In this document: positions 1-47,606 of the stretch, piece by piece
How the letters are laid out: the number at the start of each line of letters is the position of its first letter
Numbering within the stretch: position 1 is the stretch's first letter
IMG/VR virus record: IMGVR_UViG_3300045988_152054
DNA length: 47,606 nucleotides
Direction: 5' to 3' (one strand)
Source: a virus
Program-made: the position numbers and the translations under genes
Notes under the pieces: generated by a model
Told to the model about the DNA's origin: nothing
Seen by the model: only the letters and a program-made list of their open reading frames with translations
Database searches by the model: none

Positions 1-452
1 ATTTTTTTTGTATATTTAGGATCTTCTAATATATTATATATATCATTAAATGTTGTTTTAGCTTGGTCTTCTGAGTTAGCTGATATATCTATATCGTAAT
101 TTTTTATTCCATGAGTAGGAGTAATTAAACAAAAGTCCTCATAAGCTAAATAAGCATTTTTACCAGAGCCTCTTCCAACTAAAATAAACAAGTCAGCAAA
201 TCTAGGTAATCCATTTTCTTTAAATACACAGTTATGTAAAACAAATAAAAATTTCTCCCATGGGAATAAATTAAAAGGAAAGTATTTCTGATAAGAAAAA
301 TATTTTTCTACTTTTTCTTCATCTATTATTAACTTTTCATTATCAAATATATTTTTTATGAACTTGGATAATAATTTTTGTTCTTTACACATTGGAAATA
401 CTTCATTATCAATAATATCTAAGTATTCTTTGATATATTTATTATAATTCAT
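1..452 (-). CDS. terL: Terminase large subunit, N-terminal ATPase part (continues across the contig junction into 46313-47507)
   Basis: ATG at 452 overlaps the terS stop. Translation is MNYNKYIKEYLD...ILVGRGSGKNAYLA (Walker-A-like). The frame runs off base 1 and joins in frame (..DPKYTKK|MKRNFYW..) to ORF 46313-47509. Combined length is 1647 nt, 548 aa. Confidence 0.9.
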   Translation of the reverse strand, partial: MNYNKYIKEYLDIIDNEVFPMCKEQKLLSKFIKNIFDNEKLIIDEEKVEKYFSYQKYFPFNLFPWEKFLFVLHNCVFKENGLPRFADLFILVGRGSGKNAYLAYEDFCLITPTHGIKNYDIDISANSEDQAKTTFNDIYNILEDPKYTKK

Positions 453-786
453 CGTCATCACCACTGTCTGCTACAGTAGCTTTAATTCCTAGTTCATTTA
501 AAAGTTTAAGCATTTGAGCATTTGTCTTATTTAATTCTCCTACACTGTCATTTCTTTTATAACCAGATTGCCCTCCGCCATTATTGTATTTTACATTTAC
601 TCCTCTTTTATTTATATCTTCTATAAGGAGTGATTTTGTTATCCAAAATGCCATATAATCTTCTACTAAATCTCTAAACTGTTCTCCATACGTGCCATTT
701 CTATCTAACTGGTCTAATAAATCTTGTCTAATTTTATTATATTTTTCACTGCTTTTTAATTCTTGTACAGCTTTTCTATCTGCCAT
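442..786 (-). CDS. terS: Terminase small subunit (P27-family-like)
   Basis: 114 aa located directly upstream of terL and overlapping it. C-terminal ..NKTNAQMLKLLNELGI.. resembles the P27/Terminase_4 family. RBS is AAGGAGGTGGTGA. Confidence 0.75.
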   Translation of the reverse strand: MADRKAVQELKSSEKYNKIRQDLLDQLDRNGTYGEQFRDLVEDYMAFWITKSLLIEDINKRGVNVKYNNGGGQSGYKRNDSVGELNKTNAQMLKLLNELGIKATVADSGDDDEL

Positions 787-810
787 TTCACCACCTCCTT
801 ATAGTAATAT

Positions 811-917
811 CAGCACACCCACCCTCATGTGAGTTTTATAAATTTTCGTTTTGTCTTCTACCCTCCCCCGTTGAAACGCCTCCCTTTTTTAAAAATGGTT
901 AGGGGGGAGTGGGGGGT
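811..917. promoter_or_regulatory. Candidate cos / terminase recognition region (C-tracts facing G-tracts)
   Basis: Non-coding gap between the HNH gene and terS. It holds unusually G+C-rich blocks: cacccaccctcatgtgag, taccctcccccgttgaaacgcctccc and aggggggagtggggggt. HNH-terS-terL adjacency is typical of cos phages. Confidence 0.35.
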
Positions 918-925
918 AAAAATTT

Positions 926-1282
926 TCACCATCGCTCTTCATTTTTAAATTTATTTTTATTTCTATTATTATTTTCTATCTTCTCTGGGTGTAATTTGTT
1001 GTGACAAGCTGGACAAACTGCAATAAGATTTTTATATTGTTTTCCTTTATATGTATAATATTTTGATAGTGCAAGCTCTGGATGTTTCCTTACAAACTGG
1101 ACATGATGAACAGTATTAGCTTTAGTGATCTTTCCTTTCTTCTTGCACTCTTGACATTCATAATGTTGTTCTCTTAGTACTTCTTCTTTAATATGTCTAA
1201 ACTCTATAGACTTATAGAACTTCCATAATCTATCCGTGTCTATCAATTTATTAATCCATTGGACTAATTCAATCGTATTCAT
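926..1282 (-). CDS. HNH endonuclease (terminase-associated type)
   Basis: Motifs CQECKKKG..HHVQFV..NLIAVCPACHNKLH give an HNH with two CxxC pairs. It sits immediately upstream of terS. Confidence 0.85.
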   Translation of the reverse strand: MNTIELVQWINKLIDTDRLWKFYKSIEFRHIKEEVLREQHYECQECKKKGKITKANTVHHVQFVRKHPELALSKYYTYKGKQYKNLIAVCPACHNKLHPEKIENNNRNKNKFKNEERW

Positions 1283-1283
1283 T

Positions 1284-1655
1284 CTATTTCAATCCTTCCA
1301 ACATATCCCTTAGTTTATTATAATATGTATTATTATTTGTAATTCTTATTAAACTTTCTATCTCCCATGCTCTTGGCGTATTCGGAAGTTTCTTTCTAAT
1401 ACATAAGTCCACTATACTCTTAGCCTTATTAAATGAATGTACATGAGTATGGCCTTTCTCAAATGGCTTATTAGTATTATGTACAATATATCCATCACTA
1501 GCTTTGTATATGCTATATTCCTTGCGTTGAAATATCTTTCTACTTCCTGCTTTCTTATTATGCTTTGGTATTTGTTTCATAATATTTTCATACTTCCATA
1601 ATTTCTTTGGAACTTCATCTCTATCTGCTATAGTTCCTGCATCAATCCATTTCAT
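1284..1655 (-). CDS. Hypothetical protein, first gene of the packaging operon
   Basis: ORF track gives 1284-1760. I start it at MKWIDAG (1655) because an RBS AAAAGGTGTGA precedes it and the upstream extension runs through a terminator hairpin. Confidence 0.55.
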   Translation of the reverse strand: MKWIDAGTIADRDEVPKKLWKYENIMKQIPKHNKKAGSRKIFQRKEYSIYKASDGYIVHNTNKPFEKGHTHVHSFNKAKSIVDLCIRKKLPNTPRAWEIESLIRITNNNTYYNKLRDMLEGLK

Positions 1656-1674
1656 ACCAATCACACCTTTTAAC

Positions 1675-1710
1675 AAAATAAAAAAGAACACTAAATTATT
1701 AGTGTTCTTT
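1675..1710 (-). terminator. Rho-independent terminator (minus strand)
   Basis: The stem is perfect and 11 bp long: aaagaacacta (1683-1693) / tagtgttcttt (1700-1710). On the minus strand it is followed by UUUUAUUUUG. Confidence 0.7.
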
Positions 1711-2250
1711 GTGGGAGTAATGAATAAAAAACAATCATTAGAAGGTTTCCAGAGTTGCACTGGATAATACTCATACCTTCATATTGCACCCAAATCAATG
1801 GGCGCATTAAAATAGAATATAAATAATTAAAGATATAGATATATTATATAGATTTTTTAACACACAATATATATGAATATTTTGATTTTATCACGGTTTA
1901 CTCCGGAGGTTTTAAAGTGGTCCTCTCACTTCTACTACTATGTTTTAATATATATATTAGTCGCCCTCATGAGTTGAACACGAGTATATACTTGTTTCAT
2001 ATATAGTCGACAATTTAATACTCCACTTGTATATAAATCCCATAGCAACATATTGAGGGAAGAGTACCTCTACTCTTATCCCTCCAGAAACTTAAATGTT
2101 GGAATTTAAGTTCTCATTTCTCTTCCACATAATAGTGGACAAATCAGAACAGGAAAAATTATTGAAAATTAATTTACATAGCTAAGAAAAATCTGCTTTT
2201 TCTATATTTATAGAGTAACATGTTTACTATATGACATTCCATGACACGAT
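1711..2250 (-). ncRNA. Candidate large structured non-coding transcript or antitermination leader
   Basis: About 540 nt with no ORF over ~20 codons on the transcribed strand. Several stable hairpins (2055-2084, 2089-2112, 1981-2009, 1786-1805, the last with a G-U pair only on the minus strand). Bounded by the late-regulator stop and the terminator at 1675-1710. Confidence 0.3.
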
Positions 2251-2643
2251 TTATATTTTTTGTAATATTTTTCCATGAATTCTTATCGTATGTCTCCAAG
2301 AATAATTTAAGTCTACTGATATTTGTTCAAATGTCTTACCTTCTATATATCTTGATCTTGCTATTATTCTCTCTGTTGGTTCTAAGCTATTTATACATTT
2401 TTCTATTTCTAATTGTTTGTTGTATAGTTCTATCTCTTTTTTATTGTATTCTTCTATACACTCTTCAATTTTTATTAGTAAATCTTCTATTGAGTTATTA
2501 TTATGACTTGTTTGTACATTCATATCTGATATGACCATTGATTTTATAGATGTTTTTCTTTCTTCTAATTCTTTCAATTTAAATTGTATTTGTTTTAACT
2601 CTCTTTTTATACTTGTATACTCTTTTAAATCATCCTTAGTCAT
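2251..2643 (-). CDS. Late-gene transcriptional activator, RinA/ArpU/DUF1492-like (sigma-70 region-4-like HTH)
   Basis: N-terminal coiled coil and C-terminal LEPTERIIARSRYIEGKTFEQISVDLNYSWRHTIRIHGKILQKI. It is the last gene before the packaging module. Confidence 0.55.
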   Translation of the reverse strand: MTKDDLKEYTSIKRELKQIQFKLKELEERKTSIKSMVISDMNVQTSHNNNSIEDLLIKIEECIEEYNKKEIELYNKQLEIEKCINSLEPTERIIARSRYIEGKTFEQISVDLNYSWRHTIRIHGKILQKI

Positions 2644-2674
2644 AATATTATCCCCCTTAATAATTAAATCCTTA

Positions 2675-3079
2675 TTACTTAAACTCCCCTTTATTTAATC
2701 TGGTAACTATTCTATTTTTTTTATAATCTAGCCATTTTTCAACTTCTTTTTTTGATATTTCATATATATCCATAACCCAATCCATGCAAATTATTACATC
2801 TGCTATTTCCTCCGCTAGATTATCTTTGTCTAATTTTCCTCTTTTAGCTTTTGATATTGCTTGTATTAATTCTGCACATTCTTCCATTGATATTGTAGAG
2901 CATAAGTTTTTATCATATTCTGGTGCTTGTCTATAACCTGCATATTCTATTTTATCTTTTTCTTTTAAGTGATTTTTATATTTTTCACATATTTCAATTC
3001 TTGCTTTCCCGTTACATTGATAAACATAGCACCAACCATTTTTATTATATTTACAATCATTACATAAATAAGCTTTCAT
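2675..3079 (-). CDS. MazG-like nucleotide pyrophosphohydrolase with N-terminal Cys-rich extension
   Basis: Motifs ..MEECAELIQAISKAKRGK..LAEEIADVIICMDWV.. match the EExxE/EExxD helices typical of MazG. Confidence 0.55.
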   Translation of the reverse strand: MKAYLCNDCKYNKNGWCYVYQCNGKARIEICEKYKNHLKEKDKIEYAGYRQAPEYDKNLCSTISMEECAELIQAISKAKRGKLDKDNLAEEIADVIICMDWVMDIYEISKKEVEKWLDYKKNRIVTRLNKGEFK

Positions 3080-3268
3080 CTATTCATCCTTTCCTAGTAA
3101 CATTTTTATATATTGTATTTCGCAACTTTCTTCATCTTCAAAATCTAATTCACAATTCATACAACCTGCCCCATCTAGGTCGTAACTTTCATTACAGAAT
3201 ACTTTAAATCTCTTGTTTATATCTGCTATTAATTCACGTTCTCCTTTTGTTTTTCTTCTACAAGCCAT
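3080..3268 (-). CDS. Hypothetical small Cys-rich acidic protein
   Basis: 62-aa ORF tightly packed in the operon. Confidence 0.5.
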   Translation of the reverse strand: MACRRKTKGERELIADINKRFKVFCNESYDLDGAGCMNCELDFEDEESCEIQYIKMLLGKDE

Positions 3269-3818
3269 ATTCTAACCCCCTATATTTTTTAACCTCTTTT
3301 CTAAAAGCCTCAGTCTTATCATAACCACAACCAAACATCTCAGGACAGAAACCTCTGTAAATACATTCTCTAACCATGCAGCTTGCTAATTCCGGTTCAG
3401 TCTTAGCTACCTCATCCTTAACGGCTTGCCACGCCTCCCTAGTTTCAGGAGACGCGCAGCTACATAATCTTTTTCTAGATATATTGATAAGTGCTTGTGC
3501 ATTTGCTTCAACTTCATGGTTTACTAAACTACCTTGTGGTAAATCATCTCTGTTAATTCCTGTACGGTCAGTTCTTTGAGTTTTAACAAAGTGGTCTATA
3601 CCAAATTTATGTCTAACAAAATGCACAGAAACCCAAGATTTCAAATCATACCAACGCCATTCAAATTTTAATTTTCTTATTGGTGAATGCTCTGATAATA
3701 TCAATTGTCTTTTCCATTTACTATCAGGGTATGCTCCTGTATTTTTTCCTATTGTATTCATAGTTGCGTCCTTAACGTCTTGCCAATTATCAGCATGTTT
3801 AAATTTATCTATTTTCAT
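3258..3818 (-). CDS. Divergent ThyX-like (flavin-dependent thymidylate synthase fold) protein
   Basis: LSEHSPIRKLKFEW and HFVRHKFGIDHFVKTQRTDRTG resemble the ThyX HxS..E and RHRxxSxxxxSQRY motifs but are degenerate. The segment is locally G+C-enriched. Confidence 0.4.
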   Translation of the reverse strand: MKIDKFKHADNWQDVKDATMNTIGKNTGAYPDSKWKRQLILSEHSPIRKLKFEWRWYDLKSWVSVHFVRHKFGIDHFVKTQRTDRTGINRDDLPQGSLVNHEVEANAQALINISRKRLCSCASPETREAWQAVKDEVAKTEPELASCMVRECIYRGFCPEMFGCGYDKTEAFRKEVKKYRGLEYGL

Positions 3819-4131
3819 TTCTTTTTACCTCCTCATAAATAATAGGATTAACTTGTAACCCTCTTCTATAATATTCACATTCTCTTTCACAGTTTGGTAA
3901 TTCCATATTTCTAACTTCTAAACAGCGTTGACAATAATTATCAATTGGACCTTTTAATTTTATTTTCATTATTTCAACACCTTTCTTTTTCCACATTTTG
4001 TACATATAACTTTCTGATATTTCTTTTTTCCCTTCTTTCAATCCTATTGTAGTTCTTGCTGCATCTGCTACATCTCTATAAGTTCCTCCGATATCTGTTA
4101 CAGTTATTTTAGCAACCTCCATATTATTCAT
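3805..4131 (-). CDS. Hypothetical protein (N-terminus resembles the N-terminus of the ThyX-like neighbour)
   Basis: 108 aa. YRDVADAARTTIGLKEGKKE compares with WQDVKDATMNTIGKNTGAYP in 3258-3818. The C-terminal half is Cys-rich. Confidence 0.5.
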   Translation of the reverse strand: MNNMEVAKITVTDIGGTYRDVADAARTTIGLKEGKKEISESYMYKMWKKKGVEIMKIKLKGPIDNYCQRCLEVRNMELPNCERECEYYRRGLQVNPIIYEEVKRNENR

Positions 4132-4489
4132 CCTCCCCTGTTCCTAATATATCTATGCCTGTTAACTGTCTACAGTAATTTCTTAACTTGTCCAATTGTC
4201 CAGTGACTCTACTGTGTTTAGTTTTTAACTGGTTTAATTCCCTTTCCAACTTTGCATTTTCCTTTGCAAATGATATATTTTGTTTTTCTAAGTAAGTATT
4301 TGCTAGGCTTAACTTTTTATTTGCATCTAATAGATTTTCGATTGTGTCTTCTTTTACTTCTATATCTTCCTTTAATTTGTTGCTTCTTTCTCTCCAGAAT
4401 TCTATTATTTTAAGACAATCTTTATTTGTTTCTTGTGCTCTCTCTAATTCTTCTGTAAGGTCATTTATATATTTTCTATTTAATAACAT
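4124..4489 (-). CDS. Hypothetical coiled-coil protein
   Basis: 121 aa, heptad-rich, overlaps the next gene. Confidence 0.55.
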   Translation of the reverse strand: MLLNRKYINDLTEELERAQETNKDCLKIIEFWRERSNKLKEDIEVKEDTIENLLDANKKLSLANTYLEKQNISFAKENAKLERELNQLKTKHSRVTGQLDKLRNYCRQLTGIDILGTGEDE

Positions 4490-4502
4490 ATTTAAATCCC
4501 CC

Positions 4503-4619
4503 TTATTTCATCTCTTGATTAATTAGTTTATCTATTACTTGTGACAGTCTTAAAACGTCCTCTGTCAATCCTAGTTGGCAATATAAACTGCTAAGTATTT
4601 CTTTTAACTCGTCTAGCAT
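4503..4619 (-). CDS. Spo0E-like aspartyl-phosphate phosphatase family micro-protein (38 aa)
   Basis: Not in the ORF track because it is under 60 aa. RBS GAGGTGA, ATG at 4619. Sequence MLDELKEILSSLYCQLGLTEDVLRLSQVIDKLINQEMK contains the SQxxD..LI signature of the Spo0E family. Confidence 0.5.
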   Translation of the reverse strand: MLDELKEILSSLYCQLGLTEDVLRLSQVIDKLINQEMK

Positions 4620-4629
4620 AATATCACCT

Positions 4630-5568
4630 CTAATCATATTTAACATTTATATAATCAAGCACTTCTTTTAATCCCAGCTTGTCCATACAATATTTATACT
4701 GTTTTGGATGCGTATATTTTAATCTTTGAAATCTATTAGGTTCTTTTTCCAGATGACATCCAAACATACAATATATACATCCTGTTCTTTTTTCTCCTGT
4801 TGTTCTATAGTATTTATTGCCTAGCATGTCGCTTTCTTCTACTATGTCTCCATATACTGAACATATTTTCAAATCATTTTTAACTATATATTGAAGCACA
4901 TCTTGTTCTGTCCAAAATCCCATTGGTTGACTTCTGCCTGTATTAAAAGCATTGCATCCAGTTTTAAGATATGCAGCTTCTCTTTGTTGTCCTTCATCTG
5001 CCATAGTTGCTATGAAAGGTACTTTTCCAGCTCTCTTTTCATACTCTTTCATTGGTTTTTTCTTTAGTTCATTACAACATTCATCTGAAATTTTAAAAGG
5101 AGCATCTAATAGAAATTCCCATTTCTTTTTATTAAACTTAGATCCTTCTTCTAATCCCCTTATTTGTCTAACTCTTAATGTATCTTTTCCATCAGCTATA
5201 TTTTTTCTAGCTAATCTTACTGTATTAGATACAGCTTTACTCACTATTGGATATCCTTTTTCTTTAATAACTTTTTTAAATGTTATATTTGGCTTTATTA
5301 TAGTTACATTATCAAATGTTTTTACAAATTGTACTATCTCTGGGAACTCTAACCCAGTATTACTGAACACTGCTTCTATATTTGGGTAAATACTTCTTAC
5401 TATATGTAACAATACTGTACTGTCTTTTCCTCCACTGAAACTTATATATACTCCATCTTCTCCATAGTAATCTACCCATTCTCTTATTCTTAATTTAGTT
5501 TTTTCTACTTTAAGATCTAAGGGATAATTCTGCAATAATTTCAATTCACTTTTTAACACTAACCTCAC
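4630..5568 (-). CDS. Phosphoadenosine-phosphosulfate (PAPS) reductase family / PP-loop ATPase protein
   Basis: PP-loop SFSGGKDS near the N-terminus and C-terminal Cys cluster TGCIYCMFGC. The start codon (GTG) is uncertain. Confidence 0.75.
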   Translation of the reverse strand: MRLVLKSELKLLQNYPLDLKVEKTKLRIREWVDYYGEDGVYISFSGGKDSTVLLHIVRSIYPNIEAVFSNTGLEFPEIVQFVKTFDNVTIIKPNITFKKVIKEKGYPIVSKAVSNTVRLARKNIADGKDTLRVRQIRGLEEGSKFNKKKWEFLLDAPFKISDECCNELKKKPMKEYEKRAGKVPFIATMADEGQQREAAYLKTGCNAFNTGRSQPMGFWTEQDVLQYIVKNDLKICSVYGDIVEESDMLGNKYYRTTGEKRTGCIYCMFGCHLEKEPNRFQRLKYTHPKQYKYCMDKLGLKEVLDYINVKYD

Positions 5569-5655
5569 CTATTTCAATTCATATTTTCATTTGACTATCA
5601 TTAGTAAATAAGAATAGGGAACTACACTGGTATTGCATAATCCCCTATTTAGTTG

Positions 5656-6012
5656 TTATTTTATCCCCAAATATTCTTTTATTACTGCTATTGCATCATC
5701 TGCACTCCAGCAAACCTTACACATATATCCCTGCTTATATAACCAATCTAGCCATTTAGCTTGTTCTATGGTACATTTATTCTTTCCATATTTCATCTCT
5801 ATTGCTAGTCCTAAATATTTACCTTTAGGTGCTAGGAGTAAGATGTCCGGCACTCCAGCCCTCATTCCTAATTTTTTTAATTTAGCTCCATATTTAGGTG
5901 ATCTTTTACTTTCGTTAGGACAATGAAATATCCACTTTAATTCTTCATATTTACAAGATTGCAAATTGCACCATTGAATTACAGTAGCTTGTTCTAAATC
6001 TTCACCTTTCAT
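5656..6012 (-). CDS. VRR-NUC domain nuclease
   Basis: The PD-(D/E)xK-type core is GVPDILLL...LAIEMK. Length of 118 aa is typical. Confidence 0.7.
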   Translation of the reverse strand: MKGEDLEQATVIQWCNLQSCKYEELKWIFHCPNESKRSPKYGAKLKKLGMRAGVPDILLLAPKGKYLGLAIEMKYGKNKCTIEQAKWLDWLYKQGYMCKVCWSADDAIAVIKEYLGIK

Positions 6013-6171
6013 ATTATCACTCCATATATTCCCATTTTAATTTTTCACCTTTAAGTTTTATTAGCGCTTTTTTTAATTACTTTAAATTCTGGTAAATTTA
6101 ACATTCTCCCACCTCTTTGTTTAAAATTTTCCTTGATTGCAACAAATTTCAAGGTGGGTGTAAATAGATTA

Positions 6172-6954
6172 TTATGAAATGTTTTCGATTCTATTTTTAG
6201 CTATATTAAAATACTTTTCGTCTAATTCAATGCCTACAAACCTGCGATTCGTATTTAAACAAGCAACTCCAGTTGACCCAGAACCCATCGTAAAGTCTAA
6301 TACTAAATCATTTTCGTTTGTATATGTTTTTATTAAATATTCAAGTAGTTTTACAGGTTTTTGAGTAGGATGTACTCGTACTCTATTGTTGCATTCGTTA
6401 GCTCTAGCATTAAAGTCTAGCAAATTGATTGGATATTTATATTTAGTGCTTGATGTTTGAATAAAAGCACCACTTTTAATTCCTGAAAACATATCACTTT
6501 TTTTAATTGTATAATTCTTTCCTCTTTTACTAATAAACTCTTTTTCTTCTTTTTCTGTGCGTTCTACCATTTGAGGAATATATTCACATTTACCATTGCT
6601 GAATATACATATATTTTCTATCACCTTTAATGGCATATATTTGACGCATAAAATATTTCCACTATTATTTTTATTCCAATACCAATCATATTTATAATTT
6701 TTAATATTACTCATTCTTAAAGCACTGCTAAATGGTTCGCTTCCAAATAATGCAATTGCTCCATTAGGTTTTATTAATTTGTTTAATCTTAGCCACATCT
6801 CATCTAATGGAATTATATTGTCCCATTTATAGGTAGTTATTCCATAAGGAGGGTCAGTTATAATAGCATTAAATTTAACTCCTAAGCTAATTAGCCCATC
6901 CATTACTTCTAAACAATCTCCTTGATACAATCTATATCTTCCATCTTCAATCAT
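6172..6954 (-). CDS. Orphan DNA methyltransferase (N6-adenine/N4-cytosine, beta class)
   Basis: Motif IV IITDPPYG lies near the N-terminus and motif I FTMGSGSTGVAC near the C-terminus. Confidence 0.85.
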   Translation of the reverse strand: MIEDGRYRLYQGDCLEVMDGLISLGVKFNAIITDPPYGITTYKWDNIIPLDEMWLRLNKLIKPNGAIALFGSEPFSSALRMSNIKNYKYDWYWNKNNSGNILCVKYMPLKVIENICIFSNGKCEYIPQMVERTEKEEKEFISKRGKNYTIKKSDMFSGIKSGAFIQTSSTKYKYPINLLDFNARANECNNRVRVHPTQKPVKLLEYLIKTYTNENDLVLDFTMGSGSTGVACLNTNRRFVGIELDEKYFNIAKNRIENIS

Positions 6955-7035
6955 TCAATCACCTCTATTTTAACCGCTCTAATATTTCAAGAAAGTATAT
7001 ATTATTTATTATTAATCATTTATCTGTAACCACCT

Positions 7036-7137
7036 TTAAGTTTCAATACCCTCTATATTAGAAGTAAAGAAATAATAATTTGATAAACGATATTCTTCTT
7101 TTAAATAATTTTCTGTATATACTCTTTCATATATCAT
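7036..7137 (-). CDS. Possible small ORF (33 aa)
   Basis: ATGA overlap with the upstream small ORF. No recognisable motif. Confidence 0.25.
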   Translation of the reverse strand: MIYERVYTENYLKEEYRLSNYYFFTSNIEGIET

Positions 7138-7298
7138 CTAATCCCCCCCAACAATCTATGATAAACCTTATATAGTTCAGCATATTTGTTTTTATTTAAT
7201 AAATCATGCTCTATCCTTTTTATCTCAAGTTCTTTTATCATTTTTTCTAGGTCCTGCAGCATTTGCATATTTCTTATTTGTAATCCTGTTAATTTCAT
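7134..7298 (-). CDS. Possible small coiled-coil ORF (54 aa)
   Basis: TAATG overlap with the zinc-ribbon gene. Sequence MKLTGLQIRNMQMLQDLEKMIKELE... Confidence 0.35.
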   Translation of the reverse strand: MKLTGLQIRNMQMLQDLEKMIKELEIKRIEHDLLNKNKYAELYKVYHRLLGGIR

Positions 7299-7483
7299 TA
7301 CTTCACCTCTTCTATTATTGGATCATAACTCCATACTCTAACTTCATCTTTTATTCTTCCATTTACTAAATTACCGCATTCTCGACACTGGCTTACTACG
7401 CCTAGTCCTTTTACTTTAAGATGTATCATTGTGCCTCCACAGTTTATGCAGCTTTTTTCTTTACCTCCTAGTACCTTTTTCAT
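7298..7483 (-). CDS. Zinc-ribbon protein
   Basis: CINCGG...CRECG gives two CxxC pairs. It lies 14 nt downstream of the sigma factor gene. Confidence 0.6.
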   Translation of the reverse strand: MKKVLGGKEKSCINCGGTMIHLKVKGLGVVSQCRECGNLVNGRIKDEVRVWSYDPIIEEVK

Positions 7484-7497
7484 TAGTTTTCATCCCC

Positions 7498-8466
7498 TTA
7501 ACTAATTTTCTTTTTCTCTAACTTTTCCAACTTGCTAATGACTTGTTTTATTGTTAGGCATACATTTGCCCTATGTATGCCTAATCTTCTCGCCGTTTCA
7601 GCCTGTGTTAGTCCTTCAATGAATACTAGTTCAATTACACTTCTTTGACGTGCTGTAAGGCAATTTAAATCTATTGTGGCTACATCTATAAATCTATTCT
7701 TATTTCGATGTATTGAATTATCTTTTTTATTTTCACCTTCAAGTATTCTTCTTAGGTTTTTTAATGCTGATATTTCTACTCTTGATATATGTGATTGATA
7801 GTCATTTAGTAGTACTGCTATTTCTGATTGTGTTTTTCCTTCGAAAAATTTCATCTCTATTACTGTTTTTTCCAATTTTGAAAGTTTTTTCATAGCGTTT
7901 AATAGATCTATTTCGGAAATTATTTTGTCCTCTGATATGCTTATATCTCTTATCGTTTCTGAATAGGTAATTTTTCTTTCATTTGGGCATAATTTTATCG
8001 GACTATCCATAGGAATTTTGCCCTCCATAAGGTGTAGCGTCTTTGTAATTTCTTGTATTGTTACTCCCATAATTTCTGATAATTCTTTTAATGTAGGCTC
8101 TCTTTGTAGGCTTTCAAATTTTTTTCTAATTTGCTTGATTTGTTTGTATTGGTCGTAATTTCTTCGTGGTATCCTGAAAGGTACATCATCTCTATTGTCT
8201 CTAAATTCTTTCAGTATCTTACCCACTATGTTTGTCGTTGCATAAGTTGAAAATTTCACATTTAATGTTGGGTCATAATTTTGTATTGAATATAATAATC
8301 CTAGACTTCCAACTTGCATCGCATCGTCAAAGCTTATTGCTTTACCTTTATATTTTTTTGCTTGCGCAATAACAAGTCCCATGTTATTTTCAACGATGTT
8401 TGTTATTGCCATTCTATCACCATTTTGAGCTTTTCTAAACAATTCAACATTTTTATCAATAATCAT
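7498..8466 (-). CDS. Sigma-70 family RNA polymerase sigma factor (group 3, SigF/SigG/FliA-like) with an extra C-terminal region-4-like HTH
   Basis: Region 2 is GLVIAQAKKY..GSLGLLYSIQNYDP..KFSTYATTNIVGKI. Region 4 is LSKLEKTVIEMKFFEGKTQSEIAVLL..SHISRVEISALKNLR. A second region-4-like unit follows: LTARQRSVIELVFIEGLTQAETARRLGIHRANVCLTIKQ (aa ~262-316). Confidence 0.8.
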   Translation of the reverse strand: MIIDKNVELFRKAQNGDRMAITNIVENNMGLVIAQAKKYKGKAISFDDAMQVGSLGLLYSIQNYDPTLNVKFSTYATTNIVGKILKEFRDNRDDVPFRIPRRNYDQYKQIKQIRKKFESLQREPTLKELSEIMGVTIQEITKTLHLMEGKIPMDSPIKLCPNERKITYSETIRDISISEDKIISEIDLLNAMKKLSKLEKTVIEMKFFEGKTQSEIAVLLNDYQSHISRVEISALKNLRRILEGENKKDNSIHRNKNRFIDVATIDLNCLTARQRSVIELVFIEGLTQAETARRLGIHRANVCLTIKQVISKLEKLEKKKIS

Positions 8467-8485
8467 AATTACTCCCCCCTACGGA

Positions 8486-8503
8486 CCAGGGGAATTCCCC
8501 TGG
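8486..8503. repeat. Perfect 18-bp G+C-rich palindrome ccaggggaattcccctgg upstream of the sigma gene
   Basis: Seen directly in the sequence. It lies between the replisome-organizer stop and the sigma factor RBS, and no U-tract follows on the minus strand. Confidence 0.8.
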
Positions 8504-8541
8504 AATATATTAAAAGCAATTGCATATAATATTCATATAAT

Positions 8542-9393
8542 TTAATTTTCTTTTTTTGAGCTCAAATATCTAAAGTATTTAACCTTATCAGCAATGATAG
8601 GGTTATTTGGTTTTTCTCTCATTTCTTGTTCCCATACAATAACTAAATTCTCTGGAGATGTTATTAATCTAAATTTATAATCTTCCTTCATTGCTTTTAT
8701 AAGGTAACCTACTTTATTTTCTATATTTTTAGAGTCCGTTGTTATAATTAATTTTTCTGATAAATAATACATATCTTTATTAGTTTTTAAAAATTCATTT
8801 GTAATAGTATTTATATCTTTTTCATTTAAATAAGGCATATATAATCTAACTTTACCAGCAACATCTTCTATATTTATCTTTTGTTGTTGCTCTAATTCTG
8901 TCTTTAGTTCTGTCTTTATCTCTAAATCTATCTCTTGCTCTATCTCTTGCTCTATCTCTGTCTCTGGTGTAGTTTTGTCTGGACATTGTCCGGACATTTG
9001 TCCCAATCTTAGTTTTTCATCTTCAATTCTTTTCCTATAATTTCTTTTTCTGTCAGCTTCAGTCGTTGATTTTCCAATAAAATCTTGAATATCTAACATA
9101 TATATTGCTCCATTATCAAGTATTTCTATTAATCCTAATTCCAGGAAAATTTTTAATGCTTTCTCAATAACACCCACCGGAAATCTGGTAATATTTGCTA
9201 ACATCGTGGAATTATATGGAATCCTATCATTGAATAATAACTTCCCTTCATTTTTTAAACTTCTAAGATAAAGTTTTAAAAGTATATTAGAATACATATA
9301 TCCATCTGGCATACTTTCAAGCATTATCATTTCATCTCTATCATAAAAATTATCTACTAACCTTAGATAATAATATTTTTTGTTGTCAGCCAA
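8542..9393 (-). CDS. Phage replisome organizer (N-terminal domain family)
   Basis: The N-terminus is MADNKKYYYLRLVDNFYDRDEMIMLESMPDGYMYSNILLKLYLRS, typical of replisome organizers of Firmicute phages. Confidence 0.7.
   Translation of the reverse strand: MADNKKYYYLRLVDNFYDRDEMIMLESMPDGYMYSNILLKLYLRSLKNEGKLLFNDRIPYNSTMLANITRFPVGVIEKALKIFLELGLIEILDNGAIYMLDIQDFIGKSTTEADRKRNYRKRIEDEKLRLGQMSGQCPDKTTPETEIEQEIEQEIDLEIKTELKTELEQQQKINIEDVAGKVRLYMPYLNEKDINTITNEFLKTNKDMYYLSEKLIITTDSKNIENKVGYLIKAMKEDYKFRLITSPENLVIVWEQEMREKPNNPIIADKVKYFRYLSSKKEN
8896..9003. repeat. Iteron-like direct repeats and tandem near-palindromes inside the replisome organizer gene (candidate ori)
   Basis: ttctgtcttta occurs twice (8896, 8908). 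tctatctcttgc occurs three times in tandem (8927, 8939, 8951, the last degenerate). ggacattgtcc / ggacatttgtcc lie at 8981 and 8992. Confidence 0.45.
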
Positions 9394-9405
9394 TTTATAT
9401 CACCT

Positions 9406-9996
9406 CTACTTTTTAACTTTAGCTTCTAATCTTTTACACACTCCGTCATATTGTGATTTTTTTAGTTCTTTTGGTTCTACTCCAAATTCTTTTAAAACTT
9501 GAGACTTTATCTTCTCACTTGATATTCCGACATTATTGCCTAATGTATAAAGTCTCTTAAGCTGTTTTTCAGTTATTCTATAATCGTTACTTTGTTTCTG
9601 TGGTCCTTTAGACTCAAATACGACTGTTCCAAAACCATCACTTGACTGTTTAATTGATGCTTGTTGCAATTGTGCATTTGCTACCTCTTCCTTACTTGCC
9701 ACGCTCTTTTTAATTTCAAATCCTAATATTGCTAATGCTCTTCCAACGGCACTTGTTTCACAGTTTTCTAAAGCTGATGTTTTATTTATAAATGAAGATC
9801 CTTCTTTTTCGTAAGCATATCCAGTAGAAGCCGGAACTTCTGAATTATCTCTGTAAGCTGTTGCTTTCATAACTATTACTTCATTTTCCCATTTAACTAT
9901 TTCTGTTAGTATTCTACCTTCTGGATACTTTTCATAAAATTTCATAATCCTAACATTTACTTCTACATAATCCTTTAAACCTGACTCTTTTCCCAC
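9406..9996 (-). CDS. Rad52/Sak-like single-strand annealing protein (putative)
   Basis: ..ALENCETSAVGRALAILGFEI.. resembles the Rad52-family xAVxxxxxRALxxxG motif. It sits next to the replisome organizer. Confidence 0.5.
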   Translation of the reverse strand: MGKESGLKDYVEVNVRIMKFYEKYPEGRILTEIVKWENEVIVMKATAYRDNSEVPASTGYAYEKEGSSFINKTSALENCETSAVGRALAILGFEIKKSVASKEEVANAQLQQASIKQSSDGFGTVVFESKGPQKQSNDYRITEKQLKRLYTLGNNVGISSEKIKSQVLKEFGVEPKELKKSQYDGVCKRLEAKVKK

Positions 9997-10268
9997 TTTT
10001 CGTTCCCCCTTTCTTGCTTTATGAAGTCCTTAAAAGCTTGTACATATGCTTTATCATATTCTGATAAAGGACTGTTTTCTTTTGAGTACTGTTTTATATA
10101 CTCTTCCAGTTCTTCTATCGGTTTATGACTTTCTAAGCAATGACCACAACCATCTAAATATCCCCATTTACTATCACAGTTGCAATCATAAGGGCTTAAT
10201 AACATAGCATACATTAATCTATTTTCAAAGGTCGGTTCTTCAGAGAAAAAACAATCCCATATTTTCAT
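9975..10268 (-). CDS. Hypothetical protein
   Basis: 97-aa ORF in the operon, Cys-containing. Confidence 0.5.
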   Translation of the reverse strand: MKIWDCFFSEEPTFENRLMYAMLLSPYDCNCDSKWGYLDGCGHCLESHKPIEELEEYIKQYSKENSPLSEYDKAYVQAFKDFIKQERGNEKWEKSQV

Positions 10269-10342
10269 TTACTCTCCCTCTTTATCTATGGTATAATTAA
10301 TTTAATATCAATTTCCATTGGTCCTATTTTATAGGGCCTTTT

Positions 10343-10648
10343 TTATATTCCCATGTAAGCATCTGCTCTATTTTCTCTTTCATCTTCATCTGCTTCCTCA
10401 AGGTCCCTTACTTCTTCTTGCATCATTTCATCAATTTCTTGTAATATTTCTTTTAGGTCCTTTATTTCATATGCAACTCTAATTTTAGATGCTCTCCAGT
10501 ACTCATAATTACAAGCAACTTGTAAATCGTTTGTACTATATCTATCTTTATATAGTTTTATTTGGCTATCACATAGTTCCATGAAACTCTCACATGCTGT
10601 AATCTTATTTTGTATGCTTTCTCTAACTTCATCTAATATCCAGTTCAT
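10343..10648 (-). CDS. Hypothetical acidic protein
   Basis: 101-aa ORF with an acidic C-terminus. Confidence 0.5.
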   Translation of the reverse strand: MNWILDEVRESIQNKITACESFMELCDSQIKLYKDRYSTNDLQVACNYEYWRASKIRVAYEIKDLKEILQEIDEMMQEEVRDLEEADEDERENRADAYMGI

Positions 10649-10649
10649 A

Positions 10650-10796
10650 TTAATCCCTCTTATCCTCTAAGTTGTATATCTTTTCTTCAATTTTCTTAAT
10701 GATTTCTTCTAATTTAATGTTCTTTTCTCTTTCTGCTAGGGCAATTCTCTGCCAGTACTCTATTTGGCTTTGTAAATGTTTAATATAGTCTTGCAT
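10650..10796 (-). CDS. Possible small coiled-coil ORF (48 aa)
   Basis: ATG at 10796. MQDYIKHLQSQIEYWQRIALAEREKN... with a TAATATG junction to the next gene. Confidence 0.4.
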   Translation of the reverse strand: MQDYIKHLQSQIEYWQRIALAEREKNIKLEEIIKKIEEKIYNLEDKRD

Positions 10797-10811
10797 TATA
10801 TAAACCCCCCT

Positions 10812-11537
10812 TTAATATTCAAAACTTAATTGACCATTCAATCCTTGTATGGCATACACTAACATCTCACTAGGTTTCCAATTTTCTATATATTTAAGTG
10901 CATCATCATATTTTTTTTGGGCAATATTTTTATAACTGTTAACCTTGAATGAAGTTTTTAAATCTCTATAAAATTCTGCAAATAGTTTTTTGCTTAGTTT
11001 CTTGTATGCTCCTGTATGTTTTCCACCTAGTAAATATACAGCTCTTGTACTTATTGCATTTCTTAGATTTTCTGCTAACTCATAGTCTATTGTCATCTTA
11101 TTTTCTATACCAGTTACTCTTTTTTCTATTTCCTGTTGTTTCTTATCCAACATTAATATTGATCTTAATATGCCTTTGTATGGATCTTCTATCATTTCAT
11201 TAAATTTTTTAACATATCTAGCAGTAAATACTATCCCTTTTTCTCCAGTCATTTTATTAGCTAACATATCGCAGCCTAATTTAGTACATTCATAACAAAC
11301 TTTTTCTCTATTCATACTATCTTTATAACTTGATTTTATGAAATATGAGATACTGCCCATTTGGGCTTTATCTAATGTAGGTATAATTCCTATATGAGTT
11401 TTATCTCCTTCTATCATTCTTAAAACTTTAGCATGTTCAACTCCCATCATTTCTGCTACTTCATAACTAGGTATTGTTTGTACTGCTTGTCCTTCATTAT
11501 TTTTTAAAACTTTGTAACTGCTATATAAATCTGACAT
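10812..11537 (-). CDS. Rha-family phage regulatory protein / antirepressor
   Basis: ..IPSYEVAEMMGVEHAKVLRMIEG.. and ..LGCDMLANKMTGEKG.. are typical of Phage_pRha. Confidence 0.7.
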   Translation of the reverse strand: MSDLYSSYKVLKNNEGQAVQTIPSYEVAEMMGVEHAKVLRMIEGDKTHIGIIPTLDKAQMGSISYFIKSSYKDSMNREKVCYECTKLGCDMLANKMTGEKGIVFTARYVKKFNEMIEDPYKGILRSILMLDKKQQEIEKRVTGIENKMTIDYELAENLRNAISTRAVYLLGGKHTGAYKKLSKKLFAEFYRDLKTSFKVNSYKNIAQKKYDDALKYIENWKPSEMLVYAIQGLNGQLSFEY

Positions 11538-11540
11538 TTA

Positions 11541-11666
11541 CTATTCCCCCTTATTTATTTTTCTTAATACCATATCTTGAAATTTAAAATATTCTTCCCA
11601 ATCATTTTCTGCCTCACCTGTTCTTATAAGATTACAATAAATCTTAAGTATCCAAGTTACTGACAT
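11541..11666 (-). CDS. Possible small ORF (41 aa)
   Basis: Strong RBS GGGGGGAG 6 nt before the ATG at 11666. No recognisable motif. Confidence 0.35.
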   Translation of the reverse strand: MSVTWILKIYCNLIRTGEAENDWEEYFKFQDMVLRKINKGE

Positions 11667-11682
11667 TTATTACTCCCCCCTT

Positions 11683-11871
11683 TTAATCCATTTGGTCCAA
11701 CCAATTTAAAAATGATTCTGTTGGAATTTTATATCTATTTCCTATTTTTATTACTTTGAACAGATCTCCAGTAGCCAGTGCTTGTCTTACTAAGTTGTAA
11801 GCTGTTTTTTGAGATATTTGTAGTATGCTTTGAATTTCCTTGACAGTAAGGACTTTCTTATTGTATTTCAT
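11683..11871 (-). CDS. Excisionase-family (MerR-like) helix-turn-helix DNA-binding protein
   Basis: LTVKEIQSILQISQKTAYNLVRQ...KIGNRYKIPTESFLNWL. Confidence 0.6.
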   Translation of the reverse strand: MKYNKKVLTVKEIQSILQISQKTAYNLVRQALATGDLFKVIKIGNRYKIPTESFLNWLDQMD

Positions 11872-11888
11872 TTTTTTATCCCCCTTGT

Positions 11889-12499
11889 TTAATCAATATA
11901 TTTCCATACCATCTTTTCTCCTGTAATTGGATGTTTACCTGCGGATTTTCTATCTCCCCTACAACATGCACTAATCCCAGAAGTTTTTATATTATACTTT
12001 TCTTCTACTTCTTCTATATAACTAAATATCTCTCCAGTAGTTATACATAATATTTTTCTAGCTCTCGGATTTTTATTTCCTTTTATTGATTTACTTATAT
12101 TTTTTTATGTTTTTCTGATAATTTTTTGTTCTTTATTTTTTCACTTGATTTTAATGATTTACTCAAATTCTTGTTGTGATTTTTATAGTTACAGTTATAT
12201 CTATGGGTACACCATTCTAAATTATTTGCTAAATTATTAAGTTTATTTTCATCTTTATGATTAATGCAAGGATAATTATTAGGATTTTTTATAAATACCA
12301 TTGCAACCAATCTATGAACTAAAAAAATTTTTCTTTGATTTTCTTTGCTAAGAGATACTATTTTATAACCTGAGCCACTAATTCCTTGACTCAAAATTTT
12401 AATTTTATTAAACTTTAGACTCTTAACTCTACCTAGATTAGAAACTTGATATAAACCTTCATAACCTTCAATATCTTTCCATATTTCTATATTAACCAC
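11889..12499 (-). pseudogene. Free-standing NUMOD4/HNH_3 homing endonuclease split by a frameshift at an A7 run
   Basis: The N-terminal ORF 12095-12499 (IWKDIEGYEGLYQVSNLGRVKS..INHKDENKLNN..LEWC) stops right after the A7 tract (12100-12106). The -1 frame continues ..NISKSIKGNKNPRARKILCITTGEIFSYIEEV..GISACCRGDRKSAGKHPITGEKMVWKYID to 11889, the usual C-terminal module of this family. Confidence 0.7.
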
Positions 12500-12568
12500 A
12501 CTCCCTTAACAGTTAAAACTTTCTTCATATCCCATCATCCCCCTAATGTTTTTTGTTAGCTTAATATG

Positions 12569-12799
12569 TTATGCTTCTTTATGAAGCACTTTTGGATAAA
12601 AAAATAAGTCATCCATTGTTATTTGTGGTTCATATTGCTTGAAAAATATTGTTATTGAAACCATTTCACTTCTTGTGAATTCAGCTCTGACATTATTTTC
12701 TTTATTGCAATATGTCGGCAATTTTATATTTAATAAATCAGCTAATACCCTTTGAGGTATTTTGTATTTTGCTCTAAATCCAGCAACATTGTTTGGCAT
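12569..12799 (-). CDS. Cro-like XRE-family HTH regulator
   Basis: It is divergent from the cI-like gene across an operator-containing gap. HTH is PQRVLADLLNIKLPTYCNKE. Confidence 0.6.
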   Translation of the reverse strand: MPNNVAGFRAKYKIPQRVLADLLNIKLPTYCNKENNVRAEFTRSEMVSITIFFKQYEPQITMDDLFFYPKVLHKEA

Positions 12800-12827
12800 T
12801 TATATAACCTCCTTTAATTTGTTCTAG

Positions 12828-12921
12828 CTTCATATTGAAGTTTATACTTATATATTAATGCTTCATATTGAAGTTGTCAATATTATTTTTAATTTTTTTC
12901 GAAAAAATATTCATATTGAAG
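12828..12921. promoter_or_regulatory. Genetic-switch region with three copies of a 13-bp palindromic operator cttcaTATtgaag
   Basis: Copies lie at 12828-12840, 12861-12873 and 12909-12921 (the last is attcatattgaag). All sit between the divergent cro-like and cI-like genes. Confidence 0.75.
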
Positions 12922-12979
12922 CTATAACTTTCATATAATTATTAATTATGGTATATTTGAAGTAATGGGAGGTGTTGAT

Positions 12980-13309
12980 ATGACTAGCTTTGGTGATAGG
13001 CTTCAATTTTTAATAAAAAGTAATGGTATTACTCAAAAAGACTTAGCTGATACGTTAAATGTAAAGCGTGGATCTGTTTCAAACTGGGTAACAAATAGGA
13101 GGTTTCCTGATGCCGAGACATTAATAAAAATAGCTGACTACTTTCATGTAACAATAGATTTTCTGCTAAGAGGGGCTGATGAATATTTAAATAAAGAATA
13201 TGATGAAATAAGTAGTTTATATAAAAAGTATTCAGATTTAAGTGAAGACGATAAAGAATTAATTGATACTATGATTCAAACTATGATAAAAAAAAGAAAA
13301 GACAAATAA
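12980..13309 (+). CDS. cI-like XRE-family repressor
   Basis: HTH is ITQKDLADTLNVKRGSVSNWVTNRRFP. I take the ATG at 12980, 7 nt after GGGAGGTG (the track ORF begins at 12965). Confidence 0.7.
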   Translation: MTSFGDRLQFLIKSNGITQKDLADTLNVKRGSVSNWVTNRRFPDAETLIKIADYFHVTIDFLLRGADEYLNKEYDEISSLYKKYSDLSEDDKELIDTMIQTMIKKRKDK

Positions 13310-13310
13310 A

Positions 13311-13418
13311 TTACTTTACTTGTCTTAGTTCATTAATTTTATCAATTATTTTTTTATAATCATCTTTGTTTTTCTTTTTTATCTTCAATACTTTTTCAAT
13401 AAACTCTTCTTTTTTCAT
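13311..13418 (-). CDS. Possible small basic ORF (35 aa)
   Basis: RBS AGGGGAGA, ATG at 13418. MKKEEFIEKVLKIKKKNKDDYKKIIDKINELRQVK, convergent with the cI-like gene. Confidence 0.3.
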   Translation of the reverse strand: MKKEEFIEKVLKIKKKNKDDYKKIIDKINELRQVK

Positions 13419-13498
13419 TGTCTCTCCCCTTTCTAATAAAATTGTAGCAGAAAAAATATCACTATCAGCGATATTTACGACTTAAACTGACATAATAA

Positions 13499-13518
13499 TA
13501 AAAACTGTGGATTAATCA
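13499..13518. repeat. Left copy of a perfect 20-bp inverted repeat (taaaaactgtggattaatca)
   Basis: It is the exact reverse complement of 15163-15182 and lies just upstream of the XRE-integrase pair. Confidence 0.9.
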
Positions 13519-13526
13519 AATATATT

Positions 13527-13766
13527 TTGAAAGGTGAAATAATTTTGATTAAAACAGCAAGAAAAAAACATAAATTAACACAAAAGGAACTCGCAGAACG
13601 TTGTAATTTGTCGCAAAGTTTTCTGAGTGAATTAGAAAATAAGCATAATAAAAAGAATGTAACTATCAAGCAAATAGTAAAATTAGCAAATATATTAAAA
13701 ATAAATCATCATGAATTGGCATGTTGGTTTATAGACAAGGAATTAGGGGTGTTTGAAGTTGGATAA
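13527..13766 (+). CDS. XRE-family HTH protein co-oriented and overlapping with the integrase gene
   Basis: LTQKELAERCNLSQSFLSELENKHNK. TTG start is uncertain (13527 or 13545). It overlaps the int start by 14 nt. Confidence 0.6.
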   Translation: MKGEIILIKTARKKHKLTQKELAERCNLSQSFLSELENKHNKKNVTIKQIVKLANILKINHHELACWFIDKELGVFEVG

Positions 13767-14895
13767 TATCAAGAGTACTTTTATAAGAAAAAGAAATAAT
13801 AACTACAATGTTATAGTTGAATACTATGACGAAGCTGGCAAAATAAAACAAAAAAGTATTGCTAAATACGGATTAAAGAAAAAAGCAGAAAGGCATCTAA
13901 TAGAACTAAAAGCAGAAATACAAAATGAGAAATATATGTTTAGTAATGATATAACTGTTACTGATAGATGCTACAGATATATTAATGAAAATAAACGTGA
14001 TTGGTCGCCTTATACAGTAAAAAATAGATTAAGTTGGGTAAAATTAAATGTAGCTCCATTTTTCAAAGATACTAAAATGGAAAACTTAACAATTCACCAA
14101 ATTCAAAGATATTTAAATTATCTTTATGAAAATTTTACTGTTGAAAGTGCTAAAACAAGATTTGGTTTTTTTAGGTCAGTAGTAAAAGAATGCTATAGAA
14201 TGAAAGAAATAAAAGAAAATTTATGTGACTTTGTAAAAAGCCCTAAAAAAGAGGCTTCAAGTATAGCTGATGTTTATACAAGGGAAGAAATTTTACAACT
14301 CTTTAAATTGTTAGAAGATAAGCATTTTGAACTTCCAATTTTACTTATAGTACTTTTAGGACTTAGAAAAGGTGAAGCATACGGACTTACATGGGATGAT
14401 ATTGATTTTGATAACAACACAGTTAAAATAGAACAAATTTCTATTTATCTAGACGGAAGTTTAATTTTTAAATCTCCTAAAACAACTGATAGTAAAAGAT
14501 TATTATCTGTTCCGATTGAGCTCATGGATAAGCTAAAAAAGGAAAAGCTAAAACAAAATGAATTAAAACTTCAAGGTGTTTTAGAAAATAAATATAATTT
14601 GGTTTGCTTAAATAAAGAATTAAAACCATATAAAAATGATGATTTAAATAGATACTATCGAAAGTTTTGCAAAGAAAATAATTTTAGACAGTTAAGAATA
14701 CATGATTTAAGACATACTAATGCAACATTATTATTATTATCTGGTACAGATATGAAAACTGTATCTGGAAGGTTAGGACATACAGATATCAAAATAACAA
14801 TGAATAAATATAGTCATGTATTAGAAGAAATGGATAGAAAGGCAAGTGAAAATCTTAGCAATATATTATTTAACCAAAAGTCAACAGGTAATTAA
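13753..14895 (+). CDS. int: Tyrosine site-specific integrase
   Basis: N-terminal arm-binding-like NNYNVIVEYYDEAGKIKQKSI. Catalytic region ..LRKGEAYGL..HDLRHTNATLLL..GHTDIKITMNKYSHV (R, HxxR, H, Y). Confidence 0.9.
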   Translation: MKLDNIKSTFIRKRNNNYNVIVEYYDEAGKIKQKSIAKYGLKKKAERHLIELKAEIQNEKYMFSNDITVTDRCYRYINENKRDWSPYTVKNRLSWVKLNVAPFFKDTKMENLTIHQIQRYLNYLYENFTVESAKTRFGFFRSVVKECYRMKEIKENLCDFVKSPKKEASSIADVYTREEILQLFKLLEDKHFELPILLIVLLGLRKGEAYGLTWDDIDFDNNTVKIEQISIYLDGSLIFKSPKTTDSKRLLSVPIELMDKLKKEKLKQNELKLQGVLENKYNLVCLNKELKPYKNDDLNRYYRKFCKENNFRQLRIHDLRHTNATLLLLSGTDMKTVSGRLGHTDIKITMNKYSHVLEEMDRKASENLSNILFNQKSTGN

Positions 14896-15162
14896 TGTAA
14901 GTCTTATTTTGTGGCAGTCAATTTGTCAGTTTTATAAAAATGTCAGCTAAAAATCAAGTCAAATGTATAGCAAATAATATCAATATATATTAAGAAGAGT
15001 AAGCAGTATACACATTTATATAAATATATATTACTGCTTACTTATACTTAATTACTCATATACTGAGTACTTCTATATGTATAAAAGTGTGTATTTTTAA
15101 AGTGTACGCTTGGTTGATTCATAACTTTTGTCAGTTTTAAGTCAGTAAGCATAAAAAACTAA
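14896..15162. other. Candidate attP region
   Basis: Non-coding DNA directly after int. ttgtcagtttta occurs twice (14923-14934, 15128-15139) along with further gtcag motifs. There is an 11-bp inverted repeat agtaagcagta/tactgcttact (14998-15008 / 15032-15042) and tactca-N5-tgagta. Confidence 0.45.
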
Positions 15163-15182
15163 TGATTAATCCACAGTTTTTA
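15163..15182. repeat. Right copy of the perfect 20-bp inverted repeat (tgattaatccacagttttta), followed by a perfect DnaA-box consensus TTATCCACA at 15188-15196
   Basis: Seen directly in the sequence. Confidence 0.9.
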
Positions 15183-15241
15183 AGAAGTTATCCACAACTT
15201 ATTTTATGATATAATTAAAATAAAAAATGGGGGTATACTTT

Positions 15242-15442
15242 ATGATAAGTTATGATCCATTATGGAAACTACTAATAGATAAAAAAATTACCAAAACAGA
15301 ATTGAGGGAAAAAGTAGGCTTTAGTACAAATACTTTGTCAAAACTTTCTAAGAATGAATCTGTGACATTAAGTATATTAGAAAAGATTTGTTTATGTCTA
15401 AATTGTAAAATAGAAGATGTAGTAGAAATAAAAAAAGAGTAG
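15242..15442 (+). CDS. Small XRE/Cro-type HTH transcriptional regulator
   Basis: ITKTELREKVGFSTNTLSKLSKNESV. ATG at 15242 lies 8 nt after GGGGG. Confidence 0.65.
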   Translation: MISYDPLWKLLIDKKITKTELREKVGFSTNTLSKLSKNESVTLSILEKICLCLNCKIEDVVEIKKE

Positions 15443-15448
15443 GTTATC

Positions 15449-16012
15449 CTACTCTTTTATTTGTTCTATTAAATCACTTAAATCAAGTTTACATTCTCTT
15501 ATATCTAATATATTATCATTTTTACATTTTTTATTACTTACACATAAAATTGAAGGCTCAAAAGGAAAATATTCTTTATATACCTTTTTATAATGTAAGT
15601 CTAAATATTTATTTAAATTTAATTTTTTAGTTCTTTCAACTTCACAATAATATATTTTTATTTCTTCATTAATTCTCAATACTAATAACAAATCAACTAT
15701 AACTTTATCAATTTTAAAAGGGCATCTATATTTTAATATTTCTATATTATTTTTCATAAGTTCAGCTATAATTTGTGAACATACTATTTTATGTTTCCAT
15801 TGAACTGGTTTTCTTCCAGTATAGAAAATATTTTGCCCTGGTATACTTTCTCTAAAACACTTAACATAATTTATTGTGATTAATTTTTTCATTCGTGCTT
15901 GGCAACTTCTTAAACTTCCATTAAAAAATATAATTGATAAACTTTTAGTATCACAAATACCCATTTCATCAATAAATTCTTTGATTTTTTGATCTCTATT
16001 TGTAATTATCAT
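15449..16012 (-). CDS. Replication-relaxation (Replic_Relax) family protein
   Basis: N-terminal winged-helix-like ..RDQKIKEFIDEMGICDTKSLSIIFFNGSLRSCQARMKKL.. and later ..YYCEVER.. It is paired with an FtsK-like gene, as this family commonly is. Confidence 0.55.
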   Translation of the reverse strand: MIITNRDQKIKEFIDEMGICDTKSLSIIFFNGSLRSCQARMKKLITINYVKCFRESIPGQNIFYTGRKPVQWKHKIVCSQIIAELMKNNIEILKYRCPFKIDKVIVDLLLVLRINEEIKIYYCEVERTKKLNLNKYLDLHYKKVYKEYFPFEPSILCVSNKKCKNDNILDIRECKLDLSDLIEQIKE

Positions 16013-16020
16013 ACTATCAC

Positions 16021-17238
16021 CTACAATTTATCTAAAAATGATAAGTCACTTAATTTTTTGACCTTCTCATTCGCTCCAGTAACGTTTTTATTTCCTTCGT
16101 CTTGTAACTTATCCTTTAAGAAATTCAAGCTCTTAGAAGTGCCTTTATTTTGATATTTTAAGGTATAGTCCTTAACTTGATCATCTGTGATAAAATATCC
16201 TTGAAATTCTTCTATATTAGCACCATTTTTTATAAATCCATGCCCATTTCCTCTTAATTTTTCTGCTCCTTCTTCATCAAGTGCTACTACACTATTTTTT
16301 CTATCTTCACATTTTAAAACTATACGATTGTTTATGTTAGCTTTTACTATATTATCTATAACTGTATTATCTGGTCTTTGTGTAGTTAAAAAAACATAGC
16401 ATCCACTTGCTCTACTTATAGCAATTAATTGTTTTAATAATTTCATTGCACTTTTATTTTTATCTTCTAGTAGCATAACTATTTCTTCTATATACAATAC
16501 CTGATATTTAAGTTTCTTAACTCCTTTAAGCTTATTATATTCAAATATGTTAGTTACCTCATTTTCCATAAATAAATTATATCTTCTTCTAGTTTCTTCT
16601 AATAAATTGCTTATAACTTCAGTTGTATCTTCTACTGTATATACAAATTTTTTCGTGTGTTGTAAATTCCTAAATAAATTAAGCTCTACCATTTTTAAAT
16701 CACATAAATATAATTCAACTTCATTTGGGCTGTATAAATTAACTATGCTAGTGAGTATTACTTTCGTCATAACAGACTTACCACTTCCAGTTGTCCCAAC
16801 TACATAAGTATGAGGATTTTCTTTTAAATCTAATGTTATTGTCTTATTTGAAGATTTACCTATATTAAATTTAATATGTTTAGCAGTTCTATTTTGAATT
16901 TCATACTCTATAACTTTTGGTAATTTCTTTAACATCTCTATTCTAACCCAGCCACTAGATGCTTCCATTTTAACTCCATTGTTTAAATATAATTCTAGTG
17001 CATCTTTATGCTTTAAAAAATCATCAACGCTTAATCCAGCAGGAACAAATACAACAAATACAGTTTTATTATCTATAACAACCTCTGGATATTCACCTAA
17101 ACTATTTTTTATATTTACTGCCTTAAAAAATTCATCTAAACTTTTCTTTGGCTCTATCCATCCATCAAATACCCATGTAAAAAATATTTTTCCAGCATCC
17201 CAAAATAAATCAAATATAGGTTGAAGTGCATTACTCAT
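16021..17238 (-). CDS. FtsK/SpoIIIE-family DNA translocase ATPase
   Basis: Walker A is VVGTTGSGKSV. Walker-B-like QVLYIEEIVML. Also ..FLTTQRP... No clear N-terminal transmembrane helices. Confidence 0.8.
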   Translation of the reverse strand: MSNALQPIFDLFWDAGKIFFTWVFDGWIEPKKSLDEFFKAVNIKNSLGEYPEVVIDNKTVFVVFVPAGLSVDDFLKHKDALELYLNNGVKMEASSGWVRIEMLKKLPKVIEYEIQNRTAKHIKFNIGKSSNKTITLDLKENPHTYVVGTTGSGKSVMTKVILTSIVNLYSPNEVELYLCDLKMVELNLFRNLQHTKKFVYTVEDTTEVISNLLEETRRRYNLFMENEVTNIFEYNKLKGVKKLKYQVLYIEEIVMLLEDKNKSAMKLLKQLIAISRASGCYVFLTTQRPDNTVIDNIVKANINNRIVLKCEDRKNSVVALDEEGAEKLRGNGHGFIKNGANIEEFQGYFITDDQVKDYTLKYQNKGTSKSLNFLKDKLQDEGNKNVTGANEKVKKLSDLSFLDKL

Positions 17239-17483
17239 ATATATACCTCCTAAATATAGGTATTAAGGCAAATATATTCTTCGCATTAAAATAAGCCAAT
17301 CTTTGTATATAGAATCTTTTTTTAAATATTCCATATACGTCTCATACGAATATATATGCGAATACCCCTTTGACAATAATATATGCACATATACCAATAA
17401 TATTTCCTTATTTTGAGAAAATATTTTGCAACTTTTAAATATAGTTAGCATATATATAAGTAAATAAAAAAAATAAGGGGGAT

Positions 17484-17630
17484 ATGAAAATGAAAGAAAT
17501 GTTAGAAAAAACTAGCATGGAAATGTTAAAAGAATACTTCTATGATGCAAGAGGATATTATCCAGAAGATGATTTTTTTACAAAGGAAGAACTTGTAAGC
17601 ATAATTCTGAAAGATATGGAGGGCAAATAA
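17484..17630 (+). CDS. Small acidic hypothetical protein (46-48 aa)
   Basis: RBS AAGGGGG with ATGs at 17484 and 17490. Its stop abuts the next ATG. Confidence 0.45.
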   Translation: MKMKEMLEKTSMEMLKEYFYDARGYYPEDDFFTKEELVSIILKDMEGK

Positions 17631-17837
17631 ATGAATGATTATAAAGTTAGTTGGACAGATAATGAAGGTTTAGAATTTTTTAGTGAATATTTAAAGAGAG
17701 AAGATGCTTTTATTTTATTTAATGAAATATGTGAAAATAAGGTTGATGAAGATCAAATAGAAGCGTGTTTATATGATCCAGATAATTTTCCAATAAAAAC
17801 TTATAATAATATAGAAAATAAGCTTTATGTAATGTAA
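17631..17837 (+). CDS. Small acidic hypothetical protein
   Basis: 68-aa ORF followed by a terminator. Confidence 0.55.
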   Translation: MNDYKVSWTDNEGLEFFSEYLKREDAFILFNEICENKVDEDQIEACLYDPDNFPIKTYNNIENKLYVM

Positions 17838-17843
17838 TTGCAA

Positions 17844-17875
17844 AGGCTAGGGATTAAATTTCCTAGTCTTTTTTG
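17844..17875 (+). terminator. Rho-independent terminator (plus strand)
   Basis: aggctaggga / ttcctagtct stem (two G-U pairs) followed by TTTTTT. Confidence 0.55.
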
Positions 17876-17971
17876 TCGAACGATTATTGTAATATTTTCT
17901 AAAACACAATTGCATTTTGGTTACCAAAGTTTTACTATATAAGTATAAATAAAAGAAAAGAGGTTAGTAAA

Positions 17972-18154
17972 TTGAACGAGATCAAAAGGAACATCATCAT
18001 AGGTAAAGTTGGTGGAAATGCCAATGAAAACTCGATTAATTATAAAGTGAGTTTACCAGCTAAAATGGTAAAAGAATTAGGTATAACAAAAGAAGATAGA
18101 AAGATTATTTTGACTTATGAGGATGACAAAATAATAATAAAAAAAGATAAATAA
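17972..18154 (+). CDS. AbrB/MazE/SpoVT-family DNA-binding domain protein
   Basis: VSLPAKMVKELGITKEDRKIILTYEDDKIIIKK closely parallels, as I recall it, the B. subtilis AbrB N-domain VVIPIELRRTLGIAEKDALEIYVDDEKIILKK. TTG start. Confidence 0.65.
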   Translation: MNEIKRNIIIGKVGGNANENSINYKVSLPAKMVKELGITKEDRKIILTYEDDKIIIKKDK

Positions 18155-18168
18155 AGGAGATGTTGAAT

Positions 18169-19101
18169 ATGATTAAAAAATTAATAAGTATTTTAACATC
18201 ATGTATATTAGCAGGAAGTTTAATGGTTGGATGTAGTGAGGATACTACAAAGAATTTAGATGAAAAAGGAAAACAAGCATTAGCCACAACGAAGAAAGAA
18301 GAACATGACTATAAAAAAGTAACTGAATTAACCCTTAGCAATGATTATGAGGATGAATATGTTGAAATAACAGGTACAGTTAAAGAATTCAAAACTGAAT
18401 ATAACACTATGATAATTACTTTAGATTTTGAAAAAGCAATATTACCAGTATATGTACACATCCCTAAAAACATGGTTGATGTTAAATTTGAGGTTGGTGA
18501 TACAATAATAGCATACGGAAGATGTTGCGGACTTAGAAAAAGATCAGATGAAAGATACTTCCAAATTAATGCTTATTTCTTAAGTAAGACTCCAATAATT
18601 AAAAAAGAACAATCAAATCAAAATAAAGAAAATAAAACTAATAGTAAATCAACAGATAATAATAAATTAGAGAACAATAATCAGTCAACAAATACAACTA
18701 AGAAAGTTCAACAAACTAAAAAGAAAACAGTAAATGAACAAAAACAACAAAAGGAAAAAACTAAACCATATGTAGATGAAAAAAATAACGTATATGTCGA
18801 TGAAGATGGTAATCGTCAACCATTAGTAAAACATGATCATATGACAGAAGAGTATGATAAACAACCCAAATGTCCAGAATGTGGTTATCCAGTAGATGAT
18901 TGTCACTGTAATGGTGATGGTAATACAGTTGACGAAGAAGATGATAATTATAACTGGGACTACTACGATGAGCCTATGGATGAGGATAGTTGGAATATTA
19001 ATAATGATAAACAACAGGAACAAGAAGAAACACAAACACAACAAGATAATAACCAATCACAACAATACAATAGCAAAGATGATGAAGAAATCCTTAATTA
19101 A
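18169..19101 (+). CDS. Lipoprotein with OB-like core, long polar low-complexity linker and Cys/His cluster (possible superinfection-exclusion protein)
   Basis: The signal peptide plus lipobox is MIKKLISILTSCILAGSLMVGC. Later motif CPECGYPVDDCHCNG. ATG at 18169 lies 10 nt after AGGAGA. Confidence 0.7.
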   Translation: MIKKLISILTSCILAGSLMVGCSEDTTKNLDEKGKQALATTKKEEHDYKKVTELTLSNDYEDEYVEITGTVKEFKTEYNTMIITLDFEKAILPVYVHIPKNMVDVKFEVGDTIIAYGRCCGLRKRSDERYFQINAYFLSKTPIIKKEQSNQNKENKTNSKSTDNNKLENNNQSTNTTKKVQQTKKKTVNEQKQQKEKTKPYVDEKNNVYVDEDGNRQPLVKHDHMTEEYDKQPKCPECGYPVDDCHCNGDGNTVDEEDDNYNWDYYDEPMDEDSWNINNDKQQEQEETQTQQDNNQSQQYNSKDDEEILN

Positions 19102-19108
19102 AAATAAA

Positions 19109-19137
19109 GCTGGTAAGGAAATTAATCCCTACCAGCC
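19109..19137. terminator. Bidirectional terminator between convergent lipoprotein and endolysin genes
   Basis: agctggtaagg / ccctaccagc stem flanked by A-run and T-run. Confidence 0.6.
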
Positions 19138-19143
19138 TTTTTA

Positions 19144-20022
19144 TTATACTTTCTTTATATATTTAGTTGATGCAGTTATGTATAAACCTGATTCTAAGCG
19201 ATACATAGGAGTATTTCCATTTTTAGCACCTACTGTATCTATTACTTGTAGATGTTGCCCCTTCTTAACTGTTGCAACTGGATCTGCATCCCAATCTGCT
19301 ACTTTTCTTATATTAAGTTTATCAAGTGTTATTATTTCAAATTTCTTTGTAGTTGCTTTAGTTTCTTCCTTCTTAGGTTCTGCTTTTTTCCCTTCTACAT
19401 AGTTTTTTACATCTTTTATGAAATGAGCAAACCCATCAGGAGAACATCCATATCCCCAAAATGCAGTGCCTGGACAAGTTTTAGCACTTCTTGAAGGATT
19501 ATATTTTCCTAAGTAAGTACCACCGGCAGCAAACCAACAGTGAGGTCTTATATGTGAAGTATTTACAGGGATATTAAATCTTTTACATAACTCTCCATAT
19601 AGATATATAACTGCCTTCTTTTGTGCGGATGTCATTTTGTCATGTCCTTTGTCAAAACAACCATATATTTCTATACAAATTGCACCTGTATTCCAACCTC
19701 TAATACCGATTGGAGTACTATTAAGGTTTCTACCAGTTGTTATTTTCCCATCTAAAAAAACATTAAAATGTTGTGCTATATAATGACCATGTCCATCACT
19801 ATAATGCCATTTGCTTTTTCCATAACTATCTAAAGATTGTGTTCTCCCAAAGTGTGGCTCTGAAAATACTTTTTTATCAGTTTTTTCCCATGTACTATAA
19901 TTTGGTAAATCCATATGGTGTACTTGTAATTTTGTTATTGTTCTACTCACCTTTTGTTTTGCTAACCATTCCTTTACATCTTTTTCATTTTCTAATAATG
20001 TAAAACCATTTTTAGTCTTCAT
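19144..20022 (-). CDS. Endolysin: N-acetylmuramoyl-L-alanine amidase (Amidase_2/PGRP) with C-terminal SH3b-like wall-binding domain
   Basis: ..VHHMD..GHYIAQHFNVFLDGKITTGR..NTGAICIEIYG..HIRPH..KTCPG. C-terminal ..LNIRKVADWDADPVATVKKGQHLQV... Confidence 0.85.
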   Translation of the reverse strand: MKTKNGFTLLENEKDVKEWLAKQKVSRTITKLQVHHMDLPNYSTWEKTDKKVFSEPHFGRTQSLDSYGKSKWHYSDGHGHYIAQHFNVFLDGKITTGRNLNSTPIGIRGWNTGAICIEIYGCFDKGHDKMTSAQKKAVIYLYGELCKRFNIPVNTSHIRPHCWFAAGGTYLGKYNPSRSAKTCPGTAFWGYGCSPDGFAHFIKDVKNYVEGKKAEPKKEETKATTKKFEIITLDKLNIRKVADWDADPVATVKKGQHLQVIDTVGAKNGNTPMYRLESGLYITASTKYIKKV

Positions 20023-20294
20023 TATTTATCACCTTCTTGGTTTTCAATTAAATTTTTAAAAGCTTGATGAAGTCCTACAGAACTTAAACCACTCAACATC
20101 CCTCCTAGTAATACATTTACATTAAAATAGCCTGCTATAAAGTAGTTTAAAACCACTCCTATGCAGGCCATGATTAATGGTATATATTTATTAGGTATAA
20201 AATCTAAACTTGTTTTTATTACATATCCAATACAACAACATACTAATATTACTGCAACTACTAAATAATTACTTATAACACTTAAATCTAACAT
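20022..20294 (-). CDS. Holin
   Basis: 90 aa with multiple hydrophobic helices and a charged C-terminus. It lies immediately upstream of the endolysin and overlaps it. Confidence 0.7.
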   Translation of the reverse strand: MLDLSVISNYLVVAVILVCCCIGYVIKTSLDFIPNKYIPLIMACIGVVLNYFIAGYFNVNVLLGGMLSGLSSVGLHQAFKNLIENQEGDK

Positions 20295-20528
20295 TTATCT
20301 CTCTCCTTTATTTTCTAATTCCTTTATTTTTTCTTCAACAACGCTCATTCTACTTATAAGATTATTATGCTTATCCACCCTATTACTCAGAATAGATATA
20401 TCTTCTTTTATATTCTTTATCTGTTCTTGTATTACTGCAGTTGTCTTGTTATTGCTAAAGTAAGAACCTGCGAGAGTTCCAACAAATGCTAATATTGCAA
20501 CAATTATTTCTGTATTCATAGACAACAC
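20295..20528 (-). CDS. xhlA: XhlA-like membrane protein (lysis-associated)
   Basis: N-terminal TM helix IIVAILAFVGTLAGSYF followed by a coiled coil. Position before the holin is as in PBSX-like cassettes. Confidence 0.55.
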   Translation of the reverse strand: MLSMNTEIIVAILAFVGTLAGSYFSNNKTTAVIQEQIKNIKEDISILSNRVDKHNNLISRMSVVEEKIKELENKGER

Positions 20529-20530
20529 CT

Positions 20531-20806
20531 CTATTCATGTTTAACTCTATCTTTTAACTCATCTAACTTTGCATCATTCCAAGTTGTTGTATCGCCCACC
20601 AAATAGCCAGTTATACGTCTTATACGTTTAAATGGAATTGGAACTACTTCATATTTCAAATCAACATAATCACCATCTAATTTTACAACCAGGCTTTTAA
20701 TTTGTTGCCCCGGATTTTTCTTTTGAACATAATCTATATATGCCTGTTTCTCTCTTTCATCTAATTCTACTGTACACCCTTCTTCATTCCAGCAATGAAA
20801 ATCCAT
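20531..20806 (-). CDS. Stand-alone NrdD C-terminal glycyl-radical-domain-like protein (91 aa)
   Basis: The C-terminus is ..FKRIRRITGYLVGDTTTWNDAKLDELKDRVKHE. It matches the RxxGYL glycyl-radical loop and the (F/W)NxxKxxExxxRVKH tail of class III RNR. RBS AGGGGTGA. Confidence 0.6.
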   Translation of the reverse strand: MDFHCWNEEGCTVELDEREKQAYIDYVQKKNPGQQIKSLVVKLDGDYVDLKYEVVPIPFKRIRRITGYLVGDTTTWNDAKLDELKDRVKHE

Positions 20807-20825
20807 AATATCACCCCTTTTTTGT

Positions 20826-20860
20826 ATTAAAAAAGGACCTAAAATTAATTAGATCCTTTA
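20826..20860 (-). terminator. Rho-independent terminator (minus strand)
   Basis: aaaggaccta (20832-20841) / tagatccttt (20850-20859). The single mispair is a G-U on the minus-strand RNA. A U-run follows. Confidence 0.55.
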
Positions 20861-20867
20861 ACTTTCC

Positions 20868-20966
20868 CTATATTGATTTATAAAGTACAATTATCCCTAT
20901 TATAGACAGAATACCTATTAATATGCCTATTAAACATAATACTAACGCTATATATAATAAAGCCAT
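20868..20966 (-). CDS. Small hydrophobic membrane peptide (32 aa)
   Basis: RBS AAGGAG. MALLYIALVLCLIGILIGILSIIGIIVLYKSI. Confidence 0.45.
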   Translation of the reverse strand: MALLYIALVLCLIGILIGILSIIGIIVLYKSI

Positions 20967-21074
20967 GCCAACACTCCTTTTTATTTAGAGTATTAACATG
21001 ACTTCATTTTTATAAACATATTTCTTACGCAATTGATTCAAATTGTGCAGTTCATAATATTTTTATATTGCGAA

Positions 21075-24000
21075 CTATTCTGTTATATTTCTAATAATTA
21101 AATTGTTATAAGTAGCATTACTTAAATTATGTCCTTGTTTTGCACCTATTTGAATGGACTTCAATTTAGCGAAATTACTCATATACGAAGCATACGCGCC
21201 AACTTTATTTCCGGCATATCCAGTAACTAAATCATCATTCACATATAGACCATTTTTATTTAATCTTATATTTAAATTAAAATCATTTAATGCTATTACA
21301 CTTCTTGCAAAAGCGCCTTTATCATCTGTAAAGTTAATTTGCAATTCTTTACTTGCTTGGTCATAATACATATGCATATTACATCCTGCCCAATTGGCTA
21401 TATCATTACCTGCACTAAATATTACTTCATTTACATTTTTACAAGTTGCTAAATCTATTTCACAATAAATTTCCTTACTATTCCCATCAAATTCACCATC
21501 GTATAAACTAATTCGAGAAGTTCCGTTTCCGTGAACAGGTGTAAAAGAAGAAGTTGCTGTTGCATTAGCAGTTATAACTATATTTCCAGTAACAGAATTA
21601 ATTGTTATTACTCCATTAGAGTATGATGTAGATGTTATATCTACTCCTCCCATAGTAACTGTTACATTTCCTAGTTTGTAATTAATATTTGCAGTTATAG
21701 TAGCTAAATAATTACCATTCTCTTTTATTGTAGTAGATACATTTGAATTTATACAGTTAGTTAAGTTATTAGTTATGGTATAGTTTTTAACAGTCCCAGG
21801 ATAATCGTATATAGTTGGTTTTGTAGCATCTATAAAACTTTGTTTAGTTTTTTGAGTTAATGTTGTTTTATCTCCTTTTACTACAGTTATTGATTTTTCT
21901 GATAAATTATCACCATTTGCTTTTATAATCATATTTCCCCTTACACCATTATGTTTTACAACACATAAAACTTTTCCGTTAAATGCTGATTTTATATTTA
22001 TTCTATATTTTTCAACACAAGTAGCATCACCATTATCTGTACCTACAATTGTTCCGCCTTCTACAGTAAAAGTAATTTTATTGTTTGCAGTTGGTACAAT
22101 TACTCCATTTTTATCTACTATATCACAAGTTATAAATACTAAATCATCTGAACCTATATTAACATTTGTTTTGTCAGTGGATAATTTGACTGTTGTTGGT
22201 GTACCTTGAGAAGTATATATTATATCTTGTGCTACAATATCGCCACTTTGATTATATCCATTAGCAACTAGAGTTCCTTTTGTATATGTGACAGAATATT
22301 CAAATTGATATTTATTACCTATCCCAGTTTGTAATTTTTCACCTAAACTTTTACCATTTAAAAATAATCCTACTTTATAACAATTTGAATATAACCAAAC
22401 TTTTATATTCCCATCTGTCCAATCCCAATGTGGCAAAATATGTACCATTGGATTGTTAGTCCATCTTGATTGATACATATACATTATATCCTTTGGAAAA
22501 CCGCAGGTATCATAGATTCCAAAATAACTAGATTTAGTAGGATATTTATTAAATGGTGTAGGTTCTCCTATATAGTCAAACCCAGTCCATACAAACATAC
22601 CTGCTAAATAATTAATATCTGTCATATGTTTTTTTAATTCTATGCTTGCATATTCACCCCAATTTACTTTGTCATCATCAAAACTAGAACATTGTTTATT
22701 AGTATTATCCCTAGCATAAACACCCCTAGATGATAAAGCTGAAGTTGTTTCAGAACCATAAATGGATTTGTTTGGTATGGCAGTTTTAACAGATGAATAT
22801 TCGGATGATGAGCCATAATTTACTCCGATAACATCTAATAATTGCATACAATCTTGGGATATTGAATTGGTTGGAGTATCATCACCCATTGTGACCATTC
22901 TTTCATTATCAATAGCTTTTATCCAATTAATCATATTTTGCACGAACCCTGTAGCCGTAGCAGAATCATAAGATGAAGATGTTCTTATAATTTCATTTCC
23001 TATTGACCACATAATTATAGATGGGTTATTTTTATCTCTATTTATTGTATTGTCAATAACTTCTTTTGCATGGCTGTTATAGTATCTAGCAAAATCATTT
23101 GATTTTTTAGCACAAGTCCAACAATCAAACATTTCTTCTATTGTTAATATTCCCTTTTCTGCACAAACATTTAAAAATTCAGAACTTCCTGGGTTATGAG
23201 TGATTCTAATTGCATTAACACCCATATCTATTAATAAATCAATTTGTCTTTCTATTGCTGATTTATTTACTTCAGCTCCCAAACATCCTAAATCATGATG
23301 CATACATACACCTCTTAATTTAAGATTTTTACCATTAAGCCAAAATCCAGTATCTTTATCAAATTTAAAATATCTATATCCATATTTAGTTTCAGAAGAA
23401 TGATAGATAACTTCTCCTTCTTTTACGTATGTTTTTAATGTATATAAATTTCCACTATATTCGTCCCATAAAGTTGGATTATTTATCTGTATAGTATCTG
23501 TAACTGAATTACTTCCTATAGATAAAGTTATTTCTTTTGTATTTGATTTTACTAAAGAATTATTAAAATATATTTCATTTACTAAATTTACAGTTTTGGC
23601 TGCAGTTGAGTTAATTTTTATATCTATTTTTGTATTTGCAATATTTGTTTTCACATCAGTTTCTAGTGTTGGAGTTGTTATTTTAATATCGTTTATTCCT
23701 ATTTCAACATCATTTGCAGATACTAAATAAGCATTTCTTATTATACCACTTCCACTATACCATCTTGAGCTAGGTTGTTGGTTTCTAACAAATACTGCTA
23801 ATGTATCATTGTTATCATATTGTAAATAATCAGTTATTTCTACATAGAATGGATTATACCATTTATTATCTTTCACTTTTGTTCCATTGATATATACATC
23901 ACTTTCCATATAAATTCCATCAAAATAAATATATACTTTTTGACCTTCTAATTTAGCAGTCTTTAATTTAAATCTATACCAAGCATCTCCACCATCCAAA

Positions 24001-25244
24001 TATCCACCTTCATACCCTGAAGGAGAACTAGAATTAAATGAATTATATATACTCCAGTCATGAGGTATAGATATATTATCCCAAGAATCATCATTATAAT
24101 TTTTACCAGTTTCAGTTGTTGAATTATAACTTGTATCAGATGTAGAAGAAATTAATTTAAACTTACAATCAGATAATTTACTTAATGAATTAATTTTTAC
24201 AGTTGAACCTAATATTTGAGAAATTTTAGTTGCTAATTCTTGCCAACTATCATTGCTTGTCGCATTTATCCCTTTGCCAGTAATAGCTTGAGCAATTAAA
24301 TCTTTTCCATTACTGGCATTTTGAAAAACCTCATTTATTGCACCTTTTAAATCTTGTGCTGTTGTTTGTAATGTTTCGTCTCCTATTTGTTTCGCAATTT
24401 CTTTATATTGTGCAGTAACTTCATTAACTGCACCTTTAATATCTTTAGCAGTTGTAGTTAATTCCTCAGTACCTAAATCAGTTTTAATGGTATTTATATC
24501 ACTTTTTATTTCGGTATCATCATAAGATGTGCCAGTTCCACCTGCAGGTAATTCAGTACCACTATCTAATTTTGTTCCATCCTCTTTTGCTAGGTATATT
24601 TTCCCACCTTCTACTATAGATTTAGCAGGCATTTTATTTACTTTGTCTACATTGTCTTTTGCTACTTTTTCAAGTTTATTTAATTTTGCACTAGAGATTA
24701 CATCCCCATTTCCCCAATTAGTTTGATTGTAAGTTCCGTCACTATTATAAGTATCAATTGCATCTCCATCTAAACTAAGCATAGATACATCTGCTACAGC
24801 ACTGTTAACTGTTGCTATGTCACCTTCTTCAAACAATGGTTTTAGAATATGTACTGCACCTTTTATTATTGGAAGTGATCTTATACTTTCTTGACTTTCA
24901 TTAAGAAGTCTTAGTTGTAAATCATAATCTCCTAATTCAGTATCTTCATCTATTAATTGTCCCTCTATTACAAATACAACTTTACCATCGTCAGTAGCTT
25001 GTATTGGGAATTCCTTTTTCACCTCTGCATTTTTATACCACTTAACTTGTGCATAGGATGCTTTATATTTCACTAGTAAGTTACTTAAATCATCTGACTT
25101 ATATCTGTATTTATTATCTACAATTTCTATTAACAATTTAATATTTCTATCATTCTTATATAGAAATATTTCTTCATCTAATTTGGCTGTATTCTTTGAA
25201 ACTGTCAACTTACAATCGGTTGTGATGTAATCATTATTAGCCAT
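21075..25244 (-). CDS. Baseplate/tail-fibre protein: BppU-like N-terminus, collar repeats, glycoside hydrolase family 2 module and C-terminal beta-rich domains
   Basis: I take the ATG at 25244 (MANNDYITTD), after AGGAAGGTG. GH2 sugar-binding region ..SIPHDWSIYN..WYRFKL..YIYFDGIYMESDVYINGTKV. TIM barrel ..LRGVCMHHDLG..NAIRITHNP..IMWSIGNEI. ..MFVWTGFDYIGEP. Confidence 0.75.
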   Translation of the reverse strand: MANNDYITTDCKLTVSKNTAKLDEEIFLYKNDRNIKLLIEIVDNKYRYKSDDLSNLLVKYKASYAQVKWYKNAEVKKEFPIQATDDGKVVFVIEGQLIDEDTELGDYDLQLRLLNESQESIRSLPIIKGAVHILKPLFEEGDIATVNSAVADVSMLSLDGDAIDTYNSDGTYNQTNWGNGDVISSAKLNKLEKVAKDNVDKVNKMPAKSIVEGGKIYLAKEDGTKLDSGTELPAGGTGTSYDDTEIKSDINTIKTDLGTEELTTTAKDIKGAVNEVTAQYKEIAKQIGDETLQTTAQDLKGAINEVFQNASNGKDLIAQAITGKGINATSNDSWQELATKISQILGSTVKINSLSKLSDCKFKLISSTSDTSYNSTTETGKNYNDDSWDNISIPHDWSIYNSFNSSSPSGYEGGYLDGGDAWYRFKLKTAKLEGQKVYIYFDGIYMESDVYINGTKVKDNKWYNPFYVEITDYLQYDNNDTLAVFVRNQQPSSRWYSGSGIIRNAYLVSANDVEIGINDIKITTPTLETDVKTNIANTKIDIKINSTAAKTVNLVNEIYFNNSLVKSNTKEITLSIGSNSVTDTIQINNPTLWDEYSGNLYTLKTYVKEGEVIYHSSETKYGYRYFKFDKDTGFWLNGKNLKLRGVCMHHDLGCLGAEVNKSAIERQIDLLIDMGVNAIRITHNPGSSEFLNVCAEKGILTIEEMFDCWTCAKKSNDFARYYNSHAKEVIDNTINRDKNNPSIIMWSIGNEIIRTSSSYDSATATGFVQNMINWIKAIDNERMVTMGDDTPTNSISQDCMQLLDVIGVNYGSSSEYSSVKTAIPNKSIYGSETTSALSSRGVYARDNTNKQCSSFDDDKVNWGEYASIELKKHMTDINYLAGMFVWTGFDYIGEPTPFNKYPTKSSYFGIYDTCGFPKDIMYMYQSRWTNNPMVHILPHWDWTDGNIKVWLYSNCYKVGLFLNGKSLGEKLQTGIGNKYQFEYSVTYTKGTLVANGYNQSGDIVAQDIIYTSQGTPTTVKLSTDKTNVNIGSDDLVFITCDIVDKNGVIVPTANNKITFTVEGGTIVGTDNGDATCVEKYRINIKSAFNGKVLCVVKHNGVRGNMIIKANGDNLSEKSITVVKGDKTTLTQKTKQSFIDATKPTIYDYPGTVKNYTITNNLTNCINSNVSTTIKENGNYLATITANINYKLGNVTVTMGGVDITSTSYSNGVITINSVTGNIVITANATATSSFTPVHGNGTSRISLYDGEFDGNSKEIYCEIDLATCKNVNEVIFSAGNDIANWAGCNMHMYYDQASKELQINFTDDKGAFARSVIALNDFNLNIRLNKNGLYVNDDLVTGYAGNKVGAYASYMSNFAKLKSIQIGAKQGHNLSNATYNNLIIRNITE

Positions 25245-25263
25245 TTCAAACACCTTCCTTTCA

Positions 25264-25302
25264 AAATAAAAAAGAGAACTAAAAATTTAATTTTAATTCT
25301 CT
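25264..25302 (-). terminator. Rho-independent terminator (minus strand) ahead of the GH2 gene
   Basis: The stem is 12 bp: agagaactaaaa (25273-25284) / ttttaattctct (25291-25302), with a G-U pair on the minus RNA. A U-run follows. Confidence 0.6.
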
Positions 25303-25304
25303 GC

Positions 25305-25469
25305 TTATTTATCTATTTTATCTGTGGATTTTAATTCTTCATTTTCTTTTTTAAGTTTATCTATTTGTTGCTTATATATTTCACATTGAGCTTGAAATAG
25401 TACTTTTTGATGATTAGCTTGTGCCAATTCTTGTTTATATATTTCAGTTATTATATTTATTGCATCCAT
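25305..25469 (-). CDS. Small coiled-coil protein (54 aa) of the tail-fibre cluster
   Basis: RBS GGAGGTGA, ATG at 25469. MDAINIITEIYKQELAQANHQKVLFQAQCEIYKQQIDKLKKENEELK... Confidence 0.5.
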   Translation of the reverse strand: MDAINIITEIYKQELAQANHQKVLFQAQCEIYKQQIDKLKKENEELKSTDKIDK

Positions 25470-25480
25470 TCAATCACCTC

Positions 25481-27448
25481 CTATTCTGTATAAGTTACTT
25501 TCATTGTTACACTGCCGCTACATACTGCATAACTACTAGCATTATAAGCTGATTGAATACCGAATCCTTTTATAGTACCACCTGAAAGTGCATTAAGTAT
25601 AGTACTATTAGTTATAGTTAACTTTCCACTATTACCAACTGCTATACTAACACTTCCACAACTTGAACCGTATGAAGGTTTCCCACTTGGTCTACTTGCA
25701 TAGTTATGAGTCTTAACTACTATAGGTACTGCTGCATGAACACCACCAGATATTCTCTTAATAGTAAGTTCAATCTTAGTGATATTTTTTTCTTTGAATC
25801 GATTGAATTGAGTACCAAAGAACCAACATCCATTACAATCCCCGTAGCCATAATCACCTTGTCTTGCAGTATTATCTTGTTTCCAGTTATTATATACAGA
25901 ACTTCTATAAGTGTCCCCACTATTAGATTTTATAGTAATTACTTTTGTAGTTGATGTAGTAGGGGCTTTGTCTGGGTCTGTAGTTTGATTACCTCCAGCA
26001 AATGTTGCTTTTGCGTGTTGTATAATTTGTCCTGGTAATGTTTGAGCGGTATTTGCAGTTAAACCACCGCAGTGAGCTGCATTGGCTATTGTTATAAATG
26101 CACCACTAGTAGTTTGAAATCCGTATTCACTACATACACCGGCGGAACTCGCATCGTGTATTCTTGCACAGGCACTACCTCTGTACCCTATTTCACAGTT
26201 AACTAATGTAGTATTTTTAATATACATTGAGGCAAAGGCATCCCCGATATAACCTACAATATTACTTTGCCCATCACTGTGTTTATTATCACTACCATAA
26301 ACTTTAACGCTGTATGTATTGAGCGAACTACTTTCCTGCGATATAATACTACCAGTTCTACCAGCTACTGCACAACCTGTGTCGGGGTGGACAACACCGA
26401 TTTGTCCTTCTTCGGTACCTGGCCAGCCACCATATACCCATAATTTGGCACTACTCATATAGTTTCTAATGTATCCGTATAATGTGTGCCCATCTAAATA
26501 AAGTCTTATTTGTCCACTAGTATAATTTTGGAAGTCAGCATTTTCGGTTATATCCCCACGCATCCATATATTTATTCGTTTACCATTAAGAAATTTAGGT
26601 AAGGCATCTATTACTCCTCCCATTGTTTTATATACTGCACCTTCTGTTAATTCAACATCATCACTACCTGATGAAGGGTCTATTTCAATTTGTATATCGT
26701 CATCCAGTGTGCTTGGATATTGTGCATTATTTATTTTATTGGCGGTGATTGTATCAGCAGTTAATTCACCTTCAACTGAGAAACTATCTCCTACAACTTC
26801 ACTACCTTTTATTTGTGCTCCAACAATATTTCCTTCACTATCTACACTAAAAGTATTACCTTGATTCCTAAAAGTACTACCTATAATAGTTGCTCCTGTA
26901 ATAGTTTTACCATCAATAGCCCCATCAACTATCATATCTCCATCCACTTTTACTTGTTTTGTTATAACCGCTAACATTTCGTCTGTTAAGGTCATCGAAC
27001 TTGCACTATTACCTCTAACCATCCAAGAAAATCTATCAGCTAATTGTTGGTATTGAGTTTCAGTGGCTTTTATTACTGAACTTTTAGTAATGGATGCCAC
27101 GGGTATAGTTTTATTAACAGTTGATTTTCCTTCTATATTAATAGTGACGTGTATTTCACCGGCATTGCCTGTTACTGTAAGTAGCGTAATAGTTTTATAA
27201 TCATTCTCTAATTTTGCCGTACAATTAGTTGTATCGGTTATAGTTACTTTGTACTGACCTTTAGTCGGTGTTGTGTTAACTGCGACTAATTGAACAGTTC
27301 CGTTATATATATTAATTTGAGTATTGTTACTGGTTTCACCTACTGTTGTTTTATTGATTGTTGTAGTGAATGTATTACTATATATGGAGGTGCTTGTAGA
27401 TGGTCTATTGACTTTTGACGAAAATGAATTACTGTATATTTCACTCAT
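25481..27448 (-). CDS. Tail fibre / putative receptor-binding protein (unknown fold, possibly beta-helix)
   Basis: 655-aa Ser/Thr/Gly-rich ORF in the baseplate cluster, locally G+C-enriched. Confidence 0.55.
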   Translation of the reverse strand: MSEIYSNSFSSKVNRPSTSTSIYSNTFTTTINKTTVGETSNNTQINIYNGTVQLVAVNTTPTKGQYKVTITDTTNCTAKLENDYKTITLLTVTGNAGEIHVTINIEGKSTVNKTIPVASITKSSVIKATETQYQQLADRFSWMVRGNSASSMTLTDEMLAVITKQVKVDGDMIVDGAIDGKTITGATIIGSTFRNQGNTFSVDSEGNIVGAQIKGSEVVGDSFSVEGELTADTITANKINNAQYPSTLDDDIQIEIDPSSGSDDVELTEGAVYKTMGGVIDALPKFLNGKRINIWMRGDITENADFQNYTSGQIRLYLDGHTLYGYIRNYMSSAKLWVYGGWPGTEEGQIGVVHPDTGCAVAGRTGSIISQESSSLNTYSVKVYGSDNKHSDGQSNIVGYIGDAFASMYIKNTTLVNCEIGYRGSACARIHDASSAGVCSEYGFQTTSGAFITIANAAHCGGLTANTAQTLPGQIIQHAKATFAGGNQTTDPDKAPTTSTTKVITIKSNSGDTYRSSVYNNWKQDNTARQGDYGYGDCNGCWFFGTQFNRFKEKNITKIELTIKRISGGVHAAVPIVVKTHNYASRPSGKPSYGSSCGSVSIAVGNSGKLTITNSTILNALSGGTIKGFGIQSAYNASSYAVCSGSVTMKVTYTE

Positions 27449-27459
27449 AATATCACCAC

Positions 27460-29328
27460 CTATCTCAATGTACCGTTATTTACTGTCAATGTAACACTTC
27501 TGGATACACCATCTTGTGTTGTAGCAGTTATTACTGCACTACCATTAGCGCCGGCATATGTAGAGCATAATCCACTATGAACCCAAACTAAATCAGTATT
27601 ATTAGATGACCACGTTAATGATTTATTAATACAATTATCGTTAAAAGTAGGTCTTACCATACAGTTATGTGAGTTATCATTCCAGTCCATAGCAGTTAAT
27701 GAGAAGTCACTAGAATTTAATACTACATTATCGGTACTTAATGGATAATATTTTACCCAGTCAACATATTGAGTTATTTCCGTTGTATTACTATCAGGAG
27801 TACCACCACTAGCGCCAATTGCTTGGTTAAGTAAAATAAAGTGTGGTATATGGAATGCTCTATTATCAGTAGCATTTGTTCTACTTAATTCATGGCCATC
27901 AATAGAGAAAACTAAACTACCATCTGTATTCCATTCCATAGCAAACTCATGCCAATCACCAGTAGGATAATTATTATACCATACACGACCACTTTCTTCT
28001 TTTTCATTGAAGAATGTACCACAAGTTAACTTGCCATTATAAAATTCCATTACATCAAATTCACCACAATAAGCCCACCATTCACCTAATGTGTCAGGGC
28101 TACCATTTTCTTTATATCCAAATTCAAAACTATCTCCTAAAGTCCAAAATGCACCAAAAGAACCATTCCAATTGCAGGCTCTAACTCTAGCCACTATTTT
28201 ACCGTACATAAAAGCAAAATGCCCTTTAGAAATAATAGATGCTGATGTCCAATTTCCACTACTATCCTTTAACCCTCTTAAAGCTAATATACCATCATTA
28301 ACTTCAGCATTGGTATTTGTATATCTTTGAGTTTCATTATTTCTAACATAACCTAACTCATATCCCCATTTATTTGAATCTATGCTATTACTTGAGAAAT
28401 CATCAATAACATAGGCACCGTCGCTGTCTAATAAAGAACTTGTACTAGCACCTGATTTATTTAATGTTCCAGTTACTTGTGTACCATCACTTGTACCACA
28501 TATTCTAATGTATGCAGCATTTGATGGGACTGTAAATGTTGTTGATAATGAACCCACTGACCAATCAGATGTACGGTTTTCTATATATCCACCTGAATCA
28601 TTACCTAAATAGGTATCACTACTATTATAGAAGCATACACAAACATAACTTATAGGATTTAAGTCAAGTGTATATTTTCCAGATGAAGTTACTGCTATTT
28701 TATCGATTGTGCTATAATATTTTGCATCTGTAGTATCAGTAATTACCCCGTTATCAAGTTTTTTGTATTGAGTAAAAGTTAATTGATTGTTATTCGCTAA
28801 TGTTACTGTAAATACATTACTTGTCTTAGTAGTACCTTTGGCAGTTGTAACTCTTATAGCCATATTATATGCTCCAGCAGTTCCCGAATTATCATGCTTA
28901 AATTTATATGATGTTCCGTTTGCTATAACATCCTCTGTTTTATCGTAGAATGTATGTCCACCATCCCACGATACTTCATGTTTTGCTACTGCTATATTTG
29001 TGCTATATTCAATATAAAATTCTGTTTGAGCAGGTTGTGTTATGTTTGATATATTACTTATAGTTAGTGTTTCAGGAGTAGTTTCTCCACCACCACTGCC
29101 ACCTTCAGTGTACACACATTTTAGTTTACAATTACTATATGTTCCATTACTCCAGCTACTAACGTTAAAAACCGCTTTAGAGCTAGTAAATGAAGTAGCA
29201 CTTTCATAAGTACTCCCCCCATCTTTACTGATTAAGATGTCTGTAATATTAGTAGCATCGGTTGTAAAATTTACTGTCAATGTATCCCCTGTCGTACTGG
29301 GGTTACTTGACACAGTTATTGTTGCCAT
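27460..29328 (-). CDS. Baseplate protein with Ig-like N-domains, glycoside hydrolase family 16 module and C-terminal Big_2-like domain
   Basis: I take the ATG at 29328 (MATITV), after GGAGGTG. GH16 core ..WTSASIISKGHFAFMYGKIVARVR..GAFWTLG..GEFDVMEF (ExDxxE at 28045-28062). Confidence 0.7.
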   Translation of the reverse strand: MATITVSSNPSTTGDTLTVNFTTDATNITDILISKDGGSTYESATSFTSSKAVFNVSSWSNGTYSNCKLKCVYTEGGSGGGETTPETLTISNISNITQPAQTEFYIEYSTNIAVAKHEVSWDGGHTFYDKTEDVIANGTSYKFKHDNSGTAGAYNMAIRVTTAKGTTKTSNVFTVTLANNNQLTFTQYKKLDNGVITDTTDAKYYSTIDKIAVTSSGKYTLDLNPISYVCVCFYNSSDTYLGNDSGGYIENRTSDWSVGSLSTTFTVPSNAAYIRICGTSDGTQVTGTLNKSGASTSSLLDSDGAYVIDDFSSNSIDSNKWGYELGYVRNNETQRYTNTNAEVNDGILALRGLKDSSGNWTSASIISKGHFAFMYGKIVARVRACNWNGSFGAFWTLGDSFEFGYKENGSPDTLGEWWAYCGEFDVMEFYNGKLTCGTFFNEKEESGRVWYNNYPTGDWHEFAMEWNTDGSLVFSIDGHELSRTNATDNRAFHIPHFILLNQAIGASGGTPDSNTTEITQYVDWVKYYPLSTDNVVLNSSDFSLTAMDWNDNSHNCMVRPTFNDNCINKSLTWSSNNTDLVWVHSGLCSTYAGANGSAVITATTQDGVSRSVTLTVNNGTLR

Positions 29329-29341
29329 ATAAACACCTCCA

Positions 29342-31036
29342 TTAATCACAAGTAGTTACTAAACACTCTTTACTAAGTATTATAGTATACCCATCTAAAT
29401 TTTGAATTGATTCCTTTACTTGGTTCAATCCATCTTTTGTCGCATATGTATCACTAACTGTCGTTTTAAACCCATCTAAGGATTGTTCTAATTTGGACTG
29501 TTTACTAGTTACGTCATTTACATTGGTCTCTAATTTACCTATTACAGTTGTATGCTTATCAACAGTGTCCTTAGTGCTATTATATTCATCCTTTAATTGA
29601 GTAACTGTTCCGTCAGTTTTAGTGATGGTTGTGTTACTTATTAAGCTACTAATTTGTCCTTGTGCTATACCTATATTAGTTGTATTAGTCGTCACTTGTT
29701 CAATGACACTGCTTAAATCTCCATCTACAGTAATATTTTTAATTGTATCGACTGTCTTTTTAAGCTGATTAAATGATACATCCAGTGTTTGCTCGGTATC
29801 ATCGAATTTTATATGACTTGCTTTTATAGTATTAGTATTATTATTTATACTACTAATAACACTACTAATATCAAGTTTACCACCACTAATATTAGCATTA
29901 TCCGCCACTTTACTATCAACTATTAATCCATCTTTTATAGCATCACTGGATTGTATACCATTCTGATTAATAAGTTGTCCCTTACCATCCGCTCCATATA
30001 ATACGAATGTAAAATCACCTTTGGCATCTTTTCCTAATTGAATACGTACATTTCCAGCTTTATCCTTAAATTGTTGCAAATTACCTTGCAATAACATGGA
30101 ACCGTCATCACTCTGAATACTTACATTATTAGTATTAATAGTTCCCGTATTAATTTTATTAGCACTAACAGTATCAATCATAGCGTCTTTTATAAGTGCA
30201 TCTGCTATAGTAACTTTTCCAGATGTAAGTACTAAAGAATGGATATTATCCATGGTTAAATTACCACCAATTAATGTTTGTATTTCTGCCACTGTAGCTT
30301 TTAAATTAGTTATAGTAGCATTGACTGCATCTAAATCACCAACATTTAAATTATCAATTTTAGCATTTACTGCTGTAAAGTTTTTAGTTGTAAGATCTTT
30401 AAACTCACCATAATCAGCTTTTATCTTTTGTGCCTCTAATTCTACTACTTTTAGTTTTGGTACGCTCTCTCCATCTAATAATAAATTACCTTCATCATCT
30501 ATATATAACCATGGTGCCTTTCCATCTTTTGTTAGTGTTTCCAATAGTTCTTGTAAATCTTGTGGAATTTTAGTGTCCGGGTCAGTTTGTAATACCTTTG
30601 TTTCGGGGTCACCACACAAGTCAGTTATTGTTTGCTTAGCAGTTTCCATGTTGTTAGTTGCGTCTTGTAGTTCTGCACTCATTTCCTCTGTCATTTCTTC
30701 TGTACTTAATGCCTGCATTAATATACCGACAATTGTATCCATAGCCTCATTATAATCCTCTCCGGCTTGTTGGATATCACCTATTTTGGGATCCTCGCAT
30801 TCTTCATCTTCGATACTTTCGATTTGTACTTCAATTCTATCCTGGTCATCTTCCACAGTGTCTGCCACTTCATAATACGTATCATCCTCTGTAGTATCAC
30901 CGGAAGTAGCCACTGTTGCTACTTCCGCTTCTTCTGCAAATTCTTCCATGTCCTCGTCTTCCGTTGGCCATATAATCATTTCACCGTCATCATCATACAC
31001 AGGTCTGTCCTCATATTCTTGTCCATCACCTATCAT
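29342..31036 (-). CDS. Tail fibre / minor structural protein (gp58-like) with very acidic N-terminus
   Basis: 564 aa with repetitive coiled / beta-rich segments (..NAKIDNLNVGDLDAVNATITNLKATVAEIQ..). RBS AGGAGGTGA. Confidence 0.6.
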   Translation of the reverse strand: MIGDGQEYEDRPVYDDDGEMIIWPTEDEDMEEFAEEAEVATVATSGDTTEDDTYYEVADTVEDDQDRIEVQIESIEDEECEDPKIGDIQQAGEDYNEAMDTIVGILMQALSTEEMTEEMSAELQDATNNMETAKQTITDLCGDPETKVLQTDPDTKIPQDLQELLETLTKDGKAPWLYIDDEGNLLLDGESVPKLKVVELEAQKIKADYGEFKDLTTKNFTAVNAKIDNLNVGDLDAVNATITNLKATVAEIQTLIGGNLTMDNIHSLVLTSGKVTIADALIKDAMIDTVSANKINTGTINTNNVSIQSDDGSMLLQGNLQQFKDKAGNVRIQLGKDAKGDFTFVLYGADGKGQLINQNGIQSSDAIKDGLIVDSKVADNANISGGKLDISSVISSINNNTNTIKASHIKFDDTEQTLDVSFNQLKKTVDTIKNITVDGDLSSVIEQVTTNTTNIGIAQGQISSLISNTTITKTDGTVTQLKDEYNSTKDTVDKHTTVIGKLETNVNDVTSKQSKLEQSLDGFKTTVSDTYATKDGLNQVKESIQNLDGYTIILSKECLVTTCD

Positions 31037-31047
31037 ATATTCACCTC

Positions 31048-34000
31048 CTATCCTATCATAAATCTGCCTACAAATAATATATTTTTACTCGCAAGGTTTT
31101 TCACTTTCACTTTTCTAAATACTCCACTTGATAATCCGTTAGTGCATTCAAGTGCTACATAATCTCCGTCTTTGTCTTTTTCCACTACTATAGCAGTATG
31201 TGATATAGCCATAAATTCACCATTATTTTTAGTGTCGGCATCCATAAAAATAATATCTCCAACGCTTAAGTTTGTAAATGTTTCCAAGTCTGCTACATCT
31301 ACCACCCAGTTCTTCTGTACAAAATACTTACCTATATTAGCTTCATTTCTAGTGCTAGGTATAGCCCAACTCATATTATTATTTCTATTATTATTAGTTT
31401 TCTTTTCATCTCCATATGGTGATTTCTCGTAAGTCCAACCTGTTAATACTAGGTTAAGGAAACAACTATCATCTATTTGATATTTTCCATTTACTTTCCA
31501 CTTGCTGATATTCTCAGCTGGATTCTTGAAGTCACAAGGAGTAGTTGCATTGTATGTGAACTTACTATTATTATTATAATAGGTGTTAGCAATTTTAACT
31601 AAATCAGAAGCATATTTGAATAATGGTTGTGCATAATTACTACCTTTTTTCTTAGCTCCAACACTTCCAAGGTATGCTTTATCACTAATCGTAGTGTCTG
31701 GATTATAGTATACGGATACAATGTAAGTAGTATTTACCTTTGGTATTAGTACCCCATTCTTACAATCTACCCCCTCTAGGTATACTGTATCAGGTTGTAT
31801 TAGCTTAAATCCTTTCGCAGTAGTGAATATAATACGGGCATAATAACTATCATTGTAGTTAGTGGATGAAGTTGCCGGCACTCTAAATTGTAGTTTTGTT
31901 AGTGGTTTATTGTAAGTATATACTCTTTGACTATCTAACATTTTATTACTAGTTACGCTATTACTTTCCCAGTCTGCTCCATCTCCAAAGTATAATATCT
32001 TTTTCTTATATTCCTTATAATAAGTTTGAGTACTAGCCTTATCCTTCATAGTCCAACTGTTTGAAGTTAGACTACTTAACCACAATGTTTTATCACTAGT
32101 ATTACACATATCCTTTGGTTTCCTTAGAAATATTACATATTTTGTCTTATTGCAGTAATCAAGCATCATTGTATTGAAATCATTTATTAATGTATTCATA
32201 TTCTTATAATCACTTCCATAAGCACTTGTTAAATGGCATTCCTCACATACAAATATAGGTTTCTTTGGATACTTTTTAAGTAAAGCTTTTATCAGTGATG
32301 TATAGTCCTCTACTACACTCTCAATATTATCTGTTATAGAAGGTACTCCAAATGCTAACATTACATGGCTTACAGTTTTAGGATATGGTGTTTTGTCTGT
32401 AACGCCGTTAACAGTGATATTAGTAATAAGTTTTCCACCCTCTACAAAGTCCTTAGGTGCAGCACTATCAAGTCCCTTAAATGTAACTTCATAAGTTGCT
32501 CCGTCATCATCATCTACTATATCTTTTGGAGGTGTTGGTTTTGTAGCTGATTGGTTTTTCACTTTCGCCTCTTTATCTGCTCTTGCTAAGTCCCAAGGTC
32601 TAAGTATTATTCCATGTGTATACCAATGAGACATACTGCCCCTTGAACTATATGTTATACTCATGTCCTCGTATCTTATAGCTCTAGGCCATTTATGACC
32701 ACCACTAGCGTGGGCTATCATACGTTTCCCATTTACTTTTCCACAATACACAACTACGTGGTGAGTACCGGCAGTGGCATATTTACTATTTCCACCTGAT
32801 TTTGATGCCCATGCAACTGTTACATTTGAAGGGACTGTGGCATTACTCAACATTATTAAGTCTCCAGGTAATAATTCATTAATTGTTTTACTTGTTAGTT
32901 TCTTTAATGTATATCCACTATATTTTGTAGCACTTTTTACTAAAGTACCGTAGGCACAATTGGCTCCACCATATTTGGCAGTTACACTTCTAAGACCTGC
33001 ATATAGATATGCACAACTACTAAGAGAAGAACACACATAACAGTATGGATTTTTAATACCGTGGATAGTTCCACTAACTCTAAATCTTTTGCTATCGTCA
33101 TATATGCAAGCCCCACCATAGTAAGTAGCTTTTTTATACTTTTGGTGTAGGTCACAAATTTCTCTAGCCTTATTGACTATTTTCTTTCTAACATTTTCAG
33201 CCACACCCTTCTTAGTTGTAGTGTTACCGCTTATTTTCCATGTAGGCGCATTTTTAACACTGGCTGCTCTAGTCATAGAGGATTCAATTGAGACGGCAGT
33301 AGCTTCTGCACTCTTATTAGAAGTGGCTGGTTTTACTGCTCCATACCCTCTTTTTTTACCCTTACTATCAATGCAGTATGGTAATTGTCCATCTACTACC
33401 TTGTACCATCTAAGATACCACTCTATATTAGTAGGTGTACCCCATCCGGTTACTTGTTTATATTTCTTTCTATAGTCTTTCCAAGGTGCCTGCATTGTGT
33501 CGATTACTTCCCAGTATTTCTTCTTAACTGCTGCAGATTGTTTATACAACAATGAACTTTTACCACTTGGTGACACATATATACTTAATTTGTATCTATC
33601 TCTTATATAATGCATGACTACCCATTGAAAACCGCCTATCCCTAGATTGTATCCACATAGAGCCGCAAGTATATTCCAATGGTATTCTTCAAGTCTTGCT
33701 CTCATTTCATTGCACCCGACCATTATCTGATTACATATAGCTTTATCCACCTTTACACCGTTTATTACCTTAGTTCCACAAGATTTAGGTTTCATATTAG
33801 AATAAGTCGGTGTAAAATATTCAACTTTGCCATCTAAATATTTGATTTTCATTTTCTTATTGAAATAAGTACCTCTTTCACACTGCATAAGTCCATATCC
33901 ACCCGTCGGGTCTTTTGTAGCATCATATGGATTTGCAGTAGACTCAGCATATATCATTGCATAGACTAGTTGTGGGTCAAGTCCAAATTTCTTGCTATAA

Positions 34001-35592
34001 TATTCAACTGGTGCGTATATTTTCCATGTATTGGATTTACTACGCAAATTCCTTAAATTGCTATACTTATCGCTCCATTTCCCTAATCCAAAGCCGGCAT
34101 AATAATCTACTGCCGCCTTGTATTGTTTTGCAGTTTTACTACTATCTTCTTTTTTATTGGGTTCAGGTTGTGTAGTAGGTGTTTTACCTTTTATTTCTCC
34201 GCATTTATATGTAATACAGTCACGTATTCTGCTATCCCCTATCCATAATCCATTATCTATTTTCTTTATGTTTATAGCTCTATAATCTTCTGTGTCCTCA
34301 CTTATTTTACTTGTATCATCTCCAGGTTTTACTGGGTCAGGTACTACTTTATCTGTATATTTTTTTATAAGGCTATCAATGTTTTTTTTATCCACACCTA
34401 ATTGTTGTAGGTACTGTCTTATTGCTAATATATCGCTTGTAGTTAGTTTTCCTGTCTTTTTAATAATATCTATAGTTTCATTTATAATATCTTCTTTTTT
34501 TAACGATTTGATATTACTTTTTACATTTTTGAAGTTTGCTAAGGTTATTTTATTTTCACTGTCTGTTAATTCTAATTCGCTTATTCTTCCTTCCAATTGT
34601 ATAGGAGGATTAAATTTATCATTTACTATATAATTAGTGTCTCCTACCTCAATTTCATCATATTCATCATCTGTTAAATATACTGGTATCTCATATGAAT
34701 ATTTTATTTGTTTAACTTCCTGCAATTTCTTATATGTTTCTAATAATAATGCTCCTGGGTCTGTTGTATCACTAGTATATTTACCTAATATATACTTGTC
34801 CCCATTTGAAAACATATCATGTGCATCTGGGTCTAATAGAAAATCTTGTCCTAATGGTTTATCTAAAGGGTCGCCTTGGTCTTTTTCCCATTTAATATCT
34901 TTGAATGTAATACCATTAGCTCCTACACCTATAAGCCCACTAGCAAGGTCTGTAGCATCGCCTGTCCTTTTCATGCCATAACTGTTGAAATCATAATCAT
35001 ATCTTTTATATGTTTTATTTCCTCTTTCGCCATCTGCATAGCAGTTAACAATTAATTCATAATTTCCATTAATACTATCTATAGGATTTACTGTAAATTC
35101 ATATTCGCAATTACCATATCTAGCTATTGATTCTTGAATTACCGTATAAACGGCTTTTGGCTCTGTAATACTAGTTTCTACTGATATATCATCAAGTTCT
35201 GGGCTTACATAACCTTTTTTATAATTTGTGTCTTTAAGAATAGTATCTAAGAATTTATTCATATTACCAGTTATAGTAGATTCTCTTATATAATCATTCC
35301 TTAATTCAAGCCCTACAATTTCAGATTGTACATTCCTTACTACTGAATCAATATTTTCTTCATCTTCACAAGCCATAATCTGAAACATCTTATATTTATT
35401 ATTTCGAATGAATAATACAAAATTTCTTTCAGTTATTGCCTGTTCTAATTCTTCATCAAGAGTAACTGAGAAATCAAAGGTTTCAGCTCCAGTTTCAAGA
35501 TATGGATGATATGAATAATCAAAATAAAGGCTAGGTGTTAACCTAGCACATATCTTCTTATCGGAATCTAAAATTATTAATTCACCTAGCAC
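31048..35592 (-). CDS. Tail-associated lysin (Tal): prophage-tail endopeptidase N-domain plus SLT lytic transglycosylase, NlpC/P60-like peptidase and further C-terminal domains
   Basis: 1514 aa with GTG start. SLT ..YAMIYAESTANPY..GGYGLMQC.. (aa ~545-571). Cys/His peptidase ..CYVCSSLSSCAYLYAG..THHVVVYCG..HASG.. The C-terminus contains ..GDIIFMDAD..AISHTAIVV... Confidence 0.75.
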   Translation of the reverse strand: MLGELIILDSDKKICARLTPSLYFDYSYHPYLETGAETFDFSVTLDEELEQAITERNFVLFIRNNKYKMFQIMACEDEENIDSVVRNVQSEIVGLELRNDYIRESTITGNMNKFLDTILKDTNYKKGYVSPELDDISVETSITEPKAVYTVIQESIARYGNCEYEFTVNPIDSINGNYELIVNCYADGERGNKTYKRYDYDFNSYGMKRTGDATDLASGLIGVGANGITFKDIKWEKDQGDPLDKPLGQDFLLDPDAHDMFSNGDKYILGKYTSDTTDPGALLLETYKKLQEVKQIKYSYEIPVYLTDDEYDEIEVGDTNYIVNDKFNPPIQLEGRISELELTDSENKITLANFKNVKSNIKSLKKEDIINETIDIIKKTGKLTTSDILAIRQYLQQLGVDKKNIDSLIKKYTDKVVPDPVKPGDDTSKISEDTEDYRAINIKKIDNGLWIGDSRIRDCITYKCGEIKGKTPTTQPEPNKKEDSSKTAKQYKAAVDYYAGFGLGKWSDKYSNLRNLRSKSNTWKIYAPVEYYSKKFGLDPQLVYAMIYAESTANPYDATKDPTGGYGLMQCERGTYFNKKMKIKYLDGKVEYFTPTYSNMKPKSCGTKVINGVKVDKAICNQIMVGCNEMRARLEEYHWNILAALCGYNLGIGGFQWVVMHYIRDRYKLSIYVSPSGKSSLLYKQSAAVKKKYWEVIDTMQAPWKDYRKKYKQVTGWGTPTNIEWYLRWYKVVDGQLPYCIDSKGKKRGYGAVKPATSNKSAEATAVSIESSMTRAASVKNAPTWKISGNTTTKKGVAENVRKKIVNKAREICDLHQKYKKATYYGGACIYDDSKRFRVSGTIHGIKNPYCYVCSSLSSCAYLYAGLRSVTAKYGGANCAYGTLVKSATKYSGYTLKKLTSKTINELLPGDLIMLSNATVPSNVTVAWASKSGGNSKYATAGTHHVVVYCGKVNGKRMIAHASGGHKWPRAIRYEDMSITYSSRGSMSHWYTHGIILRPWDLARADKEAKVKNQSATKPTPPKDIVDDDDGATYEVTFKGLDSAAPKDFVEGGKLITNITVNGVTDKTPYPKTVSHVMLAFGVPSITDNIESVVEDYTSLIKALLKKYPKKPIFVCEECHLTSAYGSDYKNMNTLINDFNTMMLDYCNKTKYVIFLRKPKDMCNTSDKTLWLSSLTSNSWTMKDKASTQTYYKEYKKKILYFGDGADWESNSVTSNKMLDSQRVYTYNKPLTKLQFRVPATSSTNYNDSYYARIIFTTAKGFKLIQPDTVYLEGVDCKNGVLIPKVNTTYIVSVYYNPDTTISDKAYLGSVGAKKKGSNYAQPLFKYASDLVKIANTYYNNNSKFTYNATTPCDFKNPAENISKWKVNGKYQIDDSCFLNLVLTGWTYEKSPYGDEKKTNNNRNNNMSWAIPSTRNEANIGKYFVQKNWVVDVADLETFTNLSVGDIIFMDADTKNNGEFMAISHTAIVVEKDKDGDYVALECTNGLSSGVFRKVKVKNLASKNILFVGRFMIG

Positions 35593-35596
35593 TTTA

Positions 35597-37735
35597 TCAC
35601 TCTCCTAACCATTTATCCCTAAATATTACACTCGTTGTAGTATCTGTATCATTGCTGTTTGTTTTTATATTATTTTCTCCTGTATCTAATTCAAAATAAC
35701 GACTACCTATGTCAACTAAATCATCGCATGGCTCATCATTTAAATAGCATCTGTGATTTTCACAGTCTATTTCAAGCACATCTCCTTCTTGAAAATATAC
35801 AATATTTTTAGGAGTTTCTTGTTCTTTAGGATTTAATTCATCAACTCTAATATGTGTTAAGCTCATAGCACTTGATTTATCAAGAGTGCTAGTAGTTCCT
35901 ATATATAAAACTACATATGCTAATTTTTCAGTTGGTAAATCAGAATATTTTAAGTTTTTACTACTTTGGCTTTTTATAGTTTTGCCATCCTTAATCTTAG
36001 TAACTGTAACATTCCATACATATTTCTTATTGATTTTTTCTCTTGACAATGTCCATTGGCCATAATATTCATTCCAACTACCTAATTTCCCAGATAGTTT
36101 ATTACTAACTGTAACAACTGATTTTCCTGATTTATCAGTAATTATATATGTTTTAGTATTAGGCTTTGGCACTTTTGTTGAATCTTTAAGAACTGTTCTT
36201 GATCCTATAGTACATCTAGGATATGTATACTCATACCACGCATTATCGTCATACATTCCTAAAGTAAATAATTTTTCCCCATTAACACCAAAACCATATA
36301 ACTCAATTATTCCTGTTTTATCATCAGCAGTTTCAAAGTCTTCATCATCTGGATAACTATACACTGCATTATCAGCATTAACCAGATAGTCTTTTGCTAT
36401 ATACCCTGAATATCCTTTGTATTTCTTAGCTAATTTATAATATGTAAGCTTACTATCTTTATCATAATGATCTTCCATTATGCATCTTACACAATCTCCT
36501 ATTGGCACAGTAGCCACCATTTTACTTGATTTCTTGGCTGACTTTCTTATTGCTAATTTCTTATCTTCTTTATTATCTGGAGCAATTGCTACAAAGTTTC
36601 TAACTGTTAATTTAACCTCCGTAGTATCATATTGTTTTGTTAGGTAGGAAGCACTGCAATATCCAGTAGTTTTTACTGTTTTCTTATTCTTATCAGTGTA
36701 CTCATAGTCAAAACTAACCCATCCATTCTTTAGTGTTCCATTTTTAATCTTGTGACCATATTTAAATGTACCTATCTTTTTATAGTTTGTTCCTGGACCT
36801 TTTCGAACATTTAGTGATGAACTAGTTACTTCATAATAAGGGATCTTTTTACCTGACAATATTTTTTCATCTTCATTCTTATACTTAGGTTTACTAGGGT
36901 CACCGTTCTTTCCTGTGCTATTATGTCTCATAAATGCTGTTAATTTAAACTCATCAACACTATGACTTAAATCCTGTCTTACACATACTCCCTTCCACGT
37001 AGTGTCACCACTAGGTACTGTCCCCATAATAACACTATTTCCACTTTCACTTACTGCTAGAGTTCCGCCTACAGTCCTATCAGAACCGATACTAGCAGAA
37101 GATGTTGTCCATCCGGATGTATCTTCACATTTATCATATAATACTTTCGTTGATTGTTTTACTGCTGATAGAGACAATGTAGGATATTTGCCTACTAATA
37201 TTCTTTCCCCTGTTTCTTTGTGCTCAAGTTGAGCATAATATGCATCTGTTGAAAATCCTATCTGGATAATTGGAGATATTGCCCTATTGCCAGTAACATC
37301 ACATGTCAAATCACTACCTTCTGCATCTATTGCAGTTATTTCATCTGAATAAAAATATGGTTCTGGGCAAAATAACTTAATAGTAGATTCATAAGAATAA
37401 AAACATACAGGGTCTTTTTCTATTTTATCTTGTAGTATAGCTAAAACAAATCTTTCCTTGTTAATATAAAAAGGTTTAGGCTCATCTACATCAAATATAT
37501 CTCTTATATCTTTTAACTTTTCATTAAGTTCTTCTTTAGTATCGCAGTCAATTAATATATCTATTTCTATAACATATGATTCGTATTTCTTACCATTGTA
37601 TATTTCTCCATCTCTGGATGCTATATCAAGCGTTGATATTTTATTAGAAGGTAATATAGGCAATCTTATTTCTTCAATGTCACATACTTCAGATAAATTA
37701 AAGCCATTGTATTTTACATTATCATATCTATGCAT
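35597..37735 (-). CDS. Distal tail protein (Dit), evolved type with SH3b-like insertions
   Basis: It sits between the tape measure and Tal. Inserts include ..YYEVTSSSLNVRKGPGTNYKKIGTFKYGHKIKNGTLKNGWVSF.. (SH3b-like). Confidence 0.65.
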   Translation of the reverse strand: MHRYDNVKYNGFNLSEVCDIEEIRLPILPSNKISTLDIASRDGEIYNGKKYESYVIEIDILIDCDTKEELNEKLKDIRDIFDVDEPKPFYINKERFVLAILQDKIEKDPVCFYSYESTIKLFCPEPYFYSDEITAIDAEGSDLTCDVTGNRAISPIIQIGFSTDAYYAQLEHKETGERILVGKYPTLSLSAVKQSTKVLYDKCEDTSGWTTSSASIGSDRTVGGTLAVSESGNSVIMGTVPSGDTTWKGVCVRQDLSHSVDEFKLTAFMRHNSTGKNGDPSKPKYKNEDEKILSGKKIPYYEVTSSSLNVRKGPGTNYKKIGTFKYGHKIKNGTLKNGWVSFDYEYTDKNKKTVKTTGYCSASYLTKQYDTTEVKLTVRNFVAIAPDNKEDKKLAIRKSAKKSSKMVATVPIGDCVRCIMEDHYDKDSKLTYYKLAKKYKGYSGYIAKDYLVNADNAVYSYPDDEDFETADDKTGIIELYGFGVNGEKLFTLGMYDDNAWYEYTYPRCTIGSRTVLKDSTKVPKPNTKTYIITDKSGKSVVTVSNKLSGKLGSWNEYYGQWTLSREKINKKYVWNVTVTKIKDGKTIKSQSSKNLKYSDLPTEKLAYVVLYIGTTSTLDKSSAMSLTHIRVDELNPKEQETPKNIVYFQEGDVLEIDCENHRCYLNDEPCDDLVDIGSRYFELDTGENNIKTNSNDTDTTTSVIFRDKWLGE

Positions 37736-40485
37736 TATATACCTCCTAATCTATTTAATCTTTTTGTTCTATTACTTATATCTTCTTGAACTGGTTTTGA
37801 TGTTAAGCGGCCTACTTTCTTACTGTCCATATACATACCAATGCCATTTAGTGCATCGACCATAGCTTCTCCCATTCTATCATAATCAATAGATGTATTT
37901 CTCGCCATTGTATCAAGCTTATCATCTAGATAATTATAAAATGAATTTAAAGGTAATATAGCTTCATCTCCTGCTTCTCCACCTCCAAATAGGGTTGGCT
38001 GTGTCATAATACCACCCTTAGCATACCAGCTTATGCCAAATGAAGGAACACTTGGAGGATTTAAACTAAAACTGCCACTAACACTAAAATGAGGTAACTT
38101 TATCTTTGGTAATGACCATGAAAAATTAAAGAATGATTTCATTCTATTTATTGCATTACCAACTGCATCCTTAGCAGCATTAATCTTACTACTAATAGTA
38201 TTATAAATACTGCTGAATATTGAACTGACTGTACTATAAGCTGACCTAATTGGATTTATTATATAAGTCTTAACTAAATTAAATCCTGTTTGTACTACTG
38301 ATTTCACAGTATTAACCTTAGCTTGAATAGTAGATTTAATTGCATTCCATACTGTAGAAATTACAGTCTTGATACCATTCCATATGGAATTTGTAACAGT
38401 TTTGATTGCATTCCACACTGTAGTGATTATAGACTTAACTAAATTAATACGATTAGTTATAGATGTTTTTATTAAATCCCATACTGTAGAAATTACAGTC
38501 TTAATTCCGTTCCATACAGTGCTTGTAATGGATTTAATTGAATTCCATACGTTTGATATAGTATCTTTAATACTATTCCATACCTCAGAACATTTCGCTT
38601 TAATTGTATCCCAGTTTTTATACAACGTTATACCTATTGCTATTAATGAGGCTATAACTGCCACTACGATAAGTACTGGAGTTGATATACCAGCTATAAC
38701 TGCACCTAATCCAGTAAAAAGTCCTATCAATGGTTGTAACGTTAACATTAAAGTCCCAATTGTAGAACCAACTAATAATAATATAGCTGCTACTGCTGCT
38801 ATAGTTGCTATGGTTGATTGTATGCCAGATGGTAGACTGTTAAACCAGTTAGCTAAACCATTAAGCGCATCTAAAACTACATCTATGGCCGGTTTTAAAC
38901 TTTCTTGAAAAGTTCTTTTTATACCTTCTATAGCACTTCCTAAATCATTATATTTGATCTCATTTAGTTGCCCTAGTGAATCCTTTGACTTATCAGCTTC
39001 ACCTGATATATCCATTAATGCCTTGACTCCATCTGCCCCTAAATCTTCCCACATAGTACCAAACAATTGCACTCCTAATGTATTCTGTTCTATAGGATCT
39101 TTTATTCCAAATAAAGCACTTGTAACTTGTGATAATGCTTGTTTTGCTTCTTTTCCACCTTTCCCAAACTTAGCAGTAGTTTCATCAACATTAAGTCCTA
39201 ACTTCTTAAATGCATCATCTGCTGTACCATCTTTAACACGTATGCCAAATTCTTTTACTGCATCTCCTAATTTATCCACTGAAAAGGTTCCTGATTCTGC
39301 ACCATTTTGAAGCATATTGAACATATCTTCGCCATCTAAACCTATTTGCTTAAAATGTACTGAATATTCGTTTATAGTATCTAATAAATCATCATTTTTG
39401 TTTAAGCCATTTTGTGCACCTTGAATAATTAGATTATATGCTTCATCGGATGTATAACCAAATTGTTGCATAAGCATGTTGGCACTACGTACTGATTCAG
39501 CAACATCCATATCAAAAGTATCACGTAGTACAAATGCATTCTCAGCAGTTTTCTTAAGTTCTTCGCCAGTTTCTCCAGTTTGTTGCTTAACTATAGCCAT
39601 GGTTTCAGCTATATCGTTCATATCCTCTCCAAAATTATCAGCATAAATTTCATGCATTACATTTTCAAGAGATTCGAACTCATCCTTTGTGGCTCCAGTT
39701 TGAGTAATTAAAGTATTTAGCGCCTTGTCACTATCCACGCCAAACTCAATCAATCCGCTTGCAACCTCTTTAGTTGTATCATTAAGTGCATCTAATTTAT
39801 CTTTTACTATATCACTAGCTAAATTGCCTTTCATTATATCTGTGACATTATCTGCACTATCTCCTAGTTCTTCATAATTATTAGCCAACTCTTCGGATGC
39901 ATCTTCTACTTCTTTTAGTACATCTTTATTTTGTTTAAGTTCTGCTGATAGTGATTGTATCTTACTTTCTAGATTTTTAGCCTCCTGAGAACCTTGACCT
40001 TGTTCAAGACATACATTTTGATATTCTCGTTTTAACTGTCCTAATTCATTTTCTTGTTTACTAATAGTAGACTCTAATTTACCTAATGCACTTTCAGATT
40101 GTTTTGTAGAATTTTCTAATTCTTGTAGTTTTGAACTTGTTTGAGATAATGTGTTTTGTATCTTAGCATTTTGAGTTTCAGCAGTTATCAGCTTATCTGT
40201 CCACTTTTTTACTTCTTCACTATTTTCACCATAAATTTGTTTAGCTTTTTCTAGACATTCTCTTGTATAATCTATTTTTTGAGCGCTGGCTTGTAGTTTA
40301 TCTTGTAGTAGCTTTTGTTTATTTTCCAAAAGTTCAACACTATCACCATTAGCTTTGAGTTGAGTAGCATTAAGATTCAACTGTTTATTCAATGTACCAA
40401 TATTGCTATTCATCTCTTTAATTCCAGCTGTAAACTCGGCAGTTTCTGCTTTAAAGGTTATCTTTGCTTCCTTATTATTAGCCAT
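37735..40485 (-). CDS. Tape measure protein
   Basis: 916 aa with N-terminal coiled coil, central hydrophobic segment and WNxIK 11-aa repeats. Position after the G/GT chaperone. Confidence 0.9.
38344..38640. repeat. About nine tandem 33-nt (11-aa) repeats inside the tape measure gene
   Basis: The repeat unit is ttccatactgtagaaattacagtcttgatacca and variants. It encodes ..VWNSIKxxxSx.. units. Confidence 0.8.
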
Positions 40486-40500
40486 TTTATCACCTGCCTT

Positions 40501-41075
40501 TTATTTTCTTCTTTGTCTTTGTTTTTCATATTCTTTTTCTTTTACATAGTTAATGTAATTATCGTATGCTATTTTATCTTCTAAAATAGATAAAAGTGAA
40601 GAGTAATCTACATTAAAGAAAATCTCTTCACTCATTCCTAAAATTAATACAAAATATGTATAATAATCCTCCCAATCTTCAAGGATAAACTTTGGGATTC
40701 TTGTTCTTGATTTATTTACTCTTCCTGTAGCTTTAATGAATGGTTGTCTAAACCCTACTTTTTTTTAGGGTGTATCAATTCAGCTGTTACAGTGTTTATA
40801 AGCTCCATATCTGGAGGTACCATCTCAATGAATTTACCCTCGCTCATTACTTCATCTGTACCTAATTTGTCTGAGTTAGCACAAAGGTAAGCAACATATA
40901 ATACCTTTAAGCTATCAAAGATAGGGTCAAAACCCTTACCGCCTTCTAAAGCTTTCATATATTCTTCATATAACTTTTTATTATTATTTTTTACTTTTAA
41001 TAGTCGAGCAAAATTTAAAGTTAGTTCAATTTTAGATCCATCTATTAATTCTAGTTCTAGCATAGTACATTTCAT
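40501..41075 (-). CDS. Tail assembly chaperone G (40755-41075) and its -1 frameshift extension GT (to 40501)
   Basis: G ends ..HPKKK-stop. The slippery heptamer A_AAA_AAG (minus strand, 40758-40764) opens the -1 frame ..VGFRQPFIKATGRVNKSRTRIPKF..KQRQRRK, which ends just before the tape measure RBS. Confidence 0.8.
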
Positions 41076-41099
41076 TATATATCACCTACCTTTGATTTC

Positions 41100-41678
41100 T
41101 TATACACTTGATTTTCTTACTAAGGCCGGTGTGAATGCAGTTAGCCATGTACTTTTTACTGTTTCATCAACATCATTAGTCACTACCATTTCATACTTAC
41201 CATTACCAAAGTCATCTGGCATTATTGATATTTCTATTTCAATTTCTGCTATTTCTTCTACTCCATTTTCAATACTTCCTTTTGGTGCAGAAGCCATTAT
41301 GCATCTTGGATAAGCTATCATCTTTTCTAGCCCATCTTCATCTAATACTTTAGCTACATAAGTAAACTCTTTATGTCTACTATTTCTACCATAAGCTACT
41401 ACCCCATCTTTCAAGTCTGTACTTTCCATTCCAAATGCTTTTACATAAAGATCATATCTAATATGTAAAGATAAAGTTAATGTACCATTACCAGTTCCTA
41501 TTGTTCTTGTTTTAGCAACAATACCTTCACATTTTTTTTGTACTACTTTACATTCTAGTTCTTCATCTAATTTACCTACGCATCCTAGTTTATTAAATGA
41601 GCTTTCTGCTGCATCATTAAATTTTACAGATGATTCTTTGACTTCATATTCTGCGAAATTAGTTTGATATATAGCCAT
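41100..41678 (-). CDS. Major tail protein
   Basis: 192 aa immediately upstream of the chaperone genes, typical size and position. Confidence 0.7.
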   Translation of the reverse strand: MAIYQTNFAEYEVKESSVKFNDAAESSFNKLGCVGKLDEELECKVVQKKCEGIVAKTRTIGTGNGTLTLSLHIRYDLYVKAFGMESTDLKDGVVAYGRNSRHKEFTYVAKVLDEDGLEKMIAYPRCIMASAPKGSIENGVEEIAEIEIEISIMPDDFGNGKYEMVVTNDVDETVKSTWLTAFTPALVRKSSV

Positions 41679-41692
41679 CTTATCAATCCTCC

Positions 41693-42091
41693 TTATTTAA
41701 AATTATTTTGTAGTTTTTCTAATAAATTGTTTACTACGTTATCATATTGAGCATCTACCCCATGTTGCATAAAATCATTTGGAACTTTGCCTTGGAAGTG
41801 TACTCCTTCTGCTTCCTGTGGAAAATACAGATAATTGTATTGTGTTTTTGTATGTATATATAATGATAAATTTTCTTTCTGTTCAGCTTTCAATGGTGAG
41901 CTATCTTTCGCATGTTGCTTATCACGATTTGATACAGGAATATAATTTATTATGGCTTGAGTAAATATGTTGCTAGCTTCGTTTTTTAAGTAATTATTTA
42001 TTACCTTTTCTGTCCCATCTCCATAACTCATTATGGCCTGTTGTAATCTTTCAACATCTTCGGCTGATAATCCAAATACTGCTCTAGCCAT
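41693..42091 (-). CDS. Neck/tail-completion protein (HK97 gp10-like)
   Basis: Position and size. Family call is weak. Confidence 0.5.
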   Translation of the reverse strand: MARAVFGLSAEDVERLQQAIMSYGDGTEKVINNYLKNEASNIFTQAIINYIPVSNRDKQHAKDSSPLKAEQKENLSLYIHTKTQYNYLYFPQEAEGVHFQGKVPNDFMQHGVDAQYDNVVNNLLEKLQNNFK

Positions 42092-42467
42092 CTAAATCAC
42101 ATCCCTTAAATGCTCTTGTGAATTCTAAAGTCAGCATTTCAACCACCATATCTGTATTATTTTTTGTAATATAATTAAACTGCATCGACTGATCTGTTAG
42201 TTTTAACCTTGTATTATCTTGTATTGCTTTTATTACTTTTTGTTCAAAACCTTCTGGGATATAATTTTCCATAATTATATGGACCTGATAATAATAGTTG
42301 TAATCTAGTTTACTTTTACCACTTCTATCAAATTCCTTTTTGTTAAATACAAAGTAATTCCATTTATCTTTTCCTTTTGTAAATGTTCTTCCATACCATA
42401 CCGGTAACTCAAATGTTTGTTCCAATACAGATTGTATTTGTTCAAGTATTCCATCTAATTTACTCAA
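42084..42467 (-). CDS. Neck/tail-completion protein
   Basis: Position between the head-closure protein and the tail genes. Confidence 0.5.
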   Translation of the reverse strand: MSKLDGILEQIQSVLEQTFELPVWYGRTFTKGKDKWNYFVFNKKEFDRSGKSKLDYNYYYQVHIIMENYIPEGFEQKVIKAIQDNTRLKLTDQSMQFNYITKNNTDMVVEMLTLEFTRAFKGCDLDG

Positions 42468-42804
42468 CTTCTGTCACCTCTTCCAAATAAAAATACAACT
42501 CTCTATTCTTTCTATCTTCATCTATATAGATGATGTCATACAGTGTATTTTCAATTGTTACTTTGTACTCATTATTTATATTTTTATAGAATCTAGTTTT
42601 AACTTTTACATTTAAAGTTCTATCATTTGACTCCGCAAAATCTAAATCTTGTTGCCTTTTACTACATTCTTCATATGCTAACTTAACAATAAATTCAAGA
42701 TTATCCTTTGTTTTAATATTCTCTTTTGCTCCAAAATTAGTTTTAACTGGTATTTCCTTATAAACTCGAATATATCCATCATTGTAATTACTTACTCTCT
42801 TCAT
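42460..42804 (-). CDS. Head closure / head-tail adaptor protein
   Basis: 114 aa. Position and size resemble SPP1 gp16-type adaptors. Confidence 0.55.
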   Translation of the reverse strand: MKRVSNYNDGYIRVYKEIPVKTNFGAKENIKTKDNLEFIVKLAYEECSKRQQDLDFAESNDRTLNVKVKTRFYKNINNEYKVTIENTLYDIIYIDEDRKNRELYFYLEEVTEVE

Positions 42805-43075
42805 AATTTATAACCTCATACATTTGCCTTATTTGCATTATCTCATTGAAATAATTATCATCAAATTCATTGATACAATTGTTATAAGCATACATACAGT
42901 AATTAAGAAAAAGGCTATGTTCTATACCCTCTTTAGAGTAGTCTATGCTATACCCAAGTTTATAATTTAATGCTAATTTAGCATCTTCTATTATCATATT
43001 AAGTTTTCTTTCTGTATCTTCTTCATCCCAGGTAATGTTTAATTTATCTTTCAAATCTTGTAATAAACTATCCAT
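42788..43075 (-). CDS. gp6-like head-tail connector protein
   Basis: I take the ATG at 43075 (MDSLLQDLKDKLNITWDEEDTE..), after AAGGAGA. The upstream track extension runs into the capsid terminator. Confidence 0.6.
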   Translation of the reverse strand: MDSLLQDLKDKLNITWDEEDTERKLNMIIEDAKLALNYKLGYSIDYSKEGIEHSLFLNYCMYAYNNCINEFDDNYFNEIMQIRQMYEVINYEESK

Positions 43076-43087
43076 GACTTTCTCCTT

Positions 43088-43124
43088 TCTAAAAAAGAAA
43101 AGACTAGTCATAGACTAGTCTTTC
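43088..43124 (-). terminator. Rho-independent terminator after the major capsid gene
   Basis: aaagactagtc / gactagtcttt perfect stem, followed on the minus strand by a UUUUUU run. Confidence 0.7.
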
Positions 43125-43130
43125 TTATTA

Positions 43131-44384
43131 CTATTGTCCCGCTTTAGTAGTTACAGTTCCTTTAACTGTACTTTCTACAGTTCCTTTTACTTTTGTGTAT
43201 ACTACTGCTTCTTCTAATCCAGATATGTCAAGCAATAAAGAACATGTATTATCAAATGCTTTACCTTCTCCATAAGTTTTTATTTTATAAACTCTGTTGT
43301 CTTCTAGGAACTGATATTCATCTGAATAAGTTATTACTCCATCTTTTGCTGCACCCATAGCCATAAAGTACTCTTGTGGTAAGCATACTATAGCTTTACC
43401 TGTTGCAATTTCATTTGATATTACAACTTCTGTAGGGAATGGGAATACATCTTTTACATATACTCCATTTACATTAAGTAAAGTTGTAGCTGGCATTACT
43501 TTAGTTAAGTAATCTATTTGATTGCATATAAATAATACTGAACCAAATTTTCTAGTTCTTCCGCCATGTTTTTTACTCTTATCATCTGTATATTCTTCTG
43601 TTTTAGCCATTTTTGAAATTAAATCACCATAAGTTTTAGGTGAAAAATCTGTTATTTTTATAGCAGTTTTTTGAGGATATCCAGTACTAGTAGAGTATGA
43701 CACTCCTTTATGTATATCTCTATCTAAACCTATAGGAGAATTTATACCATTTCCACTAACTATTGCTTTTTCTATTCCACATGCTATGGCATCTTTCATT
43801 ATAGTTCTTACATAAGCATCTATAAATGTAGGTCCTAAATCTAACATATCTTGAGGAACTGAAACAAATGCAGATAATTTATTTTGAGTTATGTCTACTG
43901 CTTTAAATGCAGAAGTAAGTTCTTTTGTTATTTTACTGTTTAATGGTCCCCAAACTGCAGTATCTATTGTATGATCATTTAATATCCATTTAGTAAGATA
44001 TTTAGCATTTACAAAATTTATTTTAGTCAATAGTGGATGTTCTTCTAATAAATCTTTATATATATCAGTTATGATAGTTTCTGGCATTATGCCTTCTGGT
44101 GAGCCTATAAAATCTGCGAATGATTGTTGAGGTTTATTTGATTTAGCAGCTTCTATAAATCCTTTATACCATTTTTCTTCAGCAGTAGTAAGTTGTCTAT
44201 AACCTCTATCTGCTAAAACTGATTTGTCTTGAGTTTGTTGATATTCTAATGCATCATCTTTTATTTTTTGCATTTTTTCTTCTAGTGCATCACTAAGTAT
44301 TATTACTGCTTGATCTTTATCTTCTGCTTCTAAAAACTTAGTTATTTCTTCTTTAAATTTTATATCTTTATTTAATATTGCCAT
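43131..44384 (-). CDS. Major capsid protein (HK97 family)
   Basis: 417 aa directly after the prohead protease, with an N-terminal delta-domain-like coiled coil. Confidence 0.85.
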   Translation of the reverse strand: MAILNKDIKFKEEITKFLEAEDKDQAVIILSDALEEKMQKIKDDALEYQQTQDKSVLADRGYRQLTTAEEKWYKGFIEAAKSNKPQQSFADFIGSPEGIMPETIITDIYKDLLEEHPLLTKINFVNAKYLTKWILNDHTIDTAVWGPLNSKITKELTSAFKAVDITQNKLSAFVSVPQDMLDLGPTFIDAYVRTIMKDAIACGIEKAIVSGNGINSPIGLDRDIHKGVSYSTSTGYPQKTAIKITDFSPKTYGDLISKMAKTEEYTDDKSKKHGGRTRKFGSVLFICNQIDYLTKVMPATTLLNVNGVYVKDVFPFPTEVVISNEIATGKAIVCLPQEYFMAMGAAKDGVITYSDEYQFLEDNRVYKIKTYGEGKAFDNTCSLLLDISGLEEAVVYTKVKGTVESTVKGTVTTKAGQ

Positions 44385-45121
44385 TATTGTTGGCCTCCTT
44401 TTCTATTTAATTTATTTTTAAATTCATTAAAAAAAGAACATTTAGTATGTTCTTCCGGTTCTTTACTCTTATTTTCTTCGCTATTATTAATTTCTGTATT
44501 TAAATCATCTTCTTTTTTAGCATTTAAAATAAGTTTCATTAATGATTTTTTAACTGACTGACTAACTTCTTCGGCCTCTTTTTCATTTACTATAGCCGTG
44601 ATAAATCCTTTTTCTATAGCTTCCTGTGGAGTTATCCAAGTTTCATCATCAAGCATTTGCTTTAATTCATCTTCTGTTATATTTATTTCTTGCATATAAG
44701 CATTGACACTAGCTTGAGTAATTTTATCTAAATCATCAGCTTGTTTTCTTAACTCTTTAGAGTTTCCTTTTACTCTCGTCCATGCATTATGTATCATAAG
44801 TAGTGATGCCGTAGACATTATTCTTTCATCTCCAGCCATGAAAACTACACTGGCGGCACTACATGCAAAACCATCGCATACAGTTTTCACTTTTGCTTTA
44901 TGTCTTTTAAGTTGGTTATATATAGCTAAACCTTCCGCCACCTCTCCGCCATATGAATTTATGTATACATTTATTTGGTCACACTCTAACTCTTCTATTT
45001 GCTTAGATAGTGTATAGCTTGATACATCACTTTCAAGCCATTCCCAAGATGTTATGTCACCATATATTTGTATATCAACTTCATTATTATTTTGAGTTAG
45101 TTGGAAATATTTTTTATTCAT
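44384..45121 (-). CDS. ClpP-like prohead maturation protease
   Basis: ..INSYGGEVAEGLAIYNQL..CDGFACSAASVVFMAGD..LLMIHNAW.. I take the ATG at 45121, after GGAGGAGGTG. Confidence 0.85.
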   Translation of the reverse strand: MNKKYFQLTQNNNEVDIQIYGDITSWEWLESDVSSYTLSKQIEELECDQINVYINSYGGEVAEGLAIYNQLKRHKAKVKTVCDGFACSAASVVFMAGDERIMSTASLLMIHNAWTRVKGNSKELRKQADDLDKITQASVNAYMQEINITEDELKQMLDDETWITPQEAIEKGFITAIVNEKEAEEVSQSVKKSLMKLILNAKKEDDLNTEINNSEENKSKEPEEHTKCSFFNEFKNKLNRKGGQQ

Positions 45122-46295
45122 CTTCTTCACCTCCTCCATTATTATTTTGTCCATCACCTATTAATCTGTTTTCCACTGTATCATAGTTTTTAGTTATAAA
45201 GTGTTGTTGACTAAATTTAGTGTTAAGCCTATCAAATCCTATTATTTCTCTAACTTCATCTATACAGCACGTACCAGATGCAATTAATTTGTCTGCTTTT
45301 TCAGCAACATCTAATATATCTATATGATTAATAGTTGATGTATCTACTTTTACATAATTTCCTTTCGTCCAATTATCATATCCTCCTGAAGTTTTCCTTG
45401 TAGTTTCTTCTGAAATCATATCTGCTATTGGATCTATACAAAATGTAAGAAATACTTTTACTATTTCATTCATATTTGTAATGTTTCCTAACATAAGACT
45501 AACTGGTATTTGAAGTGCTTGAGCTACTATTTCAAACATTTCTTTTCTCAATGCCCTAAAATCAGAACTATCCTTATTTGTATTAGTTCCATCCATGTAC
45601 TGCAAATCATACCCTTTGTATTGTGGATATACAGCATTATCATTTTCCATAAATTCTTTAAGTTGTTTTTGTACTATCTCTCTATATGTTTTCTGAAAGT
45701 TTTCATCAGATGCTTTAACTTGGTCTAGAACTAATTTATATTTTGCTCCATTACTCTTTTTATAACTTTTTGCTGCATAAGAAAGTAGTTCTCCATACTG
45801 CTCATATAAATTATCGATTAATTTTTTTATATTAGAATTATTTAATTGCAATCTTAATACTTCGCTACTTTTAAAAGTTTTATTTAGCTGTAAATTTCCT
45901 ATTACAACTCCCTTATATAAGTTTCCTAGTATTGGATATTCTTCCGGAGTATAACTATCAGCGCAATATAAATTATCATTTACATCAACTAATATACATT
46001 CATTTTGATATATCATTTTTTCAATGGCTTTATGCCAAAGTTGACTGCTATTTTCATTTGCATTAGGTGACACATTTAAAATATAATAAAGCTTATTTTT
46101 TACTTCTTGATTATTTTCATATACTTTTATTTCACACTTAGCTATTGCATTCGCTATAAGAGATATAGCTGTTTGTATAGCTAACTCCTTATAATATATT
46201 TCTTGTATCTTTTCCTCTATTATATTTTCGGTTATTTCACCCTTTTCATTTTTAACATTCCCTAAAAAGTCCATAAACCATGTTTTTATACTCAC
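45114..46295 (-). CDS. Portal protein (HK97 family)
   Basis: 393 aa between terL and the protease. Confidence 0.8.
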   Translation of the reverse strand: MSIKTWFMDFLGNVKNEKGEITENIIEEKIQEIYYKELAIQTAISLIANAIAKCEIKVYENNQEVKNKLYYILNVSPNANENSSQLWHKAIEKMIYQNECILVDVNDNLYCADSYTPEEYPILGNLYKGVVIGNLQLNKTFKSSEVLRLQLNNSNIKKLIDNLYEQYGELLSYAAKSYKKSNGAKYKLVLDQVKASDENFQKTYREIVQKQLKEFMENDNAVYPQYKGYDLQYMDGTNTNKDSSDFRALRKEMFEIVAQALQIPVSLMLGNITNMNEIVKVFLTFCIDPIADMISEETTRKTSGGYDNWTKGNYVKVDTSTINHIDILDVAEKADKLIASGTCCIDEVREIIGFDRLNTKFSQQHFITKNYDTVENRLIGDGQNNNGGGEEDE

Positions 46296-46312
46296 AATTT
46301 CCTCACCTCCTT

Positions 46313-47606
46313 TTAGAATATAATAGGAGGCATAAAGAATAATTCATTATTATCTTCATCCTCCAATACATCTTGAGCAGCAATCATAGCATGGACAAAT
46401 GCCATGAATCCATCTGTTTTCCTTGATTTAGGCTCTATCTTATCGTATACATAGTTACCTAAATTCTTATCCGTTAGTTTAGTATTATTAGTAAACCACC
46501 TCATAAGTGGGTTATCTCCCCACACTATTTGGTGATTATTAAATAAACTATCTATTACTGGTACAATTTTCATAATATCACTAGGTCTAATTATTTTTAC
46601 TTGTTCTTTATTTGTTGCATCTATCCCAATGTTCTTCATAGATTTACTTAACAAAGCCAACCTAAAATTATCTACTCCTAATTTAACAAAATTATATTTT
46701 ATTAGCTGTTCTTGTATCCATTCTGTGGCCATATCTGGATTAATTTCTATGTCATCAACTATAGTTAATAATCCTTGCTCTGACCATTCTTCTAAAGGTG
46801 CTTTTATTCTGTCCTTATCTCTAGAATTAGTACAAAACCAGCTATGACTAACCCAATAATATATGCCGCCTTTTAAAAAAAGTAACCCTACACTCATCAT
46901 GTCATTTACCTTTGTATAGTCAATTCCAATAGTGCAGCTTGCTCCCTCAAGGTTTGGTATATCTTTATTTGTCGATAATATATTTTCCCATGAAGTTACT
47001 TCAATATCTTTTGAACCTTTTGGAATATTCATCCTCTTGGTCAGAAAAGCATTATTTACATAAGGATTAATCTTATAATCTGCATATTCTTTTTTCATCT
47101 GTTCCATTAATGAAGGTCTATAAGGTAAAGAAGGGTTTGCTTTTGCCCAGTTATCTGGATTATCAACTTCTTTTTCTTCATCCAGCTTACAAATAAAAGG
47201 GAGAAAGCCATTATCCTCGACTTCTCCCTTTAATATCATTATTGCTTTTTCTAATAAATTATCCAGTGGACCATCCCTTACATCTCCATTTGTTGTTATG
47301 TAAGTTCTTCTTGGATTATCTTTTTTACCTAAACCTGTAGTAAATACATTTATATTTGCCCAGTTTTGATAAGCATGTATTTCATCAAAGTCAACTTTAC
47401 CTGAACGCAAACCATCTTTCCCTTTTGGATTATTAGTTCTAAACTTTATTTTACTTTTAGTCTTAAGATTTATAATTTCTTCCTTATTCCAATAGAAATT
47501 CCTTTTCATTTTTTTTGTATATTTAGGATCTTCTAATATATTATATATATCATTAAATGTTGTTTTAGCTTGGTCTTCTGAGTTAGCTGATATATCTATA
47601 TCGTAA
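46313..47606 (-). CDS. terL: Terminase large subunit, C-terminal (nuclease) part; upstream part is at 1-452 via the circular junction
   Basis: The frame is open to the window end. The overlap joins it in frame to 1-452. Confidence 0.9.
   Translation of the reverse strand, partial: YDIDISANSEDQAKTTFNDIYNILEDPKYTKKMKRNFYWNKEEIINLKTKSKIKFRTNNPKGKDGLRSGKVDFDEIHAYQNWANINVFTTGLGKKDNPRRTYITTNGDVRDGPLDNLLEKAIMILKGEVEDNGFLPFICKLDEEKEVDNPDNWAKANPSLPYRPSLMEQMKKEYADYKINPYVNNAFLTKRMNIPKGSKDIEVTSWENILSTNKDIPNLEGASCTIGIDYTKVNDMMSVGLLFLKGGIYYWVSHSWFCTNSRDKDRIKAPLEEWSEQGLLTIVDDIEINPDMATEWIQEQLIKYNFVKLGVDNFRLALLSKSMKNIGIDATNKEQVKIIRPSDIMKIVPVIDSLFNNHQIVWGDNPLMRWFTNNTKLTDKNLGNYVYDKIEPKSRKTDGFMAFVHAMIAAQDVLEDEDNNELFFMPPIIF
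47508..47606. repeat. 99-bp terminal duplicate of bases 1-99 (assembly circularisation overlap)
   Basis: Exact identity read base by base. Confidence 0.95.

What the first reader, a model, noticed from the sequence alone, without database searches (positions are those of the whole stretch)
1675..2250. About 540-nt ORF-free, hairpin-rich region with its own terminator between the late activator and the packaging operon
In a genome where genes abut or overlap, this is by far the longest non-coding stretch. On the transcribed (minus) strand it has no ORF over ~20 codons. It contains several stable, relatively G+C-rich hairpins. These are gagggaagagta/tactcttatccctc (2055-2084), aacttaaat/atttaagtt (2089-2112), cgagtatata/tatatagtcg (1981-2009) and gcaccca/tgggcgc (1786-1805), the last closing with a G-U only on the minus strand. 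There are also the palindromes ctccggag (1901-1908) and ctcatgag. It ends in a strong intrinsic terminator (1683-1710 plus U-run) just before the RBS of the first packaging-operon gene. Two readings are possible. It could be a large structured phage ncRNA, since ROOL- and GOLLD-type RNAs are known from Firmicute prophages. Or it could be a lambda-Q-like antitermination leader controlling late genes. I cannot assign it to a known RNA family by eye.
Basis: partly seen in the sequence, partly recalled or inferred. Interest (0 to 1): 0.65.

Follow-up and report, generated by a model that had tools for sequence, protein, structure and literature searches.

The report
tRNA-derived structured leader of phage late genes
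The long gene-free stretch is a conserved, highly folded RNA leader in front of a gut phage's late genes, containing two cut-down tRNA look-alikes and ending in a terminator; it belongs to no catalogued RNA family and probably controls how the late messenger RNA is cut and read through.

Summary
Window 1659-2250 is the longest ORF-free stretch. It is conserved in more than 60 related gut phage and prophage contigs (Terrisporobacter, Romboutsia, Clostridium hosts), and its helices covary. It is neither ROOL nor GOLLD, and no Rfam family matches.

Read on the minus strand, the region contains:
- direct repeats and a -10-like box just after an Ltr-type late regulator gene;
- hairpins P0, P1 and P2;
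- a 90-nt tRNA-like element, TLE1 (acceptor stem, GG linker, long arm, T-arm);
- a possible pseudoknot;
- hairpin H2;
- a 40-nt acceptor/T-arm minihelix, TLE2;
- a strong intrinsic terminator directly before the ribosome-binding site of the first late gene.

Each tRNA-like element follows a hairpin and the spacer CAAUAU. A covariance model built only from dissimilar relatives picks out the H2 + TLE2 module as its top hit in the window (E 4.5e-5). In two relatives the same slot holds a genuine tRNA-Asn, so the elements derive from tRNA.

My best reading is an Ltr-driven late-operon leader that host RNase P and RNase Z cut at these "t-element"-like modules. The conserved terminator must then be read through, by a mechanism I could not establish. 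Transcription, processing and read-through are all inferred, not shown.

The parts
2251..2643 (-). Late transcriptional regulator gene (Ltr-like, 130 aa, sigma-70 region 4-like C-terminus)
   Evidence: phrog_36 at E 1e-25. Sigma70_r4 and DUF1492 score just below their cut-offs. Weak ArpU (E 4e-5) and RinA (E 8e-4) matches. [quoted passage not shown]
2231..2246 (-). Direct repeats TGTCAT x2, 10 nt apart, just after the regulator's stop codon; TCATGGAA also occurs at 2237-2244 and 2271-2278. Putative Ltr binding sites.
   Evidence: Relatives with other regulator groups carry other repeat words at the same place. This matches the published Ltr site layout (PMC3753634, PMC13123087).
2206..2214 (-). 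-10-like box TCTATAAAT; predicted late transcription start near 2200
   Evidence: Read from the sequence. A TATAAT- or TAGTAT-like box follows the repeats in every subtype. The start site is inferred, not mapped.
2125..2138 (-). Hairpin P0 (CCAC-UAUUAU-GUGG), in the variable 5' part of the leader
   Evidence: Other subtypes have a different hairpin here.
2088..2113 (-). Hairpin P1 (GAACUUAAAU / AUUUAAGUUU)
   Evidence: The 3' strand is nearly invariant. L001-type sequences have AAUU/AAUU in place of AAAU/AUUU.
2055..2085 (-). Hairpin P2 with GAGG loop; the upstream hairpin of module 1
   Evidence: Predicted by RNAalifold. Outer stem variants: GAGGGA/UCCCUC, GAGGAAGG/CCUUCCUC (L011), GAGAGGC/GCCUCUC (L284), GAGGGACA/UGUCCCUC (L299).
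1960..2049 (-). tRNA-like element 1 (TLE1, 90 nt). Acceptor GUUGCU (2044-2049) pairs with GGCGAC (1960-1965); GG linker at 2039-2041; long arm 1985-2037; T-arm 1966-1984 with loop UUCAACU. It is preceded by AAUAU (2050-2054) and followed by UAAU (1956-1959).
   Evidence: RNAalifold on 14 sequences: acceptor and T-stem have no broken pairs, and 7 of those 11 pairs change on both sides. Four sequence alleles fold to the same Y shape. ARAGORN does not call it a tRNA.
1901..1931 (-). Hairpin AAGUG-AGAGGAC-CACUU (1915-1931) and downstream CCUCC (1905-1909); tentative pseudoknot
   Evidence: Read from the alignments. L011 has loop GGCA with downstream UGCC; L017 has GGCA with UGUC. Not formally tested.
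1786..1805 (-). Hairpin H2 (GCGCCCA / UGGGUGC, with one G-U on the minus strand only); the upstream hairpin of module 2
   Evidence: Helix 1 of model R1 is 100% paired, and all 7 pairs covary across 14 modules. The equivalent plus-strand pair would be A-C.
1741..1780 (-). tRNA-like element 2 (TLE2, 40 nt minihelix). Acceptor GAAGGU (1775-1780) pairs with ACCUUC (1741-1746); T-arm 1748-1764 with loop UGCAACU. It is preceded by AAUAU (1781-1785) and followed by UAAU (1737-1740).
   Evidence: Model R1, built only from type-B relatives, hits 1730-1816(-) at 31.6 bits, E 4.5e-5; this is the best hit in the window. The module aligns with the hairpin + tRNA-Asn of L311, minus the D and anticodon arms.
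1718..1740 (-). Small hairpin UAAUGA-UUGUUUUUUAU-UCAUUA between TLE2 and the terminator
   Evidence: Conserved only among close relatives.
1674..1710 (-). Intrinsic terminator: 12-bp stem at 1683-1710 plus U-tract at 1674-1682
   Evidence: Hairpin energy -13.1 kcal/mol. Every lineage has a hairpin plus U-tract here with an unrelated sequence.
1284..1671 (-). Ribosome-binding site (1660-1671) and first late gene (phrog_9079, 124 aa, function unknown), followed by HNH, terS and terL

Best explanation
The region is the roughly 540-nt 5' leader of the late (packaging, head, tail, lysis) operon, transcribed on the minus strand.

**Proposed sequence of events**
1. The Ltr-like regulator (2251-2643) binds the direct repeats just after its own stop codon. 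It switches on a promoter with a -10-like box at 2206-2214. *Inferred by analogy.*
2. The nascent leader folds into hairpins P0-P2, tRNA-like element 1, a possible pseudoknot, hairpin H2 and tRNA-like element 2. *The helices are shown by covariation.*
3. Each tRNA-like element keeps what tRNA-end-processing enzymes need: an acceptor stem, a T-arm with a T-loop, a GG 'D-loop' remnant, U at -1, A at -4 and -5, and no CCA. Host RNase P is therefore predicted to cut at 2050/2049 and 1781/1780. RNase Z is predicted to cut after U1959 and U1740. *Inferred.*
4. These cuts would release two small tRNA-like RNAs and two leader fragments that end in a hairpin. They would also leave a late mRNA with a defined 5' end 60-120 nt before the start codon. 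*Inferred.*
5. The elements descend from real tRNA genes that once sat, and in some relatives still sit, in this leader. *Shown.*
6. The conserved intrinsic terminator at 1674-1710 lies between the leader and the first ribosome-binding site, and no conserved promoter was seen after it. Late gene expression therefore needs read-through. This could come from leakiness or from a terminator-resistant polymerase; which one is not known.
For: **Conservation**
- blastn finds the region at 82-96% identity in L001-L016. This includes loci whose downstream protein is only 76% identical.
- All 62 phrog_9079-anchored loci keep a gap of 390-780 nt that has no plus-strand ORF of at least 60 aa.

**Structure**
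- Type-B modules are 94.6% paired, against 27-40% for slid controls. 12 of 23 pairs change on both sides, and 0 of 500 shuffles reach this.
- RNAalifold on an unfitted MAFFT alignment of 14 type-A sequences predicts P2, the TLE1 acceptor, the base of the long arm and the T-stem. 14 of 27 pairs are compensatory.
- Across 14 diverse modules, 96% of cells pair and 20 of 23 pairs covary (this alignment was fitted to the model).

**Family relationship**
- Model R1, built without any type-A sequence, finds window 1730-1816(-) at E 4.5e-5.
- It also finds P2 + TLE1 of L017 and L011 at E 8e-5 and 3e-4.

**tRNA origin**
- L311 and L305 have tRNA-Asn(GTT) with CCA in the homologous slot.
- L300, L010 and the window align to it with the D and anticodon arms deleted.

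**Strand**
- G-U pairs in the covarying helices (UG at columns 90-178, 93-175 and 109-149) would be A-C on the other strand.

**Promoter**
- There are at least 8 regulator groups, each with its own repeat word immediately after the stop codon. The five regulators scanned (window, L002, L018, L020, L311) all match phrog_36.
- Published Ltr proteins bind such repeats (PMC3753634). Phi13 has the same gene order: ltr, unknown gene, HNH, terS, terL (PMC13123087).

**Terminator**
-.

**Processing enzymes**
- B. subtilis RNase Z cuts CCA-less precursors after the discriminator, and RNase P cleaves CCA-less precursors (PMC1874595).
- Non-canonical tRNA-like 't-elements' direct RNase P and RNase Z cuts in plant mitochondrial mRNAs (PMC1920247).
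Against: - No expression data exist. The start site, the cleavages and the read-through are all predictions.
- The window has only two perfect repeat copies.
- The T-loop of TLE2 (UGCAACU) departs from UUCRANU at position 55. Its T-stem has 4-5 bp.
- A hairpin ending 5 nt before the cleavage site could hinder RNase P protein contacts rather than help.
- The tRNA origin makes 'slowly decaying relic' a live alternative.
- In staphylococcal phages phi11 and 80alpha, the late 5' end was mapped 23 bp before terS, that is downstream of the intergenic terminator (PMC3152322). This warns against assuming the promoter lies next to the repeats.
- Related sequences are not independent, so shuffle controls overstate significance.
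Confidence: 0.5

Rival explanations
1. The leader acts in trans. Transcription from the late promoter mostly stops at 1674-1710. The resulting ~0.5-kb RNA, or the tRNA-like and hairpin-capped pieces cut from it, acts on the host. It could serve as a tRNA mimic or decoy for tRNA-targeting defence nucleases, tRNA-modifying enzymes or RNase P.
For: - A strong terminator is conserved at the 3' end.
- The T-loop and acceptor are kept while the decoding parts are lost.
- Two modules sit in tandem.
- Other large prophage RNAs and bacterial or phage tRNA mimics are known (Y RNA-like RNAs, PMC4201824).
Against: [quoted passage not shown] It is therefore at least also a cis leader.
- The number of modules varies from 1 to 2, and TLE2 is absent in L299.
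- No target is identifiable.
Confidence: 0.17
2. The tRNA-like elements are non-functional relics. Ancestral phages carried tRNA genes in the late leader. In this lineage the genes lost their D and anticodon arms and now drift. Only the promoter and terminator matter.
For: - A real tRNA-Asn sits at the homologous place in L311 and L305, and a half-decayed copy in L300.
- TLE1 occurs as exchangeable sequence 'alleles' that could be separate captures.
- TLE2 is missing in L299.
Against: - Acceptor and T-stems stay paired (96-100%) through many two-sided changes. This holds even within otherwise near-identical type-B sequences: GC vs AU in 9 vs 8 sequences, and CG vs UA in 9 vs 7.
- All lineages share the same oddities: a 6-bp acceptor, a purine-purine 7:66 mismatch, a GG linker, the CAAYRU leader and the UAAU trailer.
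- T-loop positions U54, C56, R57 and A58 are invariant.
Confidence: 0.15
3. The leader serves processive antitermination. One option is that the conserved 5' hairpins P1 and P2 act on RNA polymerase as HK022 put or B. subtilis EAR RNAs do. The other is that the sigma-region-4-like Ltr protein loads at the repeats like lambda Q. Either way, late transcription would pass the leader terminator and the later terminator-like hairpin after the capsid gene.
For: - A conserved terminator precedes the first late gene in every lineage.
- A second minus-strand terminator-like site lies at 43098-43124, inside the late block.
- No conserved alternative pairing with the terminator's 5' arm was seen (inspection).
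- RinA needs DNA more than 155 bp upstream of the mapped terS 5' end, with a terminator in between, and this remains unexplained (PMC3152322).
Against: - The regulator shows no homology to Q, and the RNA shows none to put or EAR.
- Type-B leaders lack P1 and P2.
- Terminators after capsid genes are common and often leaky.
- This mechanism could coexist with the processing model rather than replace it.
Confidence: 0.13
4. The region is a DNA-level element such as a packaging site, a replication origin or an attachment site that copies a host tRNA 3' end.
For: - The plus strand folds as well as the minus strand (z -3.9).
- The region lies near the packaging genes.
- Integrases often target the T-arm and acceptor ends of tRNA genes.
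Against: - The covarying helices contain G-U pairs that are mismatches on the other strand.
- The 5' acceptor strand covaries with the 3' strand, which an attachment site does not need.
- The probable integrase ORF (13753-14895; a guess from its size and position, not annotated here) is 12 kb away.
- A likelier cos region with C and G runs lies at 787-925.
Confidence: 0.03

Closest known systems
Ltr (RinA / ArpU / LtrC, and Alt) controlled late-promoter regions of Gram-positive siphophages
   Same: [quoted passage not shown]
- Direct repeats follow immediately after its stop codon.
- A terminator lies in the intergenic region, followed by packaging genes. The Phi13 order is ltr, unknown gene, HNH, terS, terL (PMC3753634, PMC3152322, PMC13123087).
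   Different: - Here the intergenic region is about 590 nt.
- It is a covarying structured RNA with tRNA-derived modules.
- The terminator abuts the ribosome-binding site, leaving no room for a promoter after it.
- None of this is described for the staphylococcal or lactococcal cases.
Plant mitochondrial t-elements (tRNA-like processing signals)
   Same: - Both are non-canonical tRNA-like structures that keep the T-arm and acceptor stem.
- Both are embedded in mRNA leaders or trailers.
- Both occur alongside cases where a genuine tRNA sits at the same kind of position.
- RNase P and RNase Z make the mRNA ends (PMC1920247).
   Different: - The system here is a bacterial virus.
- Cleavage is not demonstrated.
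- The elements are each paired with an upstream hairpin and a fixed 5-nt spacer.
MALAT1 / MEN-beta 3'-end formation through the tRNA-like mascRNA
   Same: A stable structure lies just upstream of a tRNA-like element whose RNase P cleavage would create a protected 3' end and release a small tRNA-like RNA (from my own knowledge).
   Different: - That case is eukaryotic and nuclear.
- The upstream structure there is a triple helix, not a simple hairpin.
- There is no sequence relation.
Lambda pR'-tR' leader (6S RNA) with Q antitermination
   Same: The late promoter is followed by a non-coding leader and a terminator that must be overcome before late genes are expressed. The regulator gene lies immediately upstream.
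   Different: - The regulator is not a Q homologue.
- The leader is 2-3 times longer and structured.
- No Q-binding or pause element is identified.
ROOL and GOLLD large prophage RNAs
   Same: - Both are several-hundred-nt structured RNAs of Firmicute phages and prophages.
- Both are often found next to tRNAs (from my own knowledge).
   Different: The Rfam covariance models give no match at gathering or permissive thresholds. The architecture is also different.
tRNA genes co-transcribed with mRNAs (e.g. the E. coli tRNA-tufB operon) and phage-encoded tRNAs
   Same: In L311 and L305 a real tRNA-Asn lies in the late leader. The window's elements descend from such genes.
   Different: The window's elements lack D and anticodon arms and cannot decode.

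Membership tests
ROOL / GOLLD / any Rfam family | Match to the family covariance model at its gathering score | tested here: not met
   There are 0 gathering hits in the whole window and in 8 related loci. The permissive scan of 1500-2800 gives only noise at E 0.8 or above.
Canonical tRNA gene | Full cloverleaf with D-arm and a 7-nt anticodon loop, detectable by ARAGORN or the Rfam tRNA model | tested here: not met
   ARAGORN finds none in the window or in 28 relatives. The Rfam tRNA model scores 15.4 bits against a gathering score of 29 on L018. The feature is met only in L311 and L305, which have tRNA-Asn.
Canonical tRNA gene | Acceptor stem stacked on a T-arm with the T-loop consensus U-U-C-R-A-N-U | tested here: met
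   Acceptor and T-stems are 97-100% paired and covary. The loops are UUCAACU (TLE1) and UGCAACU (TLE2, one deviation).
tmRNA | tRNA-like domain plus a tag reading frame, detectable by ARAGORN | tested here: not met
   One search finds none. There is also no G3:U70.
Ltr-controlled late promoter region (RinA/ArpU/LtrC type) | The regulator gene belongs to the Ltr superfamily and lies directly before the packaging genes | tested here: met
   phrog_36 at E 1e-25, with weak ArpU and RinA matches below their cut-offs. The gene order is regulator, leader, phrog_9079, HNH, terS, terL.
Ltr-controlled late promoter region (RinA/ArpU/LtrC type) | [quoted passage not shown] | tested here: met
   The window has TGTCAT x2 at 10-nt spacing. 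Nine different repeat words track different regulator groups.
Ltr-controlled late promoter region (RinA/ArpU/LtrC type) | Late transcription depends on the regulator binding these repeats | not testable with these tools
   This needs reporter fusions or gel-shift assays.
Lambda Q-type antitermination leader | The regulator is a Q-family protein | tested here: not met
   No Q-family Pfam or NCBIfam hit appears. Matches are to sigma region 4, ArpU and RinA.
Lambda Q-type antitermination leader | A terminator lies between the late promoter and the late genes | tested here: met
   The terminator is at 1674-1710 and is conserved in position in all lineages. The promoter position itself is inferred.
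Lambda Q-type antitermination leader | A promoter-proximal sigma-dependent pause and regulator-dependent read-through | not testable with these tools
   This needs in vitro transcription.
t-element-like RNase P/Z processing signal | A non-canonical tRNA-like fold that keeps the acceptor stem and T-arm, inside an mRNA leader | tested here: met
t-element-like RNase P/Z processing signal | Transcript 5' and 3' ends coincide with the ends of the element | not testable with these tools
   No transcript data are available.
Riboswitch-type attenuator | A conserved alternative (antiterminator) pairing that competes with the terminator's 5' arm | tested here: inconclusive
   None was seen by inspection across lineages. 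GUGUUC in the window's TLE1 T-arm could pair with the terminator arm, but it is specific to one allele. No formal search was made.

The most novel reading that the evidence does not exclude
These gut phages use tRNA-derived 't-elements' as RNase P/Z punctuation marks. The cuts would carve a ~0.5-kb late leader into hairpin-capped small RNAs, small tRNA-like RNAs and a processed late mRNA. This would be a bacterial-virus counterpart of mitochondrial tRNA punctuation and of MALAT1-mascRNA 3'-end formation. In addition, the sigma-region-4-like Ltr regulator would make RNA polymerase resistant to the conserved leader terminator, in a Q-like way. That would also explain why RinA-type regulators bind far upstream of the mapped terS 5' end.
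Probability: 0.2. Interest if true: 0.8.

Novelty: new variant of a known kind. Interest (0 to 1): 0.68.

Why it matters
- **A possible second control layer.** Late-gene control in Gram-positive temperate phages is known only at the level of 'Ltr protein binds repeats'. This family adds a large, conserved RNA layer between the regulator and the packaging genes. It gives concrete, testable cleavage sites and a terminator whose read-through must be explained.
- **tRNA decay into a kept element.** The family documents a path from a working phage tRNA to reduced acceptor/T-arm elements that are still under structural selection.
- **An uncatalogued motif.** It supplies a new covariance-model-definable RNA motif (hairpin, CAAYRU, tRNA-like element) that is absent from Rfam. 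The motif is common in human-gut Peptostreptococcaceae and Clostridium phages.
- **If processing is confirmed.** It would be, to my knowledge, the first t-element-like mRNA punctuation described in a bacteriophage.

Tried and rejected
- **Rfam.** Gathering and permissive searches found nothing meaningful.
- **Deposited phages.** blastn of the window region, a type-B leader and the L311 leader against 50,697 phage records gave no match.
- **tRNA and tmRNA detection.** ARAGORN found none in the window or close relatives.
- **Short DNA word.** The 15-nt word TYCCTCAATATGTTG gave mostly chance hits in viral contigs. I replaced it with a gapped 26-base pattern.
- **phiCTP1.** It has a 614-nt gap before its phrog_9079 homologue, but I saw no T-loop module there. 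In phiCD211 the homologue sits in a different context.
- **Conserved small peptide.** Rejected, because relatives differ by frameshifting indels and the substitutions are stem-compensatory.
- **Promoter between terminator and ribosome-binding site.** TAATAAT in the window's terminator loop is not conserved, and type-B leaders have nothing comparable.
- **Anti-Shine-Dalgarno role for the C-rich motif before the terminator.** The pairing does not work out.
It is out-competed by a covarying long-range stem.
- **MAFFT misalignment.** MAFFT misaligned P1, and P2 of L011 and L017, so P1 and the pseudoknot were not formally tested.
Full report
**Context.** The window is an AT-rich (about 27-30% G+C) siphophage genome with nearly all genes on the minus strand. 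Around the finding, the minus-strand order is:
- a MazG-like gene (2675-3079);
- a 130-aa regulator (2251-2643). It matches phrog_36 'transcriptional regulator' at E 1e-25. It scores just under the cut-offs for Sigma70_r4 and DUF1492, and gives weak ArpU and RinA matches;
- the non-coding interval 1659-2250;
- a 124-aa protein of unknown function (phrog_9079, 1284-1658);
- an HNH endonuclease (926-1282);
- a 139-nt gap with C and G runs;
- the small terminase subunit (442-786) and the start of the large subunit.

Published staphylococcal cos phages have the same order: ltr, unknown gene, HNH, terS, terL (PMC13123087).

**Checking the observation.** The interval is the longest ORF-free stretch in the window, 480 nt against 331 nt for the next, counting ORFs of at least 50 aa in any frame. 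They lack ribosome-binding sites, and frameshifting indels break them in relatives. The terminator at 1683-1710 is found by the scan. The region folds better than shuffled sequence on both strands, with z -3.2 and -3.9. Energy alone therefore says 'palindrome-rich' but does not say which strand matters.

**Known families.** Rfam gives no hit at gathering thresholds in the window or in eight related loci. The permissive scan gives only noise. ARAGORN finds no tRNA or tmRNA. No deposited phage genome matches the DNA.

**Relatives.**
- Searching IMG/VR with the downstream protein returned 62 loci. All keep a gap of 390-780 nt, free of plus-strand ORFs of at least 60 aa, between the regulator and the first late gene.
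- blastn shows the window's region at 82-96% identity in L001-L016. This includes loci whose downstream protein is only 76% identical, and there is weak similarity in L011 and L017.
- A gapped DNA pattern found further copies in viral contigs and in human-gut metagenomes.
- A species-representative genome scan places relatives in Terrisporobacter muris, Romboutsia sp. and Clostridium spp..
- An HNH-anchored scan added more diverged leaders: L284, L299, L300, L305 and L311.

**Anatomy.** Two leader types exist: type A (the window and L001-L017) and type B (L018-L062). They share one plan:
1. the regulator's stop codon;
2. short direct repeats spaced about 10-11 nt apart;
3. a TATAAT- or TAGTAT-like box;
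4. a structured leader;
5. a hairpin, then a 5-nt spacer (AAUAU, ACGU or ACAU, preceded by C);
6. a tRNA-like element, then UAAU;
7. about 60 nt of linker;
8. a hairpin plus U-tract;
9. the ribosome-binding site and the start codon.

Window coordinates for these features are listed under 'parts'.

**The tRNA-like elements.**
- TLE1 (1960-2049) has a 6-bp acceptor stem (GUUGCU/GGCGAC), a linker containing GG, a roughly 50-nt arm, and a T-arm with loop UUCAACU.
- TLE1 occurs as at least five sequence 'alleles' between invariant flanks. Four of them were folded, and all four give the same Y shape.
- The acceptor pairs read GUUGCU/GGCGAC, /GGCAGC or /GGCAAC; GCUGAU/AUCAGC; GUUGGC/GCUGAC; GUUAAC/GUUAGC; and GUUAGC/GCUGGC.
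- TLE2 (1741-1780) is a bare acceptor/T-arm minihelix.
- All elements share several oddities: a non-Watson-Crick 7:66 position, a G-rich linker, U at -1, A at -4 and -5, and no CCA.

**Statistics.**
- *Type-B modules.* On a MAFFT alignment of 18 modules with a structure I specified, 94.6% of cells pair, against 27-40% when the partners are slid. 12 of 23 pairs change on both sides, and no shuffle out of 500 reaches the observed values.
- *Type-A sequences.* RNAalifold, run on an unfitted MAFFT alignment of 14 sequences, predicted P2, the TLE1 acceptor, the base of the long arm and the T-stem on its own. Acceptor and T-stem have no broken pairs, and 14 of 27 pairs are compensatory.
- *Cross-type search.* A covariance model built only from type-B modules scored window 1730-1816(-) at 31.6 bits, E 4.5e-5. 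This was the best hit in the whole window with filters off. The model also hit P2 + TLE1 of L017 and L011. The type-A leader is therefore two tandem copies of one 'hairpin, spacer, tRNA-like' module.
- *All modules.* On the model-fitted alignment of 14 diverse modules, 96% of cells pair and 20 of 23 pairs covary. This alignment leans towards the model.
- *Strand.* G-U pairs in these helices fix the strand as minus.

**Origin.** In L311 and L305 the homologous slot holds a genuine tRNA-Asn(GTT) with encoded CCA, behind the same hairpin 3' arm and spacer UGGGUGCAAUAU. L300 has a half-decayed copy. L010 and the window align to it with the D and anticodon arms deleted. The elements are therefore tRNA-derived. 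In L311 the first late gene is phrog_1315, not phrog_9079. The RNA thus goes with the junction between regulator and late operon, not with one downstream gene.

**Promoter side.** The regulators upstream of these leaders fall into at least eight groups that are under 55% identical or cannot be aligned. The five scanned all match phrog_36. Each group has its own repeat word directly after the stop codon:

| Repeat word | Locus |
|---|---|
| TGTCAT | window |
| GTACT | L001 |
| TTGGACAC | L006 |
| GGACA | L002 |
| TTCCGTAAA | L018 |
| GGGGWTTT | L020 |
| CACTTTAACTA | L066 |
| TGATACA | L284 |
| GGAATAAAA | L311 |

This is the layout shown experimentally for the RinA, ArpU and LtrC binding sites (PMC3753634), for Phi13 (repeats at -107 to -42; PMC13123087) and for TP901-1 Alt. 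I therefore place the late start near 2200. This is an inference. In phi11 and 80alpha the mapped 5' end was 23 bp before terS, while RinA needed DNA more than 155 bp upstream, with a terminator in between (PMC3152322).

**Terminator side.** Every lineage has a hairpin of -8 to -16 kcal/mol plus a U-tract just before the ribosome-binding site, with unrelated sequences. I saw no conserved -10-like box after it, so late transcription has to pass it. I also saw no conserved alternative pairing with its 5' arm. A second terminator-like hairpin follows the probable capsid gene at 43098-43124.

**Mechanism.** I commit to the following model. The region is an Ltr-dependent late leader whose tRNA-derived modules are cut by host RNase P and RNase Z, the route used for CCA-less pre-tRNAs in Firmicutes (PMC1874595). 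It works like the t-elements of plant mitochondria (PMC1920247). Read-through of the terminator is needed for late genes.
- *Shown:* conservation, helices, family relationship, tRNA origin, terminator conservation and regulator-specific repeats.
- *Inferred:* start site, cleavages and read-through.

The rivals, with their probabilities, are listed separately: a trans-acting tRNA mimic, non-functional relics, processive antitermination, and a DNA-level element.

**Verdict.** The finding is a real, conserved and uncatalogued structured RNA region. The closest known analogues work in other systems, so I rate it a new variant of a known kind, with interest 0.68.

Noticed in passing
window 787-925: The gap between the HNH and terS genes carries two C-rich direct repeats (862-876 and 879-893). 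By eye, a G-run (GGGGGGAGTGGGGGG) follows at about 901-916. This is probably the cos region of this HNH/terS/terL phage.
   Followed up: partly
L311 1866-1939 and L305 1866-1939: A genuine tRNA-Asn(GTT) with encoded CCA sits in the late leader, behind the same hairpin and AAUAU spacer that precede the window's TLE2. L300, L301 and L322 return no tRNA; L300 was inspected and holds a degenerate copy (L301 and L322 were not looked at).
   Followed up: yes
window 2231-2278 and the first ~100 nt after the regulator stop codon in L001, L002, L006, L018, L020, L066, L284, L311: The regulators fall into at least eight groups that are dissimilar or cannot be aligned; the five scanned all match phrog_36. 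Each group is followed by its own direct-repeat word, while the leader core downstream is shared. This looks like cassette-like mosaicism of regulator plus binding site.
   Followed up: partly
window 43098-43124 (-) and 19106-19139 (-): There are two terminator-like hairpins on the gene strand. One lies right after the 417-aa ORF at 43131-44384 (probable major capsid gene). The other lies at the end of the late block.
   Followed up: no
window 1284-1658 (-): The first late gene encodes a small phrog_9079 protein of unknown function with an invariant G-H-T-H segment. In type-B phages it lacks the first 38 residues. In Clostridioides phage phiCD211 a homologue sits next to the DNA polymerase gene.
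   Followed up: partly
window 24265-24342 (-): The hairpin + tRNA-like model gives a weak match here (17.5 bits, E 0.053), inside the 1392-aa ORF. Only the acceptor-like part aligns, so this is probably chance.
   Followed up: no
L268 434-700: In this human-gut contig the leader breaks off inside TLE1 and continues into unrelated sequence. This is either a rearranged copy or an assembly chimera.
   Followed up: no
L063 1848-2461 (Clostridium phage phiCTP1): A 614-nt unannotated gap precedes the phrog_9079 homologue (ORF86) of this cultured phage. It holds a terminator-like hairpin near 2010-2040 but no T-loop module.
   Followed up: partly

Follow-up and report, generated by a model that had tools for sequence, protein, structure and literature searches.

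The four sporulation-like genes of the phage analyzed here fall into three unrelated modules and do not make up one system. Only the sigma factor gene and the Spo0E-like gene come from families tied to sporulation, and most relatives inherit these two together. The window, namely, the whole 47,606-nucleotide stretch of DNA that was analyzed, is a complete, circularly assembled genome of about 47.5 kb from a temperate tailed phage of gut Terrisporobacter. An initial annotation had joined four of its open reading frames (ORFs), a Spo0E-like micro-ORF, a SigF/SigG-like sigma factor, an FtsK/SpoIIIE-family translocase, and an AbrB N-domain-like protein, into one distributed hijack kit. All four ORFs were found where it had placed them and resemble genuine genes, and HMM and structure searches upheld the family or superfamily of each, with two of the four below curated cut-offs. 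The analysis established the gene models, which families or folds they resemble, how they are linked, and the genus of the host. As the best explanation, to which we give an even chance, the sigma and Spo0E-like genes would form a two-gene anti-sporulation module, the FtsK-like gene would belong to a separate mobile-element DNA-handling pair, and the AbrB-like gene would encode a local regulator of an accessory cassette.

The prophage relative L001 was 97–99.7% identical to the window in nucleotide sequence across the early and packaging genes, and its chromosomal flank matched a Terrisporobacter sp. MAG at 100% identity. In addition, the window lysis genes matched those of Terrisporobacter phage TPDSL_ph2. 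Because of this flank and the lysis gene match, the host was assigned to Terrisporobacter, a genus of spore formers in the family Peptostreptococcaceae. The four genes are split among separate transcription units on both strands; only the AbrB-like ORF, which starts with TTG, is encoded on the plus strand, and the Spo0E-like, sigma, and FtsK-like ORFs are all on the minus strand. Downstream of a cro-like gene, a long lytic-direction gene run includes the sigma gene and, about 3 kb beyond it, the Spo0E-like gene, and both are backbone genes of the phage lineage. In every locus anchored on cc121, the coiled-coil gene described below, for which 5 kb or more of sequence was available upstream, a sigma gene lay 2–7 kb upstream of the Spo0E-like gene, and the two were retained alongside other lysogeny modules in relatives. 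Four relatives kept the Spo0E-like gene without a detectable sigma gene; therefore, the two genes are separable.

The sigma gene (7498–8466, minus strand) encodes a 322-aa SigF/SigG-like group 3 sigma factor, as recognized by Sigma70 domains and by NCBIfam and PHROG matches. Pfam searches detected strong Sigma70 regions 2 and 4 and a weak region 3, while the best NCBIfam models were SigB/F/G (168 bits; cut-off, 234), SigG (163 bits; cut-off, 372), and SigF (145 bits; cut-off, 321). The initial annotation was right in this case, as these scores solidly place the predicted protein in the SigB/F/G subfamily, nearest SigG and SigF, with no equivalog cut-off reached. Its nearest cellular relatives were SigG proteins of about 256 aa, which aligned to about 73% of the query at 31–35% identity. 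This identity falls in the range where tested Bacillus phage sigma factors gave a weak effect or none on spore yield (PMC9429907). An identical protein occurred in 718 indexed blocks of a public collection. Furthermore, Pfam detected two Sigma70_r4 stretches, of which the second, a region-4-like helix-turn-helix domain at about residues 260–322 (7501–7689, minus strand), shared 32% identity with the first (E = 4e-7 in a pairwise comparison) and on its own matched sigma region 4 models. The gene position directly after the replication genes was conserved even at 28% sequence identity; alleles of 100%, 61%, and 28% identity were found there, and all three scored best as SigF/G type. A B. subtilis-type σF/σG promoter consensus, searched in this phage of a Terrisporobacter host, was not enriched in the phage genome and had no intergenic occurrence.

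The Spo0E-like micro-gene (4503–4619, minus strand) encodes a 38-aa protein. A Shine-Dalgarno-like GAGGTG lies 5–6 nt 5′ of its ATG, the ORF was called as a gene in many public contigs, and its pooled pN/pS was 0.53 over 15 distinct alleles. An alternative longer start, without a ribosome-binding site, would extend the ORF to 4646 and 47 aa. The protein scored 21.6 bits (E = 2e-4) against the Pfam family SpoOE-like (PF09388), just below the gathering score of 23, and NCBIfam and PHROG searches returned no match. PF09388 was matched, however, by 17 of its 21 close relatives (best E = 4e-6) and by 21 of 56 more distant relatives collected in an exhaustive HMM search (best E = 3.7e-10), and these 56 matched no Pfam family besides PF09388. 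Across the relatives, S26 was invariant and L25, D30, and G17 were nearly so, which defined an LSQxxD motif. The close-relative profile had 2bzb, a B. anthracis Spo0E-like protein, as its top PDB match (E = 0.059), and this match was lost with the broader profile A3. The AF2 model was a helix-turn-helix hairpin with a pLDDT of 92, and a fold search with so plain a hairpin did not discriminate it from histidine kinase DHp hairpins or designed proteins. Hence, the earlier Spo0E-like call stands as a supported but weak assignment, carried transitively by relatives that match PF09388 and keep the motif, with the protein's own score sub-threshold. Directly downstream of this gene, in 32 of 33 cc121-anchored loci, lies cc121 (4124–4489, minus strand), which encodes a 121-aa coiled-coil protein whose Pfam matches were all weak coiled-coil ones.

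Judged from their sequences, an anti-sporulation role of the sigma and Spo0E-like genes is plausible. Once the phage has infected a cell or been induced, its Spo0E-like protein would bind Spo0A~P and lower its level; clostridial Spo0A is phosphorylated directly, with no phosphorelay. The phage sigma factor would capture host core RNA polymerase, and the resulting enzyme might transcribe phage genes, activate forespore-type promoters at an inappropriate stage, or both. Jointly, the two proteins could block spore completion in a starving host during phage replication. The biochemical activities of all four gene products, like any effect on sporulation, we infer. That phage-encoded sporulation-type sigma factors of Bacillus phages can alter dormancy, as the initial annotation had noted, has a precedent, since such SigF/G homologues, when expressed in B. 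subtilis, turned on sporulation genes and lowered spore yield by as much as 99% (PMC9429907).

It is also possible, though we hold it to be somewhat unlikely, that no gene of the four acts on sporulation. The sigma factor would then be a middle-gene factor, as SPO1 gp28 is that phage's own middle-gene transcription factor; the 38-aa hairpin would be a small regulator or adaptor with Spo0E likeness as a by-product; and the others would be mobile-element parts. The sigma gene position kept at 28% identity is what would be expected of a core regulatory gene, every score was below the equivalog cut-offs, and the Spo0E-like protein combines a score under the gathering threshold and a non-specific fold search with an unrelated coiled-coil partner gene. 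In contrast, an ArpU/RinA-type late regulator already lies directly upstream of the packaging genes in the window, SpoOE-like is the sole Pfam family across the 56 distant relatives, the signature Ser and Asp are invariant or nearly so, and the PF09388 family is known almost only from endospore formers and their phages. SigF/G-type sigma factors are likewise essentially restricted to these lineages and their phages, and some phage-borne ones are non-essential for lytic growth (PMC9429907).

Beside the candidate anti-sporulation pair, which we prefer, the FtsK-like gene (16021–17238, minus strand) encodes a 405-aa motor-only ATPase of the FtsK/SpoIIIE family, with 95.7 bits to PF01580 (FtsK_SpoIIIE), E = 2e-71 to phrog_1358, a Walker A motif (GTTGSGKS) at residue 148, and TQRP at residue 286. 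No FtsK_4TM, alpha, or gamma domain was matched in Pfam at E ≤ 0.1, and hydropathy gave no 4-TM domain, the highest 19-aa window (residues 53–71) reaching a borderline 1.62. Of the translocase claim, the motor family was thus retained, whereas the SpoIIIE-defining domains are absent. SpoIIIE requires its 4-TM anchor and gamma domain at the septum. A role as a SpoIIIE stand-in was rejected for this motor-only protein, which lacks both and has homologues in plasmids and in phages of the non-spore-formers Listeria, Enterococcus, Staphylococcus, and Mycobacterium. Most likely, it would handle the element's own DNA, in segregation, resolution, or transfer of an episomal form. The gene co-transcribed with it (15449–16012, minus strand) encodes a remote replication-relaxation-type protein of 187 aa, which had no direct match in Pfam, Replic_Relax (PF13814) included. 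It matched phrog_9996 (E = 6e-12) and phrog_2190, "replication initiation protein" (E = 1.4e-4), was annotated "Replication-relaxation" by a third party, and shared 24% identity (E = 2e-4) with a protein annotated as replication-relaxation and encoded beside an FtsK gene on Thermoanaerobacterium plasmids. The same gene order recurs on these plasmids and on a 35-kb P. bifermentans plasmid, whose FtsK-like protein and partner were 44% and 39% identical to those of the window.

A sigma-70-type promoter-like site (17349–17376, minus strand; consensus match only) lies upstream of this operon in the 245-bp divergent intergenic region 17239–17483, and a bidirectional terminator-like hairpin (15433–15458) closes both the operon and the gene of a 71-aa HTH_26 (Cro/C1-type) regulator recognized by Pfam (15227–15442, plus strand). 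The cassette, which further includes a tyrosine integrase (13753–14895, plus strand; PF00589), was present in 9 of 29 relatives, each time with the same integrase and with a 100% conserved HTH_26 regulator. Among relatives, an FtsK allele of 57–58% identity was swapped next to a partner of 93–99% identity. The integrase genes lie between the two arms of a perfect 20-nt inverted repeat. We regard it as unlikely that the integrase, HTH_26, replication-relaxation, and FtsK-like genes form a semi-autonomous plasmid-like or conjugation-type module for virion-independent persistence or spread of double-stranded DNA, by TraB-like transfer or as an episome. Such a module would agree with the occurrence of the pair on plasmids, including next to parM on the 35-kb P. 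bifermentans plasmid, which also has an amidase and methylases, and with the promoter-like site and terminator of its own, the movement of the block as a unit with its swapped FtsK allele, and the inverted repeat. However, neither a relaxase nor partition genes nor an origin of replication was identified in the window, the matching plasmids are typed as non-mobilizable in PLSDB, and every contig with the exact FtsK-like protein was phage sized or shorter.

The fourth gene (17972–18154, plus strand), claimed to be AbrB N-domain-like, encodes a small DNA-binding-type protein of 60 aa with a predicted swapped-hairpin AbrB/MazE/SpoVT fold. It scored 19.4 bits against PF04014 (MazE_antitoxin, SpoVT/AbrB type; cut-off, 24.7) and 15.4 against TIGR01439 (cut-off, 28.3), and it matched phrog_2329 with E = 1.7e-18. 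Its AF2 model (pLDDT of 81) was β-β-α-β-β, with MazE, AbrB-N, C56, and SpoVT as top Foldseek matches (E = 0.26–2.7), whereas profile and structure searches found no AbrB-specific feature. The claim is therefore narrowed to a modeled, fold-level resemblance to AbrB/MazE/SpoVT. Directly downstream lies the gene of a predicted 313-aa lipoprotein (18160–19101, plus strand), which has a signal peptide and an MVGC lipobox and matched no family in Pfam, NCBIfam, or PHROG. The 60-aa protein, whose gene was present in 4–5 of 29 relatives, most likely binds DNA as a local regulator within a variable accessory cassette, the last gene of which encodes the lipoprotein.

Finally, a coordinated kit, in which Spo0A dephosphorylation, transition-state repression, a compartment sigma factor, and forespore translocation would keep the host vegetative or bring the genome into the forespore, is very improbable and not supported: although the host is a spore former, all four genes resemble families containing a sporulation protein, phages of spore formers show a statistical enrichment of sigF/G, spoIIIE, and abrB/spoVT homologues (PMC10294663), and spo0E and abrB homologues adjoin phage quorum-sensing systems (Bernard et al. 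2021, bioRxiv 10.1101/2021.07.15.452460), the genes occupy different transcription units on both strands and are not co-inherited, the FtsK-like and AbrB-fold genes residing on swappable cassettes that most relatives lack, whereas the sigma and Spo0E-like genes are retained, the septal domains of SpoIIIE are missing from the FtsK-like protein, which has homologues in plasmids and non-spore-former phages, and the 60-aa protein has neither an AbrB-specific feature nor a C-terminal domain.

Phage-borne sigF/G, spoIIIE, abrB/spoVT, and spo0E homologues have already been published from gut phages (Schwartz 2022, 2023; Bernard 2021); the carriage of sporulation-like genes by the window phage is of this known kind, and the general idea is not new. 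Compared with the N-domains of AbrB, Abh, and SpoVT and with MazE antitoxins, the 60-aa protein has the same predicted topology, and AbrB residues 15–48 align with it, whereas it has a longer β1-β2 loop with a conserved GKVGGNANENS segment and lacks the C-terminal multimerization half of AbrB. Unlike MazE-type antitoxin genes, its gene is followed by that of the lipoprotein and has no adjacent toxin gene. The FtsK-like protein shares the RecA-type motor domain, Walker A, and TQRP with SpoIIIE/FtsK translocases but not their N-terminal 4-TM, alpha, and sequence-reading gamma domains; it has 405 aa against roughly 790–1330 and scores 93 bits where the equivalog cut-off is 1566. The adjacency and order of FtsK followed by replication-relaxation are those of Bacillus phages Pookie/Pony and RBClin15 (PMC11526630) and of the Thermoanaerobacterium and Paraclostridium plasmids. 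In Pookie, as in the window, the pair adjoins lysis genes, whereas the Pookie partner matches PF13814 (39 bits) and the window partner is too diverged for a direct match.

Like members of the Spo0E family (B. subtilis Spo0E, YisI, and YnzD; B. anthracis BA5174, 2bzb), the 38-aa protein is modeled as a short hairpin of two antiparallel helices, the second of which opens with S-Q-x-x-D, reading SQVID here and SQELD in the family, and its alignment with 2bzb runs from one end to the other, although it is among the shortest and scores below the Pfam gathering threshold. Homologues of spo0E are known from phages and prophages (Bernard et al. 2021), including Brevibacillus phages (PMC4909266); in contrast to those of Bernard et al., the gene here neighbors a coiled-coil gene instead of a quorum-sensing receptor gene. 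The closest parallel to the sigma factor is offered by those of Bacillus phages (Eldridge g168 and g169, Goe3 g157, SP-10 g120, and those of Wbeta and other B. anthracis phages), which likewise are group 3 sigma factors that score best as SigF/SigG and are carried by phages of endospore formers (Schwartz et al. 2022, PMC9429907; Schuch and Fischetti 2009, PMC2716549). They share phrog_351 with the window sigma factor and were 26–29% identical to it by tblastn. The window sigma factor has a second region-4-like domain, which the cellular SigG matches (about 256 aa) do not cover, and it differs from the Bacillus phage cases in being carried by a temperate phage of about 47 kb in a gut Peptostreptococcaceae anaerobe.

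Among the four genes under study, only those encoding the sigma factor and the Spo0E-like protein have a credible link to sporulation. Linkage was compared across 29 loci anchored on the sigma or FtsK-like gene, 33 loci anchored on a 121-aa coiled-coil gene, and 80 loci anchored on the replisome-organiser gene. The Spo0E-like gene lay immediately upstream of the coiled-coil gene in 32 of the 33 loci, and a SigF/G-type sigma gene was found 2-7 kb further upstream in every such locus with enough sequence; sigma alleles at 100%, ~61%, and ~28% identity all scored best as SigF/G-type. Four relatives carried the Spo0E-like gene with no sigma gene detected, and neither gene was present in ~70 more distant phages that have only the replisome-organiser N-domain in common. 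The FtsK-like, 187-aa, and HTH_26 genes occurred together with this tyrosine integrase in 9 of the 29 loci, the FtsK-like cassette being replaced in the remaining loci by a serine-recombinase or another integrase module, and the AbrB-fold gene was found in just 4-5 of the 29. By these patterns, the four genes split into a single conserved pair plus two independent accessory cassettes. The tight linkage of Spo0E-like, coiled-coil, and SigF/G-like genes in this Peptostreptococcaceae phage lineage may be a new feature, albeit a modest one. The initial annotation had called all four genes sporulation-network homologues and proposed that they could act as a single hijack kit. HMM and structure checks upheld the SigF/G-like sigma factor, the FtsK/SpoIIIE motor domain, and the Spo0E-like protein, the last through relatives that pass the family threshold, whereas for the AbrB call a fold-level resemblance was retained and the specific assignment to AbrB was not. 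The kit was judged very unlikely because the genes are not co-inherited and fall into three separate units; both the observation and its interpretation survived in part.

The sigma factor gene (7498-8466, minus strand) belongs to the sigma-70 family according to both Pfam and NCBIfam. Its product has the group-3 architecture of regions 2, 3, and 4 (50 bits for region 2, 78 bits for region 4, and a weak 18.6 bits for region 3), with an additional second copy of region 4. NCBIfam scores were 168 for SigB/F/G (TIGR02980; cut-off, 234), 163 for SigG (cut-off, 372), and 145 for SigF (cut-off, 321), so that the protein lies below every curated equivalog or subfamily cut-off of these models; in this ranking, FliA, SigB, RpoD, and SigE/K were far behind. 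The nearest cellular homologues are named SigG, are ~256 aa long, and share 31-35% identity over the first ~240 residues, and a wide gap separates them from the phage clade, whose members are at least 49% identical; a recent capture of the host's own sigG is thereby ruled out. An identical sigma protein was indexed in 718 blocks of the public collection. Bacillus Herelleviridae "SigF-like" sigma factors are more remote, at 26-29% identity. The last ~65 residues form the second region-4-like domain, in agreement with two region-4 stretches in Pfam. The two copies are 32% identical to each other (E=4e-7), and sigma region-4 models are also matched by the extension on its own. This tandem region-4 architecture may be new, again as a modest feature.

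The sigma gene is flanked by the phage replisome-organiser gene and a zinc-ribbon ORF, and neither native operon context (spoIIAA-spoIIAB-sigF or spoIIGA-sigE-sigG) was found around it. Both strands of the phage genome were scanned with the B. subtilis sigmaF and sigmaG consensus and compared with dinucleotide shuffles; these promoter patterns were not enriched and had no intergenic match, so no phage targets could be assigned to the sigma factor. The zinc-ribbon protein (61 aa, two CxxC pairs; 7298-7483, minus strand) is conserved in relatives, and its gene follows the sigma gene at a distance of 15 nt. A Gin/CsfB-type anti-sigmaG identity was rejected for it, since Pfam returned no Gin match, just non-specific zinc-ribbon noise. 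Separately, an 18-bp GC-rich perfect palindrome, CCAGGGGAATTCCCCTGG (8486-8503), separates the replisome-organiser gene from the ribosome-binding site of the sigma gene. It was absent from 100 of 100 shuffles of this 29% GC genome and is conserved in 11 related loci, including one whose sigma factor is only 28% identical; it is not a canonical terminator, because no T-run follows it.

A GAGGTG ribosome-binding site precedes the Spo0E-like micro-ORF (4503-4619, minus strand), which many public contigs carry as a called gene and which shows a pooled pN/pS of 0.53. Its 38-aa product scored 21.6 bits against PF09388 (20.8 bits for a 47-aa form), below the gathering score of 23. An indexed search recovered 70 homologues, all at least 69% identical, and an exhaustive HMM search with the Spo0E-like profile returned 73 matches among 1.8 billion representatives. 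PF09388 was matched by 17 of the 21 aligned close relatives (best E 4e-6) and by 21 of 56 small distant relatives (best E 3.7e-10); it was the only Pfam family to appear. For the narrow profile of the 21 close relatives, the best PDB match was 2bzb, a B. anthracis Spo0E-like protein (E=0.059), in an alignment spanning the whole hairpin and the S..D.LIN segment; a broad Spo0E-like profile had no match in the PDB.

The Spo0E/YisI/YnzD family carries an S-Q-E-L-D signature with a catalytic Asp. The corresponding residues here are L25-S26-Q27-V28-I29-D30, the middle pair of which differs from the canonical E-L. S26 does not vary among the 56 relatives; L25 and D30 reach at least 90% conservation, and G17 is nearly invariant. 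The AF2 model is an antiparallel two-helix hairpin (helices 2-16 and 20-37; pLDDT 92), a form that fits the family's two-helix hairpin of ~40-85 aa. Foldseek did not discriminate, because a two-helix fold is too simple to be informative; its top matches, each with E >3, were DHp hairpins from CpxA and designed helical bundles. At the sequence level, the conserved residues correspond to the family S-Q-x-x-D signature, and the 38-aa ORF is concluded to encode a divergent, putative member of the Spo0E family.

The coiled-coil gene that follows the Spo0E-like gene (4124-4489, minus strand) encodes a 121-aa protein with weak ZapB, SMC, or coiled-coil-type matches only. On the other side, the transcription unit of the sigma gene ends at a conserved terminator-like hairpin (5649-5613), and a PAPS-reductase-like gene (4630-5568, minus strand), which also matches the BrxP and SspD PAPS-reductase domains, is inserted in this phage between the hairpin and the Spo0E-like gene. 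Most relatives lack this insertion, and the Spo0E-like gene comes first, beginning 38 nt after the hairpin.

The FtsK-like protein (405 aa; 16021-17238, minus strand) scored 95.7 bits against PF01580 and E=2e-71 against phrog_1358, and it contains a RecA-like motor (beta) domain with a Walker A motif, GTTGSGKS, at aa 148 and TQRP at aa 286. SpoIIIE and FtsK have an N-terminal four-transmembrane (4-TM) anchor, an alpha domain, and a C-terminal gamma winged-helix domain that reads SRS/KOPS, whereas the FtsK-like protein is without all three: Pfam gave no FtsK_4TM, FtsK_alpha, or FtsK_gamma match at E<=0.1, and a single borderline 19-aa window (residues 53-71) reached a Kyte-Doolittle value of 1.6. 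Against the FtsK equivalog model it scored 93 bits for a cut-off of 1566, and the alignment stopped at position 1289 of 1355. With neither the 4-TM nor the gamma domain, such a motor would be ill adapted to moving DNA across a sporulation septum. Phages of Listeria, Enterococcus, Staphylococcus, and Mycobacterium also carry homologues.

The FtsK-like gene and the adjacent gene for a 187-aa protein (15449-16012) form an operon on the same strand, with the FtsK-like gene first, a sigma-70-like promoter site matching the consensus upstream (17376-17349), and a bidirectional terminator-like hairpin (15458-15433) closing it. The 187-aa protein matched phrog_9996 and, weakly, phrog_2190 "replication initiation protein" (E=1.4e-4), and third-party annotation names it replication-relaxation. 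On Thermoanaerobacterium plasmids, a protein annotated as replication-relaxation and encoded beside an FtsK gene shares 24% identity with it (E=2e-4); on a 35-kb Paraclostridium bifermentans plasmid, the gene next to a 44%-identical FtsK-like gene encodes a protein sharing 39%. The 187-aa protein had no direct match to PF13814 (Replic_Relax) and none by tblastn in GenBank phages. Bacillus phage Pookie has the same FtsK-then-Replic_Relax order beside its lysis genes; the Pookie partner matches PF13814 at 39 bits, and direct comparison of the 187-aa protein with Pookie gp27 gave only E=0.057. Published descriptions of an FtsK and replication-relaxation pair also exist for Bacillus phages Pony and RBClin15 (RBClin15: PMC11526630). 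The pair is classed, on its predicted domains, as a probable mobile-element DNA-handling module and not a SpoIIIE analogue, and the SpoIIIE-like role first suggested for the gene was dropped, as only the motor is present and homologues occur on plasmids and in phages of non-spore-formers.

A defence-system reading of the accessory region was not supported, since in PADLOC the FtsK-like protein matched just the ATPase parts of SspH, mad8, and HerA, and its neighbours matched nothing. No convincing direct repeats flanking the cassette were found that would mark a nested element. A perfect 20-nt inverted repeat, TAAAAACTGTGGATTAATCA (13499-13518 and 15163-15182), brackets the XRE and tyrosine-integrase genes, each arm lying just upstream of an HTH gene (starts 13527 and 15227). 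Copies occurred in 10 of 10 fetched relatives with this integrase, and both arms in all 7 that span both positions; the repeat may be a shared operator or a cassette boundary. In three related loci, an FtsK-like allele of 57-58% identity sits beside replication-relaxation-type and integrase genes of 93-99% identity, and these mismatched identities point to recombination within the cassette.

The AbrB-fold ORF (60 aa; 17972-18154, plus strand) was placed by sub-threshold HMM matches and its AF2 fold. Its scores fell below the cut-offs of both PF04014 (19.4 against 24.7) and TIGR01439 (15.4 against 28.3); it matched strongly phrog_2329, a PHROG without a functional label, and PDB sequence matches were weak (C56, E=0.12; AbrB-N, E=0.6-0.8). 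The model (pLDDT 81) has a beta-beta-alpha-beta-beta topology, and its first nine Foldseek matches were all MazE, AbrB, C56, or SpoVT, with probabilities up to 0.93 and E values of 0.26-2.7; for MazE and AbrB-N, the probability was 0.91-0.93, yet E was 0.26-0.33. The predicted fold would thus place the protein in the swapped-hairpin superfamily, which also takes in many antitoxins and phage regulators, with nothing specific to AbrB. Full-length AbrB is ~94-96 aa with a C-terminal multimerisation domain, whereas the 60-aa protein ends after the fourth strand, where that half would start. Its gene lies in a rightward operon encoding a 48-aa protein, a 68-aa protein, the AbrB-fold protein, and a 313-aa lipoprotein, which diverges from a 245-bp intergenic region shared with the FtsK-like operon. 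A cognate toxin gene, as expected of MazE or VapB, was not found beside it; the neighbours are the acidic 68-aa protein and the lipoprotein, which matched no toxin or defence family in Pfam, NCBIfam, PHROG, or PADLOC. The most economical reading is a small predicted DNA-binding regulator in an accessory cassette.

With ~29% GC, the genome is laid out like that of a temperate tailed phage infecting Firmicutes. An identical 99-bp direct repeat occupies both ends (1-99 and 47508-47606), and the large terminase gene crosses the junction (46313-47606 joined to 1-~452, minus strand), indicating a circular assembly and a complete genome of ~47.5 kb (~47,507 bp). Between 12.8 and 0.4 kb, and again between 47.5 and 19.1 kb, almost every gene is on the minus strand. 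The early genes encode a Rha/ORF6C antirepressor, a Phage_rep_org_N replisome organiser, the sigma factor, a methylase, VRR-NUC, and the PAPS-reductase-like, ThyX-like, and MazG-like proteins; these are followed by an ArpU/RinA-like regulator, HNH, TerS, TerL, portal, ClpP, capsid, tail, and a holin-amidase pair. The tyrosine integrase is separated from the amidase by an accessory region of low GC (14.9-19.1 kb). Rfam and tRNA scans gave no match. Three copies of a partly palindromic, operator-like repeat, ACTTCAATATGAAG, lie between divergent cI-like and cro-like genes (12800-12964). Between the ArpU/RinA-like regulator and a 123-aa gene, a conserved 595-bp stretch (1656-2250) has no credible ORF and no Rfam family or tRNA, and it ends in a terminator-like hairpin (1710-1683); it could hold the late promoter, a pac/cos site, or an uncharacterised RNA. 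In the tail-fibre region, a 1392-aa protein (21075-25253, minus strand) with glycoside hydrolase family 2 domains (Glyco_hydro_2, Glyco_hydro_2_C, DUF4982) is a possible depolymerase or receptor-binding enzyme. The gap at 20807-21074, upstream of the holin region, holds a 32-codon ORF, MALLYIALVLCLIGILIGILSIIGIIVLYKSI (20881-20979, minus strand), which encodes a single hydrophobic helix and was called as a gene by no tool.

A search for the sigma protein in GTDB species genomes found no relative, so the host was named through the chromosomal flank of L001, a prophage relative on a 298-kb metagenomic scaffold that encodes an identical sigma protein. The chromosomal gene adjoining L001 is 100% identical to a gene of a Terrisporobacter sp. 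MAG; the counterparts in T. petrolearius, T. muris, and another Terrisporobacter MAG show 71-75% identity to it. No difference separates the L001 scaffold from the first MAG through position 3798, and divergence sets in 30 bases short of the prophage recombinase gene. The phage and L001 share 97-99.7% nucleotide identity across the early and packaging genes, and the lysis genes match Terrisporobacter phage TPDSL_ph2. Taken together, these identities establish the host as a Terrisporobacter. Terrisporobacter is an endospore-forming genus.

The sigma and Spo0E-like genes are both part of the lytic-direction gene run, and on that basis expression of both would follow infection or induction. The Spo0E-like protein would then lower Spo0A~P and the sigma factor would redirect RNA polymerase, and either action would prevent a starving cell from locking the phage into a developmental programme that is unproductive. 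We regard this composite explanation of the genes as having an even chance of being correct. That the genes have no link to sporulation at all seems rather unlikely. Three points count against the composite explanation: identity to cellular SigG is only about a third, B. subtilis-type sigmaF/G promoter patterns are not enriched in the phage, and the positional conservation of the sigma gene is also expected of a phage-internal regulator of middle genes. In its favour there is an experimental precedent, in that SigF/G homologues from Bacillus phages switch on the sporulation regulon and reduce spore yield (PMC9429907). More doubtful is that the Spo0E-like protein and tandem region-4 sigma factor, perhaps with the coiled-coil protein, are a dedicated anti-sporulation device of gut Peptostreptococcaceae phages, in which a virus-encoded Spo0A~P phosphatase would block sporulation entry in a clostridial host without a phosphorelay, and a double-region-4 sigma factor, an undescribed architecture, would re-target or evade host anti-sigma control.

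The main gain is a cleaner dissection, with two candidates worth testing; the FtsK-like and AbrB-fold genes should not be counted as sporulation genes merely because "SpoIIIE" or "AbrB" stands in their family names. Spore formation drives the persistence and transmission of gut Firmicutes, and the choice of strains that pass from host to host could be influenced by phages that switch it off or mistime it. The present lineage, which is common in human-gut metagenomes, offers a compact, testable candidate anti-sporulation gene pair within the family to which C. difficile belongs.

Public records already name the sigma, FtsK-like, and 187-aa proteins and list the two small ones as hypothetical. 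Among Bacillus phage SigF/G homologues, the effect on spore yield grows with similarity to the host SigF/G (PMC9429907). Schwartz et al. 2023 (PMC10294663) listed sigF/sigG, spoVT, abrB, spoIIIE, and yitB (PAPS reductase), the last being the type of the PAPS-reductase-like gene described here, among 31 homologues of sporulation genes that are enriched, within human-gut viromes, in the phages of spore formers, and cautioned that partition-type genes may serve plasmid-like lysogeny. Bernard et al. 2021 (bioRxiv 10.1101/2021.07.15.452460) reported phage and prophage spo0E and abrB genes, with many Spo0E and AbrB HMM matches in the Gut Phage Database, and Spo0E homologues have been annotated in Brevibacillus phages (PMC4909266). 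Since these catalogues cover sigF/G, spoIIIE, abrB/spoVT, and spo0E, each element and the general idea have already been published.

Follow-up and report, generated by a model that had tools for sequence, protein, structure and literature searches.

An accessory phage cassette that pairs a compact FtsK/TcpA-type ATPase with a divergent, TraX-like putative nuclease

The window analysed in this study is the whole 47,606-nt sequence of the IMG/VR virus record IMGVR_UViG_3300045988_152054. Close to its phage attachment site, two genes lie in tandem on the minus strand. The first, at 16021–17238, encodes an FtsK/TcpA-type ATPase of 405 residues; it starts with ATG and has the ribosome-binding site AGGAGG. 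The second, at 15449–16012, encodes a protein of 187 residues, referred to as RR in the following, for which a winged helix-turn-helix (wHTH) domain and a PD-(D/E)xK-type nuclease domain are predicted. RR starts 8 nt downstream of the ATPase stop codon, and its ribosome-binding site, AGGTGA, overlaps this stop codon; the short gap and the overlapping site speak for a single operon with translational coupling. A preliminary description of the locus, made from its letters alone, had reported such a two-gene minus-strand operon, with the Walker A motif VVGTTGSGKSV in its first product and with an integrase gene, a small HTH gene and attP in its vicinity, and we find both reading frames, the motif and all three neighbors in place.

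On the plus strand, and convergent with RR, lies the gene for a Cro/C1-type regulator of 71 residues, HTH_26 (15227–15442; Pfam HTH_26, E 3e-19). A bidirectional intrinsic terminator with an 11-bp stem (15433–15458) separates the two genes. In most Clostridia-type relatives, HTH_26 is the third member of a cassette of about 2.4 kb; it adjoins RR in loci L002, L003, L004, L005, L008, L011, L019 and L031–L033, and is missing in L006 and L026. Outside this cassette, an operon on the plus strand (13527–14895) comprises an HTH_3 gene (13527–13766) and a tyrosine integrase gene (int; 13753–14895; Pfam Phage_integrase, E 2e-22; PHROG 1, E 3e-66). No tRNA genes were found, and the interval from 12.5 to 19.2 kb contains no Rfam families. 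An open reading frame of 62 codons upstream of the ATPase gene (17263–17451) was treated as non-coding, since it overlaps conserved promoter and operator DNA and has no family match.

The ATPase is a member of the FtsK_SpoIIIE superfamily (PF01580), whose gathering threshold of 24 bits it passes with 95.7 bits (E 3.5e-27); it also matches PHROG 1358, ‘FtsK/SpoIIIE-like’ (E 2e-71). A motor with Walker A and B motifs is present, and the motifs GTTGSGKS and TQRP are kept across 28 homologs. Searches against the sequences in the PDB yield the FtsK motor (2e-25) and TcpA (1.7e-19). Likewise, the best Foldseek match of its AF2 model is TcpA (6o1w, E 1.6e-19, TM 0.67 over the target), the coupling protein of pCW3, and FtsK motor structures match equally well (6t8o, E 3.5e-19). 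From the N- to the C-terminus, the protein consists of an amphipathic aromatic helix, an alpha-like domain, the RecA-like motor, a disordered Lys-rich linker and a tail with the conserved sequence DLSFLDKL; in the AF2 model, the linker is followed by a helix of just five residues. With FtsK and SpoIIIE, the ATPase thus shares the alpha/beta motor fold and the Walker A/B and TQRP motifs. By contrast, it has neither their four-span transmembrane (TM) domain nor their long linker, nor the gamma wHTH domain that reads KOPS/SRS and activates XerD, and there is no match to the Pfam family FtsK_gamma; it scores 93 bits against the NCBIfam FtsK equivalog, which has a cut-off of 1566.

TcpA, as found in pCW3, Tn916-family ICEs and streptococcal IMEs, is likewise a compact single-motor FtsK relative without gamma domain, encoded just upstream of the gene for a DNA-processing protein. 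TcpA-type coupling proteins carry N-terminal TM anchors and dock to FA-type type IV secretion systems (T4SS), whereas the ATPase described here has no TM anchor and neither the window nor its phage relatives contain T4SS genes. A further parallel is provided by Streptomyces TraB and the AICE modules, which encode an FtsK-like pump next to an integrase and a protein of the plasmid replication/relaxation type. TraB, a protein of mycelial actinomycetes, recognizes clt repeats with a C-terminal wHTH domain of its own. We rejected membership of the ATPase in the TraB family (NCBIfam plasmid_TraB, 32 bits where the cut-off is 800).

The preliminary description had stated that the translocase has no obvious N-terminal membrane anchor. 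This is true insofar as Kyte–Doolittle analysis detects no N-terminal TM helix, but it misses a feature of the same region. Residues 6–27 form a strongly interfacial aromatic helix, which AF2 renders as a single, low-confidence amphipathic helix (residues 6–23), and the ATPases of the clade represented by the window have a Wimley–White interfacial energy of -7 kcal/mol over residues 9–27. The relatives of these ATPases have either N-terminal TM helices (Kyte–Doolittle values of 1.68–2.02) or a separate small membrane protein. For instance, a ‘phage membrane protein’ gene is located directly upstream of the FtsK gene in SpaA1, and in DLc1, a 79-residue open reading frame ends 4 nt past the FtsK start, with a translation that, read by eye, is hydrophobic and has two TM-like stretches. 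The interfacial helix thus stands at the very position where relatives bear a TM helix.

For RR, the AlphaFold model (pLDDT 92) shows a wHTH domain (approximately residues 1–65) followed by a PD-(D/E)xK-like fold (approximately residues 72–175). Its Foldseek matches are the PD-(D/E)xK nucleases Bax1, FokI, NucS, XisH and Can2, all with weak E-values but a consistent fold, as well as proteins of the Bacillus phages G and JL. The conserved residues are H74, D107, E124-x-E126, K129, K135-Y136 and F149-P150, of which D107 and E124 do not vary across 59 sequences and align with D152 and E170 of TraX, the MOBC-type protein (PF13814) of pAD1/pTEF1. Model, Foldseek matches and alignment therefore agree on the combination that characterizes Replic_Relax/MOBC proteins, a wHTH domain and a PD-(D/E)xK core with conserved acidic residues. 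The similarity to TraX also extends to H74 (H102 in TraX) and to the ExE-x-T-K and (K/R)Y motifs. In pTEF1 and pAD1, moreover, the gene of a hexameric coupling-type ATPase lies upstream of the nuclease gene as well, the order being T4CP, small ORF and TraX. On the other hand, RR is about 70 residues shorter, its partner is of the FtsK/TcpA type instead of VirD4, and it is encoded in a phage, with no T4SS.

This relationship becomes visible at the level of profiles. RR itself does not match PF13814 even at E 10, nor any other Pfam or NCBIfam family, and a profile search against the sequences in the PDB returns only noise; its PHROG matches are 9996 (6e-12) and 2190, ‘replication initiation protein’ (1.4e-4). 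With the RR of the window as query, tblastn yields no match in 50,697 phage records and three matches only among plasmids. A profile search, however, recovers a family of 553 representative clusters, and 50 out of 59 relatives found in this way match PF13814, with a best E-value of 1.7e-10. When a diverse RR alignment (A2) is compared to a TraX-family profile (A5) in hhalign, the two align over 126 columns with a probability of 95.8% (E 6.8e-9) and with their catalytic residues in register; this comparison is convincing only with the family profile, as against the single TraX sequence the probability drops to 36% with A2 and to 0.5% with another alignment, A1. The TraX-like protein of pTEF1, in turn, matches PF13814 at 28.5 bits. 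The proposal of a Replic_Relax-like wHTH protein is thus borne out for the family that RR belongs to, though not by a direct Pfam match, and on profile-level evidence, we classify RR as a divergent member of the Replic_Relax/MOBC (TraX-like) family. In Pfam, Replic_Relax is described as a family for plasmid replication and relaxation (PMC3424549).

Upstream of the ATPase gene, the interval 17275–17376 (minus strand) combines a predicted operon promoter with a candidate RR operator, as judged from a promoter scan and an alignment across cassettes. The promoter has the -35 element TTGTCA (17376–17371) and the -10 element TATATT, which ends at 17349. Two TATTCG half-sites (17364–17359 and 17352–17347) are followed by an inverted partner, CGTATA (17339–17334), and, further downstream, by GCGAAGAATA (17284–17275, minus strand) inside the 5' UTR. 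As a whole, the promoter scan did not rise above shuffled expectation, and we use only this site, which is backed by conservation across phages: the TATTCG/CGAATA columns are invariant in seven aligned cassettes, including that of L006, which has no HTH_26. In L026, the same half-sites occur in a different arrangement, and in DLc1, about five iterons of 12 bp lie upstream. The TATTCG set (17275–17366) thus travels with the ATPase and RR genes independently of HTH_26, which makes it a candidate site for RR, and it is likely that RR binds these repeats at the operon promoter.

For the wHTH protein, the preliminary description had suggested a binding test on other repeats, those at 15163–15200. 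These correspond to two TGTGGATWA direct repeats (15164–15196, minus strand) in the HTH_26 promoter, with a matching copy, AAAACTGTGGATTAATC, upstream of the HTH_3–int operon (13500–13517). They are missing from cassettes without HTH_26 and represent an operator common to the HTH_26 and HTH_3–int promoters; the likely RR site is the TATTCG set and not these repeats. In the divergent locus L004, as in the window, the pair of sites flanks int and attP. HTH_26 was also considered as a regulator of the FtsK operon and discarded, because the FtsK promoter lacks the motif of the HTH_26 promoter, which occurs at the int operon instead.

The pair is by no means confined to the window. Compact FtsK and RR genes are found together in the gamma-like Bacillus siphoviruses phiCM3, BtCS33 and SpaA1, in the B. 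subtilis phage 268TH007 and in Geobacillus phage GBSV1, but also in the podophage Pony, in the phi29-like DLc1 (Salasmaviridae) and in phage-plasmids that carry ParM, where ParM adjoins the pair and repA-like genes are further neighbors. Pony and DLc1 have no integrase within the stretches viewed. The usual place of the cassette in phages is just after the lysis genes. Each RR-family locus examined has a compact FtsK gene immediately upstream, while the large FtsK-like proteins of phages have no adjacent RR. The pairs of Bacillus-group phages (phiCM3, BtCS33, SpaA1/BceA1, 268TH007, GBSV1, Pagevirus Pony and DLc1) share the gene order, often with overlapping genes, and the size of the products (about 350–460 residues for the ATPase and 185–205 for the second protein), and they are often followed by a small HTH regulator; the A2 profile of RR matches the DLc1 protein at E 6e-20. 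They differ from the pair in the window in their very divergent sequences, in the TM helix or separate membrane protein that they have in place of the amphipathic aromatic helix, and in their hosts, which are Bacillus and not Peptostreptococcaceae-type Clostridia. The host of the phage in the window, of this latter type, is a spore-former.

Hosts with matches are Bacillus, Geobacillus, Cytobacillus, Terrisporobacter, Paraclostridium and Thermoanaerobacterium, but the database, which was searched at BLAST level, is rich in Bacillus phages, so that the limitation to spore-formers is only apparent so far. The similarity of the window to divergent phages is limited to 15128–17497, and a 2.5-kb indel with the same genes distinguishes two B. 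subtilis phages that are otherwise 96% identical (PMC9476937); taken together, this localized similarity and the indel mark the genes as an accessory cassette. Its neighborhood is variable and includes IS605/TnpB and other inserts, and in L006, the genes for FtsK, RR and int all point in one direction. The preliminary description had viewed the pairing as typical of DNA-transfer or maintenance modules and not of canonical siphoviruses. While the pair is indeed homologous to the coupling ATPase and relaxase of conjugative plasmids, it recurs as a phage cassette in Bacillus, Geobacillus and Clostridia. The phage in the window also encodes its own replisome organizer or DnaD-like loader, for which relatives have Phage_rep_org_N, DnaB_2 or a primase, and a SigF/G-like sigma factor, as do gamma-like Bacillus phages (PMC4113786).

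How the cassette relates to the rest of the phage can be read from the attachment site. The attP core, TTACTCATATACTGAGTA, is an imperfect palindrome at approximately 15052–15069. The identity between a circular-form contig (L032) and an integrated contig (L033) ends at 15051|15052, after which the two diverge. In the integrated copy, FtsK, RR and HTH_26 are the last genes before host DNA, with a host ornithine carbamoyltransferase gene next door. The cassette therefore belongs to the 47-kb prophage and is its last unit before attP, and it is not part of an embedded integrative element. Such an element had some appeal, as int, HTH, RR and FtsK genes would resemble the backbone of a small IME- or AICE-like element nested within the phage, and the block 13438–18750 is 97–99% identical among phages that differ in their immunity region. 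Upon integration, however, int and the FtsK–RR–HTH_26 genes come to lie at opposite ends of the full prophage, the host junction falls between HTH_26 and int (in L033 and also in L002), and no second att pair brackets the block. We rejected the nested element on the grounds of the integrated copy and regard it as extremely improbable.

What, then, might the pair do? The explanation that we favor, to which we give somewhat less than an even chance as a whole, is that the two products of this accessory cassette work as one machine, which processes DNA at a specific site and pumps it. RR would bind with its wHTH domain to the TATTCG repeats at its own promoter, by which it would both regulate its own expression and mark the phage DNA, and it may also nick at this site. 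A hexamer of the ATPase, held at the membrane by the N-terminal amphipathic helix, would then be recruited to the RR-bound DNA, possibly via the DLSFLDKL tail, and translocate it. RR would thereby provide in trans the DNA recognition for which FtsK has its gamma domain. As for the biological role, we suggest with low certainty that the phage genome could be positioned or captured at the membrane or septum and segregated into the forespore or a daughter cell, and that it could so persist in a sporulating host. The points that we count in favor of this explanation are the identity of the parts, the operon structure, the obligate pairing, the membrane link, the cis site, the pattern of hosts and lifestyles, the ParM neighbors, the SigF/G-like sigma factor, the reported enrichment of spoIIIE homologs in gut phages of spore-formers, the phage’s own replisome organizer and the accessory nature of the cassette. 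Against it, the SpoIIIE of the host depends on a septal anchor with several TM spans, for which an amphipathic helix is a weak substitute. Moreover, if RR were no more than an adaptor, D107 and E124 would not have to be invariant; nuclease chemistry therefore probably contributes to the function, which is something that the forespore model leaves unexplained. A literature search returned no experiments on any member of the cassette. A delayed-early class has been reported for the FtsK/SpoIIIE gene of phage Fah (PMC4113786), which fits several roles equally.

Other functions have to be weighed against this proposal, and two of them, conjugative transfer and replication initiation, would leave the occurrence of the pair in DLc1 and Pony hard to understand. 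Phages of the phi29-like Salasmaviridae are virulent and have protein-primed linear genomes, with which both cell-to-cell transfer and plasmid-type replication are difficult to reconcile. We accordingly consider the capture in a forespore or daughter cell the likelier role. In the case of transfer, RR would be a MOBC-type relaxase that nicks an oriT on the excised phage, and the ATPase would couple it to a T4SS supplied by a conjugative element in the same cell, which would allow the phage to spread by conjugation as well, in the manner of an IME. The homology between RR and TraX with aligned catalytic residues and the best match of the ATPase model, pCW3 TcpA, agree with this scenario, and so does the order of ATPase before relaxase, which is that of pTEF1/pAD1 and of streptococcal IMEs; the latter continue with xis and int, and in L006, FtsK, RR and int are co-directional. 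TraX, furthermore, binds direct repeats that are distant from its nic site (PMC12857230), and repeats are found upstream here, too. Yet conjugation makes little sense for a phi29-like phage and for others without integrase in the stretches viewed, the phages bring no T4SS genes, plasmids with the pair are classed as non-mobilizable by MOB-suite, a TM anchor like that of TcpA is missing from the ATPase, and RR is shorter than TraX. In addition, the partners of TcpA in streptococcal IMEs and ICEs are Rep_trans or other relaxases of the RCR type, never MOBC, and the MOBC relaxases of the IMEs use VirD4, never TcpA. We therefore judge mobilization quite unlikely. Replication initiation or plasmid-like maintenance, with RR nicking the phage DNA for a rolling-circle start and the ATPase helping to resolve or segregate the copies, seems less likely still. 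It would account for the match to PHROG 2190, for the Pfam description of the family, for the ParM and repA-like neighbors in phage-plasmids and for RefSeq labels such as ‘replication initiation protein’ and ‘replication initiation by nicking’, although these labels are annotation transfers and not experiments. But the phage has its own replisome organizer or DnaD-like loader, as relatives have equivalents of theirs, the cassette is dispensable between near-identical phages, and it occurs in a phage from a family that replicates by protein priming.

Lastly, the pair could serve in exclusion or defense: a membrane-held prophage ATPase and a nuclease would recognize, cut or expel incoming phage or plasmid DNA, under the control of the neighboring HTH gene. 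The cassette does sit in an accessory (‘moron’) position, flanked by the lysis genes and attP, and has a promoter and a terminator of its own; it is present in some phages and absent from close relatives, in a variable neighborhood with IS605/TnpB and other inserts; and known defense pairs are similar in that they, too, join an ATPase of the HerA/FtsK superfamily to a PD-(D/E)xK nuclease. The ATPase also matches the PADLOC models SspH, mad8 and HerA via its P-loop domain, and SIR2/HerA appears at a lower rank in Foldseek. These matches are generic and at the domain level, however, RR has no PADLOC match, and the two proteins do not both match any one system described in PADLOC. The proximity of RR to a site-specific relaxase family and the conserved cis site in its own cassette point to the recognition of self-DNA, and the partition genes beside the pair in phage-plasmids speak against defense as well. 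On balance, we find this role unlikely.

Homologs of spoIIIE and ftsK have repeatedly been noted in phages of spore-formers and were guessed to trap genomes in spores or to stabilize plasmid prophages; we found no test of this guess in the literature. In gut phages of spore-formers, spoIIIE homologs, described as ‘sporulation gene homologues’, are reported as enriched (PMC10294663). Our analysis adds that the compact ATPase comes with a TraX-like nuclease that retains its active-site residues, in every RR-family locus examined, that the pair appears to be associated with the membrane and has its own conserved candidate DNA site, and that the same cassette is shared by temperate phages, a phi29-like phage and plasmid-like phages. 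Nuclease pairing, membrane link, own site and phage range together narrow the set of plausible mechanisms. It is conceivable, though doubtful, that phages of endospore-forming Firmicutes have domesticated a conjugation-type pair, a MOBC/TraX-like site-specific nuclease and a membrane-tethered TcpA/FtsK-like pump, which would mark the phage genome at a specific site and drive it across or along the membrane to the forespore, and possibly to a neighboring cell via a resident T4SS. If so, virulent and temperate phages alike could persist or spread by a second route that does not depend on particles. A natural pair of phages with and without the cassette exists in B. subtilis (268TH007 and its cassette-less relative). 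Metagenomes of human and animal guts very commonly contain the phage in the window, and gut Clostridia would therefore be affected if the cassette had any influence on spore carriage or DNA transfer.

The cassette lies in the genome of a temperate, siphovirus-type phage, AT-rich with a GC content of about 29%, whose lysogeny switch is positioned between the early block (about 12.8 kb to 1, minus strand) and the structural and lysis genes (about 47.5 to 19.1 kb, minus strand), the latter with a holin (20022-20294, minus) and an amidase (19144-20022, minus). Between these blocks we find a Cro-like gene (12569-12799, minus), a CI-like gene (12965-13309, plus) and an HTH_3 gene (13527-13766, plus) that overlaps the gene of a tyrosine integrase (13753-14895, plus). 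The adjoining minus-strand operon encodes an FtsK/SpoIIIE-type ATPase of 405 residues (16021-17238) and a protein of 187 residues, here called RR (15449-16012). The gap between the two genes is 8 nt, with a ribosome-binding site (AGGTGA) that overlaps the ATPase stop codon. A sigma-70-like promoter (TTGTCA-16-TATATT, 17376-17349, minus) precedes the ATPase gene, and a perfect 11-bp bidirectional terminator (15433-15458) downstream of RR is shared with a convergent HTH_26 gene of 71 codons (15227-15442, plus). As these elements were found at the reported coordinates, the preliminary description was physically correct in placing two minus-strand ORFs beside the integrase and HTH genes.

It had also regarded the pairing as foreign to canonical siphovirus modules, which is wrong, because the pair recurs across phage records and is already on record in the Bacillus phage literature, where plasmid-type maintenance, DNA segregation or sporulation have been speculated upon. 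A compact FtsK gene stands immediately upstream of RR in every RR-family locus examined, including the Clostridia-type prophages (L002-L008, L011-L019, L031-L033). With the RR of Bacillus phage DLc1 as query, tblastn returned 33 phage records (27 Bacillus, two Geobacillus, one Cytobacillus, the Bacillus-like SpaA1 and one odd Stenotrophomonas), almost all with FtsK/SpoIIIE annotated alongside; this set takes in gamma-like temperate siphoviruses, Pagevirus podophages (holin-endolysin-FtsK-RR-regulator) and the Salasmaviridae phage DLc1. Two plasmids resembling phage-plasmids carry the pair as well, Paraclostridium CP124686 (FtsK-RR-ParM) and Thermoanaerobacterium pMU3262 (with ParM, Gam and ssb nearby), as do two metagenomic phage or phage-plasmid contigs, L024 (ParM-ParR-like-FtsK-RR) and L026 (with primase and RecT nearby). 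RR is not adjacent to the large FtsK-like proteins (670-1280 aa) of the other phages examined. FtsK and RR thus form a recurrent phage accessory cassette. The copy in the window does exist at the place given, and the families named for it are essentially correct; it represents a new, very divergent, Clostridia-type form of a cassette already annotated in dozens of Bacillus-group phages. The cassette as such has been discussed in print, and we found no experimental test of the pair in the literature; one survey counts spoIIIE homologs among the sporulation genes that are enriched in the gut phages infecting spore-formers (PMC10294663). New here are the explicit TraX/MOBC link of RR, in which the catalytic residues align, the membrane-seeking ATPase N-terminus, the cassette boundaries, attP core and prophage-end position, and the reassignment of the candidate RR-binding site.

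Direct searches with RR yielded no Pfam or NCBIfam match, even at an E-value of 10, and none of its 18 close homologs carries a Pfam label; among PHROGs, it matches family 9996 (no function assigned, E 6e-12) and family 2190 ('replication initiation protein', E 1.4e-4). A profile search of 1.84 billion representatives retrieved 553 clusters, and 50 of 59 spread relatives match PF13814 (Replic_Relax; best E 1.7e-10). PF13814, the family of the MOBC relaxases (PMC5357655), has been placed in the PD-(D/E)xK superfamily (PMC3424549). In pAD1 TraX, its studied prototype, the N-terminus is a wHTH and the active site resembles that of restriction endonucleases; this protein binds five direct repeats located 70-120 bp from nic, and no covalent intermediate has been detected (PMC12857230). 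The AlphaFold model of RR (pLDDT 92) shows a winged helix followed by an α/β domain, and its structural neighbors in the PDB are all PD-(D/E)xK nucleases (Bax1, FokI, NucS/EndoMS, XisH and Can2), with weak E-values and a consistent fold; its viral neighbors are gp146 of Bacillus phage G and a phage JL protein (TM 0.69-0.74). The TraX-like gene of pTEF1 is classified as MOBC by MOB-suite, matches PF13814 with 28.5 bits and has a gene for a VirD4-type coupling protein upstream. When the RR profile was compared with a 27-member TraX-family profile built from this protein, the match had a probability of 95.8% (E 6.8e-9, 126 columns) and paired RR H74, D107, E124-x-E126 and K129 with TraX H102, D152, E170-x-E172 and K176; D107 and E124 are invariant in 59 diverse phage-type sequences. 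The designation as a Replic_Relax-like wHTH protein is therefore right, but at the profile level only, since direct searches fail while profile matches and the invariance of D107 and E124 hold. At this level, RR is specifically TraX/MOBC-like.

The ATPase matches Pfam FtsK_SpoIIIE (E 3.5e-27) and PHROG 1358 ('FtsK/SpoIIIE-like protein', E 2e-71), and among PDB sequences it comes closest to the FtsK motor (2e-25) and to TcpA, the coupling protein of pCW3 (1.7e-19). Its AlphaFold model (pLDDT 72 overall, above 85 in the motor core) is equally close to TcpA (6o1w, E 1.6e-19) and the FtsK motor (6t8o, E 3.5e-19). A gamma domain is absent, and in NCBIfam no match to FtsK, EssC or TraB reaches the equivalog level. 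As to the supposed lack of a membrane anchor, a Kyte-Doolittle scan indeed detects no N-terminal transmembrane helix, but residues 6-23 are predicted to be helical, and the Wimley-White interfacial energy of residues 9-27 (FDLFWDAGKIFFTWVFDGW) amounts to -7 kcal/mol. In distant cassette relatives, the equivalent N-terminus is a genuine hydrophobic helix (KD19 2.02 in L011, 1.82 in L024, 1.77 in L026 and 1.68 in the Pagevirus Pony). In DLc1, a 79-aa ORF encoding a hydrophobic peptide with two TM-like stretches stops 4 nt past the FtsK start, and in SpaA1 a separate 'phage membrane protein' gene lies directly 5' of the FtsK gene. Given this interfacial helix and the hydrophobic helices or membrane proteins of the relatives, the ATPase is better described as having no TM helix, but a membrane-seeking N-terminus. 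At its extreme C-terminus (within 16021-16050), a disordered Lys-rich linker is followed by a conserved DLSFLD(K/N)(L/I) peptide, common to the window, L004, L006, L011 and L026; RR or a host partner may dock there. Acidic tails end the proteins of other clades.

Compared with divergent phages (68-73% nucleotide identity), similarity is confined to 15128-17497, which spans FtsK, RR, HTH_26 and both promoter regions. Two B. subtilis phages with 96% identity differ by a 2,525-bp indel that matches this block in size and contains genes for an FtsK-like translocase, a replication-relaxation protein, an HTH regulator and a hypothetical protein (PMC9476937). The near-identical L031 and L032 have the order FtsK-RR-HTH_26-int of a circular or permuted form; in the integrated L033 (74 kb), the lysis genes and FtsK-RR-HTH_26 lead straight into host DNA with genes for an ornithine carbamoyltransferase, an HMGL-like protein and an enzyme of the isopropylmalate/isocitrate dehydrogenase type; in the more distant L002, host genes likewise come after FtsK-RR-HTH_26. 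In the integrated state, the cassette hence forms one end of a complete prophage and int the other. A nested IME or AICE is excluded by the same arrangement. Since identity between the circular and integrated forms extends to 15052 and is lost at 15051, we place the attP core, an imperfect palindrome (TTACTCATATACTGAGTA), at about 15052-15069. An exact 13-bp direct repeat (TTTGTCAGTTTTA) on either side of it (14922-14934 and 15127-15139) may represent integrase arm-type sites. A sharp mosaic breakpoint at 13438 is common to many related gut phages (L001, L012-L018); the block 13438-18750 is 97-99% identical among them, with a different CI/Cro region substituted on its left. In L019 (10838-11842) and L011 (10686-11150 and 11268-12089), the interval from RR to HTH_26 is interrupted by homing-endonuclease-type genes (NUMOD3; GIY-YIG) and a gene for a 273-aa protein, and L031 carries IS605 OrfB/TnpB (Cas12f-like) and RHH genes (4323-5534) between the lysis genes and the cassette, a variable region in a phage otherwise near-identical to the window.

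Upstream of FtsK and overlapping its promoter, there are two TATTCG half-sites (17364-17359 and 17352-17347), an inverted partner (17339-17334) and a further element, GCGAAGAATA (17284-17275). In an alignment of seven cassettes, among them L006, which has no HTH_26 gene, the TATTCG and CGAATA columns do not vary; L026, likewise without HTH_26, has CGAATA-N18-TATTCG and TGAATA-N12-TATTCA at this place. As no DNA-binding protein other than RR is encoded by every one of these cassettes, co-occurrence makes this set the candidate RR site. The preliminary description had instead singled out two TGTGGATWA repeats upstream of HTH_26 (repeats at 15167-15196, in an element at 15164-15196, minus). The operator-like AAAACTGTGGATTAATC motif at this place recurs before the HTH_3-int operon (13500-13517, plus), in both the window phage and the divergent L004, with AAACTGACA nearby at both promoters; the inverted copies flank int and attP, an arrangement kept in L004. 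The motif is absent at the FtsK promoter. This suggests that one regulator controls both prophage-end promoters, and the TGTGGATWA set would belong to the int/HTH regulatory circuit. In the phi29-like DLc1, about five tandem 12-bp repeats (GGTAGTTAC-type, 3559-3621) immediately precede the genes for the small membrane protein, FtsK and RR; they are reminiscent of the direct repeats bound by TraX.

Taken together, the evidence supports RR as a putative site-specific DNA-binding nuclease of relaxase ancestry, its stoichiometric co-expression with a membrane-associated FtsK/TcpA-type dsDNA pump that has no DNA-reading domain of its own, and a conserved cis site within the cassette. We tentatively propose that the pair handles DNA of the phage itself in connection with the membrane or septum; RR would act as the trans-acting DNA reader for the tethered pump. 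Among the four options weighed, this one fits the most observations: the SpoIIIE/FtsK ancestry, the membrane tether, RR as a reader in trans, the ParM neighbors, the presence of the pair in both a phi29-like and temperate phages, and hosts that are all endospore-formers, together with a SigF/G-like sigma factor here as in gamma-like phages. It leaves the conserved nuclease residues of RR unexplained. Should the pair move phage DNA into spores or between cells, its interest would rise sharply.

Conjugative mobilization has the strongest homology argument of the four, but several facts speak against it: one phage with the pair is phi29-like, and the genomes of that family are linear and protein-primed, no T4SS is present, MOBC relaxases of streptococcal IMEs partner VirD4 and never TcpA, and the ATPase has no TM anchor. 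Three observations contradict a role in replication initiation: this phage has a replisome organizer of its own, the cassette is dispensable, as seen from the indel between near-identical B. subtilis phages (PMC9476937), and, again, a phi29-like phage carries the pair. Defense or exclusion would be consistent with the locus and with the combination of ATPase and nuclease; however, it receives no support from PADLOC and does not account for the self-associated cis site and the ParM neighborhoods.

Elsewhere in the window, a 322-aa sigma factor (7498-8466, minus) best matches sporulation sigma factors (SigB/F/G subfamily 1.9e-49, SigG 1e-47, both below the equivalog cut-offs), and gamma-like Bacillus phages also combine a sigma factor with an FtsK/SpoIIIE gene. 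The early region holds a PAPS-reductase-like gene (PHROG 424) and a DNA methyltransferase gene (4630-5568 and 6172-6954, both minus); PAPS reductase is also among the 'sporulation gene homologues' of gut phages (PMC10294663). A NUMOD4/HNH gene is found at 12095-12499. Between the cassette and the lysis genes lie two plus-strand moron genes, for an AbrB/MazE-like 60-aa protein (PHROG 2329, 17972-18154) and for a 313-aa protein (18160-19101) with a lipoprotein-like N-terminal signal and a long low-complexity tail rich in Asn, Gln, Lys and Glu, for which family searches gave no match. Named relatives (Terrisporobacter, Paeniclostridium) indicate Peptostreptococcaceae hosts, and the phage is very abundant in public gut metagenomes, with one near-identical ATPase sequence indexed in 420 blocks and others seen on 162-254 contigs.

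Follow-up and report, generated by a model that had tools for sequence, protein, structure and literature searches.

A stand-alone NrdD-type glycyl-radical protein of gut phages and Clostridia is a candidate spare part for class III ribonucleotide reductase

The window analysed here, a 47,606-nucleotide stretch of viral DNA, encodes a 91-aa protein whose C-terminal third is homologous to the glycyl-radical end of NrdD, the class III ribonucleotide reductase (RNR), and whose remainder is a small domain of its own. We use X as the name of this protein and of its family. From sequence comparison and by analogy with known spare-part proteins, we consider it fairly probable that X is an autonomous NrdD-type glycyl-radical module that is activated by NrdG and re-arms host NrdD in trans, for example after oxygen. 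Sequence comparison shows the homology of the tail, the invariance of its glycine, purifying selection on the gene, and operon and regulon links to class III RNR. The open reading frame (ORF) and its parts are laid out as follows.

20531 to 20806, minus strand: X coding sequence including the stop codon, 91 aa with an ATG start (ORF list)
20633 to 20806, minus strand: N-domain of X, residues 1-58 (family-specific profile and AlphaFold2)
20534 to 20632, minus strand: C-terminal radical segment of X (residues 59-91), a homolog of the NrdD C terminus over its last ~30 residues
20600 to 20626, minus strand: RIRRITGYL motif of X, residues 61-69 (family alignment)
20812 to 20817, minus strand: Shine-Dalgarno sequence GGGGTG of X, 5 nt upstream of the ATG (direct reading)

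The translation ends in ...PFKRIRRITGYLVGDTTTWNDAKLDELKDRVKHE, and the predicted radical site, Gly67, is encoded by GGC at 20606-20608 (gcc on the plus strand). The original prediction, made from the letters alone, had these coordinates, this C-terminal end and this codon right when set against the ORF list and the sequence, and the strong ribosome-binding site that it reported is the GGGGTG 5 nt 5' of the ATG at 20812-20817.

The tail of X falls within the NrdD family in every profile comparison that returned a match. Residues 59-90 match Pfam NRDD (PF13597) at E 5.4e-7 and 29.1 bits, where the gathering cut-off is 26.2, and cover positions 533-562 of the 562-position profile only. The NCBIfam NrdD equivalogs likewise match over their last ~32 profile positions only (E 7.7e-10 and 2.7e-9), with scores of 28-38 bits where the cut-offs are 326-764. 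Residues 708-738 of the Prevotella copri NrdD structure (PDB 8p23) match X with E 1.7e-5, the "NrdD-like" PHROG 487 does so with E 9.6e-6, and hhalign aligns X with NrdD C termini at a probability of 99.2% (E 8.7e-20). Both the C-terminal RxxGY glycyl-radical motif and the ...N..K..E...RV.H tail are present. Since Pfam Gly_radical (PF01228, the pyruvate formate-lyase [PFL] type with RVSGY) returned no match to X up to the reporting limit of E 10 while the tail matches NRDD, the tail is of the NrdD type. It had been predicted to be NrdD-type and not PFL-type, with a profile HMM search proposed as a check, and the Pfam match above its cut-off, together with the NCBIfam and PDB 8p23 matches, bears this out.

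Much of NrdD is missing from X. The ten-stranded alpha/beta barrel with its catalytic cysteine finger loop is absent, as is the four-cysteine zinc ribbon that precedes the radical loop; no cysteine is conserved in the family, and because the two cysteines of the window protein, C5 and C11, both vary among its members, there is no zinc site. The predicted absence of the barrel and of the zinc ligands thus holds, with profile positions 533-562 alone covered and no family-conserved cysteine. Compared with full-length NrdD (PDB 8p23), with which it shares homology over the last ~32 residues and possibly a hairpin before them equivalent to the zinc ribbon, X has no ATP-cone, 10-stranded barrel, catalytic cysteine loop or conserved zinc cysteines, and it has an extra N-terminal strand and helix. 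Databases name the X genes "anaerobic ribonucleoside-triphosphate reductase"; this is a mislabel, and X is not an NrdD as defined by PF13597 and TIGR02487, despite that name.

A degraded or intron-split nrdD was considered as the source of the ORF and rejected, as the window contains no nrdD sequence and the N-domain is family specific. A tblastn search of the 47.6-kb window with complete Clostridioides-phage NrdD and NrdG queries gave no alignment of at least 80 aa, so the flanks of X hold no degraded nrdD, in agreement with the original prediction, and the phage is without nrdD or nrdG.

The N-domain is less easily placed. Residues 1-58 had zero matches in Pfam, NCBIfam, PHROGs and PADLOC, and the PADLOC defence-system scan left X unmatched. 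AlphaFold2 run with the family alignment predicts a strand (residues 2-6), a helix (17-30) and a beta-hairpin (34-44 and 47-56), with block pLDDT values of 71-86 across the domain, and on this model the N-domain is predicted to be folded. In the model of X alone, the radical loop and tail are low in confidence and flexible, with a helix at 78-85. A Foldseek search with the AlphaFold2 model found nothing significant in the PDB (best E 0.096) or in BFVD (best E 0.038). In the hhalign alignment, a weakly supported stretch pairs hairpin residues 44-58 (DGDYVDL.Y...P.P) with the NrdD zinc-ribbon sequence DCGYEN..CPxCG; on the basis of this pairing, the hairpin before the X radical loop may be what is left of the zinc ribbon after loss of its cysteines.

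X is one member of a large family. Among 5.8 billion proteins searched, many of 86-102 aa matched the query over its whole length, and family members of 83-133 aa share an N-domain of ~56 aa, predicted to be folded, followed by a RIRRITGYL...N..K..E..DR.KH tail. The family signature consists of E19, Y23, D44-G45, L50 and Y52, then F-x-R-I-R-R-I-T-G-Y-L and the NrdD tail, in a protein of about 85-100 aa overall, and the window protein carries all of the invariant residues. In a 119-member alignment, E19, Y23, R63, R64, I65, G67, Y68, L69, N77, K80, E83, R87 and H90 are invariant, and D44, G45, L50, Y52, F59, R61, I62, T66, D86 and V88 are nearly so. At each of the best 80 loci in IMG/VR, the ORF is short (83-133 aa), stands alone and has the RIRRITGYL motif with its glycine, and short stand-alone ORFs with the glycine were likewise found at 80 of the best 80 loci in species-representative bacterial genomes. 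Two family representatives (P0170 and P0172) have Asp in place of the radical glycine, so not every X relative is able to carry a radical.

The N-domain appears to belong to this family alone. A profile of the N-domain by itself, searched against 1.84 billion representatives, hit 284 clusters at E values up to 1e-3; among the 150 clusters listed, nearly all members are short and none is of NrdD length. Of the longer matches, most are metagenome ORFs that are chimeric or have frameshifts (P0122, P0196, P0148, P0146, P0131 and P0180), and a few have simple extensions (P0139 and P0262); no fusion of the N-domain to NrdG was found among them. A query made of the last 166 aa of a C. difficile-phage NrdD recovered short C-terminal ORFs, all with QRITGYLVGTT.RWN tails, and the sole ORF among them with a named organism came from Muribaculaceae.

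The best 80 loci in species-representative bacterial genomes are mostly from Clostridia, including Ruminococcus flavefaciens ATCC 19208 and FD-1, Oscillospiraceae, Marvinbryantia, Caproicibacter, Christensenella and others. The prediction of a phage spare part accordingly stands as regards a trans-acting module but not as regards a phage invention: X is a widespread family whose main home is in cells and from which phages have borrowed. The phage copies are nevertheless under strong purifying selection, with dN/dS values of 0.06-0.10 between the window gene and close phage relatives (dS up to 0.9) and a median of 0.13 over 119 pairs. One phage X sequence alone, P0405, is present on 468 contigs. 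Two tail subtypes occur in phages, GYLVGxxxxWN and the one-residue-shorter GYLSEVKQFN, and their presence on nearly identical N-domains points to recombination inside the tail.

One set of ties to class III RNR comes from operons. In a Bacillota metagenome-assembled genome (L132), a complete nrdD (779 aa) is followed by X (94 aa), nrdG and nrdR, and 32 residues, FERIRRITGYLVGTVDRFNNGKRAEEHDRVKH, are identical between NrdD and X. Over this stretch, the two genes differ at 9 nucleotides and 9/9 of these differences are synonymous, which indicates that selection holds the X tail identical to that of the resident NrdD. The NrdD of this genome covers NRDD profile positions 1-562 by itself.

The arrangement in Selenomonadaceae is different. 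There, a conserved nrdD-X-nrdG operon, with tandem NrdR boxes ahead of it, encodes an NrdD (751-771 aa) that stops just past the zinc ribbon and is missing the RxxGY motif. Its C-terminal ends take three forms, ...CPRCGRTEAEHHQRIIIPRMNCCD, ...CPRCGRTEEEHHHRIVIPRICCS and ...RIIIPRMCCSNA, each directly followed by the stop codon, and the pattern common to them is ...CPRCGRTE.EHH.RI.IPR..CC before the stop. NrdD covers NRDD profile positions 1-540, and X covers positions 533-562 of 562. This tail-less operon was found in three species-level variants; one Selenomonadaceae X sequence (P0311) occurs on more than 500 contigs, of which those inspected carry nrdD-X-nrdG, and on one 457-kb Selenomonas contig, X and nrdG form a pair behind NrdR boxes, and no nrdD is adjacent to them. 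Because the Selenomonadaceae NrdD is without a radical glycine, X is the operon's only carrier of one, and from the sequences it would be X that provides, in trans, the one radical glycine of the enzyme, unless another complete nrdD lies elsewhere in these genomes. The idea of a spare part therefore needs to be amended: a module acting on NrdD in trans is what the operons suggest, but in some bacteria, those with the tail-less NrdD, X looks like an obligatory subunit.

Regulation gives a second link. The NrdR box is a 16-bp element with conserved C4, A6, A8, T9, T11 and G13, and pairs of boxes are separated by 15-16 bp (PMC13584703). We counted a pair when each box had at least 5 of the 6 core positions, the boxes were 31-32 bp apart, and the pair lay no more than 250 bp upstream of the gene. 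By this measure, 29/78 chromosomal X copies have an NrdR box pair upstream, against a background of 0.009 pairs per 250 bp in the remainder of the same loci. Single boxes that agree with the consensus at 13 or more of 16 positions were found in 36% of X upstream regions, in 0/75 downstream regions and in 1.3% of shuffles. The chromosomal X genes of Clostridia are mostly monocistronic, far from nrdD and in unrelated neighborhoods, with a terminator after them. Many chromosomal X genes thus appear, from these upstream sequences, to belong to the NrdR regulon, which they share with RNR genes. The phage copies differ, with a box pair in 3/77, and none is present within 250 bp upstream of X in the window. 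Together, the NrdR boxes and the nrdD-X-nrdG operons provide strong and independent sequence support for a trans-acting NrdD radical module, which had been predicted from the tail of a single phage ORF.

In the window, X lies between a tail-fiber gene and the lysis genes, and the PHROG and Pfam assignments of its neighbors agree with the placement originally described.

21075 to 25253, minus strand: tail-fiber/receptor-binding protein, 1392 aa, with a GH2-like domain, upstream of X (ORF list)
20827 to 20859, minus strand: terminator-like hairpin with an 11-bp stem (20832-20859) and a U-run (20827-20831) (RNA fold)
20295 to 20528, minus strand: XhlA-like membrane/coiled-coil protein, 77 aa (phrog_1863, E 5.8e-8; phrog_937 "hemolysin")
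20022 to 20294, minus strand: holin (phrog_1129, E 5e-22; Pfam Phage_holin_5_2 on the identical gene in L175)
19144 to 20022, minus strand: endolysin, an N-acetylmuramoyl-L-alanine amidase (PHROG endolysin and amidase families; Pfam Amidase_2)
19106 to 19139, minus strand: intrinsic terminator closing the late/lysis transcription unit (14-bp stem, 6 G-C pairs, T-run)

The order on the minus strand is tail fiber, a 32-aa hydrophobic ORF, the hairpin, X, the XhlA-like gene, holin, amidase and the strong terminator, with the XhlA-like gene starting 2 nt past the X stop codon. Pfam Glyco_hydro_2 families were assigned to the equivalent 1389-aa fiber gene of L175. The hairpin between the hydrophobic ORF and X folds with -12.6 kcal/mol (z = -2.44) and recurs, with base changes, ahead of X in related phages; it was not called by a consensus terminator scan because it has few G-C pairs. 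A consensus promoter scan found no minus-strand promoter between this hairpin and X.

The X-XhlA-holin-amidase block is constant in relatives of the phage while the upstream fiber is swapped, as in the sibling phage L176, which has a GDSL-lipase fiber upstream of an unchanged X-lysis block. In other phage lineages, by a survey of neighbors, X has a portal, terminase, RusA or other gene close by, so a place in the moron slot at the lysis cassette is a trait of some lineages and not of the family as a whole. Acquisition of X has evidently happened in several settings. Several human-gut metagenomes yielded the window phage itself as a whole contig, with lengths of 47,626-48,675 bp, and the nearest isolate-level relative of its lysis region, a Terrisporobacter phage, is without X.

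The mechanism that we propose starts from the host, since a phage with neither nrdD nor nrdG in the window means that X must act with host proteins. The host activase NrdG, a radical-SAM enzyme, would take the pro-S hydrogen from Gly67. The flexible RIRRITGYL loop that bears this residue would be presented by the N-domain, which is predicted to be folded and may descend from the zinc-ribbon hairpin with its cysteines lost. Activated X would then dock on a host NrdD that lacks a radical segment of its own, has had it cleaved by oxygen or carries it without a radical, and the glycyl-radical loop of X would enter the NrdD barrel beside the catalytic cysteine, whereby ribonucleotide reduction would be restored or raised. 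The phage copy would in this way be an auxiliary metabolic gene that sustains host dNTP synthesis, for example after transient oxygen exposure.

The precedent is well established for another enzyme: oxygen irreversibly cuts glycyl-radical enzymes at the glycine, and YfiD and T4 Y06I rescue PFL (PMC13450708, PMC8683613). It is from the action of YfiD/GrcA and T4 Y06I on PFL that we infer activation of X by NrdG, docking on NrdD and a role in oxygen repair. Rescue of oxygen-damaged NrdD specifically by X is plausible on this analogy, and we hold the general idea of a trans-acting radical subunit more confidently than oxygen repair in particular. After cleavage by oxygen, NrdD still has its zinc ribbon and the rest of the chain as far as the glycine, and X would need to displace these parts or lie alongside; PFL-YfiD tolerates retained enzyme residues of this kind (PMC13450708). 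The timing is also not what would naively be expected of a boost to dNTP synthesis, as the window copy of X sits among late lysis genes, past a terminator-like hairpin, and has no NrdR box pair.

A different role for X in the same enzyme deserves weighing, although we judge it unlikely: X could be a stoichiometric subunit or booster that raises or replaces the host radical subunit and so adds to RNR capacity in infected cells regardless of oxygen damage, with the host NrdD being split or X-using. The tail-less nrdD-X-nrdG operons look obligatory and have X as their only glycine carrier, and the chromosomal copies are co-regulated with RNR genes by NrdR and not by an obvious oxidative-stress signal. 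On the other hand, most clostridial copies are monocistronic and far from nrdD, and the Bacillota operon encodes a complete NrdD with an identical tail of its own right beside X, an arrangement that fits an accessory role.

We consider it improbable that X is a decoy or inhibitor, absorbing NrdG activity or plugging NrdD for the sake of takeover, superinfection exclusion or lysis timing. A phage without an RNR of its own would starve its own replication by blocking that of the host. The glycine and the whole activase-recognition motif are invariant when a plug would need neither, and chromosomal X is derepressed along with the RNR genes; these three points together disfavor such a reading. In Selenomonadaceae, moreover, X is the operon's only radical site. 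What speaks for an inhibitor is the placement of phage X with late lysis genes and not with replication genes, and the rare Gly-to-Asp relatives (P0170 and P0172), which could act solely as non-radical plugs.

It is very doubtful that X serves a different partner, such as another glycyl-radical enzyme or process, and that its NrdD-like tail is merely a convenient substrate for NrdG. An N-domain without recognizable fold relatives could mediate some other interaction, but every genomic link that we found is to nrdD, nrdG, nrdR or NrdR boxes, and the X tail in the Bacillota operon tracks that of its cognate NrdD exactly. Lastly, a non-functional nrdD remnant or annotation artifact, which the database label might suggest as it would for a fragment, is effectively refuted by the comparative data, given the gene's own start codon and Shine-Dalgarno sequence, its conserved family-specific N-domain, its presence in hundreds of independent genomes and phages, and dN/dS of about 0.1.

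The preferred reading, a trans-acting NrdD-type module, has its closest parallel in GrcA/YfiD of E. coli and Y06I of phage T4 (IPR011140). Like X, these are small stand-alone proteins that amount to a C-terminal copy of a glycyl-radical segment, a form found for X in 160/160 loci examined; as with X, chromosomal GrcA/YfiD copies are monocistronic and a phage-borne example exists (T4 Y06I). The proposed logic would also be the same, with activation by the cognate radical-SAM activase followed by insertion into the damaged enzyme. The PFL-type radical domain of GrcA/YfiD (PF01228) is absent from X, however: GrcA is PFL-type (RVSGY, Gly_radical) and serves pyruvate formate-lyase, whereas X is NrdD-type (RIRRITGYL, the end of NRDD). 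The N-terminal half of YfiD is disordered (PMC13450708); for the N-domain of X, a folded structure is predicted. Unlike GrcA, chromosomal X is under NrdR control and X is also found as what looks like an obligatory operon member with a tail-less NrdD. We know of no GrcA equivalent of such an operon. At best, X would work like GrcA; it is not a member of the GrcA/YfiD family.

Small subunits that bind a glycyl-radical catalytic subunit are also found in benzylsuccinate synthase (beta and gamma) and 4-hydroxyphenylacetate decarboxylase (gamma), and to our knowledge these, in contrast to X, carry no radical glycine. The only split RNR met in our literature search was the class II enzyme NrdJa/NrdJb of Pseudomonas aeruginosa, in which the catalytic polypeptide is divided over two adjacent genes (PMC4520616, PMC9669993). 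As in the X/NrdD pair, a C-terminal functional module is placed on the second gene. The class II enzyme is B12-dependent, unlike the one that X would serve, and its second piece consists of an IscU-like domain, a zinc finger and a reducing tail with no radical site; free-standing or phage-borne copies are not described in those two papers (PMC4520616, PMC9669993).

A 2021 paper on YfiD speculates that spare-part proteins for other enzymes may exist (PMC8683613), and a June 2026 review states that spare parts are known for formate-lyases only, the case of other glycyl-radical enzymes being undetermined (PMC13450708). The original prediction had named no characterized example, and our literature search likewise turned up no description of a spare part for NrdD or of a class III RNR in split form, although its coverage was incomplete and an earlier account is possible. 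Within that coverage, the X family is apparently undescribed and a split class III RNR apparently unreported. Judged from its sequence relationships, X is the first protein to make a strong candidate for a spare-part radical cofactor that serves an enzyme other than pyruvate formate-lyase.

We regard the chances as evenly balanced that these observations describe a two-component class III RNR whose radical glycine is carried by a small polypeptide that can be exchanged, and in which X is obligatory in Selenomonadaceae, is an NrdR-controlled spare part in many Clostridia, and has been captured by diverse gut phages to re-arm host NrdD. If this is true, the Selenomonadaceae enzyme would be the first glycyl-radical enzyme with its glycine off the catalytic chain, and the question of whether spare-part repair exists beyond pyruvate formate-lyase would be answered. 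The operons of tail-less NrdD, X and NrdG offer a ready system for studying delivery of a radical loop in trans, recognition by NrdG and movement of the radical domain. X is an abundant candidate repair part for the enzyme from which strict anaerobes obtain their DNA precursors, which renders an open question testable. In phages, it would be a new type of auxiliary metabolic gene, one that supplies not an enzyme but a consumable cofactor part for an enzyme of the host.

Within Selenomonadaceae, X, the family of short stand-alone NrdD-type glycyl-radical proteins, is encoded in the class III RNR operon itself, as seen at the following loci.

L168, 2690-5775: class III RNR operon
L171, 2700-5285: class III RNR operon; the sibling contig L173 has nrdG at 5272-5787
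L150, 5593-8733: class III RNR operon

The NrdD chains of these three operons end directly past the zinc ribbon, at a conserved HH.RI.IPR..CC terminus, and have no radical glycine; the glycine is carried by a 94-aa X gene placed between nrdD and nrdG. Judged from these sequences, NrdD and X together look like a class III RNR that is naturally divided over two polypeptides, an arrangement of which we found no description in the literature searched, the coverage of which was incomplete. X is also paired with nrdG alone in a 457-kb contig of Selenomonas sp., where nrdD is absent within 5 kb of the operon.

L174, 4854-5788: X-nrdG operon with NrdR boxes

Many open reading frames (ORFs) of 170 to 290 aa (P0456, P0465, P0507, P0489, and P0498) span only the C-terminal part of NrdD, running from the end of the barrel through the zinc ribbon to the radical tail. 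Because these ORFs lie on long contigs (24 to 194 kb), they are not contig-end truncations; introns or inteins may interrupt the nrdD genes concerned, or the ORFs may be split forms of another kind.

Not all X relatives retain the glycine. In the family representatives P0170 and P0172 it is replaced by Asp (motifs RATDYL and RSADYL), with both the N-domain and a recognizable tail retained, and these proteins may be nonradical paralogues with roles as plugs or regulators. Four X proteins of 90 to 91 aa (DAZ35279.1, DAL72371.1, DAO38710.1, and WP_412222990.1) are named "anaerobic ribonucleoside triphosphate reductase" at NCBI, a label that is misleading because X has no catalytic domain.

The window genes around X and the lysis end are as follows.

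21075-25253 (-): 1392-aa tail fibre with a glycoside hydrolase family 2 region
20868-20966 (-): 32-aa ORF, hydrophobic throughout, with the tail fibre on one side and the hairpin preceding X on the other
18160-19101 (+): 313-aa predicted lipoprotein, opposite the late operon and directly past the endolysin terminator

At the tail-fibre position, the sibling phage L176 (6097-9695) carries a GDSL-lipase fibre and a hexapeptide acetyltransferase, an exchange of the receptor-binding/depolymerase module. The 32-aa ORF had no family match. The 313-aa protein has a Cys-containing signal peptide, a CPECG...CHC motif, and a long stretch of low complexity rich in Q, N, K, and E; it had no PHROG or PADLOC match and is likely the product of a lysogenic-conversion gene.

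A further trio (13753-17238) is flanked by the lysis end and the early region; such trios are commoner in integrative or conjugative elements than in phages.

13753-14895 (+): tyrosine integrase
15449-16012 (-): 187-aa protein with weak replication-initiator similarity
16021-17238 (-): FtsK/SpoIIIE-like ATPase

Comparison of L007-L031 and L042 with window positions 20534-20600 distinguished two tail subtypes of phage X, GYLVGDTTTWNDAK and GYLSEVKQFNDAK, the latter one residue shorter. Near-identical N-domains bear either subtype, a pattern that suggests recombination inside the X tail, and the subtypes perhaps track differing host NrdD types.
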